IMG/VR virus record: IMGVR_UViG_3300032334_002567
Coordinates: 186,001 to 250,000 of that record
Direction: 5' to 3' (one strand)
Length of the DNA: 64,000 nt
How positions within the stretch are numbered: the first letter of the stretch is position 1; each line of letters opens with the position of its first letter. A model generated the notes under the pieces. It was not told where the DNA came from. It worked only from the letters and a program-made list of their open reading frames with translations, and made no database searches. Shown here in pieces: positions 1 to 64,000 of this stretch. The translations under genes and the position numbers were made by a program.

Positions 1-1
1 A

Positions 2-580
2 ATTATTGATGACGTTTTGTCTTCTGAGGAATTAGAATTAATTTCTCTGTTTCTATCCAACTTAGGCCACTGGTCCCAGTCGAATGGGGGTGGCCTAAGT
101 TGGCAGGGAAGGATCATTCATGACTACAACGTATTCGAAGTAAACAATCAGTTGGGTCTTTTGTTGGCAAGTTTTAGAAATAGATTCCAGAAAGCTATTT
201 CTGAAGCATACCAACTCAAGGACTTGATTTATCCTGATACATTTGAAATTGTTCGTTGGGATGTTGGGTCTGAACAATCGCCTCATTGGGATGATATGGT
301 CGGGACTACCGCATCGGAGGAACACCTTCAATGGTGCAAGCACAGGGCTTATGGCTCTGTGCTTTATTTAAACGACGATTATACAGGTGGAGAAACTTAT
401 TATTCAAATTATGATTTCCAAATAACACCAAAAGCTGGTCGTTTGGCTGTGCATCCGGGTGATAAGAACCATGCACACGGAGTTCGTAAGGTATTAGGAA
501 AAACTAGATATACTATTGCATCTTTTTGGACTTTCGATAAAAATTTTGAAGATATATGGATTCCAAATATAAATTCTTGA
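2..580 (+). CDS. 2OG-Fe(II) oxygenase, prolyl-4-hydroxylase-like (probably 5'-truncated by the window edge)
   Basis: HxD (HWD), YLNDDYTGGET, HGV and RYT motifs; frame is open back to position 2. Confidence 0.85.
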   Translation: MIDDVLSSEELELISLFLSNLGHWSQSNGGGLSWQGRIIHDYNVFEVNNQLGLLLASFRNRFQKAISEAYQLKDLIYPDTFEIVRWDVGSEQSPHWDDMVGTTASEEHLQWCKHRAYGSVLYLNDDYTGGETYYSNYDFQITPKAGRLAVHPGDKNHAHGVRKVLGKTRYTIASFWTFDKNFEDIWIPNINS

Positions 581-638
581 CTATTTGCTGCCATTTATTT
601 ATTTTTCATTTTATTTAATATATATCTGCGGAGGGATC

Positions 639-911
639 ATGAAAACATTTAGAGAATGGCAATTAAAAACAAACGAATCTGCGGATTATTCCGATTTGTT
701 TGATGCCGTCACCAAAGAAGGTGCGAAGCAGCAAATAAGCCAGATACTAGATGAGCACCCAGAATTGGTGGATGGAATAAAGAATTTTAAGCAGAATGAA
801 CCAGAAAAGTTCAAAAGAAGTATTAGTAATTTTAACAATAATAGCGTTGATTTAAATCTTTTGATTAAATTATCGAAGGGTAAGTTTCTCGGCTATTACG
901 ATTGGATGTAA
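639..911 (+). CDS. Hypothetical protein with head-targeting-like leader MKTFREWQL
   Basis: Start re-set to ATG 639 after GGAGGG; TATATA at 619-624. Confidence 0.7.
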   Translation: MKTFREWQLKTNESADYSDLFDAVTKEGAKQQISQILDEHPELVDGIKNFKQNEPEKFKRSISNFNNNSVDLNLLIKLSKGKFLGYYDWM

Positions 912-914
912 AGT

Positions 915-1199
915 GTGATAGGTGTTTGCCCTAGTTGTGGTTACAAACTAAACAACAAACTAAATGATGGTTTGTCAAATTGCATCAATTGCAATTGTGT
1001 CTTTAGTTCCACCGTTTTTAATGAGCTTTTAGCTGCCGCATGGCAGATAAGAAAAAACAATCTAACCATTGAGCAGGCACAAGAACAGATTAAAATAGAT
1101 AAAGACTTTATTGTTTTTGCTTTTTGCTTTGCTTCTCTTTTTGAATATTCGCATGATGAGTTTCTTTCTTTATTAAAAAAACTTGGTATCAAAAATTGA
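915..1199 (+). CDS. Small zinc-ribbon protein
   Basis: CPSC and CINC pairs. Confidence 0.6.
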   Translation: MIGVCPSCGYKLNNKLNDGLSNCINCNCVFSSTVFNELLAAAWQIRKNNLTIEQAQEQIKIDKDFIVFAFCFASLFEYSHDEFLSLLKKLGIKN

Positions 1200-1250
1200 T
1201 CGACTAGTTTGTTTCTGCTAAAATCTTCCTCGCAACCCGAGGACGCAGAA

Positions 1251-2258
1251 ATGAATGGAATAAGAATTTTTGGTCTAGGATCAAGCCTCAAATATGCAGA
1301 TAAAATTTCTGGTATTCTCGGTGTAAAAAGAACTCCACATATTGAACAATTTCACGATGACGATGAACCTTACGTTTTATCTCAGGAAAACGTAAGAGGT
1401 TGTGACGTTTTTATTGTTTCTAGTCTGCACTCATGCAATGAGGAAAGACTAGCAGACAAATTTTTAAAATTAATCTTATTTGCACGTTCTTTAAGAGATG
1501 CATCTGCAAAAAGAATAACTTTGGTGGTTCCTTATTTTGCTTTTCAAAGACAAGATAGAAAAACAGAAAGCAGAGCACCCGTATACACAAAGTATATTCC
1601 TGAAATAGTAGAAGGATTGCTAAGGCCAGATGATAGAATTTTAACTATGGATGCACACAATTTAAGTGCATACCAGAGCGGCCTCAGGATGATGTTGGAT
1701 CATCTAGAGGCAAAACCACTAATAGCAGACTGGTTTAGTCGTTCTGTTAATAGACTTTGGCCCGATCTAAATTTAGATAATTTGTGTTTTGCCTCCCCAG
1801 ATGAAGGTGGAGTTAAGCGAATAGGCTATTATCGGAAAAAAGTTCAATCAATAATGGGAATTTCAATTTCCACTGCATCTGTCTACAAAACGCACGAAGG
1901 AAGAGACATACATGCCCACGGAGTCATGGGCAACGTTGAAGGAAAAGATATTTTTCTTGGTGACGACATGATTTCTTCCGGTACCACCCTTGTAAAGGCT
2001 TATGACGCACTTTCAAGCATGGGTGGAAATGTGAGGGCTGCTATTGCGACACATGGCCTTTTTGTGGGTAAATCAAATGAAAATATTAAGTATCTGATTG
2101 ATAAAGGTGTCAGGATAATAACCACAGATACCATCCAAATAAATCGATTAAATGAAAATTTAAAAGAAAAAGTAATCACAATTCCAACATATGGGTTATT
2201 CGCAGAAGCAATTAGGTGTGTTCACAATGAAGAATCCATTAGTAGATTAATTTCTTGA
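1251..2258 (+). CDS. prs: Ribose-phosphate pyrophosphokinase (PRPP synthetase family)
   Basis: ENVRGCDVFIV, VPYFAFQRQDRK, SPDEGG, DDMISSGTTL and ATHGLF motifs; start re-set to MNGIR. Confidence 0.9.
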   Translation: MNGIRIFGLGSSLKYADKISGILGVKRTPHIEQFHDDDEPYVLSQENVRGCDVFIVSSLHSCNEERLADKFLKLILFARSLRDASAKRITLVVPYFAFQRQDRKTESRAPVYTKYIPEIVEGLLRPDDRILTMDAHNLSAYQSGLRMMLDHLEAKPLIADWFSRSVNRLWPDLNLDNLCFASPDEGGVKRIGYYRKKVQSIMGISISTASVYKTHEGRDIHAHGVMGNVEGKDIFLGDDMISSGTTLVKAYDALSSMGGNVRAAIATHGLFVGKSNENIKYLIDKGVRIITTDTIQINRLNENLKEKVITIPTYGLFAEAIRCVHNEESISRLIS

Positions 2259-2280
2259 AAAATTTTTTGAAAAATCAGTA

Positions 2281-2308
2281 TTGCATAACGGATTTTTTTT
2301 GATAGAAT
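2281..2308 (+). promoter_or_regulatory. Sigma-70-like promoter TTGCAT-N16-TAGAAT
   Basis: Intergenic, preceded by an A/T tract, upstream of the 2360 gene. Confidence 0.55.
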
Positions 2309-2359
2309 TCTCACCATTGGTTCGGTAGATTCTGTACCTGTTTCACAAAGGATTAAATA

Positions 2360-2557
2360 ATGGCTAGAGTTAAGAAGGAAACCCAGCAGAAAGTTTCAGT
2401 TATCATGGAAAAGGCCAATAATCTTTGGCAAGAAGTCTCTCCTAAGTTAAGCGAAATTCAAAAAGAATTCCGTGAAATTGGTGATGGTGCCACCACTCGT
2501 AACAAGAAGCTTGAAAGAGTCATCAAATATTTTTCGAGTTTTGTTGACAAGAACTGA
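2360..2557 (+). CDS. Hypothetical protein
   Basis: AAGGA RBS, 65-aa ORF. Confidence 0.65.
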   Translation: MARVKKETQQKVSVIMEKANNLWQEVSPKLSEIQKEFREIGDGATTRNKKLERVIKYFSSFVDKN

Positions 2558-2568
2558 GCTATAAAAAA

Positions 2569-3039
2569 ATGCCTAAAGGCAAAAAAGTTTGTAGCGAATG
2601 CGGCCAAGAAACTGGTGCCCGTGCCACCCAGTGTCGGTGCGGGCACCAGTTTTCTAGGCCCAAGCAAACGCCAATTGCTGTAGAAAAAACTTCTGTTGAA
2701 GTCAAAGAAACTGTTCAACCAACAGAAACAACGGCTTTTAAGAAGGCCAGCATATCTTGTCCAATAATTTATACTCCTTCTGGAAAGTGCCCTCACAAGC
2801 CAGAAGGATATCAAAAAAATTGGCCCGAAGGTCCGGTCGAGGAAAACGTTGTTGTAGAATGGGCGTTAAGGGTTTTGAACTCTGGTGCAGGTAGACGTTC
2901 TTATACTGTACACGCTGTTCAATACTGGGCTCATGAATTTTGGGATATAAATGGAGAAAATTGTGGTAAAGAATATAAAAGAGTTTGTGATATAATATTA
3001 AGAACTCTTTGCCCCCAGCAAGAATCTTCTTTTGAGTAA
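2569..3039 (+). CDS. Hypothetical protein with N-terminal zinc ribbon
   Basis: CSEC...CRCGHQF. Confidence 0.7.
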   Translation: MPKGKKVCSECGQETGARATQCRCGHQFSRPKQTPIAVEKTSVEVKETVQPTETTAFKKASISCPIIYTPSGKCPHKPEGYQKNWPEGPVEENVVVEWALRVLNSGAGRRSYTVHAVQYWAHEFWDINGENCGKEYKRVCDIILRTLCPQQESSFE

Positions 3040-3041
3040 AA

Positions 3042-3902
3042 ATGGGAAGTCCACATCATCAAGATTTTTTTATAGAGCCCTTTACCAGACCAAAAGGTCC
3101 AAATGGACCTTATATCAACGATCCCGGCTACGAAGTTCCTCCTAAAAAAATTGTTGTTGTGCCTTTTAAGGTTGAAAGCTCTACTCCAGTTTCTGGGTTC
3201 GATGGTTACTACAAAGAAATTGTAGAGCCTTTAGCTGGTAAGCTTAGAAGAGATTGGTTTGTTGCTCACTCATACTATTGTTTACCAATCATGGTAGGCA
3301 ATCAGTATGGTTTTTTAGTGAAATCTCTTAGAGATTATGAGCTATTCTGGGACGGCACAGAAAGAGATGCTCAAATTAATTTTCTAAATAATGATAACGC
3401 TGATAGACAGAACGTGCTAGCAAGATTCGGCTCAGGCGTTGTAAGCATACAAAACTTTTTTGCTCTAAAAACTGCTCCTGGCATTAACCTAATGACAATT
3501 CAACCCCCTAATTTGTTTATTCCGGGTTGTGTAGCCATGACAGCAATTATTGAAACAGATCAAATAAGAAGAGACTTTGCCTTCAGCTTTAAAATCACGA
3601 TTCCAAACTACAAAATAACGGTTAGAAAAGGAGATCCTGTTGGAGCTTTTATTCCTATTCAAAGATATTTTGTAGATGACTTTGAATTATCTATGGTTAA
3701 TGAAGTTTTTGAAGATAAAAGTCTATACGAAAATGAAATCGCTGACTCCTTTGAATTATCTAGACAAAGAGCCAATGAAGATAGAACTAAGCCGCATGAG
3801 TGCGGGAGGAAATACTTTAACGGAGAACATGCCTTTGGACAGAAATTTGATGACCACCAAAGGAATGTGCCTTCTAGATGCCCTATGCGTCAAACGCCCT
3901 AA
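3042..3902 (+). CDS. DUF6065-like protein (beta-rich, often near 2OG oxygenases)
   Basis: YYCLPIMVGNQYG, PPN, IETD and KGDP motifs recalled for this family. Confidence 0.65.
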   Translation: MGSPHHQDFFIEPFTRPKGPNGPYINDPGYEVPPKKIVVVPFKVESSTPVSGFDGYYKEIVEPLAGKLRRDWFVAHSYYCLPIMVGNQYGFLVKSLRDYELFWDGTERDAQINFLNNDNADRQNVLARFGSGVVSIQNFFALKTAPGINLMTIQPPNLFIPGCVAMTAIIETDQIRRDFAFSFKITIPNYKITVRKGDPVGAFIPIQRYFVDDFELSMVNEVFEDKSLYENEIADSFELSRQRANEDRTKPHECGRKYFNGEHAFGQKFDDHQRNVPSRCPMRQTP

Positions 3903-3909
3903 TTTAAAA

Positions 3910-4086
3910 TTAGTGGGCGTCAGACTTGCTTAGTTCACTTCTTAATACCGTTATTTCCTTTTCAGCTTCGATTCCAATTCTAACTTTGTTTTTGTTGTCG
4001 ATTCTAACAACGGTAATCCTAATATCGTCCATATTTGGGCCTCTTAGGATGATTGTTTCGTCTTTCTTTCTGCTTAATACTAGCAT
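3910..4086 (-). CDS. csrA: Carbon storage regulator CsrA/RsmA (58 aa; missing from the ORF track)
   Basis: Manual translation MLVLSRKKDETIILRGPNMDDIRITVVRIDNKNKVRIGIEAEKEITVLRSELSKSDAH; GGAAGGGA RBS. Confidence 0.92.
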   Translation of the reverse strand: MLVLSRKKDETIILRGPNMDDIRITVVRIDNKNKVRIGIEAEKEITVLRSELSKSDAH

Positions 4087-4207
4087 TTTTTAGTTCCCTT
4101 CCTATTATTTTCTAAGTGTCCATCAAGCCTGCCGATATCAAAATAGTGTGGCTCTTTTGAATTTTTTAGACCCAAAGAAGAAAAAATAGGTTTTTTCATT
4201 TTGGTAC

Positions 4208-4235
4208 TTTACAATCGTATTTTTCAGTCTACACT
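4208..4235 (+). promoter_or_regulatory. Sigma-70-like promoter TTTACA-N16-TACACT
   Basis: Same hexamers and spacer as at 12800; followed by an imperfect 5'-UTR hairpin at about 4250-4286. Confidence 0.65.
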
Positions 4236-4323
4236 TATTTCTAGAAGTGATGGTTTTCGAACAAACGGCCCTGTTCGGAAAATCATATGAAAGAAAATGG
4301 GCCTTGTTTAGAAGGTAAGTCAG

Positions 4324-4725
4324 ATGACAGTTTCTAAGGAAATCAATAGTCTTACGAAGGGCTTCCAGAAGTTTTTGAAGACCCTTGTTGCTTCTTCGAC
4401 AACTAGTGTCAAGACCAAAAAGGGCACTAAAGCCAAGGCCAAGGTTGTCAAGGTCAAGGCAAAGAGAACGAAGAGAGTCGCTGGTGAAGTTGGCGGTCCA
4501 GGCCGTCCTTCTGGTGGCTTGAAGGAAAAGTTGGTTGATATTATTAAGGATGGTCCGATGACCGAGCAGGATATTGCTAAGAAGCTCCTGTCGGATAAGG
4601 AAAAGTATGGTTGGAATGAGAACGAGAGCACTCTCTATCAGACGCTTCGCAAGTGTGTCAAGGAAAAGCTTCTTGTTGAAGGCGATGATCGTGATAGGAA
4701 AACCAAGACCTATCAGGTCGCCTGA
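4324..4725 (+). CDS. Lys-rich basic protein with probable C-terminal winged-helix (DNA-binding)
   Basis: K-rich N-half; GPMTEQDIAKKL...LYQTLRKCVKEKLL...TYQV pattern; biased codon use. Confidence 0.6.
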   Translation: MTVSKEINSLTKGFQKFLKTLVASSTTSVKTKKGTKAKAKVVKVKAKRTKRVAGEVGGPGRPSGGLKEKLVDIIKDGPMTEQDIAKKLLSDKEKYGWNENESTLYQTLRKCVKEKLLVEGDDRDRKTKTYQVA

Positions 4726-4775
4726 TTTTTGTCCTTTAGAATCCCCATTACGGGGTAGAAAAGTGAGTTGTGTAA

Positions 4776-5174
4776 ATGTCTGCTACTAAGTCCGCTGCCG
4801 CCCCTACCAAGGCCGGTGTTGCTCGTGAGTTTATGAAGAAGATCGGTGCCCTCACCAAAAACCCACCAGAAGGTTGGTTGAAAAAGGTTGAAGATCACCT
4901 CAAGGAAAAGGGTTTTACTCTCGCCAAGTCCTCCGATGTGCAGATCTACACGATTCGAAGCAAGGCGATGGGGAAAACCAAGAAGGCGGCTAAGAAGAGT
5001 GCCGTTCCTAGCAAAGGCAAGGGGAAGATCAAGTCTAAGCCCAAGGCCCAGCACGGAACGATCCACACCTTTTCTGTAGATGATCTCGCTTCTGCAAAGA
5101 AGTACGCTGATGGTGCTGGCGGTGTTATGAGGAGCATCGAAACCCTCAAGGCTCTGCAACGCCTGATGTCTTGA
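4776..5174 (+). CDS. Lys/Ala-rich histone-like basic protein
   Basis: KTKKAAKKSAVPSKGKGKIKSKPK tract. Confidence 0.6.
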   Translation: MSATKSAAAPTKAGVAREFMKKIGALTKNPPEGWLKKVEDHLKEKGFTLAKSSDVQIYTIRSKAMGKTKKAAKKSAVPSKGKGKIKSKPKAQHGTIHTFSVDDLASAKKYADGAGGVMRSIETLKALQRLMS

Positions 5175-5204
5175 TCCTCAAACAAAACTCAATTGAGTTT
5201 TTAT

Positions 5205-5237
5205 AACCCCGCTGGCAATACCAGCGGGGTTTTTTTT
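5205..5237 (+). terminator. Rho-independent terminator
   Basis: AACCCCGCTGG/CCAGCGGGGTT stem plus T run between convergent genes; perfect 18-bp palindrome at 5184-5201 just upstream. Confidence 0.9.
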
Positions 5238-5242
5238 ATTTA

Positions 5243-6331
5243 CTACTCAAAATTCTCTAAAAAACTAATCCACTTTTTGCCCACCACATTGATGTTGAAA
5301 TTTTCTCTAATATAAGAAGGCCCAGAATTTTTATAGGACAGTTTAATATCAGGGTTTTTTTCTAGGTATTTTATCTTTTCCACAATGTTCTTCGTTGAAC
5401 CCATTAATGGTTCCTCGGCAACTTTATCCTTTAAAAACTTTGAAGGGTTAACGCCTTTTGGAAAATCAACCCAAACAACATTGTTCTCATAGTATTCTGG
5501 CAATGCACCTAACCTATAAGTTACAACCACTAGACCCATAGCAACAGCTTCAGCAACCGCACAAGAAAATGTATCCTGATAAACTAGTTTTCCATGAGTA
5601 AAGCTAGGAAATATAAAATATTCACTTGTAATCAATTCTCTAAAAAGACTTATTTTGTCCAAACCTTTTTCTATGTCAAGATAATCAAAAGACTTAAACT
5701 TTGATTTGTCCCACCCGAGCTCCTCCACAGCTTTTAGAGCAACATCACCGCCCCTAGACCATTGTGCATGAAATATTGTTTTATTAGGAATACGGACCAG
5801 ATTCTCTTTTTCTACTTCTTCAATTATATCTGTCATTACGGGGTTAGGGATCACAACAGAAAACAGTTTTTGCACAACACTTTTAATGCCCCGCTCAGTC
5901 TCTTTTGTGTGCCCTAGCTCCCAGTTAGAAACATGAACCATTCCAACATCTAAAGAATTTTCTTTAGCGAATTCAATTAATTCTCTAATTCCATACATCC
6001 AAGCTAAATGGAACCAGTAAATAACCGCTTTTTTAACTTTAAACGGCAAACCTTTGTAACCTTCAAACCACAGGGAGTTTATAAGAATATCAAATTCTTC
6101 GTTTTTGATTTCAGAAAAGTCTAGATTTGTATAGCGAACCCCTCGACAAATTCCTTTTCCACCACACTCTAAAGCGATAGTTACATCATGACCACAAGAG
6201 GCAAGATACTCGGCAATTAAAATACAGCTTGAATCTGTGCCAGAAGAACTTGCACCACCATGCCGAATTGTATCTCCATTTAAAATGTTACTTCTAGGTT
6301 TGTTTCCTACTAATAAGAATAATACCTTCAT
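5243..6331 (-). CDS. GT-B fold glycosyltransferase (GT4-like)
   Basis: YFIFPS...DTFSCAVAEAVAMGLVVVTYRLGALPE. Confidence 0.8.
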   Translation of the reverse strand: MKVLFLLVGNKPRSNILNGDTIRHGGASSSGTDSSCILIAEYLASCGHDVTIALECGGKGICRGVRYTNLDFSEIKNEEFDILINSLWFEGYKGLPFKVKKAVIYWFHLAWMYGIRELIEFAKENSLDVGMVHVSNWELGHTKETERGIKSVVQKLFSVVIPNPVMTDIIEEVEKENLVRIPNKTIFHAQWSRGGDVALKAVEELGWDKSKFKSFDYLDIEKGLDKISLFRELITSEYFIFPSFTHGKLVYQDTFSCAVAEAVAMGLVVVTYRLGALPEYYENNVVWVDFPKGVNPSKFLKDKVAEEPLMGSTKNIVEKIKYLEKNPDIKLSYKNSGPSYIRENFNINVVGKKWISFLENFE

Positions 6332-6344
6332 GCACCTCCATTTG

Positions 6345-6917
6345 CTATTTATTTGATTTTGTTGACTCCATTAGATCCTTAACATTCTCTACACAGAAAC
6401 CATGCTCTCCACGTTCAATAAATTCGTATATAACGCCTGTTAATTCGCTAGGCTTGGTAAACACTTGAGTTAGACCGGGACATGTCAATGGAGCTTCTGA
6501 GGCAAATTCTGCGTATCCTTTTTCTTTCCATTCTTTCATTGTCTTTTCAACGCTCTCTACCTGATATGCTAAATGATGTATTCCTCCGACTCCATCTCTT
6601 CTATCAACCCATTTTCCAACGATAGAATCAGGTGTCCCATCTGATACGAATATCTCTGGTGGGAGGTGGAATTCAGCAAATAAGCTTGAGTCTATTTCTA
6701 ATTCATTAAAAGAGTCCCCAACATATTGTCGAATCAGCCAATGAAGCTTTTTAACTTTTGGTTTTTCTGAAGGTTCTAGTGCAATGCACTTGGCAGTGGT
6801 TCCGTCCGCAAAATTAATGTCAAATTCTGTTTGTACCCTATACCCAAGAGCATTCATAAAAAATTGAGCTGTCTTTTTGCGATCTTTTACCCTGTAAGCG
6901 ATGTGGTCTAGACGCAT
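6345..6917 (-). CDS. VOC-family metalloenzyme resembling the HPPD C-terminal domain
   Basis: LDHIAY, GIHHLAY, QVFTKP, YEFIER (His/His/Glu metal triad). Confidence 0.75.
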   Translation of the reverse strand: MRLDHIAYRVKDRKKTAQFFMNALGYRVQTEFDINFADGTTAKCIALEPSEKPKVKKLHWLIRQYVGDSFNELEIDSSLFAEFHLPPEIFVSDGTPDSIVGKWVDRRDGVGGIHHLAYQVESVEKTMKEWKEKGYAEFASEAPLTCPGLTQVFTKPSELTGVIYEFIERGEHGFCVENVKDLMESTKSNK

Positions 6918-6929
6918 AGCAAACCTCCT

Positions 6930-7118
6930 TTAGTAGATTTTATTTGTTTTATTCACTATCTCTTTTAAACCCATTAACATGTAGTGAACAGCCAAAGCTG
7001 TTACGCATAGGTAAGAAATACCTTCTGTTATCCTATACGCATTTAAGAGAGTTATTCCAAAATAAGTACAAAATAATAGAGGCTGAATTGAAAATATAAA
7101 AAGTAGTATTTTTGACAT
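6930..7118 (-). CDS. Small membrane protein
   Basis: Two hydrophobic segments; TATATA 4 nt before the ATG. Confidence 0.55.
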   Translation of the reverse strand: MSKILLFIFSIQPLLFCTYFGITLLNAYRITEGISYLCVTALAVHYMLMGLKEIVNKTNKIY

Positions 7119-7154
7119 ACCCTATATATTCAGCCAATAAAGGATGTTAATGTA

Positions 7155-7826
7155 TTAAATTTTGATTGGCTTTTTTAACTGTGACTGCCAAAATTCTAGG
7201 TCCCGAGTATAGGTGTCCCCAATATCTGTCTTGTTTAAGTGAACCTGAATGGCCCCGAGGGGATATACGACATATTTTTGATTTAGAGACCGTGATAAAC
7301 AGCAGTCATAATGCATCGTAGGATTTATATTTAATAAAATATCAAATGCACGATAATTAAGAATAAATGCATGAGAGCAAACAGTAACAGAAGCTTTAAC
7401 TAAATTGGGTGTAATTAGGTCTAAACTCTCATCTGCTATTGTTGCCCCTAAAAATAATATTTCCCAATCTTTAATTTTTGAAATTTGTTCAATAGCAGCT
7501 TCTGTTGGATTTAATGGTGGTTGATTGTCTGCGTAAATTCTACAATCGTCTTCAAGCACTAAGATATTATTCATACCTTGTGCCTTAGCTTTTCTTACTA
7601 TCTCCATATGAGCAGCGGCATTACCAGCACTATACTGCTCAATTTTGTACCCCCCGTCAGCGAGTGGCAAATATCCTAGCTCTGCTGGCGTTTTTCCGTC
7701 TATACGTACAACTTTGGACTCTAAATTAAGTTCTTTTAAGTGTGCTAGTATAGCACTATTTTTATCTGTTCGATGTGGTAAATTTATATAAAATATACAA
7801 TCAACAAAATCTATGAGTTTAAACAT
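7155..7826 (-). CDS. Glycosyltransferase family 25-like
   Basis: YINLPHRTD, LVLEDD, LFLG, CSHAF; start re-set to 7826 because the longer ORF overlaps the tRNA. Confidence 0.8.
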   Translation of the reverse strand: MFKLIDFVDCIFYINLPHRTDKNSAILAHLKELNLESKVVRIDGKTPAELGYLPLADGGYKIEQYSAGNAAAHMEIVRKAKAQGMNNILVLEDDCRIYADNQPPLNPTEAAIEQISKIKDWEILFLGATIADESLDLITPNLVKASVTVCSHAFILNYRAFDILLNINPTMHYDCCLSRSLNQKYVVYPLGAIQVHLNKTDIGDTYTRDLEFWQSQLKKPIKI

Positions 7827-7849
7827 TTCAAACAAGAGCAACTGAAAAA

Positions 7850-7923
7850 TGGGCCATCTAGGACTTGAACCTAGGACTTCCAAATTATGAGTTTGGCACT
7901 CTAACCAGCTGAGTTAATGGCCC
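7850..7923 (-). tRNA. tRNA-Ile2 (anticodon CAU, lysidine type); no encoded CCA
   Basis: Full cloverleaf GGGCCAT...ATGGCCC-A; anticodon loop CTCATAA; C4-G69 and C5-G68 TilS determinants; directly downstream of tilS. Confidence 0.9.
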
Positions 7924-7947
7924 CTTGTTCAGTTGCTCTTGCACATC

Positions 7948-8592
7948 TCACTTCTGCCTATTTGCTTCTAAAGTTTTCTCAATTTTTCTTTTCGCAAATT
8001 TTTCTAACGAAAGTTTTTGCGAATTCATTTCTGGGATAATATTTTTTCGAATCCAATTTCTGCGACTCCCTTTGATCACAGAATTGCTTTCGTCTTCAAC
8101 AACATAACACATCCATTTGTTTCGATCAAGGTACTGTTCAAAATCTTTTTTTGTTGAAAGTAAAAATGGGTGAATAATTTGATAGTTTTGAAAATAGCTA
8201 GTTAATTCAAACGGCACATGATTAGGATGCCCTCTAAAACAATTGAGAAGGTAATTCTCTACCCAGTCATTAAGATGATGAGCGGTAATTACTTTTCCTC
8301 CACCAGCGGCTTCTTCATAGAAATTAAGCCGTGCGTTTCTGCATTCTGCTTCTGTTTTTAAATTAGACCCTACAGAACTGATGCCCGCACAATTTAATTT
8401 TTGGCATAGTTCCTTAAATCTAAATTCCATTTTATGGTTTTGTTCCCGCAAATTATGATTAAAGTGCAGTGGTGTAATGTTGTAGCCCTTGCTTTTGAGC
8501 CAAAATAGGGCTGCAACACTGTCTACACCCATAGAAACCGCCAGATAGTAGTGCTGGTCTTTTGGTGCGAGTTGTTTGATGATTCTGATCAT
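7948..8592 (-). CDS. tilS: tRNA(Ile)-lysidine synthase, minimal catalytic-domain-only form
   Basis: AVSMGVDS PP-loop, HFNHNLR, EAECRNAR, TAHHLND, EDESN and RNWIR motifs. Confidence 0.9.
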   Translation of the reverse strand: MIRIIKQLAPKDQHYYLAVSMGVDSVAALFWLKSKGYNITPLHFNHNLREQNHKMEFRFKELCQKLNCAGISSVGSNLKTEAECRNARLNFYEEAAGGGKVITAHHLNDWVENYLLNCFRGHPNHVPFELTSYFQNYQIIHPFLLSTKKDFEQYLDRNKWMCYVVEDESNSVIKGSRRNWIRKNIIPEMNSQKLSLEKFAKRKIEKTLEANRQK

Positions 8593-8668
8593 TCTTAATT
8601 TTGAATTGGGTGTTTCGACTATTTAAAATTTGCTTTTCAATTGATCGTATCTTGTTTTAGGTTTTGGG

Positions 8669-8696
8669 TTTACAACCACTTAGATCGTGCTAAAAT
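8669..8696 (+). promoter_or_regulatory. Sigma-70-like promoter TTTACA-N16-TAAAAT with extended -10 TG
   Basis: Upstream of clpX. Confidence 0.65.
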
Positions 8697-8771
8697 ACAG
8701 TCAGTGTATCAATGTTGTGTCTTTGCGTCAAGGAAAGACGAATCAATTTTAAAATAATAAGGAGTGTTAAG

Positions 8772-10031
8772 ATGGCTAAAAAATCTTTTTGCTGTGATTT
8801 TTGCGGTAAGTCGAGTCGTTTGGTGGGTACGCTTATTGAATCCCCTACTTTTGAAAAAGAAGTGAACGGCAGATCAAAGGGCAGCAATTTTTATATTTGT
8901 TCGAATTGCGTAGAGCTTGCCCATCTAATGTCTAAGAAATCTGTTAAGTCTGAAGAGGGTGAAGCTGCACCTAAGATGGACATTCCCGATCCACAAAAAA
9001 TTGTCGAATACATGAACCAGTATATCGTTGGGCAAGATAGAGCAAAAAAGACTTTGGCTGTTGCTGTGTGCAATCACTACAAACGTTTATTTGCACAAAA
9101 TGTTGGTGATAAAGAATTAGACGAAACTACCATTGAAAAGTCTAATGTGCTTTTGGTTGGTCCTACTGGTTCTGGCAAGACACTTTTTGCTAGGACTTTG
9201 GCTAAGTATTTAAACGTTCCGTTTGCTATCGGTGATGCTACAACGCTCACAGAGGCGGGTTATGTTGGTGAAGACGTTGAGAACTTAGTTTTGAAGTTAC
9301 TTCATAGTGCCGATTTTGACGTAGAAGCAGCACAACGTGGAATTATTTATCTAGACGAGATTGATAAGATTGGAAGAACTAACCACAATGTCTCTATCAC
9401 CAGAGACGTTTCTGGTGAAGGTGTTCAACAATCTTTGTTAAAGATGATTGAAGGAACAGTTTGCAATGTTCCTCCTGCTGGCGGTCGCAAGCACCCAGAG
9501 CAGCAATTTATTCAAGTTGACACCACCAATATTCTGTTTATTTGTGGTGGAACCTTTGTAGGCTTGGATGACATTATTAAGAAAAGGCTTTGCAAAAAGT
9601 CTATCGGCTTTAATAAGGCCGAAGAAAAAGAATTCAACTTTGAAAACGTAATTGAAAGTGATCTTGTAGAGTACGGTTTAATTCCTGAGCTTATTGGTCG
9701 TCTTCCTTGCATCACGCCTTTGAAGGGTTTGGACGTTGAATCTATGGTTCGGGTTCTTTCCGAGCCAAAGAATTCACTGGTAAGGCAATATAAGAAAATC
9801 TTTAAGTGTGACAACGTAAATCTTGAGTTTACGAAAGATGCTTTGGAGGCAATTGCAAAAAGTACGATTGAAAAAGGCACTGGTGCCCGTGGACTCAGAA
9901 GCATGATGGAAAATCTTCTTATGGACTTAATGTTTGAAATTTCAAGTCATGCTGGGGAAACCGTAGTAATCACCGATAGGGTTGTAATTGGTAAGGAACA
10001 GCCTACCTTTGCAAAAAATAAGGCAGCATAA
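8772..10031 (+). CDS. clpX: ATP-dependent Clp protease ATP-binding subunit ClpX
   Basis: C4 zinc domain, [31 protein letters not shown] loop, GARGLR; AAGGAG RBS before ATG 8772. Confidence 0.97.
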
Positions 10032-10044
10032 CTACTTTAAAGTT

Positions 10045-10653
10045 ATGTACCAAGTATGCACTTATTTTGACGATTCAACGTGGCTAGAGTTTGGCTCAAA
10101 TTGGCTTAATAAAGCTAAAAGAAACCAGTTTGAAGGCATTGTTCTTGCACATTTTGAAAATGCAAAGAACTTAGAGCGTCTTCAAGACTTTTGCGAGGGT
10201 TCTAGTTTAAGAGTATTGTCTTTGCAAGAAAAAGTAAGCTTTGTTGAAGCCTCTAGATTGGTGTCTGAGAATTTTGATGAAGTTTGTCTTCTAACAAAGC
10301 CCAACATCCTACCAGTCAAAGGTTTGCCTGAGACAAAGGGCGCTATTTGTTCGATTTCTCAAGAAGAAAAATCTTTTTTTGATGTGGTTTCGATAATTAC
10401 CAATATCAAGAATAGGGCCAAAGTTTTTGTGTGTTTAGAGGATTTAAAGTCACGATACGGTAGCATTTTATCTGCTGATTACATATTAGGAACCGCAGAA
10501 TTTTGGAGTGTGTTTTCAGGTCTTCAGAGCTATTTTCTTGAAAAGGGCTTTTTTGAGGATAATTCTGCTGCATCTGCTGGCTGTTCTGATTTATTTTTAA
10601 ATATTTCTTTTTCTCAATTAACTTCTGTTCCGATTGAAGTCATCAAGGATTAA
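10045..10653 (+). CDS. Hypothetical protein
   Basis: ORF between clpX and the GGCT gene. Confidence 0.6.
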   Translation: MYQVCTYFDDSTWLEFGSNWLNKAKRNQFEGIVLAHFENAKNLERLQDFCEGSSLRVLSLQEKVSFVEASRLVSENFDEVCLLTKPNILPVKGLPETKGAICSISQEEKSFFDVVSIITNIKNRAKVFVCLEDLKSRYGSILSADYILGTAEFWSVFSGLQSYFLEKGFFEDNSAASAGCSDLFLNISFSQLTSVPIEVIKD

Positions 10654-11063
10654 TGAGCAACTTAATTTTCGTATATGGAACCTTGAAAAGCGGTCATGTT
10701 AGAAACAGCTTTTTAAGGGGCCAAAAGTTTATAGGTGTCGCCTACACAGAGCCTAATTATAAGATTTATAGGCATGGTAGCTATCCTGCTTTGGTTGAAG
10801 ACCCCAATGGATCAGAAATATATGGGGAATTATACGAAGTAGATGATAATTGCTTAATTGAATTAGATAAAATAGAAGGTGTGGATGTTGGTTTATTTAC
10901 AAAAAAAACAATTAAATTGAATGGATATCATCTTTTTTCTTTGCCAGTTGAAAAAAATGTCAATCAAATGCTTTTTTCTAAATCAGCATTGTGTTACTTC
11001 TTCCTAAATAGAGATAGACTTGTTGGCTGCAAGGATTGTGGTCAAAACTGGACAATAAATTAG
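10653..11063 (+). CDS. Gamma-glutamylcyclotransferase (AIG2-like)
   Basis: IFVYGTLKSG, YPAL, GELYEV, LDKIEG. Confidence 0.9.
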   Translation: MSNLIFVYGTLKSGHVRNSFLRGQKFIGVAYTEPNYKIYRHGSYPALVEDPNGSEIYGELYEVDDNCLIELDKIEGVDVGLFTKKTIKLNGYHLFSLPVEKNVNQMLFSKSALCYFFLNRDRLVGCKDCGQNWTIN

Positions 11064-11076
11064 AGGTGCTCTATTA

Positions 11077-11445
11077 ATGGAAATATTTTTTAGTTTTGTA
11101 ATTCTTTCTATTCTTTTATTCATTTTATTTGTAACTATTCTTAAGTTTAAAAATAAACTTTCAGAGTTGGAGCATAAAGTTGAGTTAACGATGAAGGAAA
11201 CTTTAGAACTGGCAACAGCAGACCAACTCCTTAAAGAAATTCGTAAAAGAAAAGGAACTCCGTTTGTAATGTTGACGCCGATTAAAGAAAAAGATTACAA
11301 CGGATTAACAATAGAATCACATAGTGTCAACTCTGCTTCTTGTTTGGCAATACTGCATTTAGCTCGTTCTATCACGATGCAGGCTTTTAAAAAAAGAGGG
11401 GAAGATGTTCCCAATTTGCCATCTGTAGATGATTATTTTGATTAA
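11077..11445 (+). CDS. Membrane-anchored hypothetical protein
   Basis: N-terminal hydrophobic helix; GAGGTG RBS. Confidence 0.65.
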   Translation: MEIFFSFVILSILLFILFVTILKFKNKLSELEHKVELTMKETLELATADQLLKEIRKRKGTPFVMLTPIKEKDYNGLTIESHSVNSASCLAILHLARSITMQAFKKRGEDVPNLPSVDDYFD

Positions 11446-11510
11446 AGTTTAATTTAGTATTTACTGACTGTTTTATTTAATATAAACTTCTTTTAACCGG
11501 AGAGAAGTTT

Positions 11511-12389
11511 ATGACTGATAGAATTCTAAACGCATCTAATTATCTTTCTAGGGTTTTTGAGCACCCAGATTTTCAAAATCCTAAAAAATCAATTGAGATA
11601 ACTAAAGACATAGATTTTGAATTGCGACCAAATTCTATGCTTTGCTATGATTCTCCCCTTTTATCTTTTGAGCAAGAGCAACATCTTTTTAGAAAGATGA
11701 ATTATTTTAAATATAAAGCAAAGACCTTGCTAAAAAACAATCAAAAGGTTTCAACTAGAAGATTGATTAAAATAGAAGATTTGATTGCTAGGAGTAAGAA
11801 GGTTAGAAACCAAATAGCAGAATCTAATTTTCGTTTAGCAACTCAACTGCTGAGATGTGACATTTCTTTTTATCAGCAGAATAGCTTGGTTGATTCTTTG
11901 TTGTCAGATGCTTATTTTGATGTTTTAAAGGCAGTAGATTACTTTAATTGGACTTTGGGTAATAAATTCAGCACTTATGCAACTTGGGTTTTGAAAAAGA
12001 ACTTTTTTCGTGATTCTAAAGACAAAAAGAAACATGCTGACAAAACTATGCGATTAGATGACATAAGCCTTAACATTGAAGAATCTACTGGAAGTCTTAC
12101 AGAAGACGAGCTTCAATACTCAAGTCAAAAAAAGCTGGTGCAGAGTTTGCTTCAGCTATTGGGAAATGGAGACGGATCTACTGATAATCGAAGACAGGTT
12201 TTTGTGCTTGAAAATTACTTTGGATTGAATGGTTATGAAGAGCAAACTTTAGAGAAAATAAGTCTTAAATTAGGAGTTACCAAAGAGAGGGTAAGGCAGC
12301 TTAAGGAAAAAGGGCTAGAATGGATAAGATTTAAAGTAAAACAAATGAAAATAGATCAGGATATTGGATTAGAAAGTTTTCGTTACTAA
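11511..12389 (+). CDS. RNA polymerase sigma-70 family factor
   Basis: PLLSFEQE (1.2), ESNFRL, GNKFSTYATW (2.3-2.4), TLEKISLKLGVTKERVRQL (4.2). Confidence 0.92.
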   Translation: MTDRILNASNYLSRVFEHPDFQNPKKSIEITKDIDFELRPNSMLCYDSPLLSFEQEQHLFRKMNYFKYKAKTLLKNNQKVSTRRLIKIEDLIARSKKVRNQIAESNFRLATQLLRCDISFYQQNSLVDSLLSDAYFDVLKAVDYFNWTLGNKFSTYATWVLKKNFFRDSKDKKKHADKTMRLDDISLNIEESTGSLTEDELQYSSQKKLVQSLLQLLGNGDGSTDNRRQVFVLENYFGLNGYEEQTLEKISLKLGVTKERVRQLKEKGLEWIRFKVKQMKIDQDIGLESFRY

Positions 12390-12429
12390 TTGACCTTGAT
12401 TGAAAATAGATTTCAGGTAAGATTCGCCT

Positions 12430-12699
12430 TTGAACTTTCATCCAATAACGAGGTGGCAATTGGACAAATACGAAATTAGAAGTGGTGAATTCGCTATAAT
12501 AATTCAACAAAAATCTGATGAAGCTGCGGCTTTGGAAGCCATAGCTCTTCATTACGAGAGTATGCACCATACTTCTCTAGGTCAGCTAACGATGGTTAAG
12601 AACAAGACGAAGAACTCAGAGGCACTTTATTTCTCGACGGATTCACTAATTGAGGAACTGTTTTGTCCAGCCAGTAAAAAGGGCGTTGCTAAATTCTAA
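12430..12699 (+). CDS. Hypothetical protein (start uncertain)
   Basis: ORF with GAGGTG RBS near 12450; TTGATT-N16-TAAGAT at 12396-12423. Confidence 0.55.
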   Translation: MNFHPITRWQLDKYEIRSGEFAIIIQQKSDEAAALEAIALHYESMHHTSLGQLTMVKNKTKNSEALYFSTDSLIEELFCPASKKGVAKF

Positions 12700-12750
12700 A
12701 TTAGCCAGTTTCAAGTTTAAAATTAGCCAGTTCTAATTCTAAATTGGCTT
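12691..12750. repeat. Three imperfect direct repeats with 21-22 bp period (core TAAATTAGCCAGTT)
   Basis: AAATTAGCCAGTT twice plus AAATTGGCTT. Confidence 0.75.
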
Positions 12751-12760
12751 TGATAAAAAA

Positions 12761-12827
12761 ATTGTACCCTATAAAAGTGTTGCAGTGAGGCACGACAGAT
12801 TTACAAACGCATTTGTCGTGCTACACT
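12761..12827 (+). promoter_or_regulatory. Complex early promoter: shared 22-bp box, TTTACA-N16-TACACT and overlapping inverted repeat
   Basis: ATTGTACCCTATAAAAGTGTTG at 12761-12782; IR GCACGACAGAT/ATTTGTCGTGC at 12790-12821. Confidence 0.65.
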
Positions 12828-12922
12828 AATACAAGCGAGAGAAAGTTGCCCTCTTGGCCCCACAATGTGTGATCGGCCTCGATTTATAGGGCTTTTTACT
12901 CTCATAGTGGAGATTTTTAACC

Positions 12923-13837
12923 ATGGCCCGTGCTAAGAAGACTACCCCTGTTGCTGCTGTTGTCTCGACTCCTTCTTCCGCTAACGTCTTGAGTTCTTCG
13001 GATGTTCTTAAGAAGCTGGCTAATGTTGGCGTTGCTCCTGCCCCCAAGAGTACCAAGCCCGACCGCTGGGAGCTTCCTCTTGATGATAAGACAACCGTTG
13101 CCGCTACCCAGTGGGTTGCTGCCAAGACGGTTTGCGATGCCGTAGAGGCCCGTGTCGAGAATACCAAGGCACAGATTGTTGACTATGCTGTTGGCAAGTT
13201 GGCCGAGAAGTTTTTTGACAACAAGAATCGTCCGTCGAACCCTCAAATTGTTTTGAAGAAGGATGATGGTACTCCTGACCATCAGTTCATCTTCATGCTT
13301 ACCGATAGGTTTAAGGTTGAGTTTAAGGACATTCCTGAGGGTGTTCTTCCTGTTGACTTCTTTACTTCACTTTTTGAACAGGTTGGCCTGTCTCCTGAGA
13401 ACGCCAAGAAGATTACTGAGAACGAACTTGACTTCACCCCTGTGACTGGTGTGCGTTCGTTCACAGAGCTTCTGGATGGCCGATTTGGGGCTAACCGAGA
13501 ATGGATTGATTCTACGTCCGAAGAGAAGGCTGCTGGCAGCAAGATGGCCGCTCTTCTCCTTTGGGATGGCACCGGGGCTGCTCCCCAACCGCTTACTCCT
13601 GCTGAACAGGGTATTGTGGTTCGTCGTGACCCCGGTGTTGTTGTAAAGGCTGGCTTCTATGATCGTGTCGCACTTTACTGCACCACGGTTGATCAGATTA
13701 AGGGTGTGTTTTCTATCATTCGGCCTGTGTCTTATCCTTCCTATTGCAAGTTTGCAATGAATGATACTGATACGAGCAAGCTGAACCGCAAGATTGCCGC
13801 AGTCTCCGATATCCTTGGTGTTGGCGGCAAGGAGTGA
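12923..13837 (+). CDS. Hypothetical protein, probably highly expressed early gene
   Basis: GGAG RBS; strong codon bias (AAG, GCT, GGT/GGC; no ATA seen). Confidence 0.8.
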   Translation: MARAKKTTPVAAVVSTPSSANVLSSSDVLKKLANVGVAPAPKSTKPDRWELPLDDKTTVAATQWVAAKTVCDAVEARVENTKAQIVDYAVGKLAEKFFDNKNRPSNPQIVLKKDDGTPDHQFIFMLTDRFKVEFKDIPEGVLPVDFFTSLFEQVGLSPENAKKITENELDFTPVTGVRSFTELLDGRFGANREWIDSTSEEKAAGSKMAALLLWDGTGAAPQPLTPAEQGIVVRRDPGVVVKAGFYDRVALYCTTVDQIKGVFSIIRPVSYPSYCKFAMNDTDTSKLNRKIAAVSDILGVGGKE

Positions 13838-13850
13838 TTTAGCTAGGTTT

Positions 13851-13899
13851 GCAGTTGGGTGCATGGTTTTCCCCTCCTTTTTTCCATGCACCCAACTGC
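13851..13899 (+). promoter_or_regulatory. Perfect 16-bp RNA stem with a 17-nt pyrimidine-only loop
   Basis: GCAGTTGGGTGCATGG / CCATGCACCCAACTGC, intergenic. Confidence 0.8.
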
Positions 13900-13925
13900 C
13901 ACCTTTTAACCCGAAAGGATTAACT

Positions 13926-14822
13926 ATGTCTTTTTCATTTAAACCCGGATTTCGTGTCACCAAATCCGTTAGGCAAGAACTTAACAAGAGAAATCAGACG
14001 ATCTTTGAGATGCGTGAGTCTGGTGCTTCTTGGAAGCAAATTTCTGCCAAGATAGGCTTGTCAGAACCTAGATGTAAGTTTCTTTGTCGTAAGCACAAAA
14101 GTTGTATTAGAAAACATTCGTCTCCTGCTTCTGTTAAGTCACGGGTGCTGAAGTCATTTTTGAATGATAGTTGGCCCATGATTTTGCTTGCAAGTCATGG
14201 CCCACAGGGCTTCAATTTGAAGATTAACTACCCTGTATTATTTTTGATGCTCGAAAGGATGGACCCATACTTCCAGCGTTCAAATGGAAGAGCGTATGTT
14301 TCTCTTTTAATGAGCCAGATTAAAGATGATCTTTTGAAGCGTTTTAATGAACACGCTCCGAAAGATAGCTTGGCTGTTGGGTGGTCTAGGGCAAGTGCTT
14401 CGGTCGTGCCACCCCATTTTTGGAACGATGCAGAGGTTGAAAGGCTTCTTTTTAATTGCAGCCTTCTTCGGGTAAAAGATATGTCGAACGATCAAAAGTC
14501 ACAGATTGCGGAATCGCTAGAGGCAATTCCAAAGCTATCTTTTGAAAAAAGAACAACTTTGTTGCGTGAAGATAAAGATGTTTTTAAGACAAGGCTTTTT
14601 GATCTTAAAAGTATGATTGAAATTGCTAAAGAAGATGAGTCTCTGCGGCGTGAGGACTACTTGATGCTTTTGGAAGAAGCTTTGGCTTGTATAGATTCCG
14701 TTTTAGACAAGCCAACTTCGGTTCCTGTGGCTGTTGTGGCTCCAACTGTAGAGAATGTAAAGAAAGCGATTTCTGTTTCGAAAAAAGTGCAGAAAGATTT
14801 TTGGCCTGAACCAACTTTTTAA
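13926..14822 (+). CDS. Protein with N-terminal helix-turn-helix
   Basis: RNQTIFEMRESGASWKQISAKIGLS; AAAGGA RBS before ATG 13926. Confidence 0.65.
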   Translation: MSFSFKPGFRVTKSVRQELNKRNQTIFEMRESGASWKQISAKIGLSEPRCKFLCRKHKSCIRKHSSPASVKSRVLKSFLNDSWPMILLASHGPQGFNLKINYPVLFLMLERMDPYFQRSNGRAYVSLLMSQIKDDLLKRFNEHAPKDSLAVGWSRASASVVPPHFWNDAEVERLLFNCSLLRVKDMSNDQKSQIAESLEAIPKLSFEKRTTLLREDKDVFKTRLFDLKSMIEIAKEDESLRREDYLMLLEEALACIDSVLDKPTSVPVAVVAPTVENVKKAISVSKKVQKDFWPEPTF

Positions 14823-14835
14823 ATAGGAGATTATA

Positions 14836-15312
14836 ATGAGAACTATTGCTATTTTTGTTCTGTTTTTTGCTGCTTCGATGGTTAGTGCCGCAGGCGTCGA
14901 TCCTGCTGTTCAAAATGGTGTAACTGAAGCTATGCAGCGTAACTTTTCCGCTTGCAACGAAGAGGATATTAGGGCAACTATGGACTCTTGTTCCATGGAA
15001 ATGCCCGACAGGGATCGTTTTGAGCGTGAAACTAAGGATGTTTTTCAAGAAAAGGACATCTATTATTCGCTTGTCGAATGTGAGGTTCTTGAAGTAAAGC
15101 CTCCTTATGCTTTGGCTCGTATCGTACAAGATACTCATGTTGAGAATAGAGATTCAGGAACGAAGCAGCAATCTGCTTTTCGTAATAATTCTGCCTTGCT
15201 TCCTGATGAAAGAGTTGAGTATCTTAATACCTTCAAGTTTGAAAATGGTGTCTGGAAGCTACTTGTAATTGTTAGTGAGATGAGGCCTGTAAAGGCACAA
15301 CCGGCAAATTAA
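14836..15312 (+). CDS. Secreted NTF2/SnoaL-like protein
   Basis: Signal peptide ending VSA-A; FKFENGVWKL terminal strand. Confidence 0.6.
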   Translation: MRTIAIFVLFFAASMVSAAGVDPAVQNGVTEAMQRNFSACNEEDIRATMDSCSMEMPDRDRFERETKDVFQEKDIYYSLVECEVLEVKPPYALARIVQDTHVENRDSGTKQQSAFRNNSALLPDERVEYLNTFKFENGVWKLLVIVSEMRPVKAQPAN

Positions 15313-15322
15313 AGGTGGAAAT

Positions 15323-15844
15323 TTGTTGCACGAAAAGCTTGCTAATTTAGATTTTAGGGAAAAATGTTCGTTGGTCTGGCAGCATTATGTCTCTAGAAAA
15401 TTAGATAATGAATTTGAACCTGTTTGGACTCATTGTTCGTATGAATTAGTTAAGAATTATATTGACTCAAATGATCTCTCTCAGGAACAACTTTTTTTGT
15501 TAGGGGAGGTCATCAAAAGTCATACTCAAAAAGACGGTGCTGAAGTTCCTTTGAAAAGAGGTTTTCCAAATGAAAACTTAAGGATAATGCATGATTACTG
15601 GAAGGCCGGTAGTTTTACATGGGTTTTTATGGGTAGGTCTTTCTGTGAAAGTATAGAAAAACAAGGTGATTGGGTTGTTTTGAGTCGAACGTTGCCGAAT
15701 GAGCTTTACAAGCTGTTGGATTCAAATCTTGCCCCACCTACTTTGTTTTCCGCATATAGGCTAGACAGGCAAGACACAATAGGCCCAGCAATTTATAGAG
15801 AAAACGTGTTAAAAGAAATTAAAGAAAGAGAGAATGTAGTATGA
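15323..15844 (+). CDS. Hypothetical protein
   Basis: AAGGTGG RBS, in operon. Confidence 0.65.
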   Translation: MLHEKLANLDFREKCSLVWQHYVSRKLDNEFEPVWTHCSYELVKNYIDSNDLSQEQLFLLGEVIKSHTQKDGAEVPLKRGFPNENLRIMHDYWKAGSFTWVFMGRSFCESIEKQGDWVVLSRTLPNELYKLLDSNLAPPTLFSAYRLDRQDTIGPAIYRENVLKEIKERENVV

Positions 15845-16479
15845 ATAAGATTTGCTTTTTTGTTTTCGCTGTTTGTTTTTCGGTCGCTGCAATCGGTGCC
15901 GAAAGACCAGTTATGGTTAGTGGCGACAACGCAGGCCAACTGTCTGATAGCGATGTTGGTAATTTCCTTGAAAGTATTGTGGAAGCGTTTAATAAGCAAG
16001 ACTGTGTGCTTTATTCATCGTATTTCACAAAAGAAAATAGAGACTCAGCCAGAAGAAAGGCTGGAATGTCTTTTGCCAAGGATGACATTAATATTTCTCT
16101 TGTCGAGCATCACATTCTAGATCAAGTAGACGAATCTGCGGAAGTTGCTCTTGCATATAAAGTTTCAAGTGAAAACTGGTCTGGTAAGGTTGTATCAAAA
16201 GTTTATCTTGAAAAAGAAAATGGTGCATGGAAGTTGACCAAGGAGGTTACTGTCCAAAGGCGGATTGAGCAGACTGGTTACTTCGGTCAACCCGTCAGTA
16301 ATGTTCCGCCCAGAGTCGCCAACAACAATAACAATACTCCCAATTGCCAGAACGGTCGTTGTGGCGTACAGGTTCAAGTTCAATCATCTGGTGGTTGTGC
16401 AAACGGTCAGTGTGGAACAAGACTTCCTTTCAATACCAATGACTTCTGTAGAGATCTTGGCTTCAAACCAGTGAGATAA
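15841..16479 (+). CDS. Secreted NTF2-like protein with Cys-rich CxNGxC tail
   Basis: Signal peptide; LEKENGAWKL; CQNGRC and CANGQC. Confidence 0.6.
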   Translation: MNKICFFVFAVCFSVAAIGAERPVMVSGDNAGQLSDSDVGNFLESIVEAFNKQDCVLYSSYFTKENRDSARRKAGMSFAKDDINISLVEHHILDQVDESAEVALAYKVSSENWSGKVVSKVYLEKENGAWKLTKEVTVQRRIEQTGYFGQPVSNVPPRVANNNNNTPNCQNGRCGVQVQVQSSGGCANGQCGTRLPFNTNDFCRDLGFKPVR

Positions 16480-16481
16480 AA

Positions 16482-16757
16482 ATGGATTTGGACTCTTGGA
16501 AATTTACTCCGACCATTAAAAAAGGAGTTGCAGGGAAAATAAATGGTTCTGATGCACATTATGGGTGGTATGACAGGAAAATAAATGAAGTTCGTTGTGT
16601 CATATGCTTTCAAGATTTTTGGTCATATGTTACAATAGACGGTAACATGGAATTGCACAGCAAAGAGCTTACTATAGATTCTAATAACAGATGTTTGAAT
16701 AAACCTTTGAACGAAGAAGAAGTTAAAGCACTTATTTACCAAGGAACAAAGAAATGA
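16482..16757 (+). CDS. Hypothetical protein
   Basis: Operon-coupled ORF. Confidence 0.6.
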   Translation: MDLDSWKFTPTIKKGVAGKINGSDAHYGWYDRKINEVRCVICFQDFWSYVTIDGNMELHSKELTIDSNNRCLNKPLNEEEVKALIYQGTKK

Positions 16758-17098
16758 AGCTAAAAGATTTTTTAAAATCGACCGGTTATCGCATTAGTTC
16801 AGGCGATGAATTTCTTTGGAGTTGTTATGGAGAAAATGCACTTCTTATTGAATCTTGCCGGGGTAATTTTGTTGCTACTGTGGTGTTTGATACTAAAACC
16901 CAAAATGTTTATGAAATGACTTTTGCCGATGAAAAAAAGTCAGAGCCGTATCGTTATTCTAATCCTAGATTTGTTAGCAAACACAAAAAAGAGTCTAAGA
17001 ACAAAGGATTCAGGTTTGAACAGGCTTGGGATGATGTCGATTATATCGAAGTAAGTAGTAAGGAAATTTTGAAAAAGGCAAGAAAGGCTTTTAGCTGA
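16754..17098 (+). CDS. Conserved phage hypothetical protein
   Basis: WSCYGENA, VFDTKTQ.VYE, AWDDVDY pattern recalled from T4-like/large phages. Confidence 0.6.
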   Translation: MKLKDFLKSTGYRISSGDEFLWSCYGENALLIESCRGNFVATVVFDTKTQNVYEMTFADEKKSEPYRYSNPRFVSKHKKESKNKGFRFEQAWDDVDYIEVSSKEILKKARKAFS

Positions 17099-17108
17099 AA
17101 GGAATCAA

Positions 17109-17321
17109 GTGGCAACTATTGATGTAAACAAGGGAACGATGAAGAAGATCATTGAGCTTTACAATAGTGGTTTATCTATTGATAAAGTTGCAATCCAAGT
17201 TGACTTGAAAAGAAGCCATGTAAATACTTTGCTTAAAAACAGTGGAATTCCATTGAGAAGCAAGGGTGCTCGAAAAGGTTACTTTTGGGGCAAACAATTA
17301 AATTCAAAAGAATCTTTATGA
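17109..17321 (+). CDS. Small HTH protein
   Basis: IIELYNSGLSIDKVA...LKNSGIPLR. Confidence 0.65.
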   Translation: MATIDVNKGTMKKIIELYNSGLSIDKVAIQVDLKRSHVNTLLKNSGIPLRSKGARKGYFWGKQLNSKESL

Positions 17322-17719
17322 GCAAGCCTTGGATTCACGCAAAGAATAGTGCAAGGAAATTTGGCGGAAAGCCAGAAGATTATCTTGAAATACACAACTT
17401 GATGGACAGCAGTAAGAGTTGTATTGGTGATAATCGTCATCGTTGTTTGACTCACAACAGTTGGTTCATAGGTGCTGATGGCCCTCTTGAAAAAATATTT
17501 GGACCTGTTATCGTAAACAGTGATAAGAGAGAGGTATCGACCAGAGACATAGGAGAGCAGCACATTCTTGAAGACTTTGGGATGCAATACATCCCAACAG
17601 CACAGGATTTTCTTCAAGAAATGGAAATGAAAGATTGGATGAGCAACGGAAAAGGAAGTCCACCAAGTTTTCAAAAGATTGAAAAGAAAAAGACCAAGAA
17701 GCTTATTGACCTAGATTAA
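17318..17719 (+). CDS. DUF6915-like phage protein
   Basis: PWIHAKNSARKFGG, HR...H, GEQHILED. Confidence 0.7.
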   Translation: MSKPWIHAKNSARKFGGKPEDYLEIHNLMDSSKSCIGDNRHRCLTHNSWFIGADGPLEKIFGPVIVNSDKREVSTRDIGEQHILEDFGMQYIPTAQDFLQEMEMKDWMSNGKGSPPSFQKIEKKKTKKLIDLD

Positions 17720-17730
17720 GGAGAGCAGAA

Positions 17731-18294
17731 ATGCCAACGGTAAAAGAATTAAACGCTAGAATTTCTAGGGCTAAGAAAGACATTGAAAAGCTTAAAATTA
17801 AGCTCGTCAAAGACACGCAGATGCTTTTCAAACAGTCAGTCAAAGATATCTTTAAGAAACATAAAGAGTTAATAAGCTTTTCTTGGACGCAGTTTACTCC
17901 CCATTGGAATGACGGCGACTCATGCCAGTTTTCTGCAAACACAGACTACATTTACCTGAATGGTTCCGAGGAGTCGGAGAGTCTATGGGACAACCAGAAT
18001 CTCTATAATGATCTTCTTGATTATGAGTCTGTACGAAATAAACTAAAGGCTGAAAACGTCAAACTCGCAAAGAAAAAAGATCAAAAGTGGCGAATAGAAT
18101 CAAATGAGAGAAAACTTGAAGAACTTGAAAACGCTGATATTAAACAGGTTAAGTGGAAAACTGAAGTCTTAAAAGACATTAATGGCCTTCTAGACATGGC
18201 TGATACTGATGCTTTGCTGGAAATGTTTAATGATCACGTTAAGGTTACTGTCACAAAAGACGGGATTGAAACGGAAGATTATGAGCATGACTAA
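17731..18294 (+). CDS. Conserved phage hypothetical protein
   Basis: SWTQFTPHWNDGDSC...DYEHD; AAGGAG RBS. Confidence 0.7.
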   Translation: MPTVKELNARISRAKKDIEKLKIKLVKDTQMLFKQSVKDIFKKHKELISFSWTQFTPHWNDGDSCQFSANTDYIYLNGSEESESLWDNQNLYNDLLDYESVRNKLKAENVKLAKKKDQKWRIESNERKLEELENADIKQVKWKTEVLKDINGLLDMADTDALLEMFNDHVKVTVTKDGIETEDYEHD

Positions 18295-18381
18295 TTATCA
18301 TCAACACAACCTATTATAATAGGTATAATTACTTCAACCACAATTAGTGACAGCATTATGAAGCCGATGTAGTTAAAACCG

Positions 18382-18783
18382 TTAATTATACTGTCCATTG
18401 TTAAATTCCTCTTCAAATTCACTAAAAACTCTGTAATCATAGGTGAGTTCTTCACCACAGAAAATGTCTCTATTTGCAATATCTATTCCTTCTTGCTCTC
18501 CTTCTAAAGCTATATTTTTTACATTGTTCTCGTCAGAATGGTTAAAGAATCTAGTATCGTCTGAGCATAAAATATAGTTCCCGGTAGTTTTACTTATGTA
18601 GGCATATTTTAAGAATTGCTGCCTACTAGTGTTTGATAGCTTCTGTATAAATTCTCTGGGGAATTCTTGGTCAAATTCTTTAACAAATTTCCAAATTATA
18701 GTTCCTTTTTGGATGTTTTCATCTGCAAAACATCCTATCCCATTAATTGAACTCTCTTTTAGTTTTGTCTTAATGTATAACAT
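18382..18783 (-). CDS. SET-domain lysine methyltransferase
   Basis: SSINGIGCFA, RFFNHS, RDIFCGEELTYDY. Confidence 0.9.
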   Translation of the reverse strand: MLYIKTKLKESSINGIGCFADENIQKGTIIWKFVKEFDQEFPREFIQKLSNTSRQQFLKYAYISKTTGNYILCSDDTRFFNHSDENNVKNIALEGEQEGIDIANRDIFCGEELTYDYRVFSEFEEEFNNGQYN

Positions 18784-18785
18784 TT

Positions 18786-19484
18786 TTATAATAACTTTAT
18801 TCTTTTTTCTCTTACCTTGATATGTTTGTAGTCTTTTTTATCTTCTAACGAGATATCAAAGCTTTTTATATTTAAGTTTTTTAATCCATTTTTCCACATA
18901 TCACTACGCCCGGCTTTCTCATTTTCTCTTATTGCTCCATTTTTTATGTGAGCCTTGTACTCAATTGGGTCGTGTATTCTTTTTGTGTGTGGGACACAGT
19001 AAAACCTACCGGGAAACTTTTGGGCCGTTAGTCCCACTCTTTTTACCCGTTCGGCTAGTATATTGTCTTCTGATCCCCAACCCACGCAATTTAAGGGATA
19101 TCCATTTACATCTTCAAAGTGTTCTTTTCTAAAAATTATAACCCCACCCATAAACGAATCTTTGTGTTCCGCATACCCAGATTGACTGCTATATGTACTT
19201 ACATGAACAGGACTATCAGGATAAGAATAATCAGCAATTTCTGGAATAAAGTCTACATCATGAAAGCAATAATAATCTGAGTTTGGAAGCAATAAAAACC
19301 CTAAATTATTGATTAATCCTTTGTTAAATAATTTATTGTCATCTTGTTCGACTACAACTAGTTCAAAGTTATTTGTTTGTTTTGGTATGTATTCTTTGAG
19401 TTTAGGAATGAGTATATTTAAAGCTTTTATTCTATTCCTATAAGGTATTATGACTGATAATTTTTTACTTGCCTGCATAGACAT
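18786..19484 (-). CDS. GT7-like galactosyltransferase
   Basis: IIPYRNR, FNKG, FHDVD, NGYP, GWGSED. Confidence 0.85.
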   Translation of the reverse strand: MSMQASKKLSVIIPYRNRIKALNILIPKLKEYIPKQTNNFELVVVEQDDNKLFNKGLINNLGFLLLPNSDYYCFHDVDFIPEIADYSYPDSPVHVSTYSSQSGYAEHKDSFMGGVIIFRKEHFEDVNGYPLNCVGWGSEDNILAERVKRVGLTAQKFPGRFYCVPHTKRIHDPIEYKAHIKNGAIRENEKAGRSDMWKNGLKNLNIKSFDISLEDKKDYKHIKVREKRIKLL

Positions 19485-19525
19485 AGATATGTAGAATGAA
19501 AAAAATTATAAATTATGTGTGTAAA

Positions 19526-20470
19526 ATGAAAACAATATTAGTTACAGGCGGAGCTGGTTTTATAGCTTCCCACATCACCGATTTCTTGTTGTTAAAAGGA
19601 TACAAAGTTAGAGTTTTAGATAATTTCTATACTGGATTTAAAGAAAACTTAGAACACAACTTTAACAACAGTAATTTTGAATTGTTTGATGGAGACATAA
19701 GAAACATAAATATCGTTAGAGTTGCTTGCCAAGGGGTTGATGCCATTTGCCACCAAGCTGCTTTGGGATCGGTGTTTAGAAGTATAGATGATCCTCTTAC
19801 TTCATATGATATAAACGTCAATGGGTTAATTAATATATTAGTATCTGCCAAAGAAGAAGGCATTAAAAGAATCGTTTATGCTTCTTCCTCTTCTGTTTAC
19901 GGTGATGAACTAACTCTTCCTAGGATGGAATCTAAGATTGGGAACCCTTTGTCCCCATATGCTCATACAAAACTTACGAATGAGATTTCTGCAAAATTAT
20001 TTTGTGATTTATATGGATTAGAATGTATAGGCTTGAGATATTTTAATGTTTTTGGACCGAGACAAAACGCAGGTGGTACATACAACCCTATCATACCCCA
20101 AATAATCACTAGTTTAAGAGACAATAAAGAAATAACAATATACGGAGATGGCTCTTTTACCAGAGACTTTACCTATGTTTCAAACATAGTTGCAGCTAAT
20201 TACCTAGCCATGACCAGTGAAAAAAGAGAAAATTTTGGTCAAGTTTTTAATATAGGATCTGATGGAGAGACATCAATAATAGAATTGTTTGATATTATCA
20301 AGAATATTATGGGGAAAAACTGCAGAATTAACTTCTCTGAAAGTCGTTTGGGAGATATTCCTCATGCTCGTGCTGACATTTCTAAAGCCAAGGATTTATT
20401 AGGTTATGAGCCTGATACTAATTTAATAGACGGATTAAAAAAGACCATAGATTATTATTGCAAAAAATAG
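19526..20470 (+). CDS. NAD-dependent nucleotide-sugar epimerase (WbpP/GalE-like)
   Basis: GGAGFIAS, HQAALGSV, YAHTK, LRYFNVFGPRQ. Confidence 0.92.
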   Translation: MKTILVTGGAGFIASHITDFLLLKGYKVRVLDNFYTGFKENLEHNFNNSNFELFDGDIRNINIVRVACQGVDAICHQAALGSVFRSIDDPLTSYDINVNGLINILVSAKEEGIKRIVYASSSSVYGDELTLPRMESKIGNPLSPYAHTKLTNEISAKLFCDLYGLECIGLRYFNVFGPRQNAGGTYNPIIPQIITSLRDNKEITIYGDGSFTRDFTYVSNIVAANYLAMTSEKRENFGQVFNIGSDGETSIIELFDIIKNIMGKNCRINFSESRLGDIPHARADISKAKDLLGYEPDTNLIDGLKKTIDYYCKK

Positions 20471-20494
20471 ACATAAAATAATATATAATTCATC

Positions 20495-22777
20495 ATGCTT
20501 GGCTTTATTGAATACTTAGAGAATTACAATGAACAACAGCTTTTAGATATTATTCTAGAAGCTGTTGATATTGATTTAAGCAGCGTTGACGGCGAGTGGG
20601 ATAGCGGTCGAAGTAACTTCTATTTTAACGTTCCTGGAGACAATTGCCCAGAGAGTAGAAGAATATATCCTGGAGGAAGATGCTATAAAGTACACATTTA
20701 CGGAGGCGACAGTGTTAGTATCGCTTTTGATAGAGGAGGTAGCTACCAAGATGCTGACGCTGGTGCTGCTTTTAATGCTATAAGAATCATCCTTGCAGCA
20801 ATTGGCGTGTATTTAGAAGAAAAAAAGCCTTCAAAAATAAGTTGGAGTGCTGTTTCAAAAAGCAAAGCTAATAAAGTTACTGGACAAATGCAGAATCCAG
20901 ATGCCAGAGCAAGTATCTACGAAAGATGGGCTAAGAGGCACCTATTTCCAGATAAATATGTTCCTTTGAATCGTGATCATTGGATTTCTAGGGAAAAATA
21001 TGATAACGAATATGTTTCAAATGGATATCCAGCTATTCCTCAAACTATAAACTTGCAGAGTTCTGATCGTGAAAAAACTATTGTTATCAAAGATTTAAAA
21101 GAGAAAGCTGCGGCTGCACGTGAAGAAATCCAAAGAAGAGAAATAGAAGCTAGGGAGAGGGAAGAACAGGAACGTGAACGTGTAAGGACCGAAAGAGCAC
21201 AGGCGGCACAGCAAGACCCAAGGCACAATCCTGAAGGGCTTAAAGTTGATGATTTAATTTATGTGCTTCAAAATAGACAGTATGTTGAAGAAGGTACTAT
21301 AGGAAAAATTACGGGTTTTGATTTCCGTCCTATAGATCCATACGCAGAAGATCGGGGTTATAAGCTTTATGTCAATTTTAAACAACAGGTGTCAGATGGT
21401 TCATTTCGGTCAGACATTTTTAGGTTGCCCGTAGAAAATGTACAAAAAGACACAGAAGAAAGACGCTCTGAAAGAGAAAGACAACGTGTAGCCAAGCTAC
21501 AGGAACTACTTGCTGATCGTAGGAGTAATCCTAACGATATTAAAGTAGGAGATGAAGTTGCCTATCGTTCAAGACGAGGTGACATGAATGTTTTCACCGG
21601 CACAGTAGAAGACCTTAACTTCAAAAAAGAGTATGGCGACTATAAACTTCTGGTTAAAATAAACTGGGATGATTCTTCAAAAATTTCCATGAGTCATGCA
21701 AACATTGAGTTTGATAACTATGTCAATTTAGAAAATGTATCTAAAGCATCTGTTTATAAAGACAAACTAGCTAGTCTAATATCAGATAGAACTGCCAATC
21801 CAAATGGAATTAAGGTAGGAGATCAGGTAATAACTTTTTTGGCGAGTGATCCAACACATCGACACAATGGTATGGTTGGAAAAGTAAGAGAAATGATGTA
21901 TCAAGAAGGTTATAATTGGAGCGGTACAGCAAATGACTACAAGCTACTTGCATTTGTTGATTGGGATGAAAGATCCGCAACTTCTTTAGGCCCTAATCAG
22001 AACAGGGCTGTAGATGCAAAAAGCCTCATCCTAAACAATTCAGATGTTAACAACCGTATTCAGGCTGCTACAAGAGGGCATCAAGTTCAACAGCAAGTTG
22101 ATAGAAACAGAGAAAGACACGAAAGAAGACTACGAGATGATGAAGAGTTAAGACGAAGTCAGGAGTCTGGAATAAGCTCTCAGACGCCAGAAGAACTAGA
22201 AAGATTAGTCAATCATCCATCTAATCCACAAAAAATTAGACCTGGCGATTTCGTCAAAGTTGTTAATCACTGGAGAAGAGGCCTAAGAAATAAAAAAGGT
22301 GTAGTCGTAGGCCTATACAGTTACACTTATGATCGAGATATAATATATGTAAAAATAAAGATACATAGGTCTGATAGATCTGCTACAACCCTTCAAATTT
22401 CAAACGTAGAGAGAGACACATCAGCTACAGCAGCCAGAATACAGAATAGACAAGCTAGAAGAGATTCTGTGAGTGCTCTTTCTAGAGGCTTTAATATTGG
22501 AGATAGAGTAAAGGTAACAAGAGGAAGATACAATCAAAGAACAGGTAGGATATTAAACTTCCGACTAACCGCTAGTGATGCTTTGTCTGCGATAATCGTG
22601 TCAGACCAAGGTACAACCGGCGTAGACGGGACACACCAGCCTTTTCCGAATTTTAGTGTTAATGTTAATTTTATTGAAAGTTTACAGGGAACACCAACAC
22701 AGCCGTCTAATCATGGCCTACCAGAAAACAATTTAACTTTTTCTGATTACTTAAGAATAGTTGAAAGTTTTAGTTAA
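20495..22777 (+). CDS. Large protein with head-targeting-like leader and about five KOW/SH3-like repeats
   Basis: MLGFIEYLE; repeats NPxxxK[VP]GD.V and FNIGDRVKVTRGRY. Confidence 0.7.
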   Translation: MLGFIEYLENYNEQQLLDIILEAVDIDLSSVDGEWDSGRSNFYFNVPGDNCPESRRIYPGGRCYKVHIYGGDSVSIAFDRGGSYQDADAGAAFNAIRIILAAIGVYLEEKKPSKISWSAVSKSKANKVTGQMQNPDARASIYERWAKRHLFPDKYVPLNRDHWISREKYDNEYVSNGYPAIPQTINLQSSDREKTIVIKDLKEKAAAAREEIQRREIEAREREEQERERVRTERAQAAQQDPRHNPEGLKVDDLIYVLQNRQYVEEGTIGKITGFDFRPIDPYAEDRGYKLYVNFKQQVSDGSFRSDIFRLPVENVQKDTEERRSERERQRVAKLQELLADRRSNPNDIKVGDEVAYRSRRGDMNVFTGTVEDLNFKKEYGDYKLLVKINWDDSSKISMSHANIEFDNYVNLENVSKASVYKDKLASLISDRTANPNGIKVGDQVITFLASDPTHRHNGMVGKVREMMYQEGYNWSGTANDYKLLAFVDWDERSATSLGPNQNRAVDAKSLILNNSDVNNRIQAATRGHQVQQQVDRNRERHERRLRDDEELRRSQESGISSQTPEELERLVNHPSNPQKIRPGDFVKVVNHWRRGLRNKKGVVVGLYSYTYDRDIIYVKIKIHRSDRSATTLQISNVERDTSATAARIQNRQARRDSVSALSRGFNIGDRVKVTRGRYNQRTGRILNFRLTASDALSAIIVSDQGTTGVDGTHQPFPNFSVNVNFIESLQGTPTQPSNHGLPENNLTFSDYLRIVESFS

Positions 22778-22970
22778 TTTTACAAATTGTTATAATTGCA
22801 CCTATGAATTTTTCTACTTCTTCTTTTTTGACTTTCTTTTTAACTCGATTAAACTTAAAGTTATTTTTGTCTTGTTCAACTTCTGTATAAGTTATTTGGT
22901 AACCTCCATCTTGGGGGTCAGCATGAATTTCGACATCGGGATACTGATCAAATATGCTTATGATATTCAT
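22770..22970 (-). CDS. Hypothetical protein
   Basis: ATGA overlap with the upstream gene. Confidence 0.55.
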   Translation of the reverse strand: MNIISIFDQYPDVEIHADPQDGGYQITYTEVEQDKNNFKFNRVKKKVKKEEVEKFIGAIITICKIN

Positions 22971-23227
22971 AGTTTTATTTCTTTTAGCATTCTATCACAC
23001 TCTGCTTGTATTCGAAGCATTTGAAAAACTATTAATCCACAAAATATTGCTCCATTTTTATCTTTGGTGGTTTTGGAAAAATTTTTAATCCAAAAAGATA
23101 AAACAGGGTTTTCTTCATCTAGTTTCTTCATTTGTTCTTTAATATAAGCCTTATCTTGCCGCCCAGTTAACGCTCTTTCTATAGATGCTCCGATTTCTGG
23201 ACGTACTTTTGGTAAAAGATTCTTCAT
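22967..23227 (-). CDS. Hypothetical protein
   Basis: AGGAG RBS before MKNLLPK. Confidence 0.65.
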   Translation of the reverse strand: MKNLLPKVRPEIGASIERALTGRQDKAYIKEQMKKLDEENPVLSFWIKNFSKTTKDKNGAIFCGLIVFQMLRIQAECDRMLKEIKL

Positions 23228-23314
23228 AATTTTCTCCTGTGCAATAATATTATATGACAGGCTTTTCTCGTTCAATAGCAATAATTTAATTTTGTGGATC
23301 ATAAATATTAAAAG

Positions 23315-24196
23315 ATGAAATATAAAATATCTTTAGAATTCAACTGCAATCTAGACACAGACATATCAGAAAAAGAAGTTCAAAGTTTTTTTGAATCTAA
23401 TTTTGCTTCAATAAATGGTGCTTTTGATAAGAAGCTGAACATAAAAATAGGCAAAATAGACAAGATCGAAAGAATAAAATTAGGAGAATTTTCTGTAAAT
23501 GATGTGCTCTCTAATTTGTCTAAAACTAAAAAGGATTATGAATGCAATGGTCAAATTTACTGTGTGAAAATGAATTCTCACAGGTACTTTATGTTTAAAG
23601 AAAATAGGTTTTGTGTTTGCTGTGGAATAGAAGGAACTAAAATGTTCTTGGAGTGTCACAAGGCAGATATGACGCCACACTTTAACTTGTATGGCGAAAC
23701 TAAAGATGGATTAGTTTTAATGACAAAAGACCATATTCAGGCTAGGGCTTTAACAGGAGAAGATAGGCACTCGAACTACCAAACAATGTGCTCTGTTTGT
23801 AATAATTTAAAAGCACATACATCTTTGACGCTTGATTCTTTAAAAAGCTTGCGAGTGCTTTATGACGATAACAAAAATAATTTAGGCAAAAAGGCTCTAC
23901 ACATTTTGTTGGAAGAGGCAAAGACAAATCTAAAGAAATCAACAAGAGATACAAGCCAAAAGAATAAAACCAAAGAATCAGTCTTTACAAATTGTGATAT
24001 AAATTGCTACATCGATAAAGGGGATATTTTTGGCAAGTTTGTTTATGATTTAGCTGTGGGTAAGAAGCAAATAGGTTGTATAAAAAAAGGAACGCAGCTT
24101 GAACCTTTAGTTGAGTGCAAAAATAAAATCATATGCAAGCTCACAGACACAGAAGCCATATCTCTGGATAAACATCTGGTTGGTTCAAAAAATTGA
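23315..24196 (+). CDS. HNH endonuclease-domain protein
   Basis: CVCCG...TKDHI...NYQTMCSVCNNLK. Confidence 0.8.
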   Translation: MKYKISLEFNCNLDTDISEKEVQSFFESNFASINGAFDKKLNIKIGKIDKIERIKLGEFSVNDVLSNLSKTKKDYECNGQIYCVKMNSHRYFMFKENRFCVCCGIEGTKMFLECHKADMTPHFNLYGETKDGLVLMTKDHIQARALTGEDRHSNYQTMCSVCNNLKAHTSLTLDSLKSLRVLYDDNKNNLGKKALHILLEEAKTNLKKSTRDTSQKNKTKESVFTNCDINCYIDKGDIFGKFVYDLAVGKKQIGCIKKGTQLEPLVECKNKIICKLTDTEAISLDKHLVGSKN

Positions 24197-24234
24197 ATTT
24201 GAATAATACATATATTGAACAAATAAGGAGGAAC

Positions 24235-24765
24235 ATGGCATTAGAACAATGGGAGATTGATCTTAGAAATCAATTAAATGGAGTTCAAGGGACTGTTAGT
24301 TTGGAAACTCCCCAGGAAGTAGTTGTTGAGGAAGCGGTTGTTAAACAGACAAGTGATTTAGCTCTTTACTTTGCTTTGGGTTGTTTTTTACTAGTTGCTT
24401 CTCTTCTTCTTTTGGACTTTAAGACTAATTTTATTTCTAATCTTGTAAGAAAAGATAACATGGTGGAAATTAAAGTTGATGACGAAATTCTCGCAGGAGC
24501 TGCATCTAACTCAAATGCTGCTCCAAATCTAATTCTTGAGGAAATAGACTCTTTAAAGAAAAGGGTTAAATCACATGGAGATAAAATTTTTCTTTTAGGT
24601 GTAGTTTCAAATGAAAATTCAACTATTTCCAAATATAATGGCAATAAGAAAGAAATGATATCTATTAACAAAGATTGGACGCTTAGTAGAAAGCCTACTC
24701 ATTTGTCTTTCACACAAGAAGATATGACGTACTTAGACAGTCTTCAGGGCAAGTTTAAAAACTAG
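24235..24765 (+). CDS. Single-pass membrane protein
   Basis: AAGGAGG RBS; hydrophobic segment LALYFALGCFLLVASLLLL. Confidence 0.65.
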   Translation: MALEQWEIDLRNQLNGVQGTVSLETPQEVVVEEAVVKQTSDLALYFALGCFLLVASLLLLDFKTNFISNLVRKDNMVEIKVDDEILAGAASNSNAAPNLILEEIDSLKKRVKSHGDKIFLLGVVSNENSTISKYNGNKKEMISINKDWTLSRKPTHLSFTQEDMTYLDSLQGKFKN

Positions 24766-25451
24766 TATATATTATTTGGTGTGTAGCTGTAACCGTTTGA
24801 GCATATTATTTTCTCTATAACTTTTGTGATGCAGTATGCTGTTTCTGAGGCTATGGATTCTTCACTTCTTAATTCGTGAACAATTTCTATTTGCATAGAT
24901 TGAACCTTGGGTTCAAAATACCATTTTCTAAATAGTTGGTTCATATTGTTCTTACCCCAACCAGAAAACTTTCCTCCGCTAGACCCCTCGTAGACTTTTA
25001 CTCCTAGTCCTTCCATTAAGTGTATGAACATATTTTTTCTCCAAAGGTCACAACTGAGACTTTGTGGGTAGCCTTCTCCATAGCCAACTACCATATCCAT
25101 TTTAGGATCATTTGCTATTAGTCTATGTCGATTTGACATGCCATGTATATGAAACATACAAACTATTGAATTCTTTTGTATTAGTTTATCTTTATAGCGA
25201 ATTATTGGATCTAAGAATTCTTCTTTTACAACGTCTTCATGGCAATGATTTACATTATTACAATCTGCTTTGTCTTTCATGAAATCTACCGATACACCAC
25301 GTTCCCAACCCAAGTTGATTACAGCACAGGCTTTTAGGTTTTTTGCAACAATTTCCGCAATAAACGCTGTTTTTTCGTCATCACCGTCAAATCCATGTGG
25401 GGCCACTATTATGACCGGTGTGTTCCCAGATATAGTTCTTACTCTTTCCAT
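24762..25451 (-). CDS. Zn-dependent amidohydrolase, N-formylglutamate amidohydrolase/poly-gamma-glutamate hydrolase-like
   Basis: APHG...D, HIHG, QIEI. Confidence 0.6.
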   Translation of the reverse strand: MERVRTISGNTPVIIVAPHGFDGDDEKTAFIAEIVAKNLKACAVINLGWERGVSVDFMKDKADCNNVNHCHEDVVKEEFLDPIIRYKDKLIQKNSIVCMFHIHGMSNRHRLIANDPKMDMVVGYGEGYPQSLSCDLWRKNMFIHLMEGLGVKVYEGSSGGKFSGWGKNNMNQLFRKWYFEPKVQSMQIEIVHELRSEESIASETAYCITKVIEKIICSNGYSYTPNNIY

Positions 25452-25489
25452 AATAAAATTTTGCTTTCTTCTCCCATATATAAGAGTCT

Positions 25490-25639
25490 ATGGGGCAAAA
25501 TCACAAATTAATTAGAATTAATCTCTCTGAGGCGTCACCCCAACAAGTTTCTGACTGGCTTTCTGCGATAAAAAAGCTACTGGCACAAAAAAAAGTATGG
25601 GTAAGAGCTAAAAAACCAAAATTAGCAAAATCCGTTTAA
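25490..25639 (+). CDS. Small basic protein (49 aa; missing from the ORF track)
   Basis: Manual translation MGQNHKLIRINLSEASPQQVSDWLSAIKKLL...; TATATA at 25477. Confidence 0.4.
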   Translation: MGQNHKLIRINLSEASPQQVSDWLSAIKKLLAQKKVWVRAKKPKLAKSV

Positions 25640-25739
25640 CCTATTGAGCATTTTTAAATTAGGTTTCATATTGCCAATTTCAATTTAGACCTAGACTAAT
25701 TTTAAGTTTGTCCAAATGCAAAATTTAGACGGCAAATTG

Positions 25740-25786
25740 ATTGTACCCTATAAGGGTGTTGACACTAGGATTGAAGGTGGTATGCT
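25740..25786 (+). promoter_or_regulatory. Shared 22-bp box overlapping TTGACA-N16-TATGCT promoter
   Basis: ATTGTACCCTATAAGGGTGTTG, 20/22 identical to the box at 12761. Confidence 0.7.
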
Positions 25787-25842
25787 AGTGAAATCTAGTC
25801 CACTTCTAAAGCAAGGATGCACTTTAACCCGTTGGAGAACAA

Positions 25843-26859
25843 ATGCTAAAGAGCCAGATCAACCATCGTGACCTTTCCATCGAAGAAAAGCTGTCTTTGA
25901 AGCAAAAGCTTCTTGGTGTTACGGCTCTTTTGACGAAGTGGTCAGCATACTACCCAGACCATCCAATGACAGAATTGAAGAATGAAATTTTTCGTGGCGT
26001 GAAGAATCCTTTCGGCAAAATTCCAGAAGCCGAGCTTGAACAGTTTTGGCAAGATCAAAAAGTCATCATGGATTTTCAGACAAAGATACTCCCAGAATTT
26101 GGAGTGACTGCCGAGATTGCTTTGTTAGAGTCATTCATGAAGGCTTGCTACAAAGAAGCAAGACGATGGGCCAGGCGTGTTTCCTCTTCATTGAATCTAA
26201 TTTTTGAAGATGCTTTTGAAGACTTGTTGCAAGACGCCTACAAATCTGTTCTTAGTTCGATGTATTATTTCACAGAATCTGACAAAGAAGTTTCTACCTA
26301 TGTGATTGGGTCTTTAAGAAAAAGTTTAGAGAGAGCCACCAGATACGATTACTGTAAACTTTCTCCAGTAAACCCAGACGATTTAAAGTTGCTTTACACA
26401 TACAACAAAGAAAGCATGGCAGAGGGCAGGACTTTTGAAGAAATTGTTTCAATAATGGGACTGAGTGAAGAACAGGTCGCAATTTTGTCCGATGTAATTC
26501 GTCCCGTAAAAAGGGAAGCAATCGTAACAAGCCATGACAAGGAAGTTAGAACGCTTGAACTTGTGCCATGCAAGAGAAACGATTCAGAAAGTGAATGTCT
26601 TGAGACCTTTTCTTTAATTAAGAGTTTTCTAGACCCTTCGTATGATAGTGTTTTGAATTTGACTGAAGAAGAAAAGAAGGTAATCAGGGCTGGTATGGAT
26701 AACAATTTTGCTAGAGGCTGGCAGTCTAGCTTTGCTGCTACTTCCTTGAGTCCCAACACAGGCAGACCTTATACCCGTCAAAGAGTTGGACAGTTGTTTG
26801 ATTCTGCGTCCTCAAAAATCAAGCCCTTGCTGCTTCAGAAGGCTAGAGGTGTTGCATGA
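25843..26859 (+). CDS. Divergent sigma-70-like factor
   Basis: EDLLQDA...VSTYVIGSLR (region 2), TFEEIVSIMGLSEEQV (region 3), LTEEEKKVI...TRQRVGQL (region 4). Confidence 0.7.
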   Translation: MLKSQINHRDLSIEEKLSLKQKLLGVTALLTKWSAYYPDHPMTELKNEIFRGVKNPFGKIPEAELEQFWQDQKVIMDFQTKILPEFGVTAEIALLESFMKACYKEARRWARRVSSSLNLIFEDAFEDLLQDAYKSVLSSMYYFTESDKEVSTYVIGSLRKSLERATRYDYCKLSPVNPDDLKLLYTYNKESMAEGRTFEEIVSIMGLSEEQVAILSDVIRPVKREAIVTSHDKEVRTLELVPCKRNDSESECLETFSLIKSFLDPSYDSVLNLTEEEKKVIRAGMDNNFARGWQSSFAATSLSPNTGRPYTRQRVGQLFDSASSKIKPLLLQKARGVA

Positions 26860-27719
26860 ACAATATTGATGTAGCAAAACAATTCCGTGATTTAAATTAT
26901 AACGGTAAAAATCAGTTGGTTAAAGATTTTATCAATAGTAGAGAGCAACTAGGAAAAAACGAATTTAGACTTAGCAAGAGCGTTTTCAACCCAGTTGTTG
27001 TTGCAAAAAGTAAAGAAGATGAGATTTTAAGCATCGTTTCTGCTCCCAATTGTGATAAAAGAGAGGCACTATATGCAGCAGAAGTTTTAAATTTGCTTTT
27101 CAATCCAGATGGCTTGATCCTTTTTTTTGATGGCAATATTAAAAATGGACCTTTGTTGCAAAAAGAGTGCATCATTTCTTGTGAGTGCAACAAGGACTGT
27201 GCAACGAGAGTCGAAATTCTGCCTTATAACTTTAGTCAAGGAAACATTGAATGGGGTGAAATCCCAGACAATACAGTTCAAGGTGCCGGTGGTGCCATTG
27301 TAGATCACCTTAAAAAGACAATGAAGGTAAAGAGAGATCCCAAACCCCTTCACTTTTGCAAGGCGGCTTTTTCTAACTTAGCTTCTATGGGGTTTTTTGT
27401 CGAAGAATTTATTTCCAGAAAAGAATATAAAGACAAAAAAGCATACTTTAATTCTAAGGCTTTTATTGAAGAGGCGGAACAACTTGGTGTGCCAAGTTCA
27501 GCTATGTCTTGTTTACAGATTGCTTTTGATAACTTGGGAACAACAATGTTCAGAGATTTGCTTGAAAAAGCAATGCAGTCTTGTCCACAAATTACACAGG
27601 CTTTTAAAGTTGATCCGGGTCAAGAAAGATTGTTTGCTTGCTTTGTGGAAAAGAAGATATTTGATTGCGACTATACTGATTACGTTTCTTACGCCAACGA
27701 TTGCTATAAGTGGAATTAG
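26856..27719 (+). CDS. Hypothetical protein
   Basis: ATGA-coupled to the sigma-like gene. Confidence 0.7.
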   Translation: MNNIDVAKQFRDLNYNGKNQLVKDFINSREQLGKNEFRLSKSVFNPVVVAKSKEDEILSIVSAPNCDKREALYAAEVLNLLFNPDGLILFFDGNIKNGPLLQKECIISCECNKDCATRVEILPYNFSQGNIEWGEIPDNTVQGAGGAIVDHLKKTMKVKRDPKPLHFCKAAFSNLASMGFFVEEFISRKEYKDKKAYFNSKAFIEEAEQLGVPSSAMSCLQIAFDNLGTTMFRDLLEKAMQSCPQITQAFKVDPGQERLFACFVEKKIFDCDYTDYVSYANDCYKWN

Positions 27720-27731
27720 AGGAGAATAACA

Positions 27732-29870
27732 ATGTCTGTTTTCGTTAATCGGTATCCTTCTACTTGTTCAAATAAGGCTTGTGGTCAAGCTTTTGGAATT
27801 GGGCAGGGATACGTTCAAAAGACTAATGGCTCTTACATTCCTTGGTGCAAAAACTGTGTGCCAGAAAAAATTGGGCCTTCTAAATCTACTGCATCTACCG
27901 CTAGAAGAGAACTCACAGAAGATTTCAAAATCTTTATGCCCTATGAGCCAGAAAATATTCTTTTAGTTAAGTCGCTTCCTAAAGCCAAATGGAATCCAAC
28001 CGATAAGTTTTGGAGCGTTAGTAGTGACTTAGCAGACAGAAGGCGTATTCTGGAGGTTGCTAACTTAATTGGTTTAGATGTTCCTTCGGGCTTGAAATTG
28101 CCAGAGGAAGAAAAGCCTAAGCTGGAATTCGATACCAGTGAACTGTACCCCTTTCAAATTGAAGGCTCGACGTTTTGTCTTCAAAAGGGCAAATGTCTCT
28201 TAGGAGATGAAATGGGCCTTGGAAAGAGTGTGCAAGCACTTATGGCTCTTTCCAATAATAGCCCCGCTATGATCATCTGTAGGGCTGGTCTAAAGTATAA
28301 TTGGCTTGATGAAATCAAGCGATGGAGGCCGGATTTAAAGCCCGTTGTTATTTCTGGTAAGGATAATTTTTGCTGGCCCGAAAATGGCGAGATTATCATT
28401 ATTAATCACGACATTCTTCCCAAAGAATTTCAGTGTCCTACAAAGATCAGGGGAGAGATTAAGGGTGCTTATATGGATCGTGTTAAAACCTTTAGGAAAG
28501 AACTAAAGGTAATGAATTCAAAGGCTTGTGAAGTCGAGCTTATTGTAGATGAAGCACACGATTTTAAGACTTATTCTTCCCAAAGAAGCAAAAAGGTCAA
28601 AGAAATTTGCCGTATGGTTAAAAAGGTTATCGGTTTAACTGGTTCACCTTTGACTAATCGTCCGTCCGACCTTTATGGTGTGTTTGACACTTTAGGATTG
28701 GCGGGGGAAACCTTTGGCACTTTTGATAGATTCAAGACTTTATTTAACGCCAGAGACGAAGTCGTTAACCGTCACGGCCAAACTGCCACTGTTTGGGGCT
28801 TGCCAAATCCTATTGTTCCCGAGCTTCTCAAGCGTGTAATGCTTAGAAGGCTTAGAAAAGATGTTTTGCCTGATCTTCCTTCTAAGACTTATACCAATCT
28901 TTTTGTTGATTTAGGCTCTAAGCTTAAAAAGCAAATGGATGGTTTGTGGGAAGATTGGAAAGACTTGATGGAGCAAAAAGGCGAACTTCCTCCTTTTACA
29001 TGTTTTAGTGCAATAAGGAAAGAAATAGCTACTAGTAGAGTTGATGCTATGCTTGAATATGTTGAGGATGCCGAAGACCAGCAAATTCCTTTGGTGGTCT
29101 TTAGTGCTCATCTTGCTCCTCTAGATGCATTGTTGACTAGACCGGGTTGGGCTGTAATTAGTGGAGATACTCCGCCCGAAGTTAGACAAGAAATTGTCAG
29201 AAGCTTTCAGAATAATAAACTCAAGGGTGTTGGAGTAAGCATCCGAGCCGGTGGCGTTGGTATTACCTTGACTAATGCTTGGAAGGTTCTTTTTGTTGAT
29301 TTAGATTGGACCCCTGCGGCTAATTGGCAGGCAGAGGATAGAGTAGCTCGTATTGGGCAAAAGTCTAACAAGGTGGAAATTGTTAGGATGGTAAGCAATC
29401 ACGTTCTTGATCTTCACGTTCATGAACTTCTTGCCCAAAAAATAAAGGTAATTCAGGATTCAATTGACGGTAATATTCAAGGCAAGAAAGTCATAAGCAA
29501 TGTTGAAACAGACGAACAGTTTGAAAACAGAATCAAGGCCGTTGTTGAAAAACAGCAACAGTTTGAAAAAAATCTTGCTAAAACAAAAGTGCAAGAAATC
29601 TATAAAAGAGAAAAAGAAAAGTCTTGTCCTGTTGTTCTTAATGAAAAAATTATAGAATCCACTAGAAAAGCATTTAATCATATGCTTTCTGTTTGTGACG
29701 GGGCAGTTTCTGAGGACGATATTGGTTTTAACAAGCCTGATTCTGCCATTGCACATTGGGTTCTTTCTGCCGGTTTGGAGACTGATGAAGAGTTACAAAC
29801 CGCTCATTTCATTCTGAGTCGTTACAAAAGGCAGCTTAAAACCAAGTTTCCGGCCTTATTCCGAAGTTAA
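27732..29870 (+). CDS. SNF2/SMARCAL1(HARP)-like helicase
   Basis: LYPFQ, DEMGLGKS, DEAH, LTGSP, GVGITLT, QAEDRVARIGQ. Confidence 0.93.
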   Translation: MSVFVNRYPSTCSNKACGQAFGIGQGYVQKTNGSYIPWCKNCVPEKIGPSKSTASTARRELTEDFKIFMPYEPENILLVKSLPKAKWNPTDKFWSVSSDLADRRRILEVANLIGLDVPSGLKLPEEEKPKLEFDTSELYPFQIEGSTFCLQKGKCLLGDEMGLGKSVQALMALSNNSPAMIICRAGLKYNWLDEIKRWRPDLKPVVISGKDNFCWPENGEIIIINHDILPKEFQCPTKIRGEIKGAYMDRVKTFRKELKVMNSKACEVELIVDEAHDFKTYSSQRSKKVKEICRMVKKVIGLTGSPLTNRPSDLYGVFDTLGLAGETFGTFDRFKTLFNARDEVVNRHGQTATVWGLPNPIVPELLKRVMLRRLRKDVLPDLPSKTYTNLFVDLGSKLKKQMDGLWEDWKDLMEQKGELPPFTCFSAIRKEIATSRVDAMLEYVEDAEDQQIPLVVFSAHLAPLDALLTRPGWAVISGDTPPEVRQEIVRSFQNNKLKGVGVSIRAGGVGITLTNAWKVLFVDLDWTPAANWQAEDRVARIGQKSNKVEIVRMVSNHVLDLHVHELLAQKIKVIQDSIDGNIQGKKVISNVETDEQFENRIKAVVEKQQQFEKNLAKTKVQEIYKREKEKSCPVVLNEKIIESTRKAFNHMLSVCDGAVSEDDIGFNKPDSAIAHWVLSAGLETDEELQTAHFILSRYKRQLKTKFPALFRS

Positions 29871-29895
29871 ACCCGCTGATTTAAGCCATTTCCTG

Positions 29896-29923
29896 TTTAC
29901 AAGCTACTCTTTCAAGCTATAAT
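29896..29923 (+). promoter_or_regulatory. Sigma-70-like promoter TTTACA-N16-TATAAT
   Basis: Intergenic, near-consensus hexamers. Confidence 0.7.
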
Positions 29924-29957
29924 GTTAAGTGTCAGCTTTGTAGCTTTTGGAGGAATT

Positions 29958-30272
29958 ATGGCTGCTATTTCAAATTTAGAAAATGGGTTTGTTTCGATGA
30001 TTTCTGCAACAAAATATCTCACGCAGGAACAACTGAAGAAGGCAAAAAATGTATTGCTTTTAGATAAGAAGTTTAATGAAACTCCATATAGCTTTGCCTA
30101 TTTATGGCGCATGTTCAATCAAGACCCGCCTGAGCCTCCTTATGACTATTACTTTGAATCTCAAGATGAGGCTGTTGATTTTGCTGAACGGGCAATGGAA
30201 AAGTACAACATTACTTGTGAAATTGATCCGGTTGAATCAAGGAAGTGGAAGCTAGTTAGCAAGCAATATTAA
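29958..30272 (+). CDS. Hypothetical protein
   Basis: GGAGG RBS before MAAISN. Confidence 0.65.
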   Translation: MAAISNLENGFVSMISATKYLTQEQLKKAKNVLLLDKKFNETPYSFAYLWRMFNQDPPEPPYDYYFESQDEAVDFAERAMEKYNITCEIDPVESRKWKLVSKQY

Positions 30273-30281
30273 GGTGCAACA

Positions 30282-30812
30282 ATGACAATTACTCGGAATA
30301 AGCATTTCTCAGAAAGAAGAGTTGAATTTGCTTTGCTGACTCGGCAAGGTTGGAGTATGTCGAAAATAGCTAAAAAGTACAATATTTCACGGCAAGCAGT
30401 ATCTTTGTCTTTGAAAAAAGCGGCTATTGAAGGTGAAGTGGTCTACAAGTGTAAAGCATGTAAAAACGATGCAACAAACTATATTATTGTTAGAAGAAAG
30501 AAACCTTCTGCTTGTTGTGAATGCGGCAAAGAGTTTTTTGTAGCCAACAAAAAGACTAAGACTTGTAGTCCTGAATGTCTTAAAAAGCTTAGAGAAAAAA
30601 CTCTTTATGGCGGTGAGTGGAGTAGAGCAGAATTCATTGAATTGGACTGCAAAGGCTGCGGGCAGAGTTTTAAAAGGTCGAAATACATTTTTAGTGTAAC
30701 CTCTAAATGTAAAAAGAATAAAGATCATAATTACTGTAGCAGAAAATGCTACCACCATTCTAAGAGATGGCCAAATAAATTGCCAGAATTAATTCTATAT
30801 GGAAAATATTGA
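30282..30812 (+). CDS. HTH plus multiple Cys zinc-ribbon protein
   Basis: SMSKIAKKYNISRQAV; CCECGKEF, CSPEC, CKGC, CSRKC. Confidence 0.7.
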   Translation: MTITRNKHFSERRVEFALLTRQGWSMSKIAKKYNISRQAVSLSLKKAAIEGEVVYKCKACKNDATNYIIVRRKKPSACCECGKEFFVANKKTKTCSPECLKKLREKTLYGGEWSRAEFIELDCKGCGQSFKRSKYIFSVTSKCKKNKDHNYCSRKCYHHSKRWPNKLPELILYGKY

Positions 30813-31230
30813 TTATTACCAAAAGATGGGTATAAACTCTGTTAAACCTTTTAAAAAGAATGACAGATGGGTTTTTAAAGCGGACAATGGAATGGTTTAT
30901 GACATGGCTCCCGCACAAGCAACAGAAGCAATTCTAGACCCACTAGTAATAGGTGCAGATCGACTAATTGCTGTGGGTTGCAAACTAAAAGGAATCAGGA
31001 ACCCAGAGAATGGGTTTTTGCTGTTGTTTTCTAAAGACTATTTCCCAAATGCTGATGTAAAGTTTACTCTCTCCGAACCAAAGTTTACAGGTTGGGTCTA
31101 TACGGTAGAAGAGCTTAATTTAAAAGGAATTCCCGTTGGCCAAGCAGCATGGGTATGTCCGTACATTACTCAATTTTATTCACAACCACCACAACATGTA
31201 TACCTCAGAATTGAAGAGCTAGAATCATGA
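30799..31230 (+). CDS. Conserved hypothetical protein
   Basis: GAD, GWVY and WVCP motifs. Confidence 0.6.
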   Translation: MENIDYYQKMGINSVKPFKKNDRWVFKADNGMVYDMAPAQATEAILDPLVIGADRLIAVGCKLKGIRNPENGFLLLFSKDYFPNADVKFTLSEPKFTGWVYTVEELNLKGIPVGQAAWVCPYITQFYSQPPQHVYLRIEELES

Positions 31231-32082
31231 AGTTTCAAATTACGGTAGAAATCTTTAATGAAAAAAAGAACAGAAATGTGACAACTAAAGATTTAAAGCC
31301 TTTTGGCACAATTTCTTTCGTTAAAGGACTAACTAAAGCATTAAAGAAATCAATTAAGGCAAGTTGTTGGCCTTTTGATGCCAAAATTCATGTAAGCGTA
31401 TTAGATAAGCCAAAGCAAAAACAATCATGAAACAAGACAAATACATCACAGATTTTTTAATGTGCTTTTTTATGTTGATATTAGGCATATTGAGATTTTT
31501 GGATGACGATGTTATTGGCCTTACTGTATTTGTTTCATTGGCTTCTTTATTCTTTTTTTCTTCTTATTCATCTTGGTACACAGAAGAGTACGGTTCTCAG
31601 TCCAAAAAGGTGCAAGAGAACAGGACAAAAATTTTTAAATCGCTTTCAACTCCTAGAATAGAAACAAAAATAGAGAGCAACTCCAATATCACTACTTTAA
31701 TTGTCCCCTCTTTAGAGTTCTATAAGGAACAACAGAACAAGCAAAATAAGCTAAAATGATGATTTTTCTTATAGAAGATGAAGGTTTTACTGGAAAGTAC
31801 ATTCTTTTAAAAGAAGAAGGTGATCTTTGTGTTGTTCAAGAACTGAAATTAAGCGGCCAATGTGGAGAGCCTTTCCAGATAAGCAGGTCTCTTTTGGTAG
31901 AGCATAAAGCTTCTTTGCCGTGGCTAGCAGCTTTATCCGTATGGAAACTCACTAATAGTTCAACAAACCAAGAAGAAAAGTACAAAGACAAAGTTGTTAG
32001 TTTATTGGCACAAAAGTATAAAATGTCTTTTGAAGAAATGAATGAACTAATTGATGAGCTAAGAGAAGTAGACATTATCTGA
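31227..32082 (+). CDS. Three small coupled hypothetical genes (31227-31430, 31427-31759 membrane, 31756-32082)
   Basis: Overlapping start/stop codons. Confidence 0.6.
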
Positions 32083-33086
32083 TGATAGATTCTCTGAACA
32101 ATTATTGCGAGATGGGCCTACTTCACAAACAAGCCCATCCAACACTGCCTCTTTTTATTTGGAACTATACGCCAAAAGTTCAATATGAGAGGCTTTGGGA
32201 TTCGATAACTTTAAGTTGTCGAGGTCTAGTTACAGATCATCAAGGCAACGTTGTTGCAAAAAGCTTTGATAAGTTTTTTAACTTAGAAGAGCTTTCTTCT
32301 TTTGAAATTCCTGTGGAGCCTTTTGAGGTCTATGAAAAATTAGATGGTTCTTTGATTATTGTTTTTTGGTATCTAGGGCAGATCGTTGTTGCTTCAAGAG
32401 GCTCTTTTGATAGCGATCATGCCTTAGAAGCAAAAAGCATACTTGATGCATATGATCTTGATAAACTCGATAAATCCAAGATTTATTGTGGAGAACTAAT
32501 TGTACCTTGGAACAGAATTGTAGTCGGCTATGGAAACAAAAGATCTGTTGTTTTTCTAGCAAAGTTTGATACTGCTGGCAATGAATATCCAATAGACGAT
32601 TACAAGCAATATGGTTTTGAAGTAGTTAAAAAATTAGATCTATCAAACTTAGATCTATCTAAATTAAAACAACAAATAAGAGATGATGAAGAAGGCTATG
32701 TTATCAAGTTTAAGTCAGGTAAAAGATTAAAAATAAAAGGACAAGAATATATCAGATTACATAAGATAGTAACAGGAATTTCTAGTGTAGTTATATGGGA
32801 AAACATGATGAGTAATATCCCTATTGATGCTATTCTGGAAGAACTTCCAGATGAATTTTATAACTGGGCAAAAGACGTTCAAAGAAATCTTCAAGACAGA
32901 TACAACTTGATTCTTGAAGAGTCAACTAAAGTTTATCGTGAGTTCGAAACTAGAAAAGAGACTGCTCTTTATTTTCTTGAACAAAAATACCCTCAAGTTC
33001 TTTTTTCTATTCTAAATAAAAAAGACCCTAGCAAGTTAATATGGAAGTTAATTAGACCTGAGTACAAGACACCCTTTGGTGAATAA
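32082..33086 (+). CDS. T4 Rnl1-like RNA ligase
   Basis: CRGLV, KFFNL, YEKLDGS (motif I), SRGSF, EGYVI, LKIK. Confidence 0.88.
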   Translation: MIDSLNNYCEMGLLHKQAHPTLPLFIWNYTPKVQYERLWDSITLSCRGLVTDHQGNVVAKSFDKFFNLEELSSFEIPVEPFEVYEKLDGSLIIVFWYLGQIVVASRGSFDSDHALEAKSILDAYDLDKLDKSKIYCGELIVPWNRIVVGYGNKRSVVFLAKFDTAGNEYPIDDYKQYGFEVVKKLDLSNLDLSKLKQQIRDDEEGYVIKFKSGKRLKIKGQEYIRLHKIVTGISSVVIWENMMSNIPIDAILEELPDEFYNWAKDVQRNLQDRYNLILEESTKVYREFETRKETALYFLEQKYPQVLFSILNKKDPSKLIWKLIRPEYKTPFGE

Positions 33087-33087
33087 A

Positions 33088-33261
33088 TTAGCTCTTTTTT
33101 CCGTCTTTTTTCTTCCACTCTTCTAGCTTATTTTTCGTAAAAAAAGCTGCGATTCCACTAATTATTCCGCCAATTATGCTCTGTGCTACCAATAAAATAA
33201 TTGTACACAAAGAAAAAGAGGTGATAATAGCAGTACCTATAAAAGACTTCTTTTTCTTCAT
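33088..33261 (-). CDS. Small membrane protein
   Basis: MKKKKSFIGTAII...; divergent from 33275 across a 13-bp gap. Confidence 0.5.
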   Translation of the reverse strand: MKKKKSFIGTAIITSFSLCTIILLVAQSIIGGIISGIAAFFTKNKLEEWKKKDGKKS

Positions 33262-33265
33262 GCTG

Positions 33266-33271
33266 TATATA
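33266..33271. promoter_or_regulatory. Palindromic TATATA putative late promoter between divergent ATGs
   Basis: Central motif of the 13-bp gap; same element precedes many other genes. Confidence 0.5.
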
Positions 33272-33274
33272 GCC

Positions 33275-33916
33275 ATGCTAAAAATAAAATATAATATAAA
33301 AGAAATAGCTTCTAACGTGTTCGCAATAATTATAAAAGATGAGTACACTAGAGGTATGCTCTTTTGTAAAATTCAAGAATATTACGAATGCAGCAATGAA
33401 AAGTTTAAGAATAAAAAGTTTTCTATATGGGAATATCAATATTGGTATTCCCACAAGCATAAAGGTTGCTTTTCATACCCAGCAGATTACGAAGGGTTTA
33501 ACATTCCTTTAGAAGTCGCCTTAAGATGTAGGAACACATGGAGCATAGAAACTCCCTATGATGAAGAGATGGATAAAATACTCTCAAAAATCAACGGAGG
33601 GCCTAAGGCTTATATTATAGGCGTTAAGAGTTTAAAGGGAATGATATTTAAGCACGAAATGTGTCACGCCCTTTATTATACAAATAAAAGTTACAAAGAG
33701 GACATGGATCAAATAACAAATTCTTTAAGCAAAAATAAGTATAAAAAATTTGTTAAGAATCTTAAGAAATTGGGGTACCATAATAGCGTAATGAAAGACG
33801 AGATACAGGCTTACATGTCCACAGATACAGACTACAGGGTTCTAAAAGGAATTTCTCAAAAAAAGATAATACATAAAGAGTATAAATCTATTTTCAAAGA
33901 ATACTATAAAAAATGA
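33275..33916 (+). CDS. HExxH zinc-metallopeptidase-like phage protein
   Basis: FKHEMCHALYY...DEIQAY. Confidence 0.6.
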   Translation: MLKIKYNIKEIASNVFAIIIKDEYTRGMLFCKIQEYYECSNEKFKNKKFSIWEYQYWYSHKHKGCFSYPADYEGFNIPLEVALRCRNTWSIETPYDEEMDKILSKINGGPKAYIIGVKSLKGMIFKHEMCHALYYTNKSYKEDMDQITNSLSKNKYKKFVKNLKKLGYHNSVMKDEIQAYMSTDTDYRVLKGISQKKIIHKEYKSIFKEYYKK

Positions 33917-34557
33917 ATATAAATATAAATCCATTTTATTGTTATGTAAAAAAAGAACACTTGTTTGGATATGATGAAAAAAGTGAAGGCTTTGAGAGTG
34001 TTCTTGTATTTGCTGCAAGAAGCGTACCAGCTAGAGCCCTTCTTTTTCACATAATGACAGAGGGTGGTGCACAAAGAGCTAATGTTCCAATATCAGCCTT
34101 AGTTCATAAAAAGGATGCAGTAAGTATACCACTAGATTATCTACAGCTATGGGATTGTTTTGGAAAAGAAATTAATGTTGTTGTTTTTGACTACTTAGTT
34201 AACAAAAGGTGTCAGGTTGTATTAAAGGACAAAACAGTTAATTGGGGAACCTATATGATGACATTTGACTGGGCGAACAACACGTACTCAGACACACCAC
34301 AAGACTATAAGAATGCACATCTAATAAAGCTTGATAATGGTTGTTTCGCTCTTCAGCCAAATAATAGAATATTTTGGAGGGATTCTAATTTTATTACTAA
34401 ACCCATAAATATTGGCGACGTACCTAAATATAAAGTGGATAATAAGATCTTCGTTTGCGAGGTATCAGATCGCTGGACTTCCCAAGATACGGATTGTTTT
34501 TATTACGATGTTATGGAAGAAAATGAACTTCAAAAAGTGGATGACAGAACAACCTGA
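33913..34557 (+). CDS. Conserved phage hypothetical protein
   Basis: LQLWDCF, YMMTFDW, LDNGCFALQPNNRI. Confidence 0.7.
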   Translation: MNININPFYCYVKKEHLFGYDEKSEGFESVLVFAARSVPARALLFHIMTEGGAQRANVPISALVHKKDAVSIPLDYLQLWDCFGKEINVVVFDYLVNKRCQVVLKDKTVNWGTYMMTFDWANNTYSDTPQDYKNAHLIKLDNGCFALQPNNRIFWRDSNFITKPINIGDVPKYKVDNKIFVCEVSDRWTSQDTDCFYYDVMEENELQKVDDRTT

Positions 34558-34879
34558 AGCAGACTATATTGGGAAAGTAGCAATATTTTATATTCCCGAG
34601 AATAAGTTAACAAAATCTGTTAGAAAAGAACTTCATGATTTTTTTGTTAAAAACTATAACGCATATACACACGAAGTAAGTAAGATACAAGGTTATTGGG
34701 TCAAGCAAAACAAACTAATTAAAGACAAACACGAAAGATATGAAGTTGCTTTTGACGGAGAGCAAAATCTTAAGAAATTTGTCGGTTTTTTGTCTAAATT
34801 GTGCGATACCATAGAGGAAGATTCTATTTATTTAATTGTTGGTGATGAGTCTTATCTGGTAAGACCTAAGAAAAATTAA
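34523..34879 (+). CDS. Hypothetical protein with leader MNFKKWMTE
   Basis: Start re-set to 34523. Confidence 0.6.
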   Translation: MNFKKWMTEQPEADYIGKVAIFYIPENKLTKSVRKELHDFFVKNYNAYTHEVSKIQGYWVKQNKLIKDKHERYEVAFDGEQNLKKFVGFLSKLCDTIEEDSIYLIVGDESYLVRPKKN

Positions 34880-34896
34880 ATTTAAACTATATTAGA

Positions 34897-35184
34897 ATGG
34901 AGGATAAAATGGCAATATTCCAGAAAATTAAAGATTGGTTTGAGAAGGTCTGTTACCCATGTTGTGAAGGCAATGAGTGCAAATGTAATACCGCACAAAA
35001 TTCTTTACCAGCACCAGAAGTTGTAGCAGATAATGTGGTTGATACCGTAGAAGAAACGCCAACACAAGCTGTGGAAGCACCAATTAAATTAGAACCTGTT
35101 AAAAATCCAAAGAAGGCTGCCGGTGCCCATAAAAAGAAACATGCCAAAAAGCCTCCAAAGCCCTCAAAGAGAAAAAAGAAGTAA
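34897..35184 (+). CDS. Hypothetical protein with basic C-terminal tail
   Basis: GGAGG RBS. Confidence 0.6.
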   Translation: MEDKMAIFQKIKDWFEKVCYPCCEGNECKCNTAQNSLPAPEVVADNVVDTVEETPTQAVEAPIKLEPVKNPKKAAGAHKKKHAKKPPKPSKRKKK

Positions 35185-35185
35185 T

Positions 35186-35443
35186 TTACTTATTTTCTTG
35201 TCTTTTGATTCTTTCGTGGTGTTGGTAAGTCATTTGACCATGATCTACTTCATCCTCATCGGCTTTTGGACCCAGCTTTTGTAAAGCATCTGCCGCAATT
35301 GGTGTAAAGTACCCAGCGGAGTAATGGCTCCTCATATACCCATCAGGATAGGCCCAGTGAGATATGCCTGCTCGTGCGGCTTTTTCAGATATTACTGGTA
35401 GCTCTTTTTTATTATCTGTGCAAAATTCTATAAATGTTTTCAA
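35186..35443 (-). CDS. Small protein with leader MKTFIEF
   Basis: AAGGA RBS; TAAATA upstream. Confidence 0.65.
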   Translation of the reverse strand: MKTFIEFCTDNKKELPVISEKAARAGISHWAYPDGYMRSHYSAGYFTPIAADALQKLGPKADEDEVDHGQMTYQHHERIKRQENK

Positions 35444-35493
35444 TTTTCTTCCTTTAAATGCTTTTTTTGTACTAGTTTAAAGCATACTTATTT

Positions 35494-35812
35494 ATGGAGC
35501 TAACAATGAATTTTAAAGATGTTATATTTTCGGACAATACCGCAGTGCCTCAAAGTCTGACAGTAACGAATGTTTCAGCATTTAATGTCTCTGATGAACT
35601 TAATATGTGCTCAATTTTGGATGTGATAAATAAAAAATTTGTTGATGGAACATACTTAGAAATAGTCTCTATGAATTCTTAGGAGGTCTATGCAGTGTTT
35701 TTTTCAAGTTTGCTTGTGTGTAATTGCTGCTTCTTTTTCTCTAGTTGTATTCTCCGCCTCTGTTGGCTTCGCAACCGCAGTTTATCGTTTTATTTTTAAA
35801 ATAGAAGAATAG
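35494..35812 (+). CDS. Two small ORFs (35494-35682; 35690-35812, hydrophobic 40 aa)
   Basis: AGGAGG RBS before the second; manual translation. Confidence 0.45.
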
Positions 35813-35813
35813 A

Positions 35814-36431
35814 ATGAACTTTTTTGAAATATTTGATAAAGCTTATTGTATCAATTTGGACAAAAGAAAAGATAGACTACTCAATTTCGAACTACAGGTT
35901 AAAAAGTATAATTTGGGGCCATATGCGAGGTTTAGAGCCTTTGATGGCTTTAAGATGCCCACAAACCTTGATAAAGGAAATGCAGGCCTAATTAAGTCCG
36001 TAATCGCTGTATTAAAAGAATGTTTAGATGAAGGTACCAGCAAGGTACTTATTTTAGAAGATGATTGTGAGTTTAAAGAAGATATTATAAATATATACGA
36101 ATATTTTAAATATGTACCCTCTGATTGGGACATGGTCTATTTTGGTGGAAATCACAATATCCATATTGGAAAGGAACCACCAAAAAGAATAAACGAAAAA
36201 ATAGCTAAACTACATTACACTTTCACTACTCATTGTATTGCAATAAAAAGGCATATGTTTGAGCCTATAATTCAAAAAATAGGTAATTATGAATCGCCAA
36301 TTGATGTTGCTTACCAACAGTTTCAACAAACACACAACGTATATGGATTTTATCCTTCTCTTGTAAAACAAGCCTCTGGATTTAGTGACATAAGGGGCCA
36401 GCATGTTGACTATGACTGGTTGATTACGTAA
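35814..36431 (+). CDS. Glycosyltransferase family 25-like
   Basis: CINLDKRKDR, LILEDD, DWDMVYFG. Confidence 0.85.
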   Translation: MNFFEIFDKAYCINLDKRKDRLLNFELQVKKYNLGPYARFRAFDGFKMPTNLDKGNAGLIKSVIAVLKECLDEGTSKVLILEDDCEFKEDIINIYEYFKYVPSDWDMVYFGGNHNIHIGKEPPKRINEKIAKLHYTFTTHCIAIKRHMFEPIIQKIGNYESPIDVAYQQFQQTHNVYGFYPSLVKQASGFSDIRGQHVDYDWLIT

Positions 36432-36911
36432 TTAGTCTGAAAAGACGGCACACCAATAAAGCCTGCCCTCTTTGTCTTCTTCTACACCGAATCCAACCCT
36501 CTTATAGCTTGTCCCTAGTATATTCCATCTATGCATTGGAGACCACATCCAAGCTTCAACAACCAACTTTTCTGTTTCTTGTCCCCAAGCAATGTTCTCT
36601 CCAACTAAACTCGAATCTTCATTAACCTTAATAAGGTCTGACATGCTTGAATGATACAAAGAATTCTTTTTAACCATTTTTTGTGCGTGTTTTTGTGCAT
36701 ATTCGCACAGTTTTTTGTCAAGTGTTAATGGTTTTAGTTTTCTAGAGGTTCTTTCTCGGTTATGAGCAACCAGAAGTTTTTCTTTTGTGCTAATAATTGG
36801 AGCACTGATTTCATCTGGTATCTGGGGCGTAGATTTTTGGGGCACTTCTTTTTTTTGGGAGCTGCATCCAATTAGAACAAAAAATGCGATTAAAATAATG
36901 ATTGTTTTCAT
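36432..36911 (-). CDS. CAP/SCP-domain lipoprotein
   Basis: Lipobox LIGC; HNRER, GENIA, WMWSPMHRWNIL. Confidence 0.88.
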   Translation of the reverse strand: MKTIIILIAFFVLIGCSSQKKEVPQKSTPQIPDEISAPIISTKEKLLVAHNRERTSRKLKPLTLDKKLCEYAQKHAQKMVKKNSLYHSSMSDLIKVNEDSSLVGENIAWGQETEKLVVEAWMWSPMHRWNILGTSYKRVGFGVEEDKEGRLYWCAVFSD

Positions 36912-36945
36912 ATTGTATTTATTAATGTGCTAAATATATATATTT

Positions 36946-37107
36946 ATGAAAACTTTTAATCAGTGGCTTCAAGAAATGGTGGGGTCAAATTCGATAACGA
37001 CTTGCAAGGACAGAAAAAATCCAAATTTTCAAATTTGGGGAGCTATGTCTGACTTGGGCTGCAAGCCGGAAAAGAAAATTCCAACAATGAAATTCAATAA
37101 AAAATGA
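36946..37107 (+). CDS. Small protein with leader MKTFNQWLQE (53 aa; missing from the ORF track)
   Basis: Manual translation; TATATATAT just upstream; ATGA overlap with the PLA2 gene. Confidence 0.65.
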   Translation: MKTFNQWLQEMVGSNSITTCKDRKNPNFQIWGAMSDLGCKPEKKIPTMKFNKK

Positions 37108-37595
37108 AACTAAAATTTACAGAGTGGCTAAAATTAGAAGAAATCGATACTCGTAATCTTAAAGATTACATGAAGACTAAGTTTGATCTAAACATAGACG
37201 AATTACCTCTTAACCCTATGGACTACGCTAGTAGAGCTGAAACGGAACCAGAGGGTCAAGGATTAGACACTCAAGCACCTTGGTACAGATACGGAAACTA
37301 TTGCGGACCAGGACCGGCATTAGCTAGTTCATGTAATAAACTTGCAACAGGAGATAAGCTTCCTCCTGCGAAGAACAGTGTTGACAGTCAATGTAAGAAT
37401 CATGATGTTGATTACTGTAAATGTGGAGTAGATTGGAAGGCTGGATTGCCGGGTGGTGGCACACCTTGTTCAAAAGAAGCCGATAAAGATTTTGTTTCAG
37501 GCCTTCAAAGATTAAGAAAAAAGATAAATCCAGAAGAAAGAAGGATAGCGGATATTATTAGGACTTATTTTACTTGGAAGAAAATATTCGGTTAG
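37104..37595 (+). CDS. Phospholipase A2-like protein with head-targeting-like leader
   Basis: YGNYCGPG Ca2+ loop; DSQCKNHDVDY catalytic His-Asp; downstream ADKDF. Confidence 0.8.
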   Translation: MKLKFTEWLKLEEIDTRNLKDYMKTKFDLNIDELPLNPMDYASRAETEPEGQGLDTQAPWYRYGNYCGPGPALASSCNKLATGDKLPPAKNSVDSQCKNHDVDYCKCGVDWKAGLPGGGTPCSKEADKDFVSGLQRLRKKINPEERRIADIIRTYFTWKKIFG

Positions 37596-39088
37596 TGATT
37601 TCTATTTTCTACTTGAGCTAGTTGTTGTCCAACAATTGGTGTTCTTGTTTGCTTTCTTAACATCTCAGGAACAAATGGTACATCGTACTTCTTAAGTACC
37701 TCTTTAAGGTTATTCGCATAAGGTGCTAAACTTGGACTTTGTAGGTCGTTATTTTTGATTGCCTTTATCACATTATCGATGTTCTGCTTGGTTGGCGGGA
37801 AGTTCAATTCTAAGTCGCCGGAATCTGTTTTCTTAATTAAGTGTTCATTGCTAAAACCTTCTGCGTTTCTAAAAAAGGAACCATCTTTATTTAAAAGCAA
37901 TACTTTATTATTATAGTAATAAGTTGCGGGGTCATGTTTAACCATAATTCCTTCATAAAGTTGAGACTGATTTCCATACCATTTTACCACAACTATTGTA
38001 TTGATTAGCTTGCTTAAAAAAGATTGAATTTTTCTTTTAAATTCCTTTTCTTTACGTATTTTCTTTAGTCCTATTACAGTGTCTCTTTGTGTTTGTAATA
38101 TGGACATCAAAGCTTCTTTTTTATAAGAACTCGGCAGTGTTTTTATTATTTCTCGGATGTAACTTCGGGTTAGATACAAATTAGGAGAAACCCTTAAAAA
38201 ATCAGCGGGTCTCAAATAATCTGTGTAGAATCTCTGATACATTAAGCTCATTGCAGGATCGGCTGCAGAGAAATTAAAGCCATTTACTTTTGACCCAGAT
38301 TTTTCTTCTTCTTGATTCATTTTCGCCACAGAAGCCAATAAATGATTGTATATTTCTAAAGCGGTTTTTGTGTCGTTATTTTTTGTAAGGCTGTAGCCGT
38401 TTGGTCCTTCAAAATATATTTCATAAACATTTTTTAATTGCTTGCCTTGAAAGTTTATGCTTGATGGTTCGATACCTACTTTGTATTCGTTGCCTTTTAT
38501 TTCAAACTTTGCTTCATAGCCTCCATGGCTGTCTGGTGGGTTTTCTTCTTCATGAGAAATTCTACGTTCTTCCTGTTCTGATTCGTGGTCACTCATTTTT
38601 TCTTGTACACAGGCGTCTATTGCTTCATCTCGGGCTTTTCTTATAGCTTCTTCCATTTCTTCTCTTCTTTCATCCATTTTATCTCGCCAATCTTGTAGAG
38701 CACTATCATATTCAGACTGAGCACTTTCTAGTTCTTCTTCCCAATTAGCAACTGCCTCTTCATGTTCCTCATCTGATGACGAGTCTTCTCTTTCTGGTTT
38801 GGGGTTTTCTTTTTCCCATTCCTCTCCATTTATGTGTTCAAAGTCTGGGTCTTCATCTGGCTCATCATATATGGGTTCGTCATAAACATCTTCATAACTA
38901 ATGTCATCACCCGCATCCATACAATCTTCATAAGCACTATCATGATCAAATTCTTCTCCTTCGAATTCTTCTGATTCACCAGGTCTTTTTTTTAGTTTGA
39001 TTTTGTCGAGTGGTAATTGAGAGGCACTACGCAAACCTTCCCAGAATATTTCGCCGTTATTACTTAGCCATTCACTGAAGTTGAACAT
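37592..39088 (-). CDS. Paralog-family protein with leader MFNFSEWL and a long acidic insert
   Basis: D/E-rich N-terminal third; shared FEGPNG...IYNHLLASV...GFNF...YL.P domain. Confidence 0.75.
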   Translation of the reverse strand: MFNFSEWLSNNGEIFWEGLRSASQLPLDKIKLKKRPGESEEFEGEEFDHDSAYEDCMDAGDDISYEDVYDEPIYDEPDEDPDFEHINGEEWEKENPKPEREDSSSDEEHEEAVANWEEELESAQSEYDSALQDWRDKMDERREEMEEAIRKARDEAIDACVQEKMSDHESEQEERRISHEEENPPDSHGGYEAKFEIKGNEYKVGIEPSSINFQGKQLKNVYEIYFEGPNGYSLTKNNDTKTALEIYNHLLASVAKMNQEEEKSGSKVNGFNFSAADPAMSLMYQRFYTDYLRPADFLRVSPNLYLTRSYIREIIKTLPSSYKKEALMSILQTQRDTVIGLKKIRKEKEFKRKIQSFLSKLINTIVVVKWYGNQSQLYEGIMVKHDPATYYYNNKVLLLNKDGSFFRNAEGFSNEHLIKKTDSGDLELNFPPTKQNIDNVIKAIKNNDLQSPSLAPYANNLKEVLKKYDVPFVPEMLRKQTRTPIVGQQLAQVENRNH

Positions 39089-39091
39089 AAT

Positions 39092-39403
39092 TTATTCCTC
39101 TACAAAAAAAGCTTTCTCCCACCAGTCATCGTTTATCTGTTGGAAGCCCGCAGCCAAATATTCAGCAGTTTTGTCTTTGCTAACAAATTTCGCATGACCT
39201 GCACCGTCATAAGCAAGGTACATTGAAGTATTTGGAATTCTTGCAATAAAATTGGATCCCTGATTCATTACCTTCCCAGATTGATTTATCGTGGGTGGAG
39301 ATTTCTCAAACTGCATATCAACTGCAGCTACAATTTGATCTTTAATTTTCACCGGATGCGGCAAAGTGAAGCTTGCCATTTCTATAAATTGTTTAAATTC
39401 CAT
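39092..39403 (-). CDS. Small protein with leader MEFKQFIE
   Basis: TATATA 4 nt before the ATG. Confidence 0.65.
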   Translation of the reverse strand: MEFKQFIEMASFTLPHPVKIKDQIVAAVDMQFEKSPPTINQSGKVMNQGSNFIARIPNTSMYLAYDGAGHAKFVSKDKTAEYLAAGFQQINDDWWEKAFFVEE

Positions 39404-39442
39404 AATTTATATATTAACAATAGAAAAAAAATGGGGGTATGA

Positions 39443-40176
39443 TTGTTTACTTTAGCATTATTGGCAATTTTTATCTTTATTTTAGCTATACTTATAGGCC
39501 CAATTGTTTTCTTGGTTCATAAGGTAGACTTTGTCCCAAACTACATAAAATTTACTATTTCTTTTGTTTCAATTTGTTGCTGTGCTTATATGATAGCGGT
39601 AGTGCCAGTTCCTATATTGCAACTATTCTTTTTAATTTCTATAGGCTTTATCTTAGCTGCAAGGGGCAAACCTCACATAAAATAGTGCAGATGTATTGCG
39701 TAAACCAAGCAAAGAAAAAAGTGCCCCATCATGCAAAGAACCAAGAATTTGCATGTATTTGCCATTGGGCTAGTGTACTCTAGTTGCTTTACTATTTGAT
39801 GTACACGAATCTTGTCAAGCTTATTTTGACATATTAAATAGTTGAGCTGAACATCTGTGCAATCACCACTAACGTATCTTTTTGCAAGGTTGTATTCTAT
39901 ATCTGTATTTTCCATTTTAGGCCTCAAAATATTGTAGTATTGAATGCCTAAATATATCAAAATGGAGGAAGAATGGAAATATTAACTAATTTTTGGCTTT
40001 GGCTAGCTGTATTCATTGTTTCCGGTGGCTACATTCTTTATATCAAAAAGAAAGAAAGAGAAAACGTACAGGCACAGTTTGTTATTACCGGTACGTTGCT
40101 TATTGTGTTTTATGCGGTATGCTTTTGTTCAGGAATATGCACTATTTTAAATTTTATTCGCAACTGGTTTTTTTAA
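39443..40176. CDS. Three small membrane-protein ORFs (39443-39685 +, 39673-39960 -, 39973-40176 +)
   Basis: Hydrophobic segments. Confidence 0.5.
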
Positions 40177-40184
40177 GGTAAAAT

Positions 40185-41420
40185 ATGAATTTTAAACAAT
40201 GGCTCCTTACAGAAGAGCGTCAATCAATGGGTGCATCTATCCCCATGCCAGATGAAGTACAAATTCTATCCAATCTGTTTAGTAGTTTTGGAGCTAAATT
40301 GTATGCTGTTGGTGGAGCTATAAGAGACTACTTATACCATATATTCCACGATAGACATATTCCTTACAACCCCAAAGACGTAGATTTAACCACAGATCAA
40401 CCACCAGATCAAGTTACAAGAATACTTAGCTCTCCAGCAGCAGTTCAGCATGGGATTAGGGTCTTACCTAAGGGAGAAAGCTTTGGAGTTATCAGTGCTA
40501 TTATAAATGGCAAAGAATTTGAGATCGCAACCTTCCGAACAGAAGTCTATGATGCTGCCACGGGTGATGGCAGAAGACCAGATAGTGTTCAATACAGTAC
40601 AGCCGCTGAAGACGCCAAGCGTAGAGACCTTCACATAAACGCATTGTTCTATGATCTTCATAGCAAAGAAATACATGATTACAATGTAGATGAGAATGGA
40701 GAGGGAGAAGGATTTAAGGACATTAGGAACAAAAAAGTTAGAGTTGTAGGAGATCCTTTTGAGAGATTTAGAGAAGATAAGCTTAGAGTTTTAAGGCTTG
40801 TCAGATTCTTTTGTAGGTTTAATGAGGACGTGATAACCAGTCACTTAGATTCAAGAACATTATCTGCCGTAGATAACTTCAAGGATTTGAAGGGAGTTAG
40901 TGGCGAAAGAATAGCAAATGAATTTATTTCTGGACTTAAGACTTGTAAGAGTACAAAAAACTACATTTTAAGCTTCAAGTCTTTGGGGTTGATACCAACA
41001 ATATTTCCCGGCTTAAATGTTAATACTTCTGAAATGGATGCTATGGACTCTTCAAGAAACTCAATAGCAGTCACTGCTTTTTTACTCAGAGACAATGATA
41101 TAAAAGTTATTAAATCTAAGCTAAATTCACTCAAGTACTCTAACGAATTTATAAACACACTTTCTTTGGTGCTCATGGCAGCTTACAAATTAGATAAGTC
41201 TAATTTTATTCGTTTGTTAAGAATGAGAGATAATCTAAATGATAGCTTAAAAAGTTCGCTTGTTGAATTCGGTAAAATAAGTGGTCTGGAAAGAGAAATG
41301 AGTCATTTTGTACATTACACTCAAGTCACAAAATCAGAAGACTATATGCATCTACAGAATGAAAAAAGAGGAGAGAAGATGAGTGAAGATGAATACGAAA
41401 ATTATAAGGAAAATTCATGA
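40185..41420 (+). CDS. cca: Class II tRNA nucleotidyltransferase (CCA-adding enzyme) with leader MNFKQWLLTEE
   Basis: VGGAIRD, DVD, EIATFR.E, RRDLHINAL, FREDKLRVLR; poly(A) polymerase GRRF signature absent. Confidence 0.88.
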   Translation: MNFKQWLLTEERQSMGASIPMPDEVQILSNLFSSFGAKLYAVGGAIRDYLYHIFHDRHIPYNPKDVDLTTDQPPDQVTRILSSPAAVQHGIRVLPKGESFGVISAIINGKEFEIATFRTEVYDAATGDGRRPDSVQYSTAAEDAKRRDLHINALFYDLHSKEIHDYNVDENGEGEGFKDIRNKKVRVVGDPFERFREDKLRVLRLVRFFCRFNEDVITSHLDSRTLSAVDNFKDLKGVSGERIANEFISGLKTCKSTKNYILSFKSLGLIPTIFPGLNVNTSEMDAMDSSRNSIAVTAFLLRDNDIKVIKSKLNSLKYSNEFINTLSLVLMAAYKLDKSNFIRLLRMRDNLNDSLKSSLVEFGKISGLEREMSHFVHYTQVTKSEDYMHLQNEKRGEKMSEDEYENYKENS

Positions 41421-41908
41421 ACTCTTTCATTTCTTGGCTAGAAAATAGAGATAGAAAAGAACTCATACTAATGAGAGGTGTTTCATCATCGGGTAAAAGC
41501 ACTGTAGCTAAAAGTTTGGTTGGCGGTGGAAAGATATTCTCTACAGATGACTTTTTCATGCAGGGAAATAGGTATGTTTTTGACCCAAAAAATATTGGTA
41601 CAAACCACAAACTAAACCAGAGCAGAACAGAAGAAGCTATGAAACAGGGTATTAGTCCAATTATAATAGATAATACTAATACTGAGTCTTGGGAGATGAA
41701 ACCTTACGTTTTATTGGCCGATAATTATGGATACTCAATAAAAATAGTAGAACTACCACCTTTAGACATAGAAGAGTTGATGAGACGACAAGAGAGTAGA
41801 AGATCTTTTAATAAGGCTTTGCCTAGAAAGTCCTTGGAGCGGGCGATAGAGCGCTATCAACACAATGTAAGTGTAGACGATATTCGAAATAGTTCGCCTC
41901 CTTTTTAA
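41417..41908 (+). CDS. AAA_33/N4BP2-like P-loop polynucleotide kinase with leader MNSFISWLE
   Basis: RGVSSSGKST, STDDFF, IIDNTN, WEMKPYV; ATGA-coupled to cca. Confidence 0.82.
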   Translation: MNSFISWLENRDRKELILMRGVSSSGKSTVAKSLVGGGKIFSTDDFFMQGNRYVFDPKNIGTNHKLNQSRTEEAMKQGISPIIIDNTNTESWEMKPYVLLADNYGYSIKIVELPPLDIEELMRRQESRRSFNKALPRKSLERAIERYQHNVSVDDIRNSSPPF

Positions 41909-41910
41909 TT

Positions 41911-42498
41911 ATGTGTTTATTTGATGCCTTAATCCTTTTATATTGTTCTCCAATTATACTGCTTTATTTTTTGATGTGCTCAACCATACCTTTCATCAGG
42001 GTAGGAGAAATAAAGAAGGGTAAGGGTGTAGATTTGTTTATTTGCCGGGATATAATCCACTCAGACTTTATTTTTAAATCTAGTCTTTGGAGTGAAGTTT
42101 TTGAGCCAAAAGGCGAATACATTAAAATCGGTTGGGGAGACAGAAAAATATTCTTAGAAACAAAGGTTTGGGCTAATCTAAGAGCCTTTGATGTAATGAC
42201 AGCATTTGTCGGTATCAATAAAACAGTTTTAAGAGTAGAGTTTTTGGACACAGTGCCAGAAGGCTGTGTCAAAATGGAAATAGATGACTGCCAACTAGAA
42301 GTGATTAAAATCCACGTTAACCAATCTTTTAGTGGTAAACCTATAAAGAAGCAAAGTTGGCACTGTGAACGTGGAGACTTTTACGAGTCTAAGTTGAGAT
42401 ACAATTGTATAACAAATTGCAATAACTGGGTTAATCGTGCTCTCTTCGTATGCAGAGCAACCAATAGAGTTTGGTGTCCACTAAGTTTATACTTTTAG
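41911..42498 (+). CDS. DUF2459-like protein
   Basis: IHSD, IGWGDR, TNCNNW. Confidence 0.7.
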   Translation: MCLFDALILLYCSPIILLYFLMCSTIPFIRVGEIKKGKGVDLFICRDIIHSDFIFKSSLWSEVFEPKGEYIKIGWGDRKIFLETKVWANLRAFDVMTAFVGINKTVLRVEFLDTVPEGCVKMEIDDCQLEVIKIHVNQSFSGKPIKKQSWHCERGDFYESKLRYNCITNCNNWVNRALFVCRATNRVWCPLSLYF

Positions 42499-42692
42499 TG
42501 CTTTTTCTTTTTGTGATTTTTCTTTTTATGTTTTTTCTTGAGGCTGTTGCGACTAGCCTTTACATAAACTTGATCCGACCCAGTTTGATTCGCTAGTGGA
42601 GGATGAGTTCCTATACCGCCATATTGGGGTGGGTAAATTCCAACTATTCCTTCTCCAAGTCTGCTTTTTAGAAATTCAAAAAATGTTTTCAT
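42495..42692 (-). CDS. Small basic protein with leader MKTFFEFL
   Basis: LGE after the leader; K/H-rich tail. Confidence 0.65.
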   Translation of the reverse strand: MKTFFEFLKSRLGEGIVGIYPPQYGGIGTHPPLANQTGSDQVYVKASRNSLKKKHKKKNHKKKKH

Positions 42693-43000
42693 TGGTTAAA
42701 TACGTTCTTTCCTGTTGAAGCTTGCATTTTGCTTGTTTCTTCTACTAGCTGTTCAAATAAAGCTAACATTCTGGGATTTCTTGCAACATACCTTAGTAAA
42801 GGAACATATGTGTTTGACTTCTCTCCAATTTTATTTGAAATTCTATTTAGAACTCTTGCAAATGCATTTTTGTCCTCGTGCCCGGTATTTAGCTCGTTAT
42901 CATCAGGGTTAGCAGCGGCCTGTGTTTGTCTATTAGTCATTTGAGGGTTTGCTACAATCGGTTGTGCATTCATATTTTGAACTAATTCATAGAAATTCAT
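42689..43000 (-). CDS. Hypothetical protein starting MNFYELV
   Basis: AAGGA RBS; TATATA at 43027. Confidence 0.6.
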   Translation of the reverse strand: MNFYELVQNMNAQPIVANPQMTNRQTQAAANPDDNELNTGHEDKNAFARVLNRISNKIGEKSNTYVPLLRYVARNPRMLALFEQLVEETSKMQASTGKNVFNQ

Positions 43001-43132
43001 TTTATTCCTTTTCTGTGTGGACAAACTATATATGCTTAAGGGAAAAAATCAAAATGACAGACTTAATGATATTAAATTATTTGGCCTTTTTTGCGTTTGT
43101 TTTAGTTCTATTAACTTGGATACATTTCAACA

Positions 43133-43567
43133 ATGATTAAATTTAGTGTATGGTTAGAAAACAAGATTAAAGCTATTCGAACAGCTAGTGATGCTGAGTT
43201 GGACCAAGTTGTCAAGGGAGCACCTTACACTTCTCCTATGTTAAGAAGAATTAACTATTTAACAAATAATGGGAAACCGTTCGATCCTTCTAGTCCGGTA
43301 AATGATTACTTTCAACATTATGTTGGCGTTAACAAAACAAGATCTAGAAAAGCAAATAAAGATAGAGCCTGGGCTTTAGGGCTGGAAGTGCCAGAAGAAG
43401 ATAGAGAAATAATTCGGGTCGGGGGCATTGAAAAACCCAGCAGTGCGGTTCCTTATCTTAAACCAGATCACATAAAAACAATTACTAGGCTGGGTGCAGG
43501 AAAGCAAAAGCCCAGAGATGCACAAAGATTTGTAGGTACTTACAAAAGATTATTTGGCGAAAGATGA
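43133..43567 (+). CDS. Hypothetical protein with leader MIKFSVWLE
   Basis: Coupled to the next gene. Confidence 0.65.
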   Translation: MIKFSVWLENKIKAIRTASDAELDQVVKGAPYTSPMLRRINYLTNNGKPFDPSSPVNDYFQHYVGVNKTRSRKANKDRAWALGLEVPEEDREIIRVGGIEKPSSAVPYLKPDHIKTITRLGAGKQKPRDAQRFVGTYKRLFGER

Positions 43568-44280
43568 AAACATTCAAACAATACCTAGAAGATCGTCAAA
43601 TAATGATTTTTTCTACTAGACCGGTAGAGTTATATCATGGTTCAAACACTGGAGCCGATAATAGTGCTTTAAATAGCTTGTTAAAAGATGGCATTAAACC
43701 AACAGTAGCTCAAGGACATGGCCAAGGATCAGGTTTTTATGTATGGTCAGATAAAAACAGTGCCATCAACCACACTAAAGCCATAACCTCAGGCTCTATT
43801 ACAACTAATGCTAAGACAGACGGTCTTCCAATGATAGTAACAGTCGAAGCCATAGCAGACCCAGAAAAATGGGATTTAGATTATGAATCTAATAAACGAT
43901 CAATCGTTAATTGGCTACATGATAATTTTGAAAAACTTCAACCGCTATTGAAACCAGAAGACAAAGTTCAACTAAGGTCTAAACAGAATAGAGAAATCGT
44001 AAACAATAGAGATGAAAAAATAATGTCAAAGGGTGTAAGTGTTTCTTTAGAGACTTACAAAACACTATATGCTCAGAGTGAACCTAATATTCGGGACGGA
44101 GAGGTTATAGCACCAATTATAAATAAGCTACAACAAAAAGACCCTCAAACTGTACATAAATTCGAAGAACTATTTTTTGCCAACATGAAGCCAGGGGTTG
44201 CAATAAAGTATGTTGGCAGTGAAATATTAAGACCCAAAAGAATAGAGATATTTAAAGATGGTCAATGGGTTCAAGCTTAA
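43564..44280 (+). CDS. ADP-ribosyltransferase-like (H-Y clade) protein with leader MKTFKQYLE
   Basis: LYHGS...SLLKDGI...GSGFYV...A pattern of PARP/diphtheria-toxin-type ARTs. Confidence 0.6.
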   Translation: MKTFKQYLEDRQIMIFSTRPVELYHGSNTGADNSALNSLLKDGIKPTVAQGHGQGSGFYVWSDKNSAINHTKAITSGSITTNAKTDGLPMIVTVEAIADPEKWDLDYESNKRSIVNWLHDNFEKLQPLLKPEDKVQLRSKQNREIVNNRDEKIMSKGVSVSLETYKTLYAQSEPNIRDGEVIAPIINKLQQKDPQTVHKFEELFFANMKPGVAIKYVGSEILRPKRIEIFKDGQWVQA

Positions 44281-44636
44281 TTAGGGAATCTATTTCTGAT
44301 GTGGTCAACGTCTTTCATTATATCAGTGTTACACCTAGTCCAGTTTTTAAGGTGCCCGAAAAATAGATGACAATTAAAGCTTTCGCTTTCACAAAGAGAA
44401 ATTAGATTTTCTGGGTCAAGTTCTCTGTCAGGATCTAGATGAACTGGGACTATATGATGTGGCACAACATTCTTGTCGCTTCCGCATATCGCACATCTTG
44501 GATTATTTTCTAGATGTGCAAGTCTAACTTTTCTCCATTTTGAAGATCTTGGATATGCTAGAACCTGCACCTCATCTACAGAAAGGCTCTGTATCTGATC
44601 CCGAAAACAAAATAATTTTTTTAAGAACTCTATCAA
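44277..44636 (-). CDS. HNH endonuclease
   Basis: CAICG...PHHIVP...NLISLC...CH. Confidence 0.85.
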   Translation of the reverse strand: MIEFLKKLFCFRDQIQSLSVDEVQVLAYPRSSKWRKVRLAHLENNPRCAICGSDKNVVPHHIVPVHLDPDRELDPENLISLCESESFNCHLFFGHLKNWTRCNTDIMKDVDHIRNRFPN

Positions 44637-44648
44637 ATGAAACTTTCC

Positions 44649-45032
44649 TTATTCTGGTTTTGAAGAGTAGTGATTTCCACTTCTTGTCATTCTTGACCAT
44701 GAAGAGAAATCAGAAGATCTTAGCTTGCTACCTTTTTCAGCTAATCCAATAGCTTTACTAACTGCTTCTTTTATTTTGGATTCTTCTTTTAATCCATATT
44801 CTAAAGTTCTTTTAATTTCAAGAAAGACTTTTAGCAACTCACTATTTAATTCTACAAAGTTTGCTATTCTTTCGTCTTTTTCATCTATCATGTCTGCGAT
44901 TTGACGCAAATGATGTGTATGAGAAACCTCTGATTTGAGTGTGCCCGCTGGAGGAGTGCGTGGAAGGCCAATATCCCCGGTCGGCGGTACATTTTCGGAT
45001 GATGATTCTAAAAATTGCTCAAAACTTTTCAT
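44649..45032 (-). CDS. Hypothetical protein with leader MKSFEQFLE
   Basis: AGGAG RBS; TATATA at 45058. Confidence 0.7.
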   Translation of the reverse strand: MKSFEQFLESSSENVPPTGDIGLPRTPPAGTLKSEVSHTHHLRQIADMIDEKDERIANFVELNSELLKVFLEIKRTLEYGLKEESKIKEAVSKAIGLAEKGSKLRSSDFSSWSRMTRSGNHYSSKPE

Positions 45033-45126
45033 ATTTGTCTCCTGTAGAATTCACTTTTATATATCAAAACTTGACAAAAAAAGCAAATTAGGCTATCATT
45101 CACTGATCTTGCCAAGGAAATATCAC

Positions 45127-45585
45127 ATGAAAGAAAATTTGTGTAAATCTCTGAAGATTCTCCCCACAGACTACGAAGATTACGGGGGTGAGGTAAAGAG
45201 ATGGAAAGATCCAAATTTAAATTACCCAGATTGCTCTTCTGGATGTAAGTTTTTTGCTGAACTAAAAGGTTCTTTAGGCCTTGATTGGGGCGTTTGCTCA
45301 AATCCAAACGGCCCCAGAAAAGGAATGTTGACTTGGGAGCATCAAGCTGGTTTTGGATGTTTTGAACGTGAGCCGTCTTGTGAAGTAAAAGATGTAGTTC
45401 AAGAAGTCATAGATCATTTAAATAAGACCACAAAACTCCCAGAAGGTTGTGATTTAAGTGATCTTGGAAATGAAATCGGACTTGTAATCGGCAAATATGT
45501 CACAAGCAAAAACATTGGTTTCGAACTAGAAAGTTTCTTGTCGGGCGTTAAACACGGTGTTAGCTTAGTTGATGGGACACATTAA
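45127..45585 (+). CDS. DUF3027-like Cys-rich protein
   Basis: DCSSGCKFF...DWGVCSNP...LTWEH; TTGACA-N17-TATCAT at 45071. Confidence 0.6.
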   Translation: MKENLCKSLKILPTDYEDYGGEVKRWKDPNLNYPDCSSGCKFFAELKGSLGLDWGVCSNPNGPRKGMLTWEHQAGFGCFEREPSCEVKDVVQEVIDHLNKTTKLPEGCDLSDLGNEIGLVIGKYVTSKNIGFELESFLSGVKHGVSLVDGTH

Positions 45586-46197
45586 ATGGGCAAAGTTACA
45601 TTAATTGGCGACTTGCACGGCAAATATAAAAGATATCACGAAATAATTCGTGAGAAGGATCGCTTTCCATACACCGTACAGTTGGGCGATTTTGGTTTTG
45701 ATTATGAAACTCTTAAAAACGTTGATTCAAAAAATCATGTTTTCGTTGGAGGTAACCACGACAACTACGAAAAGGTTAAAACCGTCCCCAATTATCTTGG
45801 TGATTTCGGACACATGGTCAACTTTAACGGTTTAGACTTTTTCTATTATCGTGGAGCTTACAGTATCGACAGACAGTATCGCACTATAGGAATTGATTGG
45901 TGGGCAGAAGAACAAGTGAGCGTTGAAGGCTTTATGGAAGCTAGAGAACTTTATCGTGGGATAAAGCCTAGAATTATGCTTACTCATGATTGCCCCGAAA
46001 AAATAGCATATCTGATGTTGGAGCCCGGATGTAGAATATACCAAAATATGACGGGCTGGGCGTTACAAGAATTGCTCAATATTCACGAGCCAGAATACTG
46101 GATTTTTGGTCACTACCATCAATCTAAAACTATTAAGCATGGTAACACCACATTTATTTGCCTTGATGAACTAGAAACTTATGATATAATTGCATAA
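45586..46197 (+). CDS. Calcineurin-like metallophosphoesterase
   Basis: GDLHG, LGDFG, GNHD, THDCP, FGHYH. Confidence 0.92.
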   Translation: MGKVTLIGDLHGKYKRYHEIIREKDRFPYTVQLGDFGFDYETLKNVDSKNHVFVGGNHDNYEKVKTVPNYLGDFGHMVNFNGLDFFYYRGAYSIDRQYRTIGIDWWAEEQVSVEGFMEARELYRGIKPRIMLTHDCPEKIAYLMLEPGCRIYQNMTGWALQELLNIHEPEYWIFGHYHQSKTIKHGNTTFICLDELETYDIIA

Positions 46198-46305
46198 GTC
46201 TGAGTCGAAAGACTAACGAATCGCGGGTATTTCGTTAAATAGACAGCCGTAGACTTTGGTGGTTTTGTGTAAGACTGAAAACCACTTTTTAATGAAAGTT
46301 GAAAA

Positions 46306-48601
46306 ATGCTTGATTTGACCGGTCATGCTATGGATCACGGATGGTTTCCGCATAAACCCGAAACATGGAAATATAAATTTGCAACACTCCGCAAGCCAGT
46401 TGTTATGTTGCATTTGCAGAATTCTAAAGAAGTTGAAATTCCTGTTCCTGCTGGACAAACAGTGAAGCTCGTTATGGTGTCAAGATTTGGCGATGTTGGA
46501 GTCACCGAGGATCTAAATGCGGAGAACGGTTATGGAGTTCGACTGCCTTTAGACGATCTGTGTGATTGGAGAGCACAACCATAAATGAAACCTAAACTAA
46601 TTGAACTTTTGGAAGAAATCATTGAATCTGCTGATTCTTATTACATAGAATCAAATCCAAGCGTTCCAGTAATACTGGAAAAAATAGTTTTTAATGCTGC
46701 TAGTATGATTAAGATATTATCAAAGGATAATAAAAAAATATCTATCACAGAGGGTGACACTCTGGCAAATATCCGAACTACAGATTCTTATCGTGAAATG
46801 CCAAGTGGTCCGCCGCCTTCTTTATCTAAAAATGCAGAGATTAAGAGTTTGAAACTTACAGATAAAGAAATTGTGGCGATTGAGTGGTGTGTGGAGCAGT
46901 GGACAGGTATAAAAAGAGCAGAGACTCTCCGTAATCTATTAGAAAGAATAAAGAAAAATGAACGATAACAATGAAGTAGTTACTGTGACACTATCGCTTA
47001 CCAAACATCAGTGGAAAGACATTATCCAACATATTATGAACGACGCTAGTATGTTAGAAATGGGATTATGCGCCCAAGCTGGTCGTGATGCAGTAATGAG
47101 AATAACATCTAACGCACTAGAAATGGCAAACAAAATTAAAGATGCCACTGGTGTTGACGTAGACTTGGCAGAATGGAAATTTATGTATGGAGAAAGAATA
47201 AAGGATAAATAATGAATAACCTACCAGAAATAGACAAAATATCAGTAATGAATCTGAAACCAGACGATATACTAGTTTTTAGTACCTATGATAAAATAGC
47301 TAGTAGTGTTTATTCAAGAATAGATCAAAAAATAACCGATTGGAAAGCCCAAAACAATATAACAAACAAACATTTGATACTAACTTCTCTAAAACTAGAA
47401 GTATTATCAAAGGAACAGACTCAAAAACTGGAAAATAACTAATGACTAAAGAAAATGAACCTGTAGCATGGCACGTTTCCGATAAAAACGGTCAGGTGTG
47501 GGCTTGTGTTGAATCTGAGGATGAAGCACTTCAGATAGCTAGAGATTTCTCAAATACTGATGATAATCATATGGTATATTCGTCTTTTCCTGTTTATCGT
47601 CAGATAACCCTTACTGATGAGGAAATTGAGGCGATTGAGGCGGCTATTGACCGATTTAGAGATTGGGTCAATGGATTTGATGATGATGAACGTGCCACTA
47701 TCCTTCGTAATCTATTAGAAAGAATAAAGGATAATGAAAACTCTAATAACAATTGAAGTTGAAAATGAAATCGGCAATCCTTCTGTTGAAGAAGTAAAAT
47801 CCTTTGTTAAACAAATCTTAGAAAAAGGACTTGTTGGGAATTTTGACATATACAAGTATTGCCCAATGAGTGGAATATCGCTAAGAGTTTTAAGCACAGA
47901 AATTGAACGATTGAAACTTACAGATAAAGAAATTGAGGCGATGGCGTATTTTGCACATTTTTTCCCAGTATGTGCAGCAGAGATTGATGCAGCATCAGAC
48001 ATTCTTCGTAACCTATTAGAAAGAACAAAGGATAAATAATGATTACCTATAAAAATAAAAAGATCAAAATTTTACCCAAATCCGAATTACCAACAGTATT
48101 GGAAAAACATAACCAATCTGATATACAAGTTCCATTTCATCAGTATAATAATGATTTGATGGAGCATTTATGTTCTTTTGTGGACGATATGGAAAAGTAT
48201 GATCCTAAGAATGAATATGATACAGTTTACAGCTTTTATCATAATAATGAATGGGGAGTTATTGCGTTCAATCCAAATGTTCAACAAAATAAAACCTACT
48301 TAGTAAAGAGTACAAATGACCGAAACTAAACAAAAAAGCTGGACTGATCTTTTGGGCAAACCTCAAACATACGATCAGAGATTTTACAGGAGAATAAATA
48401 ATGACCCCAGAAGATATACATGATTTGCGATCAGTTGTTAATGAACAATTTGACTATATTAATAGACTCATGCCACTGGTTTATGCTGCAAACAAAGACC
48501 CTAAAGATTTTCAAACAATATATGAATCCATAGTAGATTGTAATAAAGTTATGATGGAGATAATTAATGGACCAAGTGGAACTATTGAGAAAATGATATG
48601 A
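46306..48601 (+). CDS. Array of small hypothetical genes (46306, 46585, 46958, 47212, 47442, 47734, 48039, 48401)
   Basis: Tightly coupled ORFs; three share an LTDxEI...LRNLLER C-terminus. Confidence 0.65.
46848..48041 (+). repeat. Dispersed direct repeats at gene 3' ends
   Basis: CGTAATCTATTAGAAAGAATAAAG at 46930 and 47706, variants at 48007 and 47191; TTGAAACTTACAGATAAAGAAATTG at about 46849 and 47911. Confidence 0.8.
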
Positions 48602-48770
48602 AAATACAAAATATTCCAAATTGGGAAAAAGATGATATAATTGCTTTGATAAACCATGATGGTGGAGTTATATCTTTTACACCCCCAAAGAATATGCCAG
48701 AAGGATGTAGTTGGGAAAAGATTCAAGAAAATGTAGTATAATTACTCAAATTAGTGCCCGAAATTCTACT

Positions 48771-50649
48771 ATGACTAAGCTAGATCAATTTATTTCAGAC
48801 TGTCCTAATTGCATTTCTCCTTGGAAATGTAATGGTCCTCATTTAGAAAAAGCATACGAGAACATTTATCGTAGCAAAGATGGGTATTACATGTTGTCTA
48901 AGACCACAAATATGTGGGTTTTTGTGGCTCACGAAGGCGAATACACAGCACAGAATTTGCTTGACATTGCAAACACACTCAGTATACTGAGTGAAGGATG
49001 TCACAAAGTTTAAATTTCAAAATTGAAAGTCAAAACATGAACGCTGAACTTGAACAAAAGCTTTTTGAAGAACACCCAGATTTGTTCCAAAACCGTCACA
49101 AATCTAGTCAAGAAAGCTGTATGGTCTGGGGCATAGAATTTGGTGATGGATGGTATGACCTCATAAAGAATGTGTGTGTTGAAATAACACGACATGAAAA
49201 AAATGTGACTAATGAAAAAGACGCTTATAGGTATAAAAAAGACTACGAACAGGTTAGATTTGATCAAACAAAACAAAAATTTGGTGGTTTAAGAATTTAT
49301 TACTCTGGTGGTGACGACCATATCAGAGGTGTAATTGATATGGCAGAAGCAATGAGCTACTGTATCTGTGAGGATTGTGGTAATAAAGGCACACCTAATA
49401 AAGGTGGTTGGATTACCACTCTTTGTGAAAATTGTAGGAGCAGAACAACGAAATAGATAATTGAGAACACATGAAAATTCAAATTAATAACGCAGAAATA
49501 ATAGATCTAACCACACCAGAACTATATGATTGTTGGCTTATAGATAAAGAAAGCTTTCATCATTGGTTAACTAGAAAGTCTAACCTAAAAATACCTCTAG
49601 AAGCGGATACTGGGACTTGGTTTTTCTCAGACAAAATATCTGGGGATAGAGTGTTTACTGTTGATTTAAAAGATTATATCGAATGGTGGAATCCTCTTGT
49701 TGCTTATATAAAAGCTCAACGTGTAGATAGCTACAAAATAATTGAAGAATCAATAGTTAATATAGAGTTTGAGACATATTTGAATAATTACCCAGAAGGA
49801 TATTGGGACTAAAACAACAGATTGGTGGAATTATGAACAAAAACATTATGAAAAAATGGATTAAAGCTCTTCGATCTGGCAAGTATAAGCAAGGCAGAGG
49901 AACTTTAAAACATTATGACACTAACGCACAAGCACGGCATTGTTGCTTAGGCGTTCTTTGTGAGCTGTATAACGATCAAATGAGAAAAGATGAAAAGAAA
50001 ACTTTGTCTGAAAAAACTCTTCATCATGATTCCTTTACTCATGGAGTAGTTGAATTTAGTAGAAACAGGGATTATTTGCCAAAAAAGGTTGTTGATTGGG
50101 CTGATATGAATGATAATCTTGGTTATTTTTATGATGAAAAAAATAAAGATAATTGCTTGTCTGATATGAACGATGACGGCAAAAAATTTAAAACAATAGC
50201 GAACATTATTGAGAAAAATTGGGAAAATATATGAAAAACATGATTGAATCTGAAGACTCTGATATCCGCCTACATAACCCAACATTAAAAGAATTGTCGA
50301 GAGCATGTGAGGATTTATGCCATAAATTGAGAGTACCATATGATCCGTATAAAATACGAGTCACTACAGACTATGGCGCCAAGGTGGTAATTTATTATGA
50401 TGGTGGTGGTGAGTTATTATGATAACAAAAACTAAAGACGTTCAACAACAATTGCTCTATCTTATCAGCAAAATAGAAAAGATAGAGGATTTGTGTAAAG
50501 AAGAAACTCTGGAACCATTCGGACCTTATCTTGACAGTATAGACTTTATGAAAGTGCTTGAGGGTAGTAAAAAGCTCTCATACTCAGATGGATTAGAGGC
50601 GGGGATATCTCACATGGCAAGTAAAATATTAAGGATACTCTACTCATGA
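48771..50649 (+). CDS. Six small hypothetical/conserved phage genes (48771, 49037, 49471, 49833, 50219, 50419)
   Basis: 49037 has GDGW...KQKFGGLR...CEDCG; 49833 has KWIKALRSGKYKQG; TTGACA-N16-TATACT at 48961. Confidence 0.65.
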
Positions 50650-50741
50650 ATTTACAGATTTTATATTTCATATTAATGGTAATGGAGAAGAATGGTATCA
50701 AATAAAGCTAAACAAATTCAACTATTGGAGTGTGTAGAAGT

Positions 50742-52199
50742 ATGAGAAAAGAAGAATTAGCCGTTGACCACATCATGTTGTTTGGTGGACTAGTTATATT
50801 TACAGCAGTATTATGTGCTCTTGTTCTTAATCCTATTCATAAAAAGAATGTAGAAAAGTTAAAATCAAACAAGCTAATAAACAGACAGAAAATTACCATC
50901 GACAATATTGTTGGTACCGTAGAAAGCATTCATCCTTGGGGACGTACAGAAATTGTTCCCATGAAGAGTATCGAATTAGAATATTTTGAATATGATGATC
51001 AATGGGTTATGTATGGTGATGTTGTTCAACCAGTTGGTCGCAAAGATTATTTTATGCCGGTCATGAAGGGCAGACTAAATCTTGATGTTAAAGAAATGAC
51101 TCAAACATGGATTGAATATGGTAGCTATGCTACTGGTCTTGATAAGGAAGCAGAAACTTATGAAGATTTTAGATTAGCTCATATCAAAGTCAAGCAGGGT
51201 AAAATTATTGATATACAATACTCTCATTATAGATTACTATCAAATAATACTTGGAGCATAATAGCGTCGTGGAAAGCAAAAATATAGAAGTTAAAGTGAT
51301 TGAATGGTTTGCGGAGGTGCGCAAGCCGCTGACCGTATTATGTTTTTTAATTTTGTGCGTCCCTATACCTGTTTTGGGTGAGAATTATATTTCACTTAAA
51401 AAAGATTTAGTAGTTACTGTTGACCAAGACTATATCGATTTACCTGTAATTTCGATTGATAGCGAAAAAATAGAAAGCAGAATTGGATACGGCATTTATT
51501 TTGAGTCTTGGTCATCTAAATCTTATGTTTGCCGTATTCATCTAAACAGAAATATAGATAAAATTAAAAAAGACACCGTAATTGTTTTAAATGGTAAATA
51601 TGAGATTGAAAAGACTTCTTCTGGTATGTTTGCACACAAGTTCTTCGTAAAAGAGCCGAAAGAAATAAGCTATATAGCCTGCGGTGTTTATGTAGACTAC
51701 TATAGAAGTCTTTTGGGCGAAAAAGTGCGACTGATATCCAGAACTTTTCCAGATGATTTTAAATAAACAGTATTTGACTTTATGCTTGCTTAATTGTATA
51801 CTAAGCACTTTAATTCACGTCAAAAAGGAGTTTCAAATGAAAAGATTGTTTTTTCTTTCTTTTATTGTTGGATGTGGAGTTTCCTCTAAGCCCGCCAAAG
51901 AAATTATAGTCGAGACTCAGCCGACAGTTGTAGTAGAGCAATCTGTTGTAGAGAATGAAACTCCAGATTTGCAAAGGATTGCTTATGATATTGGATACAA
52001 AAGAGGATACAAAAATTTTACGAGTCAGATGAACCTTGAGCCAACTGTTGAGTCTAAAGAATTTGCTTACACGGTTAAAAAGGAAGACGAAGCAATTTTA
52101 GAAACAGAAGCATATCAAGATATTATGATGAAAGGCTATGTAGATGGCTATCATAAAGCGGGTGAATCGATGGTACAAGGTTGCCCAAGAAAGAATTAA
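50742..52199 (+). CDS. Three membrane/secreted hypothetical proteins (50742-51287, 51251-51766, 51837-52199 lipoprotein-like)
   Basis: N-terminal hydrophobic segments; IVGC lipobox in the last. Confidence 0.55.
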
Positions 52200-52201
52200 C
52201 A

Positions 52202-52960
52202 ATGTTAAGAAGCCGAATTAATTATTGGGGTTGTTCTAAATTTGCCGATTGGATTCGGGGCGAAAAGAAACCATTCGCTCTTGAATGGGGCAAGTGGGAA
52301 GAGTGGAAAGAAGAGCAAAGCAGAAAGAGACCAATTCGTTTTTGGATATCAGATACTCTGTTGAATAAAATCCAAAATTTTATCTTTTATCCTTCTGATG
52401 TTTGGAATGAAATTAGACACTACTATTACAACAGGTTTGTTTCTAAAACTCATTATCTCAAAACAGGATTGAAACCCGGAAGATACCATGAACTAGATGA
52501 AAGAATAATTCATGGATTGTTCAACGAGTTAGTTGATTTCGTGGAATGCGAACAAGCATGGATGAACCACATCTGTAGTGAAAACAAAAACTTTAAGTTC
52601 AAAAAAGGCAGATGCCCAGAAGCAGGAATAGATTATCTTAATTGGGCCATTTCACTTAAAAATGACGAAGATAGTGGTTTTGAAAAGGGAGATAAAGATT
52701 ATGGCACACCAAGTCGCCAATCCATAGCAGCACAGAAAATTCTTGATATTTATAATTGGTGGAAGTTTGAACGCCCTAACAGAAAAGACCCTATGGAAGT
52801 CAGTGGTTGGAGTGATTATTATGACAACAAAGGCAACTACACAAAAAAACAACAATCAGCAATTCTAAAAAAGCTTGATAAGGTTGAAGTATCATACAAT
52901 CAAGAAGACGAAGACATGATGATAGAGCTAATAAAGATTCGCAGCAGTTTGTGGACTTAA
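52202..52960 (+). CDS. Conserved phage hypothetical protein
   Basis: LFNELVDFVE...YNWW...RP...LIKIRSSLWT. Confidence 0.7.
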   Translation: MLRSRINYWGCSKFADWIRGEKKPFALEWGKWEEWKEEQSRKRPIRFWISDTLLNKIQNFIFYPSDVWNEIRHYYYNRFVSKTHYLKTGLKPGRYHELDERIIHGLFNELVDFVECEQAWMNHICSENKNFKFKKGRCPEAGIDYLNWAISLKNDEDSGFEKGDKDYGTPSRQSIAAQKILDIYNWWKFERPNRKDPMEVSGWSDYYDNKGNYTKKQQSAILKKLDKVEVSYNQEDEDMMIELIKIRSSLWT

Positions 52961-54123
52961 ACTAAACTTTCTTCAATAAGCTCTGGACACTCTAATCCCG
53001 TCCATATATCTTTATTTCCTTCGACTCTGCTTCTCATTAGTTTAATTCTTTCTCTGCGAATCTTCTCCATCAAATCTCCAGAAGAAGCAACATTTTTACT
53101 AATTATTTCTTGCTCTCTTTTTCTCAATCCATTGATCTTTTTAACTTCAATGCTTGAAATCTTTATTTTTAACCTAACTAAATTCGATATAACTCTTCGG
53201 TTGTTTACAGGAAACTTTGCATTAGCCTTGTTCCAAAGTATCATTAGATCGTTCGGTGTCTTGCCAGCCCAGTTGCTCAAAAGAAAACTCTTGAATCTTT
53301 CCTGAACATCCATTGGCAATCCGACTATTTTTAATTTTTTTGCGAGACCAAGTCTGCAAAGTTTCTTTTGAATTGCATTTAAAGTATAGGGCAATATCTT
53401 TAAGTTAAAAACTACACGAGCAGATTTGCCTTGATTGTGTAAATCATGCAATAAGTTAATATGCTCAATAGGCCATTCTGGGCGACTTGGTTTTGTCTCA
53501 ACCAATCCCAATCGAATCATCTTGCTCTTAATTGCACTTTTGGATCTATTTGAGCGAACTTTACCACACTTTAAATTTTCTATTTCTTCATTTGACCAAA
53601 CTTTCGTTCTCTTTAATCCCATCCTATAAAGTTTTAGTTTAACGCTTTCTTTACTACGGCCGGGAACTTGAGGAATAATACCATCCGCATCAGAATAGTT
53701 TTTTAAGATTTCTAACTCTGACTTTTTCCATTTTCTGCCCTTCAGCAGGCCAAGTGAAGCCATTTTTAATCTAACTGCATAGTCAGTTCTACCCGCTATT
53801 TGTGGTATTTTTCCTTGGCTGTTTCGGATGATGGCTACTTCTTCATCCGTCCAATATTGGCTTTTGATTAGCTTTAAACGATACATTCTTCTTTTAATAG
53901 AAGCTTGGCTTTTTCCCTTTATTTCTGGGATTATTCCTTTAGACGCTGCCTCTTTAAGAATTTCAATTTCTTTATTGTTCCAAACTCTTGAGTTAAGCAA
54001 CCCAAGACGTAGCATTTTATTTCTTACATATCTTCTTTCTCGTCCTTTAATATTCGGGACAATATCTTTAGAGCTGGCTCTTTCGAGGATTTTTATTTCC
54101 TCTACAGTCCATTTCGCCACCAT
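52957..54123 (-). CDS. Tandem Myb/SANT-like repeat protein
   Basis: About six W[TNSK]xxExxIL...GR[ST]...K...LGL units; GGAGG RBS; TTGCAA-N16-TATACT at 54193-54166. Confidence 0.72.
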   Translation of the reverse strand: MVAKWTVEEIKILERASSKDIVPNIKGRERRYVRNKMLRLGLLNSRVWNNKEIEILKEAASKGIIPEIKGKSQASIKRRMYRLKLIKSQYWTDEEVAIIRNSQGKIPQIAGRTDYAVRLKMASLGLLKGRKWKKSELEILKNYSDADGIIPQVPGRSKESVKLKLYRMGLKRTKVWSNEEIENLKCGKVRSNRSKSAIKSKMIRLGLVETKPSRPEWPIEHINLLHDLHNQGKSARVVFNLKILPYTLNAIQKKLCRLGLAKKLKIVGLPMDVQERFKSFLLSNWAGKTPNDLMILWNKANAKFPVNNRRVISNLVRLKIKISSIEVKKINGLRKREQEIISKNVASSGDLMEKIRRERIKLMRSRVEGNKDIWTGLECPELIEESLV

Positions 54124-54274
54124 AAAACACCTCCATGCTCTTAGCGTCTACAAGTTGGAATGATTAGTATAGCAAACTAATTCTTTTTTGCAACTAATAA
54201 TATAACAAATTTTAGATTAGAATGTCTTGACTAAAGATCAATTTTTCATTATATTTGTCACCAAAGGAAAAAAT

Positions 54275-54631
54275 ATGCCAAGCAACAGATACGACTCAAT
54301 AAAATACTACATTGAACCAAACGCAAAAGAAATACTTCACCCAGAAGAAGTTGATAAACTTGTTAAGTTTATGGTGGATGAAATTTTTGATCGCAACTGG
54401 AACGGTCAAGGAACACTTGTAAGCAGATGTTTTACAGATGATGATCAAGTAATTTATGTCTTAGCAATGGAAGCAAAAGGCAAAGGTTTTGATTATGTCA
54501 TTCTTCTTACTAGAAAAGACCTACAATATAGCCACAACGGCCACAGCCCAGAATTATCTAAGCTTCTAGACGACTATGATGAAAAACATTCTAAAAATCA
54601 GGTCGCAACAAAAAAATTAAGCGACTTGTGA
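54275..54631 (+). CDS. Hypothetical protein
   Basis: AAGGA RBS before MPSNRYD. Confidence 0.6.
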   Translation: MPSNRYDSIKYYIEPNAKEILHPEEVDKLVKFMVDEIFDRNWNGQGTLVSRCFTDDDQVIYVLAMEAKGKGFDYVILLTRKDLQYSHNGHSPELSKLLDDYDEKHSKNQVATKKLSDL

Positions 54632-54632
54632 A

Positions 54633-55289
54633 TCATCTGGAAGGAAAAACAAACTCTTCTTTTAATACTATGACGCCGGGAGGCAGATCCCAGAAATCCC
54701 ATAGGTTTGAATGTATGTCTTTAGTTTGAAACATTAGTTCGTGCGTCTTCATATTATCTGAAGTTCGTTGAACTATCTTTTGGATTTTTTCTCTAGCTAT
54801 CCCAGAATTTAATTGATCCGTTATATACAGCCTCATTGCTGCTTGTTCTATGCGTTTATTTCTCCAACACAGATATCCACAAAAATATGGTTCTTCACAC
54901 CACTCACAGTAATTGTTTTTTTTAAGCTTTAAAATATATTTTTCGCCAACATCTAGTTCAGTTTTAATTGAGCACATATCATTCTTAGACGAATATAATA
55001 TTTCAAATCCTTTTGGGAATCTATCTTCTTTATTTAAGAACCAAATAGAAGGGATGTTGCCTTCTTCATCTGTTACGCAAAAATATTCTGATAATATTTC
55101 TCCACATCTTAATGCTATTTCTGTGTCATTGTGATTTAAGTTTGCCCTTAAAGCTGGTACCGCTTTAAACCCAAGCTTTTTAAGTTCCCCAGAAGCAATT
55201 TCTCTTTCTTTATACTCTTCTTTACCAAGATCATTAATTAATTGATCTAGATTAATTTGGCAAAACAACAAAATTAAGAGCATTAACAT
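54633..55289 (-). CDS. Secreted protein with HEAT-like helical domain
   Basis: LINDLGKEEYKEREIASGELKKLG.KAVPALR. Confidence 0.6.
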   Translation of the reverse strand: MLMLLILLFCQINLDQLINDLGKEEYKEREIASGELKKLGFKAVPALRANLNHNDTEIALRCGEILSEYFCVTDEEGNIPSIWFLNKEDRFPKGFEILYSSKNDMCSIKTELDVGEKYILKLKKNNYCEWCEEPYFCGYLCWRNKRIEQAAMRLYITDQLNSGIAREKIQKIVQRTSDNMKTHELMFQTKDIHSNLWDFWDLPPGVIVLKEEFVFPSR

Positions 55290-55337
55290 TGTAATTTATA
55301 TACTATCATAATATATCTAAATTAACAGGGGAAATAA

Positions 55338-56762
55338 ATGCCATATAGACGTTATTCAATATTAAAAGGACCAGCAGAAGACAATAAAACATTAATACAA
55401 AATATTGCTAGCCCCAAGACTTCTGGGCCTTATTTGCCTATGGAACTAGCTACTATTTATAATTTTCCATCTGGCTTCAATGGCTCGGGTCAAAAAGTAG
55501 CATTTATTGAATTAGGCGGTGGATTTGTACAGTCTGATTTAGATGCCTTTTTTGCTTCTTTTGGAATAACCGCACCTACTGTTCAATTTGTTTCTGTAAA
55601 CGGTGCACAGAACCTTCCAACAAATGCAAATTCTGATGACGTAGAAGTAATGTTAGATTTAGCTGTTACTATTGGAGTCGCTCCCGGTATAACTCCAATT
55701 GTTTATATGGCTCCTAATTCGATTCAAGGGTTTGTAGGAGCTATAAATAGAGCTGTAACAGACGCAGTAAACATTATAAGTATATCGTGGGGAGCACCAG
55801 AGCCCTATTGGAATAATACTGAATTAGCTATGATGAATGCAGCTTTTCAAGCTGCTGTTAATGCTGGGATATCTGTCTTTACTGCCTCCGGAGACGCAGG
55901 AGCTAGCGATGGTTTAAGTGGCTTGAATGTTGATTTTCCAGGCAGTTCTCCTTTTGTGACTAGTTGTGGTGGTACAACTTTAAATGCTAGTCAAAATACT
56001 TACTTATCAGAAACTGTTTGGAATAATTCTACTTATTCTTCAACAGGTGGTGGATTGAGTGCGAAATTTGGACTCCCCACATATCAGATTAATGCGGGAG
56101 TAAAGAATAATACAGGAGCAAATTCGGTAAGAAGAGGCGTTCCAGACGTTGCAGGAAATGCAGACCCAGATACTGGCATAATAGTTCCTGTTGATGGTGC
56201 CAATTACATTGTAGGCGGCACAAGTGCTGTGGCTCCTTTATGGGCAGGGCTCACGGCCGTTCTTAATCAAGGTTTGGGTAGGAATTTAGGTTTCTTGAAT
56301 CCAATAATATATCCTTTATTTTTAGATCATCGAGGCGACCCTGCTACACCGCTTCACGATATTACCTTAGGCAACAACAATGGCTATACAGCTAAATCTG
56401 GCTGGGACGCTTGCACCGGTTGTGGAAGTCCCAATGCACAAGTTCTTTATAATCTACTTTCTTCTTCACCTACTCCAACCCCCACCCCCACAGCAACACC
56501 AACTCCCACTCCAACAAGAACAAGAACTCCTACCCCCACTCCAACAAGAACAAGAACTCCTACCCCAACTCCAACAAGAACAAGAACTCCTACCCCAACT
56601 CCAACAAGAACCCCAATTCCAACAAGAACACCAACCCCTACACCAACTAGAACAAGAACACCGACGCCAACTCCAAGGTCTACAAGAACTCCAACACCCA
56701 CCCCAAGGGTCATGAGAACACCAGCTCCAAGAATACTCAAGAAAAAAAGAGATTCAAAATGA
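55338..56762 (+). CDS. Peptidase S53 (sedolisin/kumamolisin-like) with Pro/Thr/Arg tail
   Basis: [44 protein letters not shown]. Confidence 0.93.
56468..56730 (+). repeat. Coding tandem repeats (30-bp [10 protein letters not shown] units)
   Basis: ACTCCAACAAGAACAAGAACTCCTACCCC[CA] repeated from 56508. Confidence 0.9.
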
Positions 56763-57412
56763 AAAAATATATCGCTATTTTATCGCTGTTACTAATTATT
56801 ATTATTGGATATTTCTGCATAGAAAATCACGAATCATATAGCAAAGAAGAAATTACTTTCACTATAGACAAACCCTATTTATCAACAGTAAAGGGTCTAG
56901 CAACAAAGAACTCTTTAGAGAAAATGGTAGAAGAAAATGATGGTATGCTTGTTTACAAGAACTGGGAGAATTTTGATATTGAAGTGCCCCAAAGAATATT
57001 GAGAATAAAAGAATATAAAGTACATGGCAAACTCAGATTTACGGTAGAAAAAACAGATCATGATCTTGGACAAATTAAATTACCATTTATACAAGAAATA
57101 CATTTAGACAACCACATCTTTGACATAAGCACTAAACTAGTTTCACCACAAAAACACGTACCATCCTACAACAAGACCATACAAATAAGTCCGCTCTTTG
57201 AAGACAACAATAAGATCGCTCAAAAAACTCATGTAAAAATAAGCAGTGAACTTAAGATAAAGAAATTAATACCAATATTTTTCAAAAAATTTATGGACGA
57301 TAAGGTAGAGCAAACCAACCAAAAAGATATAGACCAACTCAAGAACAATATATTAAATATATCTAATCAAAAAAGTATATTAACTTTTAAGCTACAACCT
57401 CAAGGGATTTAG
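56759..57412 (+). CDS. Membrane-anchored hypothetical protein
   Basis: N-terminal hydrophobic helix; ATGA-coupled to the peptidase. Confidence 0.65.
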
Positions 57413-58481
57413 AAGGCTCGTTTTGTAGCCATGTAGAAAAAGGCCCAGAAGGCTTATAGGTTTTAAGTACCTCTTCAAAGTTACGACTATAAGCCGCTGC
57501 ATTTGTGGGATGAGAGATACCCCTCATAGTAGCCATTCCTGATGGAAGAGGTATCGAAACTCCTGTTGCTTTTATATTTTCTATTGCATGTAATACTTCA
57601 TCTATTTGGCTCTTGGTAGGAGCCGCAGTGAGCTTAAATTTAGGAAACTCACCTTTAATTGAGGTATTTCTTATTATATCATTATGGTGTACATCTATCA
57701 TGTTCAGTTTTTTATCTTTTAAAACAAACATCTTAACAAAATTGGTAAAAGACAGTGGCGGTCCAACTGCAACTATAAAACCTACAACTTGTTTCATACT
57801 ATTTGACGCATGATCTACGCCATTAAAAGCAACAATTCTATTTACCATTTTATTTAAAAATGCCGTTGCTGCTCTATCGACCATTTTTTCTTTTCTTGCA
57901 TCATTTATTCCTTTATCTGCTTCTTTATTGTTGTCTGCTATTTGCCCCAAAACATTTTTCTTATCTGGACCACTCAACCCAGACATAAGTTGTCTAATGT
58001 ACGGTTTCTTTAAGTACAGCTGTGAATTCACCCTGAGATAACCAGCAGGTTTTAGATAATCTTTGTAAAATTTTCTATACATTAGAGCCATCTTAGACTC
58101 GGCCGGGGTGAAGACAAATCCTTGTACATTTTTTTCGACATCTACCATTTTTACTACCGATGCCAGCACATGGTCATAAACGCTTTTTGCAACGCCGGGA
58201 TTATTTTTATTTGCTGTAAGGAATCCAGTTGGACCATGAAAACTTATGTCATAAACTTTTTCTAAGATTTTTCCAATGAATTTTTTATTTTGTAAAGATT
58301 TTATGTCTACGGTGTAATCGTCTTCGCCTATCTTAAACTTGCTAACATAGTTTGCTTGACCTCTGTTGTCAAAAAAACTCGTCAAATTAACTTTATCCAA
58401 TGGTAGAATGCTTGTATCTCTTGCAACTTCCAGATAGTCACAAAGAATCTCTTCAAACTCGAACCAATTTCTAAATTCCAT
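57387..58481 (-). CDS. Paralog-family protein with leader MEFRNWFEFEE
   Basis: FHGPTGF...VYDHVLASV...GFVF...ESKMALMY.KFYKDYLKP. Confidence 0.75.
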   Translation of the reverse strand: MEFRNWFEFEEILCDYLEVARDTSILPLDKVNLTSFFDNRGQANYVSKFKIGEDDYTVDIKSLQNKKFIGKILEKVYDISFHGPTGFLTANKNNPGVAKSVYDHVLASVVKMVDVEKNVQGFVFTPAESKMALMYRKFYKDYLKPAGYLRVNSQLYLKKPYIRQLMSGLSGPDKKNVLGQIADNNKEADKGINDARKEKMVDRAATAFLNKMVNRIVAFNGVDHASNSMKQVVGFIVAVGPPLSFTNFVKMFVLKDKKLNMIDVHHNDIIRNTSIKGEFPKFKLTAAPTKSQIDEVLHAIENIKATGVSIPLPSGMATMRGISHPTNAAAYSRNFEEVLKTYKPSGPFSTWLQNEPSKSLEVVA

Positions 58482-58551
58482 GCTTTTCCTAATATTTTCT
58501 ATTATTTTGTAATATTTTATATACACTTTCTCTTATACATTTAGGTGTAAT

Positions 58552-59868
58552 ATGGAACATATATTTCAAAAAGAACAATTTGGCGAAGATTGGTTCACCT
58601 CTCCTGATCTTTATTCCCGTATGGTTAAAAAAGCAATAAATGGGAGCATATTTGTTGAGGTGGGTTCTTGGAAAGGCAAATCTTCTTCCTATATGGCCAC
58701 AGAAATAATTAACTCAAATAAGGACATACAGTTCTTTTGTGTTGATACTTGGGAAGGCAGTATAGAACATGAAGGAATGGAATTAGATAATCTTTATGAA
58801 ACTTTTTTAAATAACATGAAACCTTTAGAGTCTTATTATTTTCCTTTAAAAGTCACATCAATAGAAGCAAGTAAAAAGTTTAAGGACAATTCCTTAGATT
58901 TTGTATTTTTAGATGCTTCTCACGAATATGAAGATGTTAAAGCGGATATCTTGGCGTGGCTACCCAAAGTAAAACCGGGCGGAGTTCTCGCTGGTCATGA
59001 TTATTACCAAGAAACTGATTACTTTCCGGGTGTAAGTAAAGCAGTAGATGAAGTTTTAAACAACTTTGAAATTGTTGATAATTGTTTTGTGTTTTACAAA
59101 GACAAGCTAAGAAACTTCCCATCAGTTAATTTTATAAGCATAGAAGAAAGCCAACACAGAAGAGATTTATTAAAAAAGAAGTTCAATTCTTATGGTATCA
59201 AAAATACAACAGGATATGTTTTTGAAAGATATAAAGAAGGTGATTGCAACCTATTTGGAGAAATGATTATTGATCTAAAAACAGAAAGTAAAGGACCGGT
59301 AACATCTCACTTAAAAGCAATCAAAGATTGGTATAATAATACGAACGAACCTTATGCATTTTTCTGTGAAGATGATTTAAGCCTAGAAACAGTTAAATAT
59401 TGGAACTTTACTTGGGAAGAATTCTTTGCTCGACTCCCCAAAGATTGGGGTTGTGTTCAACTTGCTTGGATACGTGATGAGTTTTTCAAGTTCGGATACA
59501 AACTAAGAAACAGATGCTGGTGTGATTGGTCTGGGTGTGCCTACCTATTAAGCAGAGAACACGCTAAGAAGCTAATAGAATCATACCACTATGACGATAA
59601 CTTTTACCTAGACTTCAAAGGATCAGACACAGATGCAAGAGAAGATTGGGCTAAAGTACCAGTTATAGAAACAGTAATCTTTTCCCCAGTTACAAAGGTG
59701 TACTCTTTTCCAATGTTCGTTGAAGACGTAATTCTTTGTAACTCTACTTACCAAGAAGGCCAAGGAGATATGCACTTTGGCTCACATCACAACACAATAG
59801 AATTTTGGAAGAATATAGGTAAATATGCTTCTTTAAATGAACTTGTTGATCATTCTATTTTGCACTAG
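58552..59868 (+). CDS. SAM methyltransferase (Methyltransf_24-like) fused to a GT25-like domain
   Basis: VEVGSWKGKS, FVFLDASH, GGVLAGHDY; then SHLKAI, FCEDD. Confidence 0.82.
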   Translation: MEHIFQKEQFGEDWFTSPDLYSRMVKKAINGSIFVEVGSWKGKSSSYMATEIINSNKDIQFFCVDTWEGSIEHEGMELDNLYETFLNNMKPLESYYFPLKVTSIEASKKFKDNSLDFVFLDASHEYEDVKADILAWLPKVKPGGVLAGHDYYQETDYFPGVSKAVDEVLNNFEIVDNCFVFYKDKLRNFPSVNFISIEESQHRRDLLKKKFNSYGIKNTTGYVFERYKEGDCNLFGEMIIDLKTESKGPVTSHLKAIKDWYNNTNEPYAFFCEDDLSLETVKYWNFTWEEFFARLPKDWGCVQLAWIRDEFFKFGYKLRNRCWCDWSGCAYLLSREHAKKLIESYHYDDNFYLDFKGSDTDAREDWAKVPVIETVIFSPVTKVYSFPMFVEDVILCNSTYQEGQGDMHFGSHHNTIEFWKNIGKYASLNELVDHSILH

Positions 59869-60037
59869 CAGCTATCGTTTCTTTCAACTTTTGATTCTCA
59901 GTCTTTAAGAACTTAATCTGATTTTCCATGTCGGTAATCGCACGAATAATCCTATAAACCTGATTGCTCTTTTCTTGCTCATAGGTATTGGTAGCAAGAC
60001 GCTTTAATTCATTCATATCATCTAAAGAAATAGGCAT
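59855..60037 (-). CDS. Small coiled-coil protein
   Basis: AGGAGG RBS. Confidence 0.6.
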   Translation of the reverse strand: MPISLDDMNELKRLATNTYEQEKSNQVYRIIRAITDMENQIKFLKTENQKLKETIAASAK

Positions 60038-60056
60038 AAATCCTCCTGTATTACCA

Positions 60057-61115
60057 TTAAGATAGTACAGCTGGAACAGAACTGGGAAAAGATAATTTGT
60101 ATCTATCGAGAATTTTTTGTAAAAAAATAGCTGTTTGGTTAGGACTTCCTTCCCAAGAATCTATGGACTTCTTGATAGAAGCCAAAATAGGTTCTATTTC
60201 GCTCTTTGTTGCAGGAGGCAATAGTTCGAAACGGCCATTGTCTGCAGACTGGAAAAAATCCTTATAAGGAATGGAATAATCCCATCCAGTACCATTCTGT
60301 ACTATTATTACTTTAGCTAATCCATCTGAAGTATGAAGTTCTTTTAAAATTCCAATTGATCGTGGTCGGTTTGCCCAACCATCAGTTCCATGAGAAGCAA
60401 AAGGAACTATGTGACCTATCATGCGTTTCAAAGTAGGTTCTGCTTGTCTGTTCAAAGCTTTTAAATTTCTTATTTTTTTAAGCCCTTCTTTTTCTGATCT
60501 TAAATTATCTCTTATTTGTTTCGCTACTTTAGGCTTTTCTTCTGCTTTTAAAAGTTCACGGAGATAATTTTTTCTAACAATGAACCCTCCCGAACCTTTT
60601 ATGAATCCATTTGGTCTCAAGTACTCTTTATAGAACTTGTCATAAATTAAAGCCATTTTGCTTTCTTGAGGACGAAAAACAAAACCATTTACCTCTCTAC
60701 CTTCTTCTTTTTCTCTTTTCATCATCTTCCATATAGAAGCTAATAAGTGGTCATAAACTTGCCTAGCCGTTGCAGCATTATTTCCTCCAGTAGTCTGGAA
60801 ACCTTTAGGCCCATGAAACGCAACACTAAAAAGATTGTTAATATCAATCCAACGTTCCACAGAAACACCGTCAGTTTTTGTTACCGGCAATTGATCATTT
60901 GTTCTTTCCATTTCTACTTTATAAGGAACTCTGTCAACCTTAAAGGTCGAATAATAATTATCTGGTGGATCAATATTAGAGATATCGTCCTCATATTCAT
61001 CATCGTAATTATCGCTATCAGGAGCAAAGCCTATTCCAAGCTTAACGCTTCCTGTAGGCAATAGGTTTGGGTCTCTAGCCTCTATTGTTATCAACCACTC
61101 TTTAAAACTTATCAT
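60057..61115 (-). CDS. Paralog-family protein with leader MISFKEWL
   Basis: FHGPKGF...VYDHLLASI...GFVF...ESKMALIY.KFYKEYLRP; TATATA 4 nt before the ATG. Confidence 0.75.
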   Translation of the reverse strand: MISFKEWLITIEARDPNLLPTGSVKLGIGFAPDSDNYDDEYEDDISNIDPPDNYYSTFKVDRVPYKVEMERTNDQLPVTKTDGVSVERWIDINNLFSVAFHGPKGFQTTGGNNAATARQVYDHLLASIWKMMKREKEEGREVNGFVFRPQESKMALIYDKFYKEYLRPNGFIKGSGGFIVRKNYLRELLKAEEKPKVAKQIRDNLRSEKEGLKKIRNLKALNRQAEPTLKRMIGHIVPFASHGTDGWANRPRSIGILKELHTSDGLAKVIIVQNGTGWDYSIPYKDFFQSADNGRFELLPPATKSEIEPILASIKKSIDSWEGSPNQTAIFLQKILDRYKLSFPSSVPAVLS

Positions 61116-61245
61116 GTTTTATATATGAGCCTACTATATTAATTAGGTTCAGGTTTACCTGTCTTTGACAGATAAACATGGTAACTTCGAAAGAAGAAAT
61201 AATAGTTTTTAGCGTGGTTTTCTATTCAAAAAAATCACGCTTTAT

Positions 61246-61318
61246 GCGAGTGTAGCTCAGTTGGTAGAGCATTTGATTTCCAATCAAAATGTCGCCGGAT
61301 CGTACCCGGTCACTCGCT
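61246..61318 (+). tRNA. tRNA-Gly (UCC); no encoded CCA
   Basis: Cloverleaf GCGAGTG...CACTCGC-T; anticodon loop TTTCCAA; U73 discriminator; atypical T-loop ATCGTAC. Confidence 0.9.
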
Positions 61319-61589
61319 CTTTTCTTTAAATTTTGTCCAATAACCTTTACCGTTTACAAAATTTTATAAGAGAATTTTAATCTTTATTCGCTCTCATCTT
61401 TAAAAGGCTTAAATCCAACCCTTTTCATATTTTCGTATTCTTCTATATTCTTCCAGACTTCTCTTACTGGCTGGGACATTATTATTGCAATCAATAAGAA
61501 CAATAGTGCCAAAACACAAAATTGCATAGTTTATCTCCTGTGAAAAGTGACGTAAATTATCAAATACAATTGGAAAAATCAATCCTGAA

Positions 61590-62009
61590 CTATTTTTCTA
61601 ATTGAACGTCTTTAAGCGTTTTGTTTTTACGCAATCTTTCAATAAAGGAATTTATGTTTTTGAGAGCAAAAAGCTTAACTTCATAGGTGCTATTTTCATT
61701 CTGTTTCACAGAAATTATTTGGCCACCACCATCAGAAACAATATCTGCAATAGTTTTTGTATTAGCGTTATTGGCTTCTATTACAATTGTGACATTTTTA
61801 TTTGGCATAGAATTATAAGTCAAAAATCCAGCCCCTATCAATAAACAGGCGGCAGCTACATAAGAAAATCTTTTATACCAATATGGTTCTTCTAGTATAA
61901 TTTGTCCCATGTCCACAACAGGCCCATCACCAAAACTGTTATTTTCTTTAATAGATTCAAGATATTGAGGTAAATCTCTTAAGGGCATTGGATCTTTTTG
62001 TGGGTTCAT
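61590..62009 (-). CDS. Single-pass membrane protein
   Basis: One TM segment; exact T4 late-promoter sequence TATAAATA upstream on the minus strand. Confidence 0.65.
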   Translation of the reverse strand: MNPQKDPMPLRDLPQYLESIKENNSFGDGPVVDMGQIILEEPYWYKRFSYVAAACLLIGAGFLTYNSMPNKNVTIVIEANNANTKTIADIVSDGGGQIISVKQNENSTYEVKLFALKNINSFIERLRKNKTLKDVQLEK

Positions 62010-62113
62010 TTTATCCTTTAATTTGGTTATTTATATCTATCAGAGTAAATATCTTTTTAGATTGAAAAGCATAAATAAGAATGAATTATTTATAGATTTG
62101 GAGTTTTTAAACT

Positions 62114-62650
62114 ATGCAAAATAAACAAAATATTAATGAAATGTGGCCGTTTTCAACATCAGATCTTTATCATCCTGATGCTATGAAAAAGATTAATCTT
62201 AAAGACCTAGAACGTAGAATATACAAATCAATAAATAGCTATAAAGACATGCTTTTAGATGCGTCTAGGAAGCAAGGAGAAACGGACGATAATATCCATC
62301 ATGATGTGATTAGGAAGGATCAAGAACATAGAAGCATAGTAAAGTTTATTGCACAACTCTTTGCTCAGGTTTACGATTACGAGAAAGGTTCTACGAAACT
62401 AAAGCCAAGTTTTTTTAGCGACACAGTTTTTGAAAAAGTAGCTCGTTACGCAAAGAACAAGCTCGGATATCATGCAGATGAGATCGCAGACCACCTCAGA
62501 CAATTAAATCCAGCTTCTTTAGAGGATCTATACAACATTTGGCGTCCAGGTTCTTGGACTGGAATGAGGGAAAATATGAGCTTTTATAAAATGATGCAAA
62601 TCATGGAATCGAAATCTGCCCCTCAAGGTAAAAGCATTAGAAAAAAATAA
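62114..62650 (+). CDS. Hypothetical protein
   Basis: GGAG RBS; leader-like MSFYKMMQIME near the C-terminus. Confidence 0.65.
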   Translation: MQNKQNINEMWPFSTSDLYHPDAMKKINLKDLERRIYKSINSYKDMLLDASRKQGETDDNIHHDVIRKDQEHRSIVKFIAQLFAQVYDYEKGSTKLKPSFFSDTVFEKVARYAKNKLGYHADEIADHLRQLNPASLEDLYNIWRPGSWTGMRENMSFYKMMQIMESKSAPQGKSIRKK

Positions 62651-62742
62651 AGTTACTAATATATAAAAATATGTGTTTTTTGCTATTTTGGCAACAATCC
62701 ACGCTCTAAAGATCAAGCATCTATTAATGGTTAGTAATTTAT

Positions 62743-64000
62743 ATGGGAACATTTGCAAACAATAAAGACAATAAAACTACTATCAGAATGTCTGGTGGTA
62801 AGTTTTTTATAAAGTACAATAACTCTTTAACACTGGGCGGATATGGATCAACGATAAGCAACTTTAATCTGACCCCTGTTATTAACTACCAAAAATTAAA
62901 TTATTCATTAAGCGTTTCTGGTTCTTCTCTCACGTTAACCGATACACAAATAAACCAAATACAAGCACTTAATCCTGACGGATTGCTAATAGAAAGCAAC
63001 CAAAACAGTATAGATCTACAAACCGGACAATCAATCAGTTTTAGTCTATATTACCCAACATCTGCCACAAAATTAAGACAAGGTGGAAGTATAGTTTTAT
63101 CTATTCTATCATCATTGTACTACTCGATGGTGAAGAAAGATGTACAGGATATACCCTCAAAAATAAGCGCCAGTTTAGGAATAGATATTTCCCAATATGT
63201 AGGTAGTCAAAATGACACAACACCGTCAGGAACAGTTGCTGAGACTATTAGTAGACTTCAGGTTTTATCAACAGCTTCCCAATCTAATATTTCAAATTCT
63301 ACATTTACTCATGTTCTAGATAGTATCAGTGAAATAATAGGTTCAGGTGTTTCTGCCGCTACACCCACGCAGTTTTTTAGCAATAACGCATCAGATATTG
63401 TTACGAAGATTCAGAAAAAAGCATTGGGTCTAGCAGATAATCAAAGCGTTCCAAATCCAACGGCATTATCGAACTTGGCTCAGAACATAAATTCTATAGC
63501 TCAAAATCAAGTTGACCAAACCAACGCAGGCAATATTGTTTCTTCTATAGTCTATTCTTCTCAAGTATTACAAAGCATAGCAACTCCACTTACAAATTCT
63601 ATAACTTCACAACAGATAAATTCTGCGGCATCAAGTGTTATATCGAGTTTGACACCAACAGCCACACCAACACTAACTAATACACCGATACCAGCAACAA
63701 ATACACCTACGCCAACTAATACACCCATACCAGCAACAAGCACACCTACACCGACTAACACACCCATACCAGCAACAAGCACACCTACGCCAACTGCCGC
63801 AGTGTCGATTTCATATGCTAACAAGTTTGGTTACGGTAACGGCAGCGTTGATGCAGCGTACTCGGTTAGCGGCACTGGAACGATAACCGCTAGCCTGACA
63901 GGAGGTGGTGACAACTCTGACACTCGGCTCTGGCTTCTGATCGGAAGCTCTGGATCTCTCAGTTACACGGTGACAGCCAACAGCGAGGACGGTTACGACG
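62743..64000 (+). CDS. Ser/Thr-rich putative virion surface/fibre protein, 3'-truncated (missing from the ORF track)
   Basis: Frame open from ATG 62743 to the window end by manual translation; Pro/Thr linker then a beta-rich domain. Confidence 0.75.
   Translation, partial: MGTFANNKDNKTTIRMSGGKFFIKYNNSLTLGGYGSTISNFNLTPVINYQKLNYSLSVSGSSLTLTDTQINQIQALNPDGLLIESNQNSIDLQTGQSISFSLYYPTSATKLRQGGSIVLSILSSLYYSMVKKDVQDIPSKISASLGIDISQYVGSQNDTTPSGTVAETISRLQVLSTASQSNISNSTFTHVLDSISEIIGSGVSAATPTQFFSNNASDIVTKIQKKALGLADNQSVPNPTALSNLAQNINSIAQNQVDQTNAGNIVSSIVYSSQVLQSIATPLTNSITSQQINSAASSVISSLTPTATPTLTNTPIPATNTPTPTNTPIPATSTPTPTNTPIPATSTPTPTAAVSISYANKFGYGNGSVDAAYSVSGTGTITASLTGGGDNSDTRLWLLIGSSGSLSYTVTANSEDGYD
63679..63795 (+). 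repeat. Three 39-bp coding repeats (NTPIPAT[NS]TPTPT)
   Basis: Units at 63679, 63718 and 63757. Confidence 0.9.

What the first reader, a model, noticed from the sequence alone, without database searches (positions are those of the whole stretch)
639..61115. About 17 mostly unrelated genes share a T4 capsid-targeting-like leader: candidate packaged and injected cargo set
Seen: near-identical N-termini on otherwise mostly unrelated proteins: MKTFREWQL (639), MLGFIEYLE (20495), MNFKKWMTE (34523), MKTFIEFC (35443-), MKTFNQWLQE (36946), MKLKFTEWLKLEE (37104), MFNFSEWL (39088-), MEFKQFIE (39403-), MNFKQWLLTEE (40185), MNSFISWLE (41417), MKTFFEFL (42692-), MIKFSVWLE (43133), MKTFKQYLE (43564), MKSFEQFLE (45032-), MEFRNWFEFEE (58481-), MISFKEWL (61115-), and weaker MNFYELV (43000-). 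They cluster at 34.5-45 kb and are absent from the sigma-70-driven operons. Known: T4 internal proteins carry an MKTYQEFIAE-type capsid-targeting sequence removed by the gp21 prohead protease after Glu. Inference: this phage uses a portable ~10-aa tag to load many enzymes into the head for delivery with the DNA.
Basis: partly seen in the sequence, partly recalled or inferred. Interest (0 to 1): 0.9.

Follow-up and report, generated by a model that had tools for sequence, protein, structure and literature searches.

The report
T4-like head-targeting tag on many phage genes
About fifteen otherwise unrelated genes of this 381-kb uncultured phage begin with the same ten-residue leader as the one phage T4 uses to load proteins into its head, and thousands of related phages carry it too, so it probably marks a large set of proteins that are injected with the DNA.

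Summary
All 17 N-termini sit at the stated coordinates. A profile trained only on other phages recovers 14 of them and nothing else in six frames (0.3 hits expected in shuffles). Consensus: Met, 1-3 residues, Phe, x, x, Trp/Phe/Tyr, Leu/Ile, then Glu within 1-2 residues in about 60%.

Codons vary, so the constraint is on the protein. Fourteen carriers are unrelated; three are paralogues.

The conserved positions 4, 7, 8 and 10 are those mapped in T4 IPIII for head targeting and processing. The tag is widespread in viral contigs (111 exact-pattern hits against 5 for a scrambled control). It is enriched 30-fold at gene starts next to T4-type (PF03420) prohead protease genes, and it occurs on genes fused to the portal operon. 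The capsid protein of that clade starts with a matching aromatic-Leu-x-Glu decapeptide.

Tagged cargo includes a CCA-adding enzyme, a kinase, an ADP-ribosyltransferase-like fold and a PLA2-like protein.

Not shown: packaging or cleavage. No head protease or capsid gene was found in the 46% of this contig that I could read.

Verdict: a probable capsid-targeting tag system, a new variant of a known kind. Confidence about 0.65.

The parts
639..911 (+). tagged gene, 90 aa, function unknown (variant: W followed by Q-L)
   Evidence: JGI call uses the same start; profile score 13.0
20495..22777 (+). tagged gene, 760 aa, no known domain; TATATAA 13 nt before the ATG
   Evidence: 14.4
34523..34879 (+). 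tagged gene, 118 aa; start is an internal ATG of ORF 34412-34879
   Evidence: 12.5
35186..35443 (-). probable tagged gene, 85 aa, TTG start, no Glu after the tag
   Evidence: fits the regex but falls below the profile threshold
36946..37107 (+). tagged small protein, 53 aa, pI 9.8; homologues in other phages keep the tag
   Evidence: 19.3
37104..37595 (+). tagged gene, 163 aa, weak PLA2-like domain (PF08398)
   Evidence: E 2.4e-5; 18.2
37592..39088 (-). tagged gene, 498 aa, paralogue family; roughly 140-aa acidic insert after the tag
   Evidence: 14.8
39092..39403 (-). probable tagged gene, 103 aa; TATATAA 10 nt before the ATG
   Evidence: below the profile threshold
40185..41420 (+). tagged CCA-adding enzyme / tRNA nucleotidyltransferase, 411 aa; Pfam domain starts at residue 39
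   Evidence: 13.3
41417..41908 (+). tagged AAA_33 (polynucleotide-kinase-like) kinase, 163 aa; domain starts at residue 16
   Evidence: 15.7
42495..42692 (-). tagged small protein, 65 aa, pI 10.3
   Evidence: 15.3
42689..43000 (-). weak candidate (MNFYELV), not counted as tagged
   Evidence: no match
43133..43567 (+). tagged gene, 144 aa, pI 10.0, function unknown
   Evidence: 12.6
43564..44280 (+). tagged gene, 238 aa, ADP-ribosyltransferase-like fold; tag helix at residues 4-13, disordered linker, domain from about residue 21
   Evidence: 22.8
44649..45032 (-). tagged gene, 127 aa, function unknown
   Evidence: 15.0
57387..58481 (-). tagged gene, 364 aa, paralogue family
   Evidence: JGI call; 14.6
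60057..61115 (-). tagged gene, 352 aa, paralogue family; confident model with no known fold match; close homologues read ...WL-LNE-ARD, with the same Leu-Asn-Glu-Ala as the clade's capsid protein
   Evidence: 12.9

Best explanation
The leader is a capsid-targeting sequence of the T4 internal-protein type, used on a much larger scale.

Proposed mechanism:
1. A short N-terminal amphipathic helix, with aromatic residues at positions 4 and 7 and Leu/Ile at 8, docks the protein onto the scaffolding core while the prohead assembles.
2. The T4-type (PF03420) prohead serine protease then cuts after a nearby Glu (aromatic-Leu-Glu or aromatic-Leu-x-Glu) and frees the cargo inside the shell.
3. The cargo stays with the packaged DNA and enters the host with it, acting before any phage gene is expressed.

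The cargo would include RNA-repair enzymes (CCA-adding enzyme, kinase), an ADP-ribosyltransferase-like enzyme, a PLA2-like protein, small basic proteins and a three-member family of unknown fold.

Shown: the motif, its statistics, its add-on nature, its match to the functionally mapped T4 positions, and its association with PF03420-protease phages and head operons.

Inferred: binding to the scaffold, cleavage, presence in virions and injection, and that this particular contig has such a protease.
For: 1. The motif is real and specific to N-termini.

2. Fetched T4 sequence shows the same pattern on ipI, ipII and ipIII. In IPIII, residues 4 and 7 govern targeting and residues 8 and 10 govern processing, and gp21 cuts after L/I-x-E (PMC9026906).

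3. At database scale, the exact pattern for MKTFx[EQ]WL gives 111 viral hits, 89 of 118 matches at ORF starts. An equal-information scrambled pattern gives 5.

4. Sixteen of the 111 tag-selected loci carry T4-like gp21, gp23 or gp20 within 15 kb or less. In loci selected by the protease alone, 130 of 1538 proteins are tagged against 22 of 7727 internal Met positions (odds ratio 32, p = 2e-79). The protease family is PF03420, with more than 7120 members.

5. Tagged genes overlap the stop codon of the portal gene (L139, L145), the position of the T4 core proteins gp67/gp68. A syntenic tagged gene diverges from the head-operon promoter region.

6. The clade's capsid protein begins M-x-x-N-A-[KR]-F-L-N-E-A, and homologues of window gene 61115 contain Leu-Asn-Glu-Ala right after the tag. 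Both suggest a shared cleavage site.

7. A T4-late-promoter-like TATATA[ACT]/TATAAAT lies within 100 nt upstream of 52% of head operons, 39% of tagged genes and 14% of other genes. In the window the figures are 7/17 against 5/93.

8. Add-on behaviour. In both models the tag is a low-confidence detached helix.

9. The tagged 43564 protein has an ART-like fold. Its best PDB match is a cyanophage pre-ejectosome chain (E = 6.4e-4), which parallels the packaged ADP-ribosyltransferase Alt of T4.

10. This contig shares genes at 68-75% identity with a 323-kb contig that has the protease.

11. Controls: 2/162 (both hydrophobic false positives) in an AT-rich non-T4 phage, 0/59 in the scrambled-pattern loci, and only 25% of hits in cellular genomes at ORF starts.
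Against: - No PF03420 protease, gp23-like capsid or portal gene was found in contig positions 130,334-307,115, the 46% I could read. This contig was also absent from the top-80 and top-120 protease lists.
- No window gene has a T4 homologue.
- Only about 60% of tags have Glu 1-2 residues after the Leu. In the window, several have the first Glu 3-7 residues later, and 35443- has none nearby.
- With Glu directly after Leu, the P3 residue is aromatic rather than the Leu/Ile of the T4 rule.
- At least 25 cargo species of up to 760 aa would be far more than any documented case.
- CCA-adding enzymes and kinases are not known virion components.
- In the paralogue family the tag is ancestral across 209 clusters, so there it could be an integral structural element rather than an add-on.
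- No proteomic or cleavage data exist.
Confidence: 0.65

Rival explanations
1. The leader is a recognition motif for another machine rather than the prohead. One option is an N-terminal degron or adaptor site for the phage-encoded ClpX (window 8712-10031) that times the removal of these proteins. Another is an address for some other phage-made compartment or complex.
For: The window encodes a ClpX homologue, and N-terminal ClpX recognition motifs are established knowledge. The tag is a detached, flexible N-terminal helix. Tagged enzymes such as the CCA-adding enzyme and the kinase are typical cytoplasmic early-function proteins. The head module is not near the window cluster.
Against: T4 has no ClpX, yet it uses the same motif for head targeting. 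The tag tracks PF03420-protease loci and portal operons. The capsid protein itself carries the matching aromatic-Leu-x-Glu leader. Co-occurrence with ClpX was not tested.
Confidence: 0.15
2. The shared leader is a structural or genetic by-product with no targeting role. It could be a conserved first helix inherited within families, or a conserved 5' cassette end that promotes gene shuffling by recombination.
For: In the paralogue family the tag is conserved across 209 clusters at 50% identity. Tagged genes sit in variable accessory regions.
Against: At least 15 unrelated families carry the tag in the window alone. Synonymous codons differ, so there is no DNA-level homology to recombine on. Orthologues keep the pattern while changing the sequence. 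Some homologues lack it cleanly.
Confidence: 0.08
3. The motif reflects a translation-initiation constraint, for example on leaderless or short-leader mRNAs starting just after a TATATAA element, rather than a protein signal.
For: Several tagged genes have TATATA[AT] ending 3-6 nt before the ATG and no Shine-Dalgarno sequence. AAA as the second codon is common.
Against: Other tagged genes have clear Shine-Dalgarno sequences. The conserved positions are aromatic and Leu residues encoded by varying codons (TGG/TTT/TAC; TTA/CTT/CTA/CTC/TTG), which is protein-level selection. Untagged genes with the same upstream element exist.
Confidence: 0.04

Closest known systems
[quoted passage not shown]
   Same: An N-terminal leader of about 10 residues, starting at Met1, on otherwise unrelated proteins. 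It has aromatic residues at positions 4 and 7, Leu/Ile at 8 and Glu at 9-10. It is associated with a PF03420 prohead protease that cuts after Glu. Cargo includes an ADP-ribosyltransferase-like enzyme and small basic proteins.
   Different: Trp dominates at position 7, and Glu often follows Leu directly. There are at least 25 carriers in 177 kb of this genome, against 3-4 in T4. Cargo includes enzymes of up to 760 aa and RNA-repair enzymes. The hosts are uncultured phages whose capsid protein is only about 28-30% identical to T4 gp23. Tagged genes are scattered far from the head module.
Propeptide-bearing ejection proteins of giant phages (phiKZ, SPN3US; PMC5694885, PMC7411985, PMC10052503)
   Same: Many head-internal proteins in a very large capsid, matured by a gp21-related protease cutting after Glu, then ejected into the host.
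   Different: By my own knowledge of those papers, their propeptides are long and dissimilar and the cleavage motif is small-residue-x-Glu. No short shared N-terminal tag is described there.
Head-packaged effectors inferred from MuF/portal fusions and polyvalent proteins (PMC9503650)
   Same: ART, Nudix, kinase and RNA-repair-type domains predicted to be delivered with the DNA. One tagged protein elsewhere matches ART-PolyVal, and the 43564 model resembles large phage proteins of the ParB/ART type.
   Different: In those cases packaging is inferred from fusion to a structural domain or from gene neighbourhood, not from a detachable 10-residue tag.
Encapsulin cargo-loading peptides
   Same: A short terminal peptide directs diverse enzymes to the interior of an HK97-fold shell. 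This is an analogy from established knowledge.
   Different: Those peptides are C-terminal, are not removed by a protease, and belong to cellular nanocompartments rather than virions. No sequence relationship was tested.

Membership tests
T4-type capsid targeting sequence / internal protein system | Leader starts at the initiator Met and is about 10 residues long | tested here: met
   The detached helix spans residues 4-13 and 4-10 in the two models.
T4-type capsid targeting sequence / internal protein system | Aromatic residues at positions 4 and 7 (targeting determinants in IPIII) | tested here: met
   Phe/Tyr and Trp/Phe/Tyr three residues apart in all counted tags. Position 4 in most, 3 or 5 in some. 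Mapping of the T4 positions comes from PMC9026906.
T4-type capsid targeting sequence / internal protein system | Leu/Ile at position 8 and Glu at position 10 (processing determinants; gp21 site L/I-x-E) | tested here: inconclusive
   Leu/Ile/Met/Phe is always present at position 8. Glu lies 1-2 residues later in 60% of 130 tags and in 9 of 17 in the window, and further away in most of the rest. The Leu-Glu variant does not fit the T4 P3 rule.
T4-type capsid targeting sequence / internal protein system | Carried by otherwise unrelated proteins as a portable module | tested here: met
T4-type capsid targeting sequence / internal protein system | Same genome encodes a gp21-type (PF03420) prohead protease and a gp23-type capsid | tested here: inconclusive
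   Met in relatives on the same contigs (323-kb, 251-kb and 572-kb contigs). Not found in the 46% of this contig that was read. The remaining 54% could not be read.
T4-type capsid targeting sequence / internal protein system | Leader removed by the protease; mature protein present in virions and ejected | not testable with these tools
   Needs virion proteomics with N-terminal mapping.
ADP-ribosyltransferase fold (window 43564-44280) | ART/PARP-like fold with a conserved His ... Tyr ... Glu triad | tested here: inconclusive
   Invariant H25, the G-F-Y-V block and E201. Foldseek matches PARP catalytic domains only weakly (probability 0.3-0.57). The best hit is a cyanophage pre-ejectosome chain, E = 6.4e-4. 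No Pfam hit.

The most novel reading that the evidence does not exclude
A simple, sequence-readable N-terminal tag defines a large and previously unrecognised injected proteome. It would apply across a clade of thousands of uncultured phages with T4-type head proteases, including genomes of 250-600 kb. Individual phages would pre-load dozens of enzymes (tRNA repair, ADP-ribosylation, lipid hydrolysis and unknown folds) into the capsid for immediate use on entry.
Probability: 0.5. Interest if true: 0.85.

Novelty: new variant of a known kind. Interest (0 to 1): 0.78.

Why it matters
If the tag works as in T4, proteins that travel inside the capsids of uncultured phages could be read directly from sequence. 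At present that needs purified virions and mass spectrometry. It would show that very large phages bring a ready-made toolkit of RNA-repair and host-modifying enzymes, and it would give many proteins of unknown function a place and time of action. It would also supply natural variants of a tag already used to load foreign proteins into T4 heads. The full-text library I searched describes CTS-like leaders only for T-even relatives. For other phages it infers packaged enzymes from domain fusions and gene neighbourhood.

Tried and rejected
**Hunt for this contig's head module**
- Twelve look-ups walked the contig from 130,334 to 307,115. They found translation, replication and sugar-modification genes but no capsid, portal or protease gene.
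- A protease alignment and the protease of the closest relative were used to fetch loci, and a protein search was run. This contig was not among the 80 or 120 best in any of them.

**Searches that returned nothing useful**
- Megablast of the tag cluster against GenBank phages: no match.
- BLASTP of window genes against 135 kb of T4: nothing meaningful.
- Sigma-70 and terminator scan: no better than shuffles.
- PDB sequence searches for three tagged proteins: nothing.
- The paralogue family gave a confident model with no fold match and no Pfam hit.

**Limited results and rejected ideas**
- The idea that the motif is a nucleotide-level element was rejected because codons vary.
- A Sec or Tat signal was rejected because no hydrophobic stretch follows the motif. 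The look-alikes with such a stretch are the false positives seen in cellular genomes.


Full report
**What the window is**

The window is positions 186,001-250,000 of IMG/VR contig IMGVR_UViG_3300032334_002567, which is 381,443 bp long with about 36% G+C. Near-identical copies exist in an ENA assembly (224-kb scaffold) and a Logan assembly. It has bacterial-type ribosome-binding sites, two tRNAs and phage-style gene content:
- In the window: ClpX, CsrA, a ribose-phosphate pyrophosphokinase, an SNF2 helicase, a T4 Rnl1-like RNA ligase and a sigma-factor-like protein.
- In the flanks: bS21, IF3, DnaJ, peptide deformylase and DNA polymerase III alpha.

No GenBank phage is close.

**Checking the observation**

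The loose regex (Met, 1-3 residues, Phe, two residues, aromatic, Leu/Ile/Met/Phe) matches 22 of 1211 open ATGs in six frames. Fourteen of these are at real gene starts, which is 14/108 starts against 8/1103 other ATGs (p = 1.6e-10).

To avoid circularity I built a position matrix only from tags of other phages and scanned every ATG, GTG and TTG of the window. It gave 14 hits, all at claimed sites. Shuffles gave a mean of 0.3, and the reversed sequence gave none. Two further claims (35443-, 39403-) fit the regex but score lower. One (43000-) is weak.

Codons for the conserved residues differ between genes, so the protein is what is conserved.

After removing the first 15 residues, only three carriers (39088-, 58481-, 61115-) are related to each other.

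Over the 177 kb of the contig that I could read, 22 of 293 first-ATG genes carry the tag. Three more use other starts. They include eight or nine outside the window.

**What the carriers are**
- 40185 is a CCA-adding enzyme whose Pfam domain starts at residue 39.
- 41417 is an AAA_33 kinase whose domain starts at residue 16.
- 37104 has a weak PLA2-like match.
- 43564 has 30 homologues and no Pfam domain. With their alignment AlphaFold gives a confident model (pLDDT 86.6). In it, residues 1-20 form a low-confidence detached helix plus linker, and the rest is an ADP-ribosyltransferase-like fold. The best PDB match is a chain of a cyanophage pre-ejectosome, followed by PARP catalytic domains. 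The viral library returns large ParB/ART-type phage proteins.
- The three paralogues belong to a family of 209 clusters with a confident model but no known fold.
- The rest are small proteins, several of them basic, of unknown function.

**Comparison with T4**

I fetched 135 kb of T4. ipII and ipIII begin with the string quoted in the finding. ipI and the hypothetical 54-aa gp61.1 begin MKTFKEF.... No other annotated T4 gene in that stretch fits convincingly.

The review PMC9026906 reports three relevant points:
- The first 10 residues of IPIII suffice for head incorporation.
- Residues 4 and 7 matter most for targeting, and residues 8 and 10 for processing.
- gp21 cuts after L/I-x-E.

Those are exactly the conserved positions here.

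**Breadth and association with T4-type heads**

- An exact DNA pattern for MKTFx[EQ]WL finds 111 stretches in IMG/VR, with 89 of 118 matches at ORF starts. Neighbouring genes carry other variants. A scrambled pattern of equal information finds 5.
- In bacterial and archaeal genomes only a quarter of matches are at ORF starts, and many of those run into hydrophobic segments.
- Sixteen tag-selected loci contain T4-like gp21, gp23 or gp20. One such capsid gene is 77% identical to that of the 595-kb uncultured phage LR756511.
- When loci are selected by the protease alone, 8.5% of proteins are tagged, against 0.28% of internal Met positions. The protease family is PF03420, with more than 7000 members.
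- Within these head modules, tagged genes directly follow the portal gene, and another diverges from the head-operon promoter region.
- The capsid protein begins with a decapeptide ending aromatic-Leu-Asn-Glu-Ala. Close homologues of window gene 61115 have the same Leu-Asn-Glu-Ala straight after the tag.
- A TATATA[ACT]/TATAAAT element resembling the T4 late promoter (established knowledge) precedes 52% of head operons, 39% of tagged genes and 14% of other genes. In the window the figures are 7/17 tagged against 5/93 untagged genes.
- Controls: an AT-rich non-T4 Clostridioides phage has 2/162, both hydrophobic false positives. The scrambled-pattern loci have 0/59.

**Add-on test**

- Phage and other CCA enzymes align to the window protein only from residue 18-36.
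- The versions in LR756511, LR756502 and LR745206 have tag-like N-termini. Those of mycobacteriophage Myrna and Bacillus phage G do not.
- Orthologues of the kinase, of the 53-aa protein and of the 65-aa protein keep the pattern with different residues.
- In the 43564 family, 25 of 28 homologues have the tag followed by a conserved junction, and three begin exactly after it.

**What is missing**

I could not find the head module of this contig. Twelve look-ups covered 130,334-307,115 without a capsid, portal or protease gene (and the walking calls). Three ranked searches also did not bring the contig up.

The contig shares several genes at 68-75% identity with a 323-kb contig that has the protease. 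So membership of the clade is likely, but it is not shown.

Nothing here demonstrates packaging, cleavage or injection.

**Conclusion**

The simplest reading is that this is the T4 capsid-targeting mechanism on a much larger scale and in very distant relatives. I put that at about 0.65.

The main rival is another N-terminal recognition function, for instance linked to the phage ClpX. It cannot be excluded, but it does not explain the ties to portal operons, to the protease clade and to the capsid leader.

The kind of system is known. The scale, the cargo and the phage group appear not to be described in the literature I could search.

Noticed in passing
L113:18966-19130 (T4 NC_000866, gene 61.1, minus strand): The hypothetical 54-aa T4 protein gp61.1 starts with a leader almost identical to that of ipI and ends the motif with Ile-Lys-Glu. 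It may be an unrecognised internal protein of T4 itself.
   Followed up: partly
L167:11574-12998 and about 85 other loci: The gp23-like capsid protein of this clade starts with a conserved decapeptide M-x-x-N-A-[KR]-F-L-N-E followed by Ala. This looks like a very short propeptide with a gp21-type cleavage site, unlike the 65-residue propeptide of T4 gp23.
   Followed up: partly
window 20482-20494, 36935-36945, 39404-39413, 61116-61125, 25477-25489, 55290-55302: TATATA[AT] elements end only 3-6 nt before the start codon, with no Shine-Dalgarno sequence. This suggests leaderless or near-leaderless transcripts from a T4-late-like promoter.
   Followed up: partly
window 32082-33086, 40185-41908, 45586-46197: There is an RNA-repair gene set: a T4 Rnl1-like RNA ligase and a metallophosphoesterase (both untagged), with a CCA-adding enzyme and a kinase (both tagged). 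Only part of the pathway carries the leader.
   Followed up: partly
window 37592-39088 (minus strand): In the 498-aa paralogue, a highly acidic insertion of roughly 140 residues separates the tag from the conserved core. In the other two paralogues this stretch is a short linker.
   Followed up: no
window 3910-4086 (minus) and contig 182,789-182,980; window 8712-10031: The phage encodes two CsrA homologues and a ClpX homologue. A second sigma-like protein and an RNA polymerase alpha C-terminal-domain fragment lie in the left flank.
   Followed up: no
contig 143,231-143,479 (L274:3420-3668) and neighbours: Ribosomal protein bS21, IF3, peptide deformylase and DnaJ genes cluster about 40 kb left of the window. 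Unlike in the bS21 phages of PMC9723584, bS21 is not next to head genes here.
   Followed up: partly
window 63561-63824 (minus strand): This ORF translates to a repetitive Gly/Val/Leu-rich sequence (GVGVLVAGMGVLV repeated). It is probably a tandem DNA repeat rather than a gene.
   Followed up: no
window 61590-62009 (minus strand): This 139-aa gene has about 20 homologues that usually sit a few kb downstream of the capsid gene in protease-selected loci. Here it lies next to a tagged gene and a tRNA-Gly, far from any head gene.
   Followed up: partly
L268 (Roseobacter phage DSS3P8 gp136): Its CCA-type enzyme begins M-R-I-T-P-E-W-L-K-T-D. This is half of the motif, without the first aromatic residue, in a phage not known to be T4-like.
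   Followed up: no
window 55338-56762: A 474-aa protein has a weak subtilase (Peptidase_S8) match, next to a tagged paralogue. It is not the head protease type expected.
   Followed up: no

What the first reader, a model, noticed from the sequence alone, without database searches (positions are those of the whole stretch)
2281..54193. Putative early promoters repeatedly use a 16-bp spacer
Seen: TTGCAT/TAGAAT (2281), TTTACA/TACACT (4208, 12800), TTTACA/TAAAAT (8669), TTGATT/TAAGAT (12396), TTGACA/TATGCT (25759), TTTACA/TATAAT (29896), TTGATG/TATAAT (46163), TTGACA/TATACT (48961) and TTGCAA/TATACT (54193, minus), all N16. Only three N17 cases were noticed (1196, 45071, 51774). Known: 17 is the usual sigma-70 optimum. 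Inference: this reflects the host primary sigma or one of the two phage sigmas.
Basis: partly seen in the sequence, partly recalled or inferred. Interest (0 to 1): 0.6.

Follow-up and report, generated by a model that had tools for sequence, protein, structure and literature searches.

The report
Phage promoters with 16-bp spacer
An uncultured 381-kb lake phage carries about 25 real-looking sigma-70-type promoters spaced 16 bp instead of the usual 17, and sister phages build the same promoter with 17 bp, so the spacing is inherited with the phage lineage.

Summary
All listed sites are in the sequence. Five of the ten N16 sites (4208, 8669, 12800, 29896, 54193 minus) and one N17 site (45071) belong to a statistically solid promoter family. 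Two sites are intermediate and five are chance-level matches.

Across the 381-kb genome, free-spacer motif discovery gives cTTTACAA, a T-tract, TGTG(C/G) and TAtA(a/c)T. It finds 20 intergenic sites at N16, 4-5 at N17 and about none elsewhere. A regex count gives 13 at N16 against 0.14 in shuffles. 32 of 33 sites point at a gene start. The genes behind them are non-structural and include the phage sigma genes.

The promoters are a sigma-70-type extended -10 class that resembles T4 early promoters. Relatives found through the phage's compact RpoD/RpoS-like sigma use the same boxes. The window's clade uses N16 (9:3), while the sister clade uses N17 (1:17), including at orthologous promoters.

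So 16 bp is a selected, lineage-specific optimum. Whether the host primary sigma or the phage's primary-like sigma reads these promoters is not settled, because there are no RNA data and the host is unknown. I favour a start by host sigma with spacing tuned to the phage sigma. Two other motif classes (AATTGTACCCTA and TATATA) were found in passing.

The parts
4208..4235 (+). Class-1 promoter, TTTACA-N16-TACACT, 88 nt upstream of ORF 4324-4725 (weak PadR-like match)
   Evidence: Matrix score 12.5 nats. It is 28/28 identical in the ~90%-identical relative L171.
8669..8696 (+). Class-1 promoter, TTTACA-N16-TAAAAT with cGTGc extended -10. It heads the ClpX-like operon that ends with the phage sigma gene.
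   Evidence: Score 15.0. The orthologous promoter is present upstream of the ClpX-like gene in ten relative loci. It is N16 in L171, L175, L176 and L177, and N17 in L178, L173, L200, L201 and L202.
12800..12827 (+). Class-1 promoter, TTTACA-N16-TACACT with cGTGc, 95 nt upstream of ORF 12923-13837. It lies in tandem behind a class-2 motif.
   Evidence: Score 18.4. The tandem arrangement and the N16 spacing are kept in L171 and L175-L178, while the spacer sequence diverges.
29896..29923 (+). Class-1 promoter, TTTACA-N16-TATAAT, 34 nt upstream of ORF 29958-30272
   Evidence: Score 15.3 and 11/12 to the canonical hexamers.
54166..54193 (-). Class-1 promoter on the minus strand, TTGCAA-N16-TATACT with TTTGC extended -10, 42 nt upstream of ORF 54123-52957
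   Evidence: Score 13.6 at N16. The alternative register GTTGCA-N17 scores 15.1.
25759..25786 (+). Intermediate class-1 site of the TTGACA / -13G subtype, TTGACA-N16-TATGCT. It lies 7 bp downstream of a class-2 motif and 56 nt upstream of the weak sigma-like ORF 25843-26859.
   Evidence: 10/12 canonical, matrix score 6.5.
48961..48988 (+). Intermediate site, TTGACA-N16-TATACT without TG. It overlaps the end of ORF 48711-49013 and lies 9 nt before ORF 48998.
   Evidence: Score 7.5. Its status is uncertain.
45071..45099 (+). Class-1 promoter with a 17-bp spacer, TTGACA-N17-TATCAT, 27 nt upstream of ORF 45127-45585
   Evidence: Score 14.2. It is one of 4-5 N17 members in the genome.
2281..2308 (+). 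Weak candidate, TTGCAT-N16-TAGAAT. It is intergenic, 51 nt upstream of ORF 2360-2557.
   Evidence: Score 2.6, which is chance level. It is kept at 26/28 in L171, where the -10 reads TATAAT.
12396..12423 (+). Weak candidate, TTGATT-N16-TAAGAT, just after the sigma gene's stop
   Evidence: Score -6.1. L171 has TTGACT at the same place.
46163..46190 (+). Weak candidate, TTGATG-N16-TATAAT, overlapping the end of ORF 45586-46197
   Evidence: Score 3.8.
1196..1224 (+). Weak N17 candidate, TTGATC-N17-TAAAAT
   Evidence: Score -0.6.
51774..51802 (+). Weak N17 candidate, TTGACT-N17-TATACT
   Evidence: Score 2.9.
11511..12389 (+). Phage sigma 'w1', 292 aa: a compact primary-like (RpoD/RpoS-like) sigma-70 family protein and the last gene of the operon behind the 8669 promoter
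   Evidence: Pfam r2 and r4 matches. The best NCBIfam hits are RpoS and RpoD, far below their cut-offs. A profile of the family aligns regions 1.2, 2, the start of 3.0 and 4.2 to SigA, HrdB, RpoD and RpoS chains. The AlphaFold model (pLDDT 80) best matches primary sigmas. Region 4.2 reads KERVRQ against RERIRQ in E. coli.
25843..26859 (+). Weak sigma-like ORF 'w2', 338 aa
   Evidence: It matches only TIGR02937 at E = 3e-6, below the cut-off, and has no Pfam hit.
12760..12771 (+). Class-2 motif AATTGTACCCTA, 28 bp upstream of the 12800 promoter's -35 hexamer
25739..25750 (+). Class-2 motif (GATTGTACCCTA), 8 bp upstream of the 25759 site's -35 hexamer

Best explanation
These are genuine sigma-70-type promoters of one phage-specific design: a -35 box TTTACA(A) (less often TTGACA), a T-rich distal spacer, an extended -10 of the TGTGn type, and a -10 box TAtA(a/c)T.

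They drive non-structural genes, including the phage's own sigma genes. They are read by the bacterial core RNA polymerase carrying a primary-type sigma.

The 16-bp spacer is a selected, heritable optimum of this phage's clade. The sister clade keeps the same boxes at 17 bp.

My preferred mechanism is as follows. The host primary sigma fires these promoters at the onset of infection, because 16 bp with a TG motif is within its working range. This makes the phage's compact RpoD/RpoS-like sigma, which then takes over the same promoters. The spacing, together with -33T and the -13 base, is tuned to that phage sigma.

Shown: the motif, its statistics, its orientation, its conservation and the clade-specific spacing. 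Inferred: promoter activity, early timing, and above all which sigma reads them.
For: Motif and spacing:
- all show the N16 peak: 30 against 9.7 +/- 3.2, regex 13 against 0.14, and 64% of the EM posterior (18.1 of 28.4 expected sites) at N16 under a uniform prior.
- Invariant T-12, A-11 and T-7, with T-15 and G-14 in 17-19 of 20 sites.
- 32 of 33 sites face a gene start (binomial p = 8e-9).

Footprinting in relatives:
- The boxes and the spacing are kept while the spacers diverge, upstream of the ClpX-like gene and of the gene after sigma.

Clade structure:
- The sigma tree puts all N16-rich lineages in one clade with 100/100 support.
- A regex not trained on this genome gives N16:N17 = 9:3 in clade-A relatives and 1:17 in the other clade (Fisher p = 1.3e-4).
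- G002 has 9 of 10 sites at N17.

Timing:
- Downstream genes are ClpX-like, sigma, SNF2 helicase, ligases and a phosphoesterase. No class-1 site lies in the structural block.
- Sigma genes lie behind class-1 promoters here and in L178.

- It is primary-like by profile and by fold, with a sigma-70-like -35 recognition helix.
- Class 1 is the only motif class in the genome with a -35 element.
- No phage RNA polymerase was detected.

Published background:
- The optimum for primary sigma is 17 bp. A 16-bp spacer works about as well as 17 bp in a synthetic library (PMC8695583).
Against: - There are no transcript data of any kind, so neither the start sites nor the timing are shown.
- The host is unknown, so a host RNA polymerase with an unusual optimum cannot be excluded.
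- The link between spacing and the sigma tree rests on a single split. It would look the same if host range tracked phage phylogeny.
- I found no indel or clear residue change in the phage sigma that separates the two clades.
- Characterised phage sigmas usually read promoters unlike the host's.
- Gene calls are my own rough ORF model, and the weight matrix was learned on this genome, although without a spacer term.
Confidence: 0.45

Rival explanations
1. The host primary sigma alone reads them. These would be ordinary early promoters, and the phage sigmas would serve the other motif classes. The 16-bp mode would then reflect the RNA polymerase of this clade's hosts, or a phage-made modification of it, while the sister clade infects hosts with the usual 17-bp optimum.
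For: - The boxes are close to the universal primary-sigma consensus with a TG extension.
- The sigma genes lie behind these promoters, so a holoenzyme that exists before infection must fire them.
- There are two further, idiosyncratic motif classes to which phage sigmas could be assigned.
- T4 early promoters, which the host sigma-70 reads, share TTTAC at the -35 box and a GT-rich stretch before the -10 box (PMC1524935).
- A 16-bp spacer is as strong as 17 bp on average in a synthetic E. coli library (PMC8695583).
Against: - No primary sigma is known to prefer 16 bp.
- If 16 and 17 bp were equivalent, drift should mix them. Instead each clade holds its own mode, even at orthologous promoters.
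- The clade-wide peculiarities (TTTACAA, T-tract, TGTG) persist in genomes from 33 to 48% G+C, which probably means different hosts.
- Both full-length phage sigmas keep a sigma-70-like -35 reading helix, yet classes 2 and 3 have no -35 element.
Confidence: 0.35
2. The 16-bp spacer is deliberate detuning or timing, whichever sigma reads the promoters. With near-consensus boxes plus TGTG, a 17-bp promoter would hold the polymerase too tightly. Alternatively, a 16-bp spacer suits the relaxed, newly injected DNA. One base pair less would then set promoter escape or the response to supercoiling.
For: - TGTG raises polymerase affinity but lowers output on optimally spaced promoters.
- Spacer properties shape the response to supercoiling (both points from PMC8695583).
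- The family does carry TGTG and a T-tract.
Against: - The sister clade has equally good boxes and TGTG at 17 bp.
- The same paper finds only a minor effect of spacer length on supercoiling sensitivity.
- Nothing here measures promoter strength or DNA topology.
Confidence: 0.1
3. The sites are not a functional class. The N16 sites would be chance matches in AT-rich DNA, or copies of one duplicated sequence.
For: - At low stringency, promoter-like hexamer pairs are no more frequent than in shuffles.
Against: - The excess at N16 is 6 SD for the canonical hexamer count, and 13 sites against 0.14 expected for the regex.
- There is a strand and position bias toward gene starts.
- Spacer sequences differ between sites, so they are not recent copies.
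- Orthologous sites are conserved in relatives at about 55-60% protein identity.
Confidence: 0.03

Closest known systems
Bacteriophage T4 early promoters (host sigma-70 dependent)
   Same: - They are a phage-specific, highly uniform version of the sigma-70 promoter.
- They have T instead of G at the third -35 position (GTTTAC at -36 to -31) and a GT-rich stretch just upstream of the -10 box (PMC1524935).
- There are many copies in front of non-structural genes.
   Different: - T4's numbering implies a 17-bp spacer, whereas here it is 16.
- No A/T-rich UP element is seen here (66% against a 62% background).
- The base before TTTACA is C, not G.
- This phage is not a recognisable T4 relative, and it encodes primary-like sigmas, which T4 does not.
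Extended -10 promoters with a TRTG '-16 region' (described for Bacillus subtilis and other Gram-positives; TGn in E. coli). From my own knowledge and the introduction of PMC8695583.
   Same: TGTG(C/G) lies directly before TAnnnT, with T-15 and G-14 nearly invariant.
   Different: - Those promoters keep a 17-bp mode and often have weak -35 boxes.
- Here the -35 box is strongly conserved and the mode is 16.
- The host phylum is unknown.
E. coli sigma-S (RpoS) promoters (from my own knowledge: -10 TATACT with C at -13, and more tolerance of off-optimal spacers)
   Same: - In this genome the TTTACA subtype has C at -13 in 12 of 14 sites and often TATACT.
- The phage sigma's best NCBIfam match is RpoS, only marginally ahead of RpoD.
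   Different: - The score is far below the RpoS cut-off (66 against 379 bits).
- Sigma-S promoters usually have poor -35 boxes.
- The sister clade has G at -13.
Phage sigma cascades (SPO1 gp28 and gp33/34; T4 gp55)
   Same: - A large phage without its own detected RNA polymerase carries several sigma-like genes and at least three promoter-like motif classes.
- The sigma genes lie behind the host-like class.
   Different: - The known phage sigmas read promoters unlike the host's, and they are not primary-like.
- Here the phage sigmas keep regions 1.2, 2, 3.0 and 4.2 with a sigma-70-like -35 helix.

Membership tests
Sigma-70 / SigA-type (-35 / -10) promoter | -35 hexamer resembling TTGACA | tested here: met
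   In the 20 N16 sites, T 20/20, T 19/20, T 14 or G 5 of 20, A 19/20, C 19/20 and A 20/20.
Sigma-70 / SigA-type (-35 / -10) promoter | -10 hexamer TAnnnT with A at -11 and T at -7 | tested here: met
   T-12 20/20, A-11 19/20 and T-7 20/20.
Sigma-70 / SigA-type (-35 / -10) promoter | Spacer of 17 +/- 1 bp with the mode at 17 | tested here: inconclusive
   16 bp is inside the accepted range, but the mode is 16 (20 sites) rather than 17 (4-5 sites).
Sigma-70 / SigA-type (-35 / -10) promoter | Sites lie upstream of genes and are co-oriented with them | tested here: met
   32 of 33 sites face a gene start. The median distance from the -10 box to the start codon is 81.5 nt.
Sigma-70 / SigA-type (-35 / -10) promoter | Transcription starts about 7 nt after the -10 box | not testable with these tools
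   No RNA run holds the sequence. Only DNA contig runs were found.
Extended -10 promoter | TG at -15/-14 | tested here: met
   T-15 17/20 and G-14 19/20. G-16 13/20 and T-17 11/20 give TGTG.
T4-type early promoter | TTTAC in the -35 region | tested here: met
   TTTACA in 14 of 20 sites, preceded by C rather than G. The T4 consensus is taken from PMC1524935.
T4-type early promoter | 17-bp distance between the -35 and -10 hexamers | tested here: not met
   16 bp in 20 of about 25 sites.
T4-type early promoter | A/T-rich UP element upstream of the -35 box | tested here: not met
   A+T is 66% from -64 to -37 against 62% for intergenic DNA.
Primary (group 1) or RpoS (group 2) sigma factor, for the protein at 11511-12389 | Score above the curated RpoD or RpoS family cut-offs | tested here: not met
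   66 bits against a cut-off of 379 (RpoS) and 64 against 354 (RpoD C-terminal domain).
Primary (group 1) or RpoS (group 2) sigma factor, for the protein at 11511-12389 | Regions 1.2, 2.1-2.4, 3.0 and 4.2 present, with sigma-70-like DNA-reading residues | tested here: inconclusive
   The profile alignment to SigA, HrdB and RpoD covers regions 1.2 to the start of 3.0, and region 4.2. Y430, W433, E585, R588 and Q589 equivalents are kept; Q437K, T440F and R584K differ; regions 3.1-3.2 are much shorter. The best structural matches are primary sigmas, with TM only about 0.3.
Alternative-sigma promoters with short fixed spacers (sigma-28, sigma-32, ECF) | Their own -35 and -10 sequences | tested here: not met
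   The boxes here are of the TTGACA / TATAAT type. The comparison consensus sequences come from my own knowledge.

The most novel reading that the evidence does not exclude
A clade of huge uncultured phages carries its own compact primary-like sigma together with a matched promoter design. The geometry of the pair has shifted by one base pair between sister clades (16 against 17 bp). On this reading, the spacer, -33T and the -13 base act as discriminators that make the phage sigma and promoter set partly orthogonal to host transcription.
Probability: 0.35. Interest if true: 0.65.

Novelty: new variant of a known kind. Interest (0 to 1): 0.5.

Why it matters
Spacer length is treated as a nearly fixed property of primary-sigma promoters. 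Here two sister phage lineages keep the same boxes but hold different spacer modes, even at orthologous promoters. This is a natural experiment on what sets the optimum.

Such pairs could be swapped in vitro to map the determinant. They could also serve as partly orthogonal transcription parts.

The result also gives a working transcription map for an otherwise unannotated 381-kb phage, with three motif classes.

Tried and rejected
- **First EM attempts:** one timed out, one collapsed to A/T runs when the site frequency was free, and one locked onto the much stronger AATTGTACCCTA repeat. Masking that repeat and fixing a low site prior gave the result used.
- **Near-identical DNA and sigma protein searches in cultured phages:** both found nothing. 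The SNF2 helicase found only distant hits.
- **Single-protein scans of IMG/VR:** these found no relatives. An alignment of sigma homologues was needed.
- **More distant relatives** (sigma 38-51% identical, G003-G010): they show no clear excess of the pattern over its reversed control. The promoter design is therefore documented only in the two closer clades.
- **RNA evidence:** only DNA contig runs hold the region.
- **Host:** the ClpX-like protein is closest to Planctomycetota ClpX (56-63% against 50-54% elsewhere). The scan was pattern-limited, and the phage's 36.5% G+C fits that phylum poorly. The PRPP synthetase gave no phylum signal (31-36% to five phyla). I draw no host conclusion and ran no census of host promoters.
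- **Relatives and kinship searches:** The genome search does not draw relatives for a virus record, and 'of' needs a genome handle.
- **Missing region 3.0:** a MAFFT alignment suggested a 7-residue deletion that removes the TG-reading part of region 3.0. The HMMER profile alignment shows no such gap, so I dropped the argument that the phage sigma cannot read TG.
- **Giant ORF as a virion RNA polymerase:** a 12-bit hit to the T7-type polymerase family inside the 4404-aa ORF was not supported by Pfam on the whole protein or by a PDB sequence search.
- **The 'moraphage' paper** (PMC12619734) does not describe this clade.
- **One relative** (P0030) returned no DNA.

Full report
**What the window is.** The window is bases 186001-250000 of a 381,443-bp IMG/VR virus record. 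The record has 36.5% G+C, is classed as linear and is about 79% complete by CheckV. It has no close relative among cultured phages. DNA runs that hold it come from two metagenome studies, one labelled lake water, and none is RNA. PHROG matches place a large terminase at 4.2 kb, a DNA polymerase at 136 kb and baseplate genes at 366 kb. No RNA polymerase beta, beta-prime or T7-type family was detected.

**Checking the observation.** All 13 sites are present as described. A low-stringency hexamer scan is uninformative: window 1-20000 holds 50 promoter-like sites against 52.4 in shuffles, with no N16 bias. The signal appears at higher stringency and genome-wide.
- I used a rough ORF model of my own (467 genes covering 85% of the genome).
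- Matches of at least 10/12 to TTGACA and TATAAT in intergenic DNA number 30 at N16, against 9.7 +/- 3.2 in 200 dinucleotide shuffles. They number 17 at N17 against 10.0 +/- 3.1. Coding DNA shows no peak.
- The pattern TTKACA-N-TGnTAnnnT occurs 13 times at N16, twice at N17 and never at any other spacer from 12 to 22 in intergenic DNA. Shuffles give about 0.14 per spacer.

**Unbiased motif discovery.** I ran a two-block EM started from the canonical hexamers with a fixed uniform prior over spacers 13-21, after masking an unrelated strong repeat.
- It converged on cTTTACAA and TgTGCTATA(a/c)T, with 18.1 of 28.4 expected sites at N16 and 3.7 at N17.
- Scanning both strands with the two learned blocks, with no spacer term and a threshold of 11 nats, gives intergenic counts for spacers 11..23 of 2,0,0,1,1,20,4,1,1,1,3,0,0.
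- In the 20 N16 sites, T-12 and T-7 are invariant, A-11 is 19/20, G-14 is 19/20 and T-15 is 17/20. The -35 box reads T, T, T/G (14/5), A, C, A, followed by A in 18/20. The distal spacer is T-rich. There is no A/T-rich UP element.
- 32 of 33 sites point at the next gene's start (p = 8e-9), with a median of 81.5 nt from the -10 box to the start codon.

Sites 4208, 8669, 12800, 29896 and 54193 (minus) at N16, and 45071 at N17, are strong members of the family. Sites 25759 and 48961 are intermediate. Sites 2281, 12396, 46163, 1196 and 51774 score at chance level, although 2281 and 12396 are intergenic and kept in a close relative.

**What the promoters drive.** The 8669 promoter heads an operon with a ClpX-like ATPase that ends in a sigma gene (11511-12389). 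A second full-length sigma at genome 330421-331320 has its own N16 promoter 38 nt upstream. Other downstream genes include an SNF2 helicase operon, ligases, a phosphoesterase and a PadR-like protein. No class-1 site faces the packaging and structural block at 348-381 kb and 1-16 kb. This fits an early or otherwise non-late class, but timing is inferred, not shown.

**Relatives.**
- The sigma at 11511-12389 has hundreds of homologues on metagenomic contigs of up to 673 kb.
- I fetched loci from an alignment-based scan of IMG/VR and from contig look-ups. They are syntenic, with a CsrA homologue, the ClpX-like gene, a GGACT-domain gene and the sigma gene in the same order.
- The same promoter design is present in them.
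- In a ~90%-identical relative (L171), the three promoters in range are kept at N16.
- The promoter upstream of the ClpX-like gene is recognisable in ten relative loci, with diverged spacer sequence. It is N16 in the window, L171, L175, L176 and L177. It is N17 in L178, L173, L200, L201 and L202.
- Upstream of the gene that follows sigma, a tandem of the TTGTACCCTA motif and a TTTACA-N16 promoter is kept in six lineages.

**Clade structure of the spacer.**
- A maximum-likelihood tree of the sigma proteins puts the window's phage, L171, L175-L178 and G001 in one clade with 100/100 support. L173, L200-L202 and G002 fall outside it.
- The regex was not trained on this genome. Relatives inside the window's clade give N16:N17 = 9:3 in 87 kb. 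The other clade gives 1:17, plus one N18, in 100 kb (Fisher p = 1.3e-4).
- A whole-record scan of G002 gives nine N17 and one N18. G001 gives four N16 and two N17.
- More distant relatives show no clear signal.
- The 16-bp mode is therefore a clade trait, held at orthologous promoters, and not a general feature of the design.

**Who reads them.** The phage sigma is a compact primary-like protein.
- Its best NCBIfam matches are RpoS and RpoD, far below their cut-offs.
- A profile of the family aligns regions 1.2, 2.1-2.4, the start of 3.0 and 4.2 to SigA, HrdB, RpoD and RpoS chains.
- An AlphaFold model (pLDDT 80) finds primary sigmas as its best structural matches.
- Against E. coli sigma-70, the -35 reading helix is KERVRQ where E. 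coli has RERIRQ. The melting residues Y430 and W433 are kept. The -12 readers differ (Q437K, T440F). Regions 3.1-3.2 are much shorter.

Arguments for the host sigma:
- The boxes are canonical.
- The sigma genes lie behind these promoters.
- T4 early promoters, which the host reads, share TTTAC and the GT-rich stretch (PMC1524935).

Arguments for the phage sigma:
- It is built to read a TTGACA-like -35 box, and class 1 is the only motif class with one.
- The optimum known for primary sigma is 17 bp (PMC8695583), yet each phage clade holds its own mode.

I cannot separate the two readings. My preferred model is a start by host sigma followed by takeover by the phage sigma, at about 0.45. Host sigma alone stands at about 0.35.

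**A subdivision inside the N16 set.** TTTACA sites mostly carry C at -13 and often TATACT. TTGACA-like sites mostly carry G at -13 (12:2 against 1:5, Fisher p = 0.007). Across the genome, TTGACA is equally enriched at N16 and N17 (11 and 10, background about 5). TTTACA is enriched only at N16 (21 against about 12). This could mean two readers, but the numbers are small.

**Other motif classes.** AATTGTACCCTA occurs 74 times in intergenic DNA, 69 of them on the plus strand. Nearly all copies lie at 272-323 kb, in front of small genes and tRNAs, and none has a -35 partner. A palindromic TATATA is enriched upstream of genes (ATATATA occurs 33 times against 4.1 expected). It sits in the divergent intergenic regions of the packaging module.

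**Limits.**
- There are no transcripts and the host is unknown.
- The gene calls are my own.
- Relatives are sampled mostly as 10-21 kb loci.
- The clade contrast is one evolutionary event.

**Verdict.** The finding is a new variant of a known kind of promoter, of moderate interest.

Noticed in passing
window 12760-12771 and 25739-25750; genome 271.9-322.7 kb (about 70 further copies): A very strong single-block repeat with consensus A-a-a-n-t-AATTGTACCCTA. There are 74 intergenic copies, 69 of them on the plus strand, about 33 nt before a Shine-Dalgarno sequence of small genes and before tRNA genes. It has no -35 partner. It is conserved in relatives L175-L178. It is a candidate phage-specific promoter class, and its TACCCT core fits the TAnnnT pattern.
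   Followed up: partly
genome 4132, 8230, 15131 and about 40 other upstream regions; in the window e.g. 619-624, 20482-20487, 45058-45063: A palindromic TATATA motif 20-75 nt upstream of start codons. ATATATA occurs in 33 upstream regions against 4.1 expected. It includes the divergent intergenic regions around the large terminase gene. It is a possible late promoter class, reminiscent of T4's TATAAATA.
   Followed up: partly
genome 330421-331320 (-); window 25843-26859 (+); genome 162412-162702 (+): Further sigma-like genes: a second full-length primary-like sigma (region 4.2 reads SKERIRQ), a 338-aa ORF with only a sub-threshold sigma-70 region-2 match, and a 96-aa ORF that is a FliA/WhiG-like region 2 alone.
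   Followed up: partly
the 20 N16 sites genome-wide (window members 4208, 8669, 12800, 29896 against 25759): The -35 type goes with the -13 base. TTTACA sites have C at -13 and often TATACT, while TTGACA-like sites have G at -13 (Fisher p = 0.007). The sister clade combines TTTACA with G at -13. This may mark two readers.
   Followed up: partly
window 8772-10031 (+): A ClpX-like AAA+ ATPase with a zinc finger. Its closest bacterial homologues in a pattern-limited scan are Planctomycetota (56-63% identity against 50-54% elsewhere). This is a weak host hint that fits poorly with the phage's 36.5% G+C.
   Followed up: partly
genome 348024-361238 (+): A single 4404-aa ORF next to the baseplate genes. 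A 12-bit sub-threshold hit to the T7-type RNA polymerase family was not supported by Pfam or by a PDB sequence search.
   Followed up: partly
window 1251-2258 (+), 3910-4086 (-), 40185-41420 (+): Host-like accessory genes: a PRPP synthetase homologue and a CsrA homologue (families read from the syntenic relative L170/L171), and a tRNA nucleotidyltransferase / poly(A) polymerase head domain.
   Followed up: no
window 7850-7923 (-) and 61246-61319 (+): tRNA-Met (CAT) and tRNA-Gly (TCC) genes.
   Followed up: no
window 5205-5231: An 11-bp G+C-rich hairpin followed by a T run, between the convergent genes 4776-5174 (+) and 5243-6331 (-). It is a likely terminator. Terminator-like sites in window 1-20000 are twice the shuffle expectation (29 against 14.5).
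   Followed up: no
relatives L173, L200, L201, L202 (downstream of sigma); L178 101-1261: The N17 clade carries WGR plus PARP-domain proteins and RNA ligases next to the sigma gene. The PARP domain recalls T4's ADP-ribosylation of RNA polymerase, but this was not examined. L178 carries a Cas12f/TnpB-like gene.
   Followed up: no
genome 379.0-381.4 kb (outside the window): Tandem 15-nt repeats of the GGTGGTATAGTTACA type run through several minus-strand ORFs at the right end of the record.
   Followed up: no

What the first reader, a model, noticed from the sequence alone, without database searches (positions are those of the whole stretch)
7850..8592. Self-contained AUA-decoding cassette: minimal TilS directly followed by its tRNA-Ile2
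Seen: a 214-aa TilS lacking the C-terminal domains, with SMGVDS in place of SGGxDS, ending 24 nt before a CAU tRNA that has C4-G69/C5-G68. The AT-rich putative late genes use ATA often, whereas I saw no ATA or GGA codons in the genes at 4324 and 12923. The second tRNA reads GGA. Inference: the phage supplies decoding capacity for codons rare in a GC-rich host, timed for late genes.
Basis: partly seen in the sequence, partly recalled or inferred. Interest (0 to 1): 0.66.

Follow-up and report, generated by a model that had tools for sequence, protein, structure and literature searches.

The report
Phage minimal TilS with its tRNA

Summary
A 214-aa TilS-like ORF (7948-8592, minus strand) ends 24 nt before a CAU tRNA (7850-7923, minus). 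The tRNA has C4-G69 and C5-G68, and the PP-loop reads SMGVDS.

The protein passes the NCBIfam TilS N-domain cut-off. Its model (pLDDT 94) matches solved TilS structures best, covering only their N-terminal catalytic domain.

It belongs to a family of more than 300 metagenomic clusters of about 212 aa. The Met of S-M-G-x-D-S is invariant in the 121 members aligned.

In 11 of 20 distinct relatives a CAU tRNA follows tilS on the same strand. In the four relatives' records where a pattern search found any CAU tRNA, the tilS-linked one was the only one. The tRNAs differ widely in sequence but keep their stems by compensatory changes.

ATA makes up 44% of the phage's Ile codons. tilS itself has none (0 of 13), and its orthologues are depleted (13% against 32% in flanking ORFs).

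Replication genes and the terminase use ATA equally. The ATA/GGA-free genes it cited are GC-rich, foreign-looking islands. The host is unknown.

Virus-encoded TilS and phage tRNA-Ile(CAU) are each already known. The conserved pairing, the domain-less SMG enzyme and its ATA avoidance are new details.

The parts
7948..8592 (-). tilS-like gene. 214 aa, TilS N-terminal (PP-loop ATP pyrophosphatase) domain only, PP-loop S-M-G-V-D-S, no ATA among its 13 Ile codons.
   Evidence: TIGR02432 98.7 bits (cut-off 93.6) and PF01171 E 3e-25. Family profile aligns to E. coli TilS residues 12-202 of 433 and A. aeolicus 19-223 of 317. AF2 pLDDT 94.3. Foldseek top hits are TilS 2e21, 1wy5, 1ni5, 3a2k with TMq 0.72-0.78. 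M21 invariant in 121 relatives. Codon counts.
7850..7923 (-). tRNA with anticodon CAU, inferred to be tRNA-Ile2 (lysidine substrate). Elongator-type, with C4-G69, C5-G68, G3-C70, A73 and loop CUCAUAA. No encoded CCA.
   Evidence: ARAGORN. RF00005 70.2 bits. It is the only CAU tRNA in the 381-kb record. Eleven tilS-linked homologous-position tRNAs show 97.8% paired cells and 16 of 21 pairs with compensatory change.
7928..7942 (-). 5' arm of a 15-bp leader-trailer stem that encloses the tRNA. It lies in the 24-nt tilS-tRNA spacer.
   Evidence: flank duplex dG -26.6 kcal/mol against a genome null of -10.3 +/- 4.3. None of the other 9 tRNAs of the genome has such a stem.
7832..7846 (-). 3' arm of the leader-trailer stem. 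It ends 5 nt before the ATG (7826) of the next gene.
   Evidence: Comparable stems with different sequence occur in L020 (18 bp) and L021; marginal ones in L007 and L030.
8703..8731 (-). Sigma-70-like promoter match (TTGACG, 17 nt, TACACT, with TG) in the divergent tilS/clpX intergenic region. It is a candidate promoter for a tilS-tRNA transcript.
   Evidence: The number of such matches in the region is no more than shuffles give, so this is weak evidence. No terminator-like site lies on the minus strand between tilS and the tRNA.
61246..61319 (+). tRNA-Gly(UCC). It belongs to the phage's dispersed set of 10 tRNAs, not to the cassette.
40185..41420 (+). PolyA_pol-family (CCA-adding-enzyme-like) nucleotidyltransferase. 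It may mature the phage tRNAs that lack an encoded CCA.
   Evidence: PF01743 83.8 bits. A second copy lies at genome position 340477-341964.

Best explanation
The locus is a phage-borne AUA-decoding module.

Proposed mechanism (inferred):
- tilS and the CAU tRNA are probably made as one transcript from the tilS/clpX intergenic region.
- The tRNA is cut out by host RNases. In this phage a 15-bp leader-trailer stem marks it.
- It receives CCA from a host or phage enzyme.
- The 214-aa enzyme, which is the catalytic core of lysidine synthetase, uses ATP and lysine to turn C34 into lysidine.
- That change switches the tRNA from AUG/Met to AUA/Ile, with charging by the host IleRS.

The purpose is to raise AUA-reading capacity for a genome in which ATA is the most used Ile codon. 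Bringing the enzyme together with the tRNA ensures the extra tRNA is actually converted and does not wait on the host TilS, which can be very slow in bacteria that rarely use AUA. tilS carries no ATA itself, so it can be translated before that capacity exists.

Shown here: the gene pair, its fold and family, its conservation, the codon statistics.
Inferred: lysidine as the product, this tRNA as the substrate, co-transcription, and the benefit to the phage.
For: Enzyme identity:
- The window protein passes the TIGR02432 cut-off, and that model is the top match for all 24 scanned relatives.
- The closest folds are the three solved TilS enzymes.
- TilS motifs are kept: AHHLND..E, HPFL, EDESN, RRNWxR.
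- More than 300 clusters share 58-95% identity, with 41 invariant columns in 121 sequences, so selection is strong.

Linkage:
- A CAU tRNA lies on the same strand, from 84 nt inside the called tilS ORF to 616 nt after its stop, in 11 of 20 distinct lineages. Seven lie within 25 nt of the stop or overlap it.
- The window's record has one CAU tRNA. In the four relatives' records where the pattern search found a CAU tRNA (one of them 91% complete), it found exactly one, the tilS-linked one.
- The tRNAs are divergent yet structurally intact.

Demand:
- ATA is 44% of Ile codons and 32 per 1000 codons.
- The tRNA set fits the phage's A-ending codons.

Bootstrap signature:
- tilS has 0 of 13 ATA. It is one of only 2 of 264 AT-rich genes with at least 10 Ile codons that have none.
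- In 23 related loci, tilS orthologues have 52/391 ATA against 1065/3292 in their flanks (Fisher P 1.5e-16). AGA and TTA are not depleted.

Literature:
- Phage CAU tRNAs of T4-like phages are lysidine-type tRNA-Ile (PMC1524935). One carries k2C34 in vivo (PMC13191261).
- B. cenocepacia TilS is about 1000-fold less efficient than the E. coli enzyme (PMC12514573, PMC11947777).
Against: - No biochemical or expression data exist for this enzyme or tRNA, and no RNA run holds the locus.
- The first Gly of the universal SGGxDS PP-loop is replaced by Met, and the effect on ATP binding is untested.
- Both tRNA-recognition domains (CTD1, CTD2) are missing. [quoted passage not shown]
- The Ile2 (rather than Met) identity of the tRNA could not be tested with an isotype model. 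Plain identity to E. coli ileX against metT favours ileX in 8 of 10 but metT in 2. The 4:69 pair is not conserved across the linked tRNAs.
- Nine of 20 relatives lack the adjacent tRNA. Five such records (24-75% complete) show no CAU tRNA at all, so the enzyme must also be able to work on host tRNA.
- The promoter match is no better than chance.
Confidence: 0.72

Rival explanations
1. The enzyme mainly serves host tRNA. The phage TilS boosts lysidine formation on the host's own tRNA-Ile2, or keeps it going after host shut-off. The neighbouring CAU tRNA is an ordinary elongator tRNA-Met, or an optional add-on.
For: Nine of 20 relatives have tilS without an adjacent CAU tRNA, and five such records have none by pattern search. 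MIJ3/PA5oct-type and 642-kb-phage TilS proteins, also about 200 aa, have no adjacent tRNA. Two linked tRNAs (L006, L017) are slightly closer to E. coli metT than to ileX.
Against: Where the pattern search found a CAU tRNA in a relative's record it found only one, always next to tilS, and the window's record also has a single CAU tRNA, next to tilS. That is hard to explain for a plain Met tRNA. The records without one are incomplete (24-75%). ATG has no synonymous codon, so a Met tRNA gives no codon-bias benefit.
Confidence: 0.12
2. Counter-defence or tRNA-pool maintenance. The pair replaces host AUA-reading tRNA that is lost during infection through host DNA/RNA degradation or tRNA-targeting defence nucleases. 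It does not correct a codon-usage mismatch.
For: The phage encodes two CCA-adding-like enzymes. RNA-ligase genes sit two genes upstream of tilS in L006 and L011/L012. Related cassettes are followed by a tmRNA. The literature proposes that phage tRNAs sustain translation as host tRNA decays (PMC13191261, PMC12619734).
Against: No tRNA-targeting nuclease is known for tRNA-Ile2 (from my own knowledge, not checked). The anticodon loop is the ordinary CUCAUAA. The very high ATA use and the fit of the tRNA set to A-ending codons already explain the pair. The two ideas are not exclusive.
Confidence: 0.1
3. The protein is a diverged PP-loop enzyme with another activity: a different nucleophile, base or tRNA, or a non-catalytic tRNA binder. 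The Met in the PP-loop and the loss of both C-terminal domains would mark that change of function.
For: S-M-G-x-D-S is invariant in 121 members, whereas other short phage TilS proteins keep SGG. The TIGR02432 score is only 5 bits over its cut-off. TtuA and NcsA thiolases are the next-best folds.
Against: All other TilS signature motifs are kept, and the closest sequences and folds are TilS, not thiolases. There is no Fe-S cysteine cluster pattern of the TtuA type. Linkage is to a CAU tRNA specifically. From my own knowledge, unchecked: the ATP sulfurylase subunit CysD works with S-I-G-K-D-S, so a hydrophobic residue at that place need not kill a PP-loop.
Confidence: 0.06

Closest known systems
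Bacterial tRNA(Ile)-lysidine synthetase TilS, type I (E. coli, G. kaustophilus; about 430-500 aa) and type II (A. aeolicus, M. smegmatis; about 320 aa)
   Same: Same catalytic N-terminal PP-loop domain by sequence (TIGR02432, PF01171) and by fold (TMq 0.72-0.78). Same signature motifs apart from one PP-loop residue.
   Different: It ends after the start of the linker helix and has neither CTD1 nor CTD2, the domains that read the anticodon stem and the acceptor stem (PMC11947777). The PP-loop is SMGxDS, not SGGxDS. It is encoded by a phage, next to its presumed substrate.
TilS of Pseudomonas jumbo phages MIJ3/PA5oct (PMC6892783) and of 630-640-kb uncultured phages (LR745206, LR756502)
   Same: Phage-encoded, about 200 aa (203 and 198 aa), so also catalytic-domain-only. 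Identity to the window protein is 31-33%.
   Different: They keep the canonical SGGxDS and have no tRNA within 2-2.5 kb. In MIJ3 the tRNAs lie between gp228 and gp246 while tilS is gp263. The short architecture was not remarked on in that paper.
Chlorovirus putative lysidine synthase (PMC7589089 / bioRxiv 10.1101/2020.07.06.190819)
   Same: Same proposed logic: an AT-rich virus in which AUA is 12-13 times commoner than in its GC-rich host carries TilS to raise AUA decoding.
   Different: Eukaryotic virus. The enzyme is not described as paired with a dedicated CAU tRNA gene. Not compared by sequence here.
tRNA-Ile(CAU) of T4-like phages (PMC1524935; k2C34 shown for a vibriophage tRNA, PMC13191261)
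   Same: A phage-encoded CAU tRNA that reads AUA after lysidine formation. It is conserved across phages that carry tRNAs.
   Different: Those phages rely on the host TilS. Here the modifying enzyme travels with the tRNA.

Membership tests
TilS (tRNA(Ile)-lysidine synthetase), catalytic N-domain | Sequence match to the curated TilS N-domain model above its cut-off | tested here: met
   TIGR02432 98.7 bits against a cut-off of 93.6. All 24 scanned relatives match it as their top family.
TilS (tRNA(Ile)-lysidine synthetase), catalytic N-domain | PP-loop motif SGGxDS | tested here: not met
   The motif reads S-M-G-V-D-S, and Met is invariant in 121 family members. Ser, the second Gly, Asp and Ser are kept, so this is a conserved variant and not decay.
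TilS (tRNA(Ile)-lysidine synthetase), catalytic N-domain | TilS fold of the N-terminal domain | tested here: met
   AF2 model pLDDT 94.3. The six best Foldseek hits are TilS entries (2e21, 1wy5, 1ni5, 2e89, 3a2k) with TMq 0.72-0.78.
TilS type I / type II architecture | At least one C-terminal tRNA-recognition domain (CTD1; also CTD2 in type I) | tested here: not met
   The protein is 214 aa. The profile aligns only to residues 12-202 of E. coli TilS (433 aa) and 19-223 of A. aeolicus TilS (317 aa). Neighbouring ORFs are ClpX and a glycosyltransferase-like protein, not a split CTD.
TilS (function) | ATP- and lysine-dependent conversion of C34 to lysidine | not testable with these tools
   Needs an enzyme assay or mass spectrometry.
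tRNA-Ile2 (CAU, lysidine-dependent) | Elongator tRNA with anticodon CAU that is not an initiator | tested here: met
   G1-C72 is paired and the anticodon stem is CCAAA/UUUGG, so it lacks the three G-C pairs of initiators.
tRNA-Ile2 (CAU, lysidine-dependent) | E. coli TilS determinants C4-G69 and C5-G68 (against U4-A69 and A5-U68 in tRNA-Met) | tested here: met
   The window tRNA has both, like E. coli ileX and unlike metT. Across the 11 linked tRNAs, 5:68 is C-G in 9, but 4:69 varies (A-U 5, C-G 4, G-C 2). An enzyme without CTD2 is not expected to read these pairs.
tRNA-Ile2 (CAU, lysidine-dependent) | Isotype-specific model score (Ile2 against Met), or charging with Ile | tested here: inconclusive
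   No isotype model is available. Plain identity to ileX against metT is 64.9 against 60.8% for the window tRNA, and is higher to ileX in 8 of 10 linked tRNAs. BLAST against phage and E. coli records was uninformative.
Codon-compensating phage tRNA set | Phage tRNAs read codons used more by the phage than by the host | tested here: inconclusive
   The phage side is clear. The host is unknown. As a proxy, 18 GC-rich imported-looking genes use ATA 12 times, TTA 13 times and AGA 7.5 times less than the rest of the genome.

The most novel reading that the evidence does not exclude
This family is a natural 'type III' lysidine synthetase that has given up both tRNA-recognition domains. Two readings remain open. 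In the first, substrate choice comes from gene linkage rather than protein domains: the tRNA is made on the same transcript and, in some phages, held as a leader-trailer-paired precursor that MetRS cannot charge until C34 is modified. In the second, the enzyme does not discriminate at all and also lysidinylates host tRNA-Met, re-wiring AUG/AUA reading in the infected cell.
Probability: 0.15. Interest if true: 0.8.

Novelty: new variant of a known kind. Interest (0 to 1): 0.55.

Why it matters
TilS researchers still ask how the enzyme tells tRNA-Ile2 from tRNA-Met, which share the CAU anticodon. They assign that task to the C-terminal domains (PMC11947777). A large, strongly conserved natural family with only the catalytic core, often with its presumed substrate encoded next door, gives a small enzyme-tRNA pair to test that question on. 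It would also show that jumbo phages import a codon-reassigning modification step together with the tRNA, not just tRNAs. The ATA-free tilS gene suggests a start-up constraint on such modules. A compact AUA-decoding pair could also help express AT-rich genes in GC-rich laboratory hosts.

Tried and rejected
- Megablast of the locus against phage records found nothing.
- A single-protein scan of IMG/VR for relatives found nothing. The alignment-based scan worked.
- BLAST of the tRNA against E. coli genomes and phage records gave only generic tRNA similarity, with annotations such as Lys, Met, Arg and Trp. It was useless for isotype assignment.
- Host inference from the GC-rich MoxR-like gene gave 55-57% matches in an Acidimicrobiaceae MAG and a Phycisphaerales MAG. 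That is too distant to name a host. Those genomes lack the short TilS; one has only a weak match to its own longer TilS.
- No RNA sequencing run holds the locus. The holders are lake-water and unlabelled metagenomes, so expression timing could not be examined and read laying was not used.
- The early/late codon-class idea was rejected. Replication and packaging genes have the same ATA share. ATA-poor genes are mostly GC-rich islands (MoxR/VWA, DUF2201, ligase, transposase-like), plus a few AT-rich genes of mixed or unknown function.
- The promoter scan was no better than shuffles.
- I found no paper in the library that describes a tilS-tRNA(CAU) gene pair in phages. This is a search of an incomplete library, not proof of absence.
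- The statement that TilS acts on precursor tRNA-Ile2 (Nakanishi et al. 2009, Nature 461:1144) is from my memory. I could not confirm it in the papers read.
- The large protein-representative search, complex prediction and the metagenome-contig scan were not used. The family assignment was not open, and no claim here rests on absence of relatives.

Full report
**Where the window lies.** The window is bases 186001-250000 of a 381,443-bp linear IMG/VR virus record. CheckV estimates it 79% complete, and its GC content is 36.5%. It is a tailed jumbo phage: it encodes a large terminase, a family-B-type DNA polymerase, a DnaB-like helicase and a ribonucleotide reductase. Near-identical DNA occurs only in unlabelled and lake-water metagenomes, and no RNA run holds it.

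**The observation.**
- The ORF at 7948-8592 (minus strand) encodes 214 aa with AVSMGVDS at residues 18-25.
- ARAGORN and Rfam both call a 74-nt tRNA with anticodon CAU at 7850-7923 (minus), scoring 70.2 bits. It starts 24 nt after the tilS stop.
- The acceptor stem is GGGCCAU/AUGGCCC with A73, which gives C4-G69 and C5-G68. E. coli ileX, fetched from the annotated K-12 record, has the same two pairs. metT has U4-A69 and A5-U68.
- The tRNA is not an initiator: 1:72 is paired and the anticodon stem lacks the three G-C pairs. CCA is not templated.
- The second tRNA of the window is Gly(UCC) at 61246-61319.
- The whole record holds 10 tRNAs: Asn-GUU, Trp-CCA, CAU, Gly-UCC, Thr-UGU, Glu-UUC, Gln-UUG, Arg-UCU, Leu-UAA and Leu-CAA.

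**The protein.**
- It matches PF01171 (E 3e-25) and passes the curated cut-off of the TilS N-domain model TIGR02432, at 98.7 against 93.6 bits.
- A profile of the family aligns to residues 12-202 of E. coli TilS (433 aa), 19-223 of A. aeolicus TilS (317 aa) and 13-217 of G. kaustophilus TilS (464 aa). The motifs AHHLND..E, HPFL, EDESN and RRNWxR are retained.
- An AlphaFold model built on 121 sequences has mean pLDDT 94.3. Its best Foldseek matches are the solved TilS structures, with TMq 0.72-0.78 and a TM-score normalised by target length of only 0.38-0.55, because the targets carry extra domains. TtuA thiolases come next.
- The protein is therefore the TilS catalytic domain plus the first part of the linker helix, with neither CTD1 nor CTD2. 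The last 44 residues are strongly basic (pI 11.1; whole protein 9.4).
- Recent work on TilS recognises only type I (NTD+CTD1+CTD2) and type II (NTD+CTD1). [quoted passage not shown]

**The family.**
- The word-based protein search returned 328 clusters at E <= 1e-5. The best 120 are 192-238 aa long and 58-95% identical to the window protein. They sit on contigs up to 490 kb.
- In 121 aligned sequences 41 columns are invariant, among them the Met of S-M-G-x-D-S. The Met is a fixed family trait under selection, not a lesion.
- Other phage TilS proteins are also domain-less but keep SGG: MIJ3/PA5oct (203 aa, AVSGGIDS) and a 642-kb uncultured phage (198 aa, ACSGGVDS). They are 31-33% identical to the window protein and have no tRNA nearby.
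- Phage TilS was first reported for MIJ3 in 2019 (PMC6892783), and a lysidine synthase for 39 of 41 chloroviruses (PMC7589089).

**The linkage.**
- I collected 30 loci, which represent 20 distinct TilS lineages at 95% identity or less. Eleven carry a CAU tRNA on the same strand, from 84 nt inside the called ORF to 616 nt after the stop. Seven of these lie within 25 nt of the stop or overlap it.
- A pattern search of the relatives' whole records found exactly one CAU tRNA in each of four records, always the tilS-linked one; one of these genomes is 459 kb and 91% complete. It found none in six records that lack an adjacent CAU tRNA, one of which (that of L016) instead holds a degenerate tRNA-like element after tilS. 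The five without any such element are 24-75% complete.
- The 11 linked tRNAs are very different in sequence. There are five acceptor-stem types, and some begin with C1-G72. Even so, 97.8% of pair cells are standard pairs and 16 of 21 pairs show changes on both sides. Shifted-register controls fall to 38-49% paired.
- Invariant features beyond the universal tRNA positions are the loop CUCAUAA, G3-C70 and A73. The 4:69 pair is not conserved, which fits an enzyme with no acceptor-stem-reading domain.
- Simple identity to E. coli ileX against metT favours ileX in 8 of 10 linked tRNAs. This is weak evidence. The Ile2 identity therefore rests mainly on the exclusive linkage.

**Codon use.**
- With a home-made gene caller (514 ORFs covering 89% of the genome), ATA is 3640 of 8205 Ile codons (44%), or 32 per 1000 codons. 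AGA is 56% of Arg, TTA 33% of Leu, ACA 40% of Thr and GGA 33% of Gly. Seven of the ten tRNAs read such A-ending codons.
- ATA use is over-dispersed among genes (chi-square 1186 on 448 genes).
- Most ATA-free genes are GC-rich (0.47-0.62) and also lack AGA and TTA. They encode MoxR-type ATPases, VWA proteins, a DUF2201 peptidase, a ligase and a transposase-like protein, many of them at 272-330 kb. They look like imports that have not yet drifted to the phage's composition.
- Replication genes (0.47-0.62), the terminase (0.53) and a tail-like gene (0.57) have the same ATA share. There is no sign of an early/late codon class.

**An unexpected detail.**
- tilS itself has no ATA among its 13 Ile codons (binomial P 5e-4), although it uses AGA (6 of 12) and TTA (6 of 20) freely.
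- Among 264 AT-rich genes with at least 10 Ile codons, only tilS and one unknown ORF have zero ATA. The divergent neighbour clpX has 2 of 32.
- In 23 related loci the tilS orthologues have 52 ATA in 391 Ile codons (13%). Flanking ORFs have 1065 in 3292 (32%). The Fisher test gives an odds ratio of 0.32 and P 1.5e-16. AGA and TTA are not depleted.
- The loci are related, so the P value overstates independence. At 50-70% protein identity, however, synonymous sites are largely randomised.
- The simplest reading is a start-up constraint: the enzyme that creates AUA-reading capacity is kept readable without it.

**Mechanism proposed.**
- tilS and the tRNA are on one strand, 24 nt apart, with no terminator-like site between them. 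A sigma-70-like match lies upstream, but such matches are no more frequent here than in shuffled sequence.
- In this phage the tRNA is enclosed by a perfect 15-bp leader-trailer stem, with arms at 7928-7942 and 7832-7846. The fold has dG -48.4 kcal/mol and z -4.3. The flank duplex is -26.6 against a null of -10.3 +/- 4.3. None of the other nine tRNAs has one.
- Stems of different sequence occur in L020 (18 bp) and L021, marginal ones in L007 and L030, and none in five other relatives. The stem may be a processing site. It may also hold the tRNA as a precursor while C34 is modified; that last idea draws on my recollection that TilS acts on precursor tRNA-Ile2, which I could not confirm in the papers read.
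- The phage has two CCA-adding-like genes and no IleRS. Charging depends on the host, so 'self-contained' is too strong.
- Why carry the enzyme as well as the tRNA? An unmodified CAU tRNA is charged with Met and reads AUG (PMC11301382). Host TilS activity varies about 1000-fold and is lowest in a host that hardly uses AUA (PMC12514573).
- Nine of 20 relatives lack the adjacent tRNA, so the enzyme presumably also accepts host tRNA-Ile2.

**What remains open.** The unknowns are the host (and hence the 'GC-rich host' claim), catalytic activity with the Met-bearing PP-loop, how or whether tRNA-Met is rejected, the timing of expression, and the isotype of the tRNA by a proper model.

**Verdict.** This is a real, conserved phage module. 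It is best classed as a new variant of a known kind: virus-encoded TilS and phage tRNA-Ile(CAU) were each known. The fixed pairing, the catalytic-core-only SMG enzyme family and its ATA avoidance were not found described in the searched literature.

Noticed in passing
window 7832-7846 and 7928-7942: A perfect 15-bp leader-trailer stem encloses the CAU tRNA and is unique among the 10 tRNAs of the genome. Similar stems of other sequence occur in relatives L020 and L021, marginal ones in L007 and L030. It may be a processing site or a precursor-holding structure.
   Followed up: partly
window 40185-41420 (+); genome 340477-341964 (-): Two PolyA_pol-family (CCA-adding-enzyme-like) genes are present. 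None of the checked phage tRNA genes templates CCA. No IleRS (PF00133) is in the record.
   Followed up: partly
window 8772-10031 (+): A ClpX homologue with a zinc finger is transcribed divergently from tilS. It is also unusually poor in ATA (2 of 32 Ile codons).
   Followed up: partly
window 11511-12389 (+): ORF with sigma-70 region 2 and region 4 matches, a likely phage sigma factor. It could define a phage promoter class that I did not try to derive.
   Followed up: no
window 4324-5174 and 12923-13837; genome 272-330 kb (L002, L003, L050): Eighteen GC-rich genes (0.47-0.62) are nearly free of ATA, AGA and TTA. They include MoxR/VWA pairs, a DUF2201 peptidase, a ligase and a transposase-like protein. 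They look like recent imports and give the only, indirect, hint at a GC-richer donor or host.
   Followed up: partly
genome 286108-286725 (L002:12108-12725, +): Unknown 204-aa ORF. It is the only other AT-rich gene with zero ATA (0 of 18 Ile codons) and lies between tRNA-Gln and tRNA-Arg. It has no Pfam match.
   Followed up: no
L015 and L016, 5868-5935: In these relatives the slot 213 nt after tilS holds a 68-nt degenerate tRNA-like sequence. Its T arm is intact, its D arm is short and its anticodon loop has 6 nt. It may be a decayed copy of the CAU tRNA.
   Followed up: no
L022, L023, L034 (tmRNA at 6201-6556 of L022); L016 375-734: Related phages encode tmRNAs (tags GETQLALAA and GTVNYAMAA). 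In L022-type phages the order is tilS, tRNA(CAU), tmRNA within about 1 kb.
   Followed up: no
L006 2611-3249; L011 2664-3302: An RNA-ligase-family gene sits two genes upstream of tilS in two relatives. This hints at a tRNA repair or maturation neighbourhood.
   Followed up: no
window 1209-2258, 5243-6331, 6345-6917, 7155-7826, 10653-11063: The neighbourhood of the cassette is auxiliary metabolism: PRPP synthetase, two glycosyltransferase-like genes, a glyoxalase-fold protein and a gamma-glutamyl cyclotransferase-like protein.
   Followed up: partly
genome 348024-361238 (+): A single 4,403-aa ORF with a high ATA share (204 of 333 Ile codons). It was not annotated.
   Followed up: no
whole genome: 43% of ATG-start genes have a GGAG/GAGG/AGGA core at -18 to -5, against 6.6% of random windows. 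The phage therefore relies on Shine-Dalgarno initiation, a weak argument against a Bacteroidota host.
   Followed up: no
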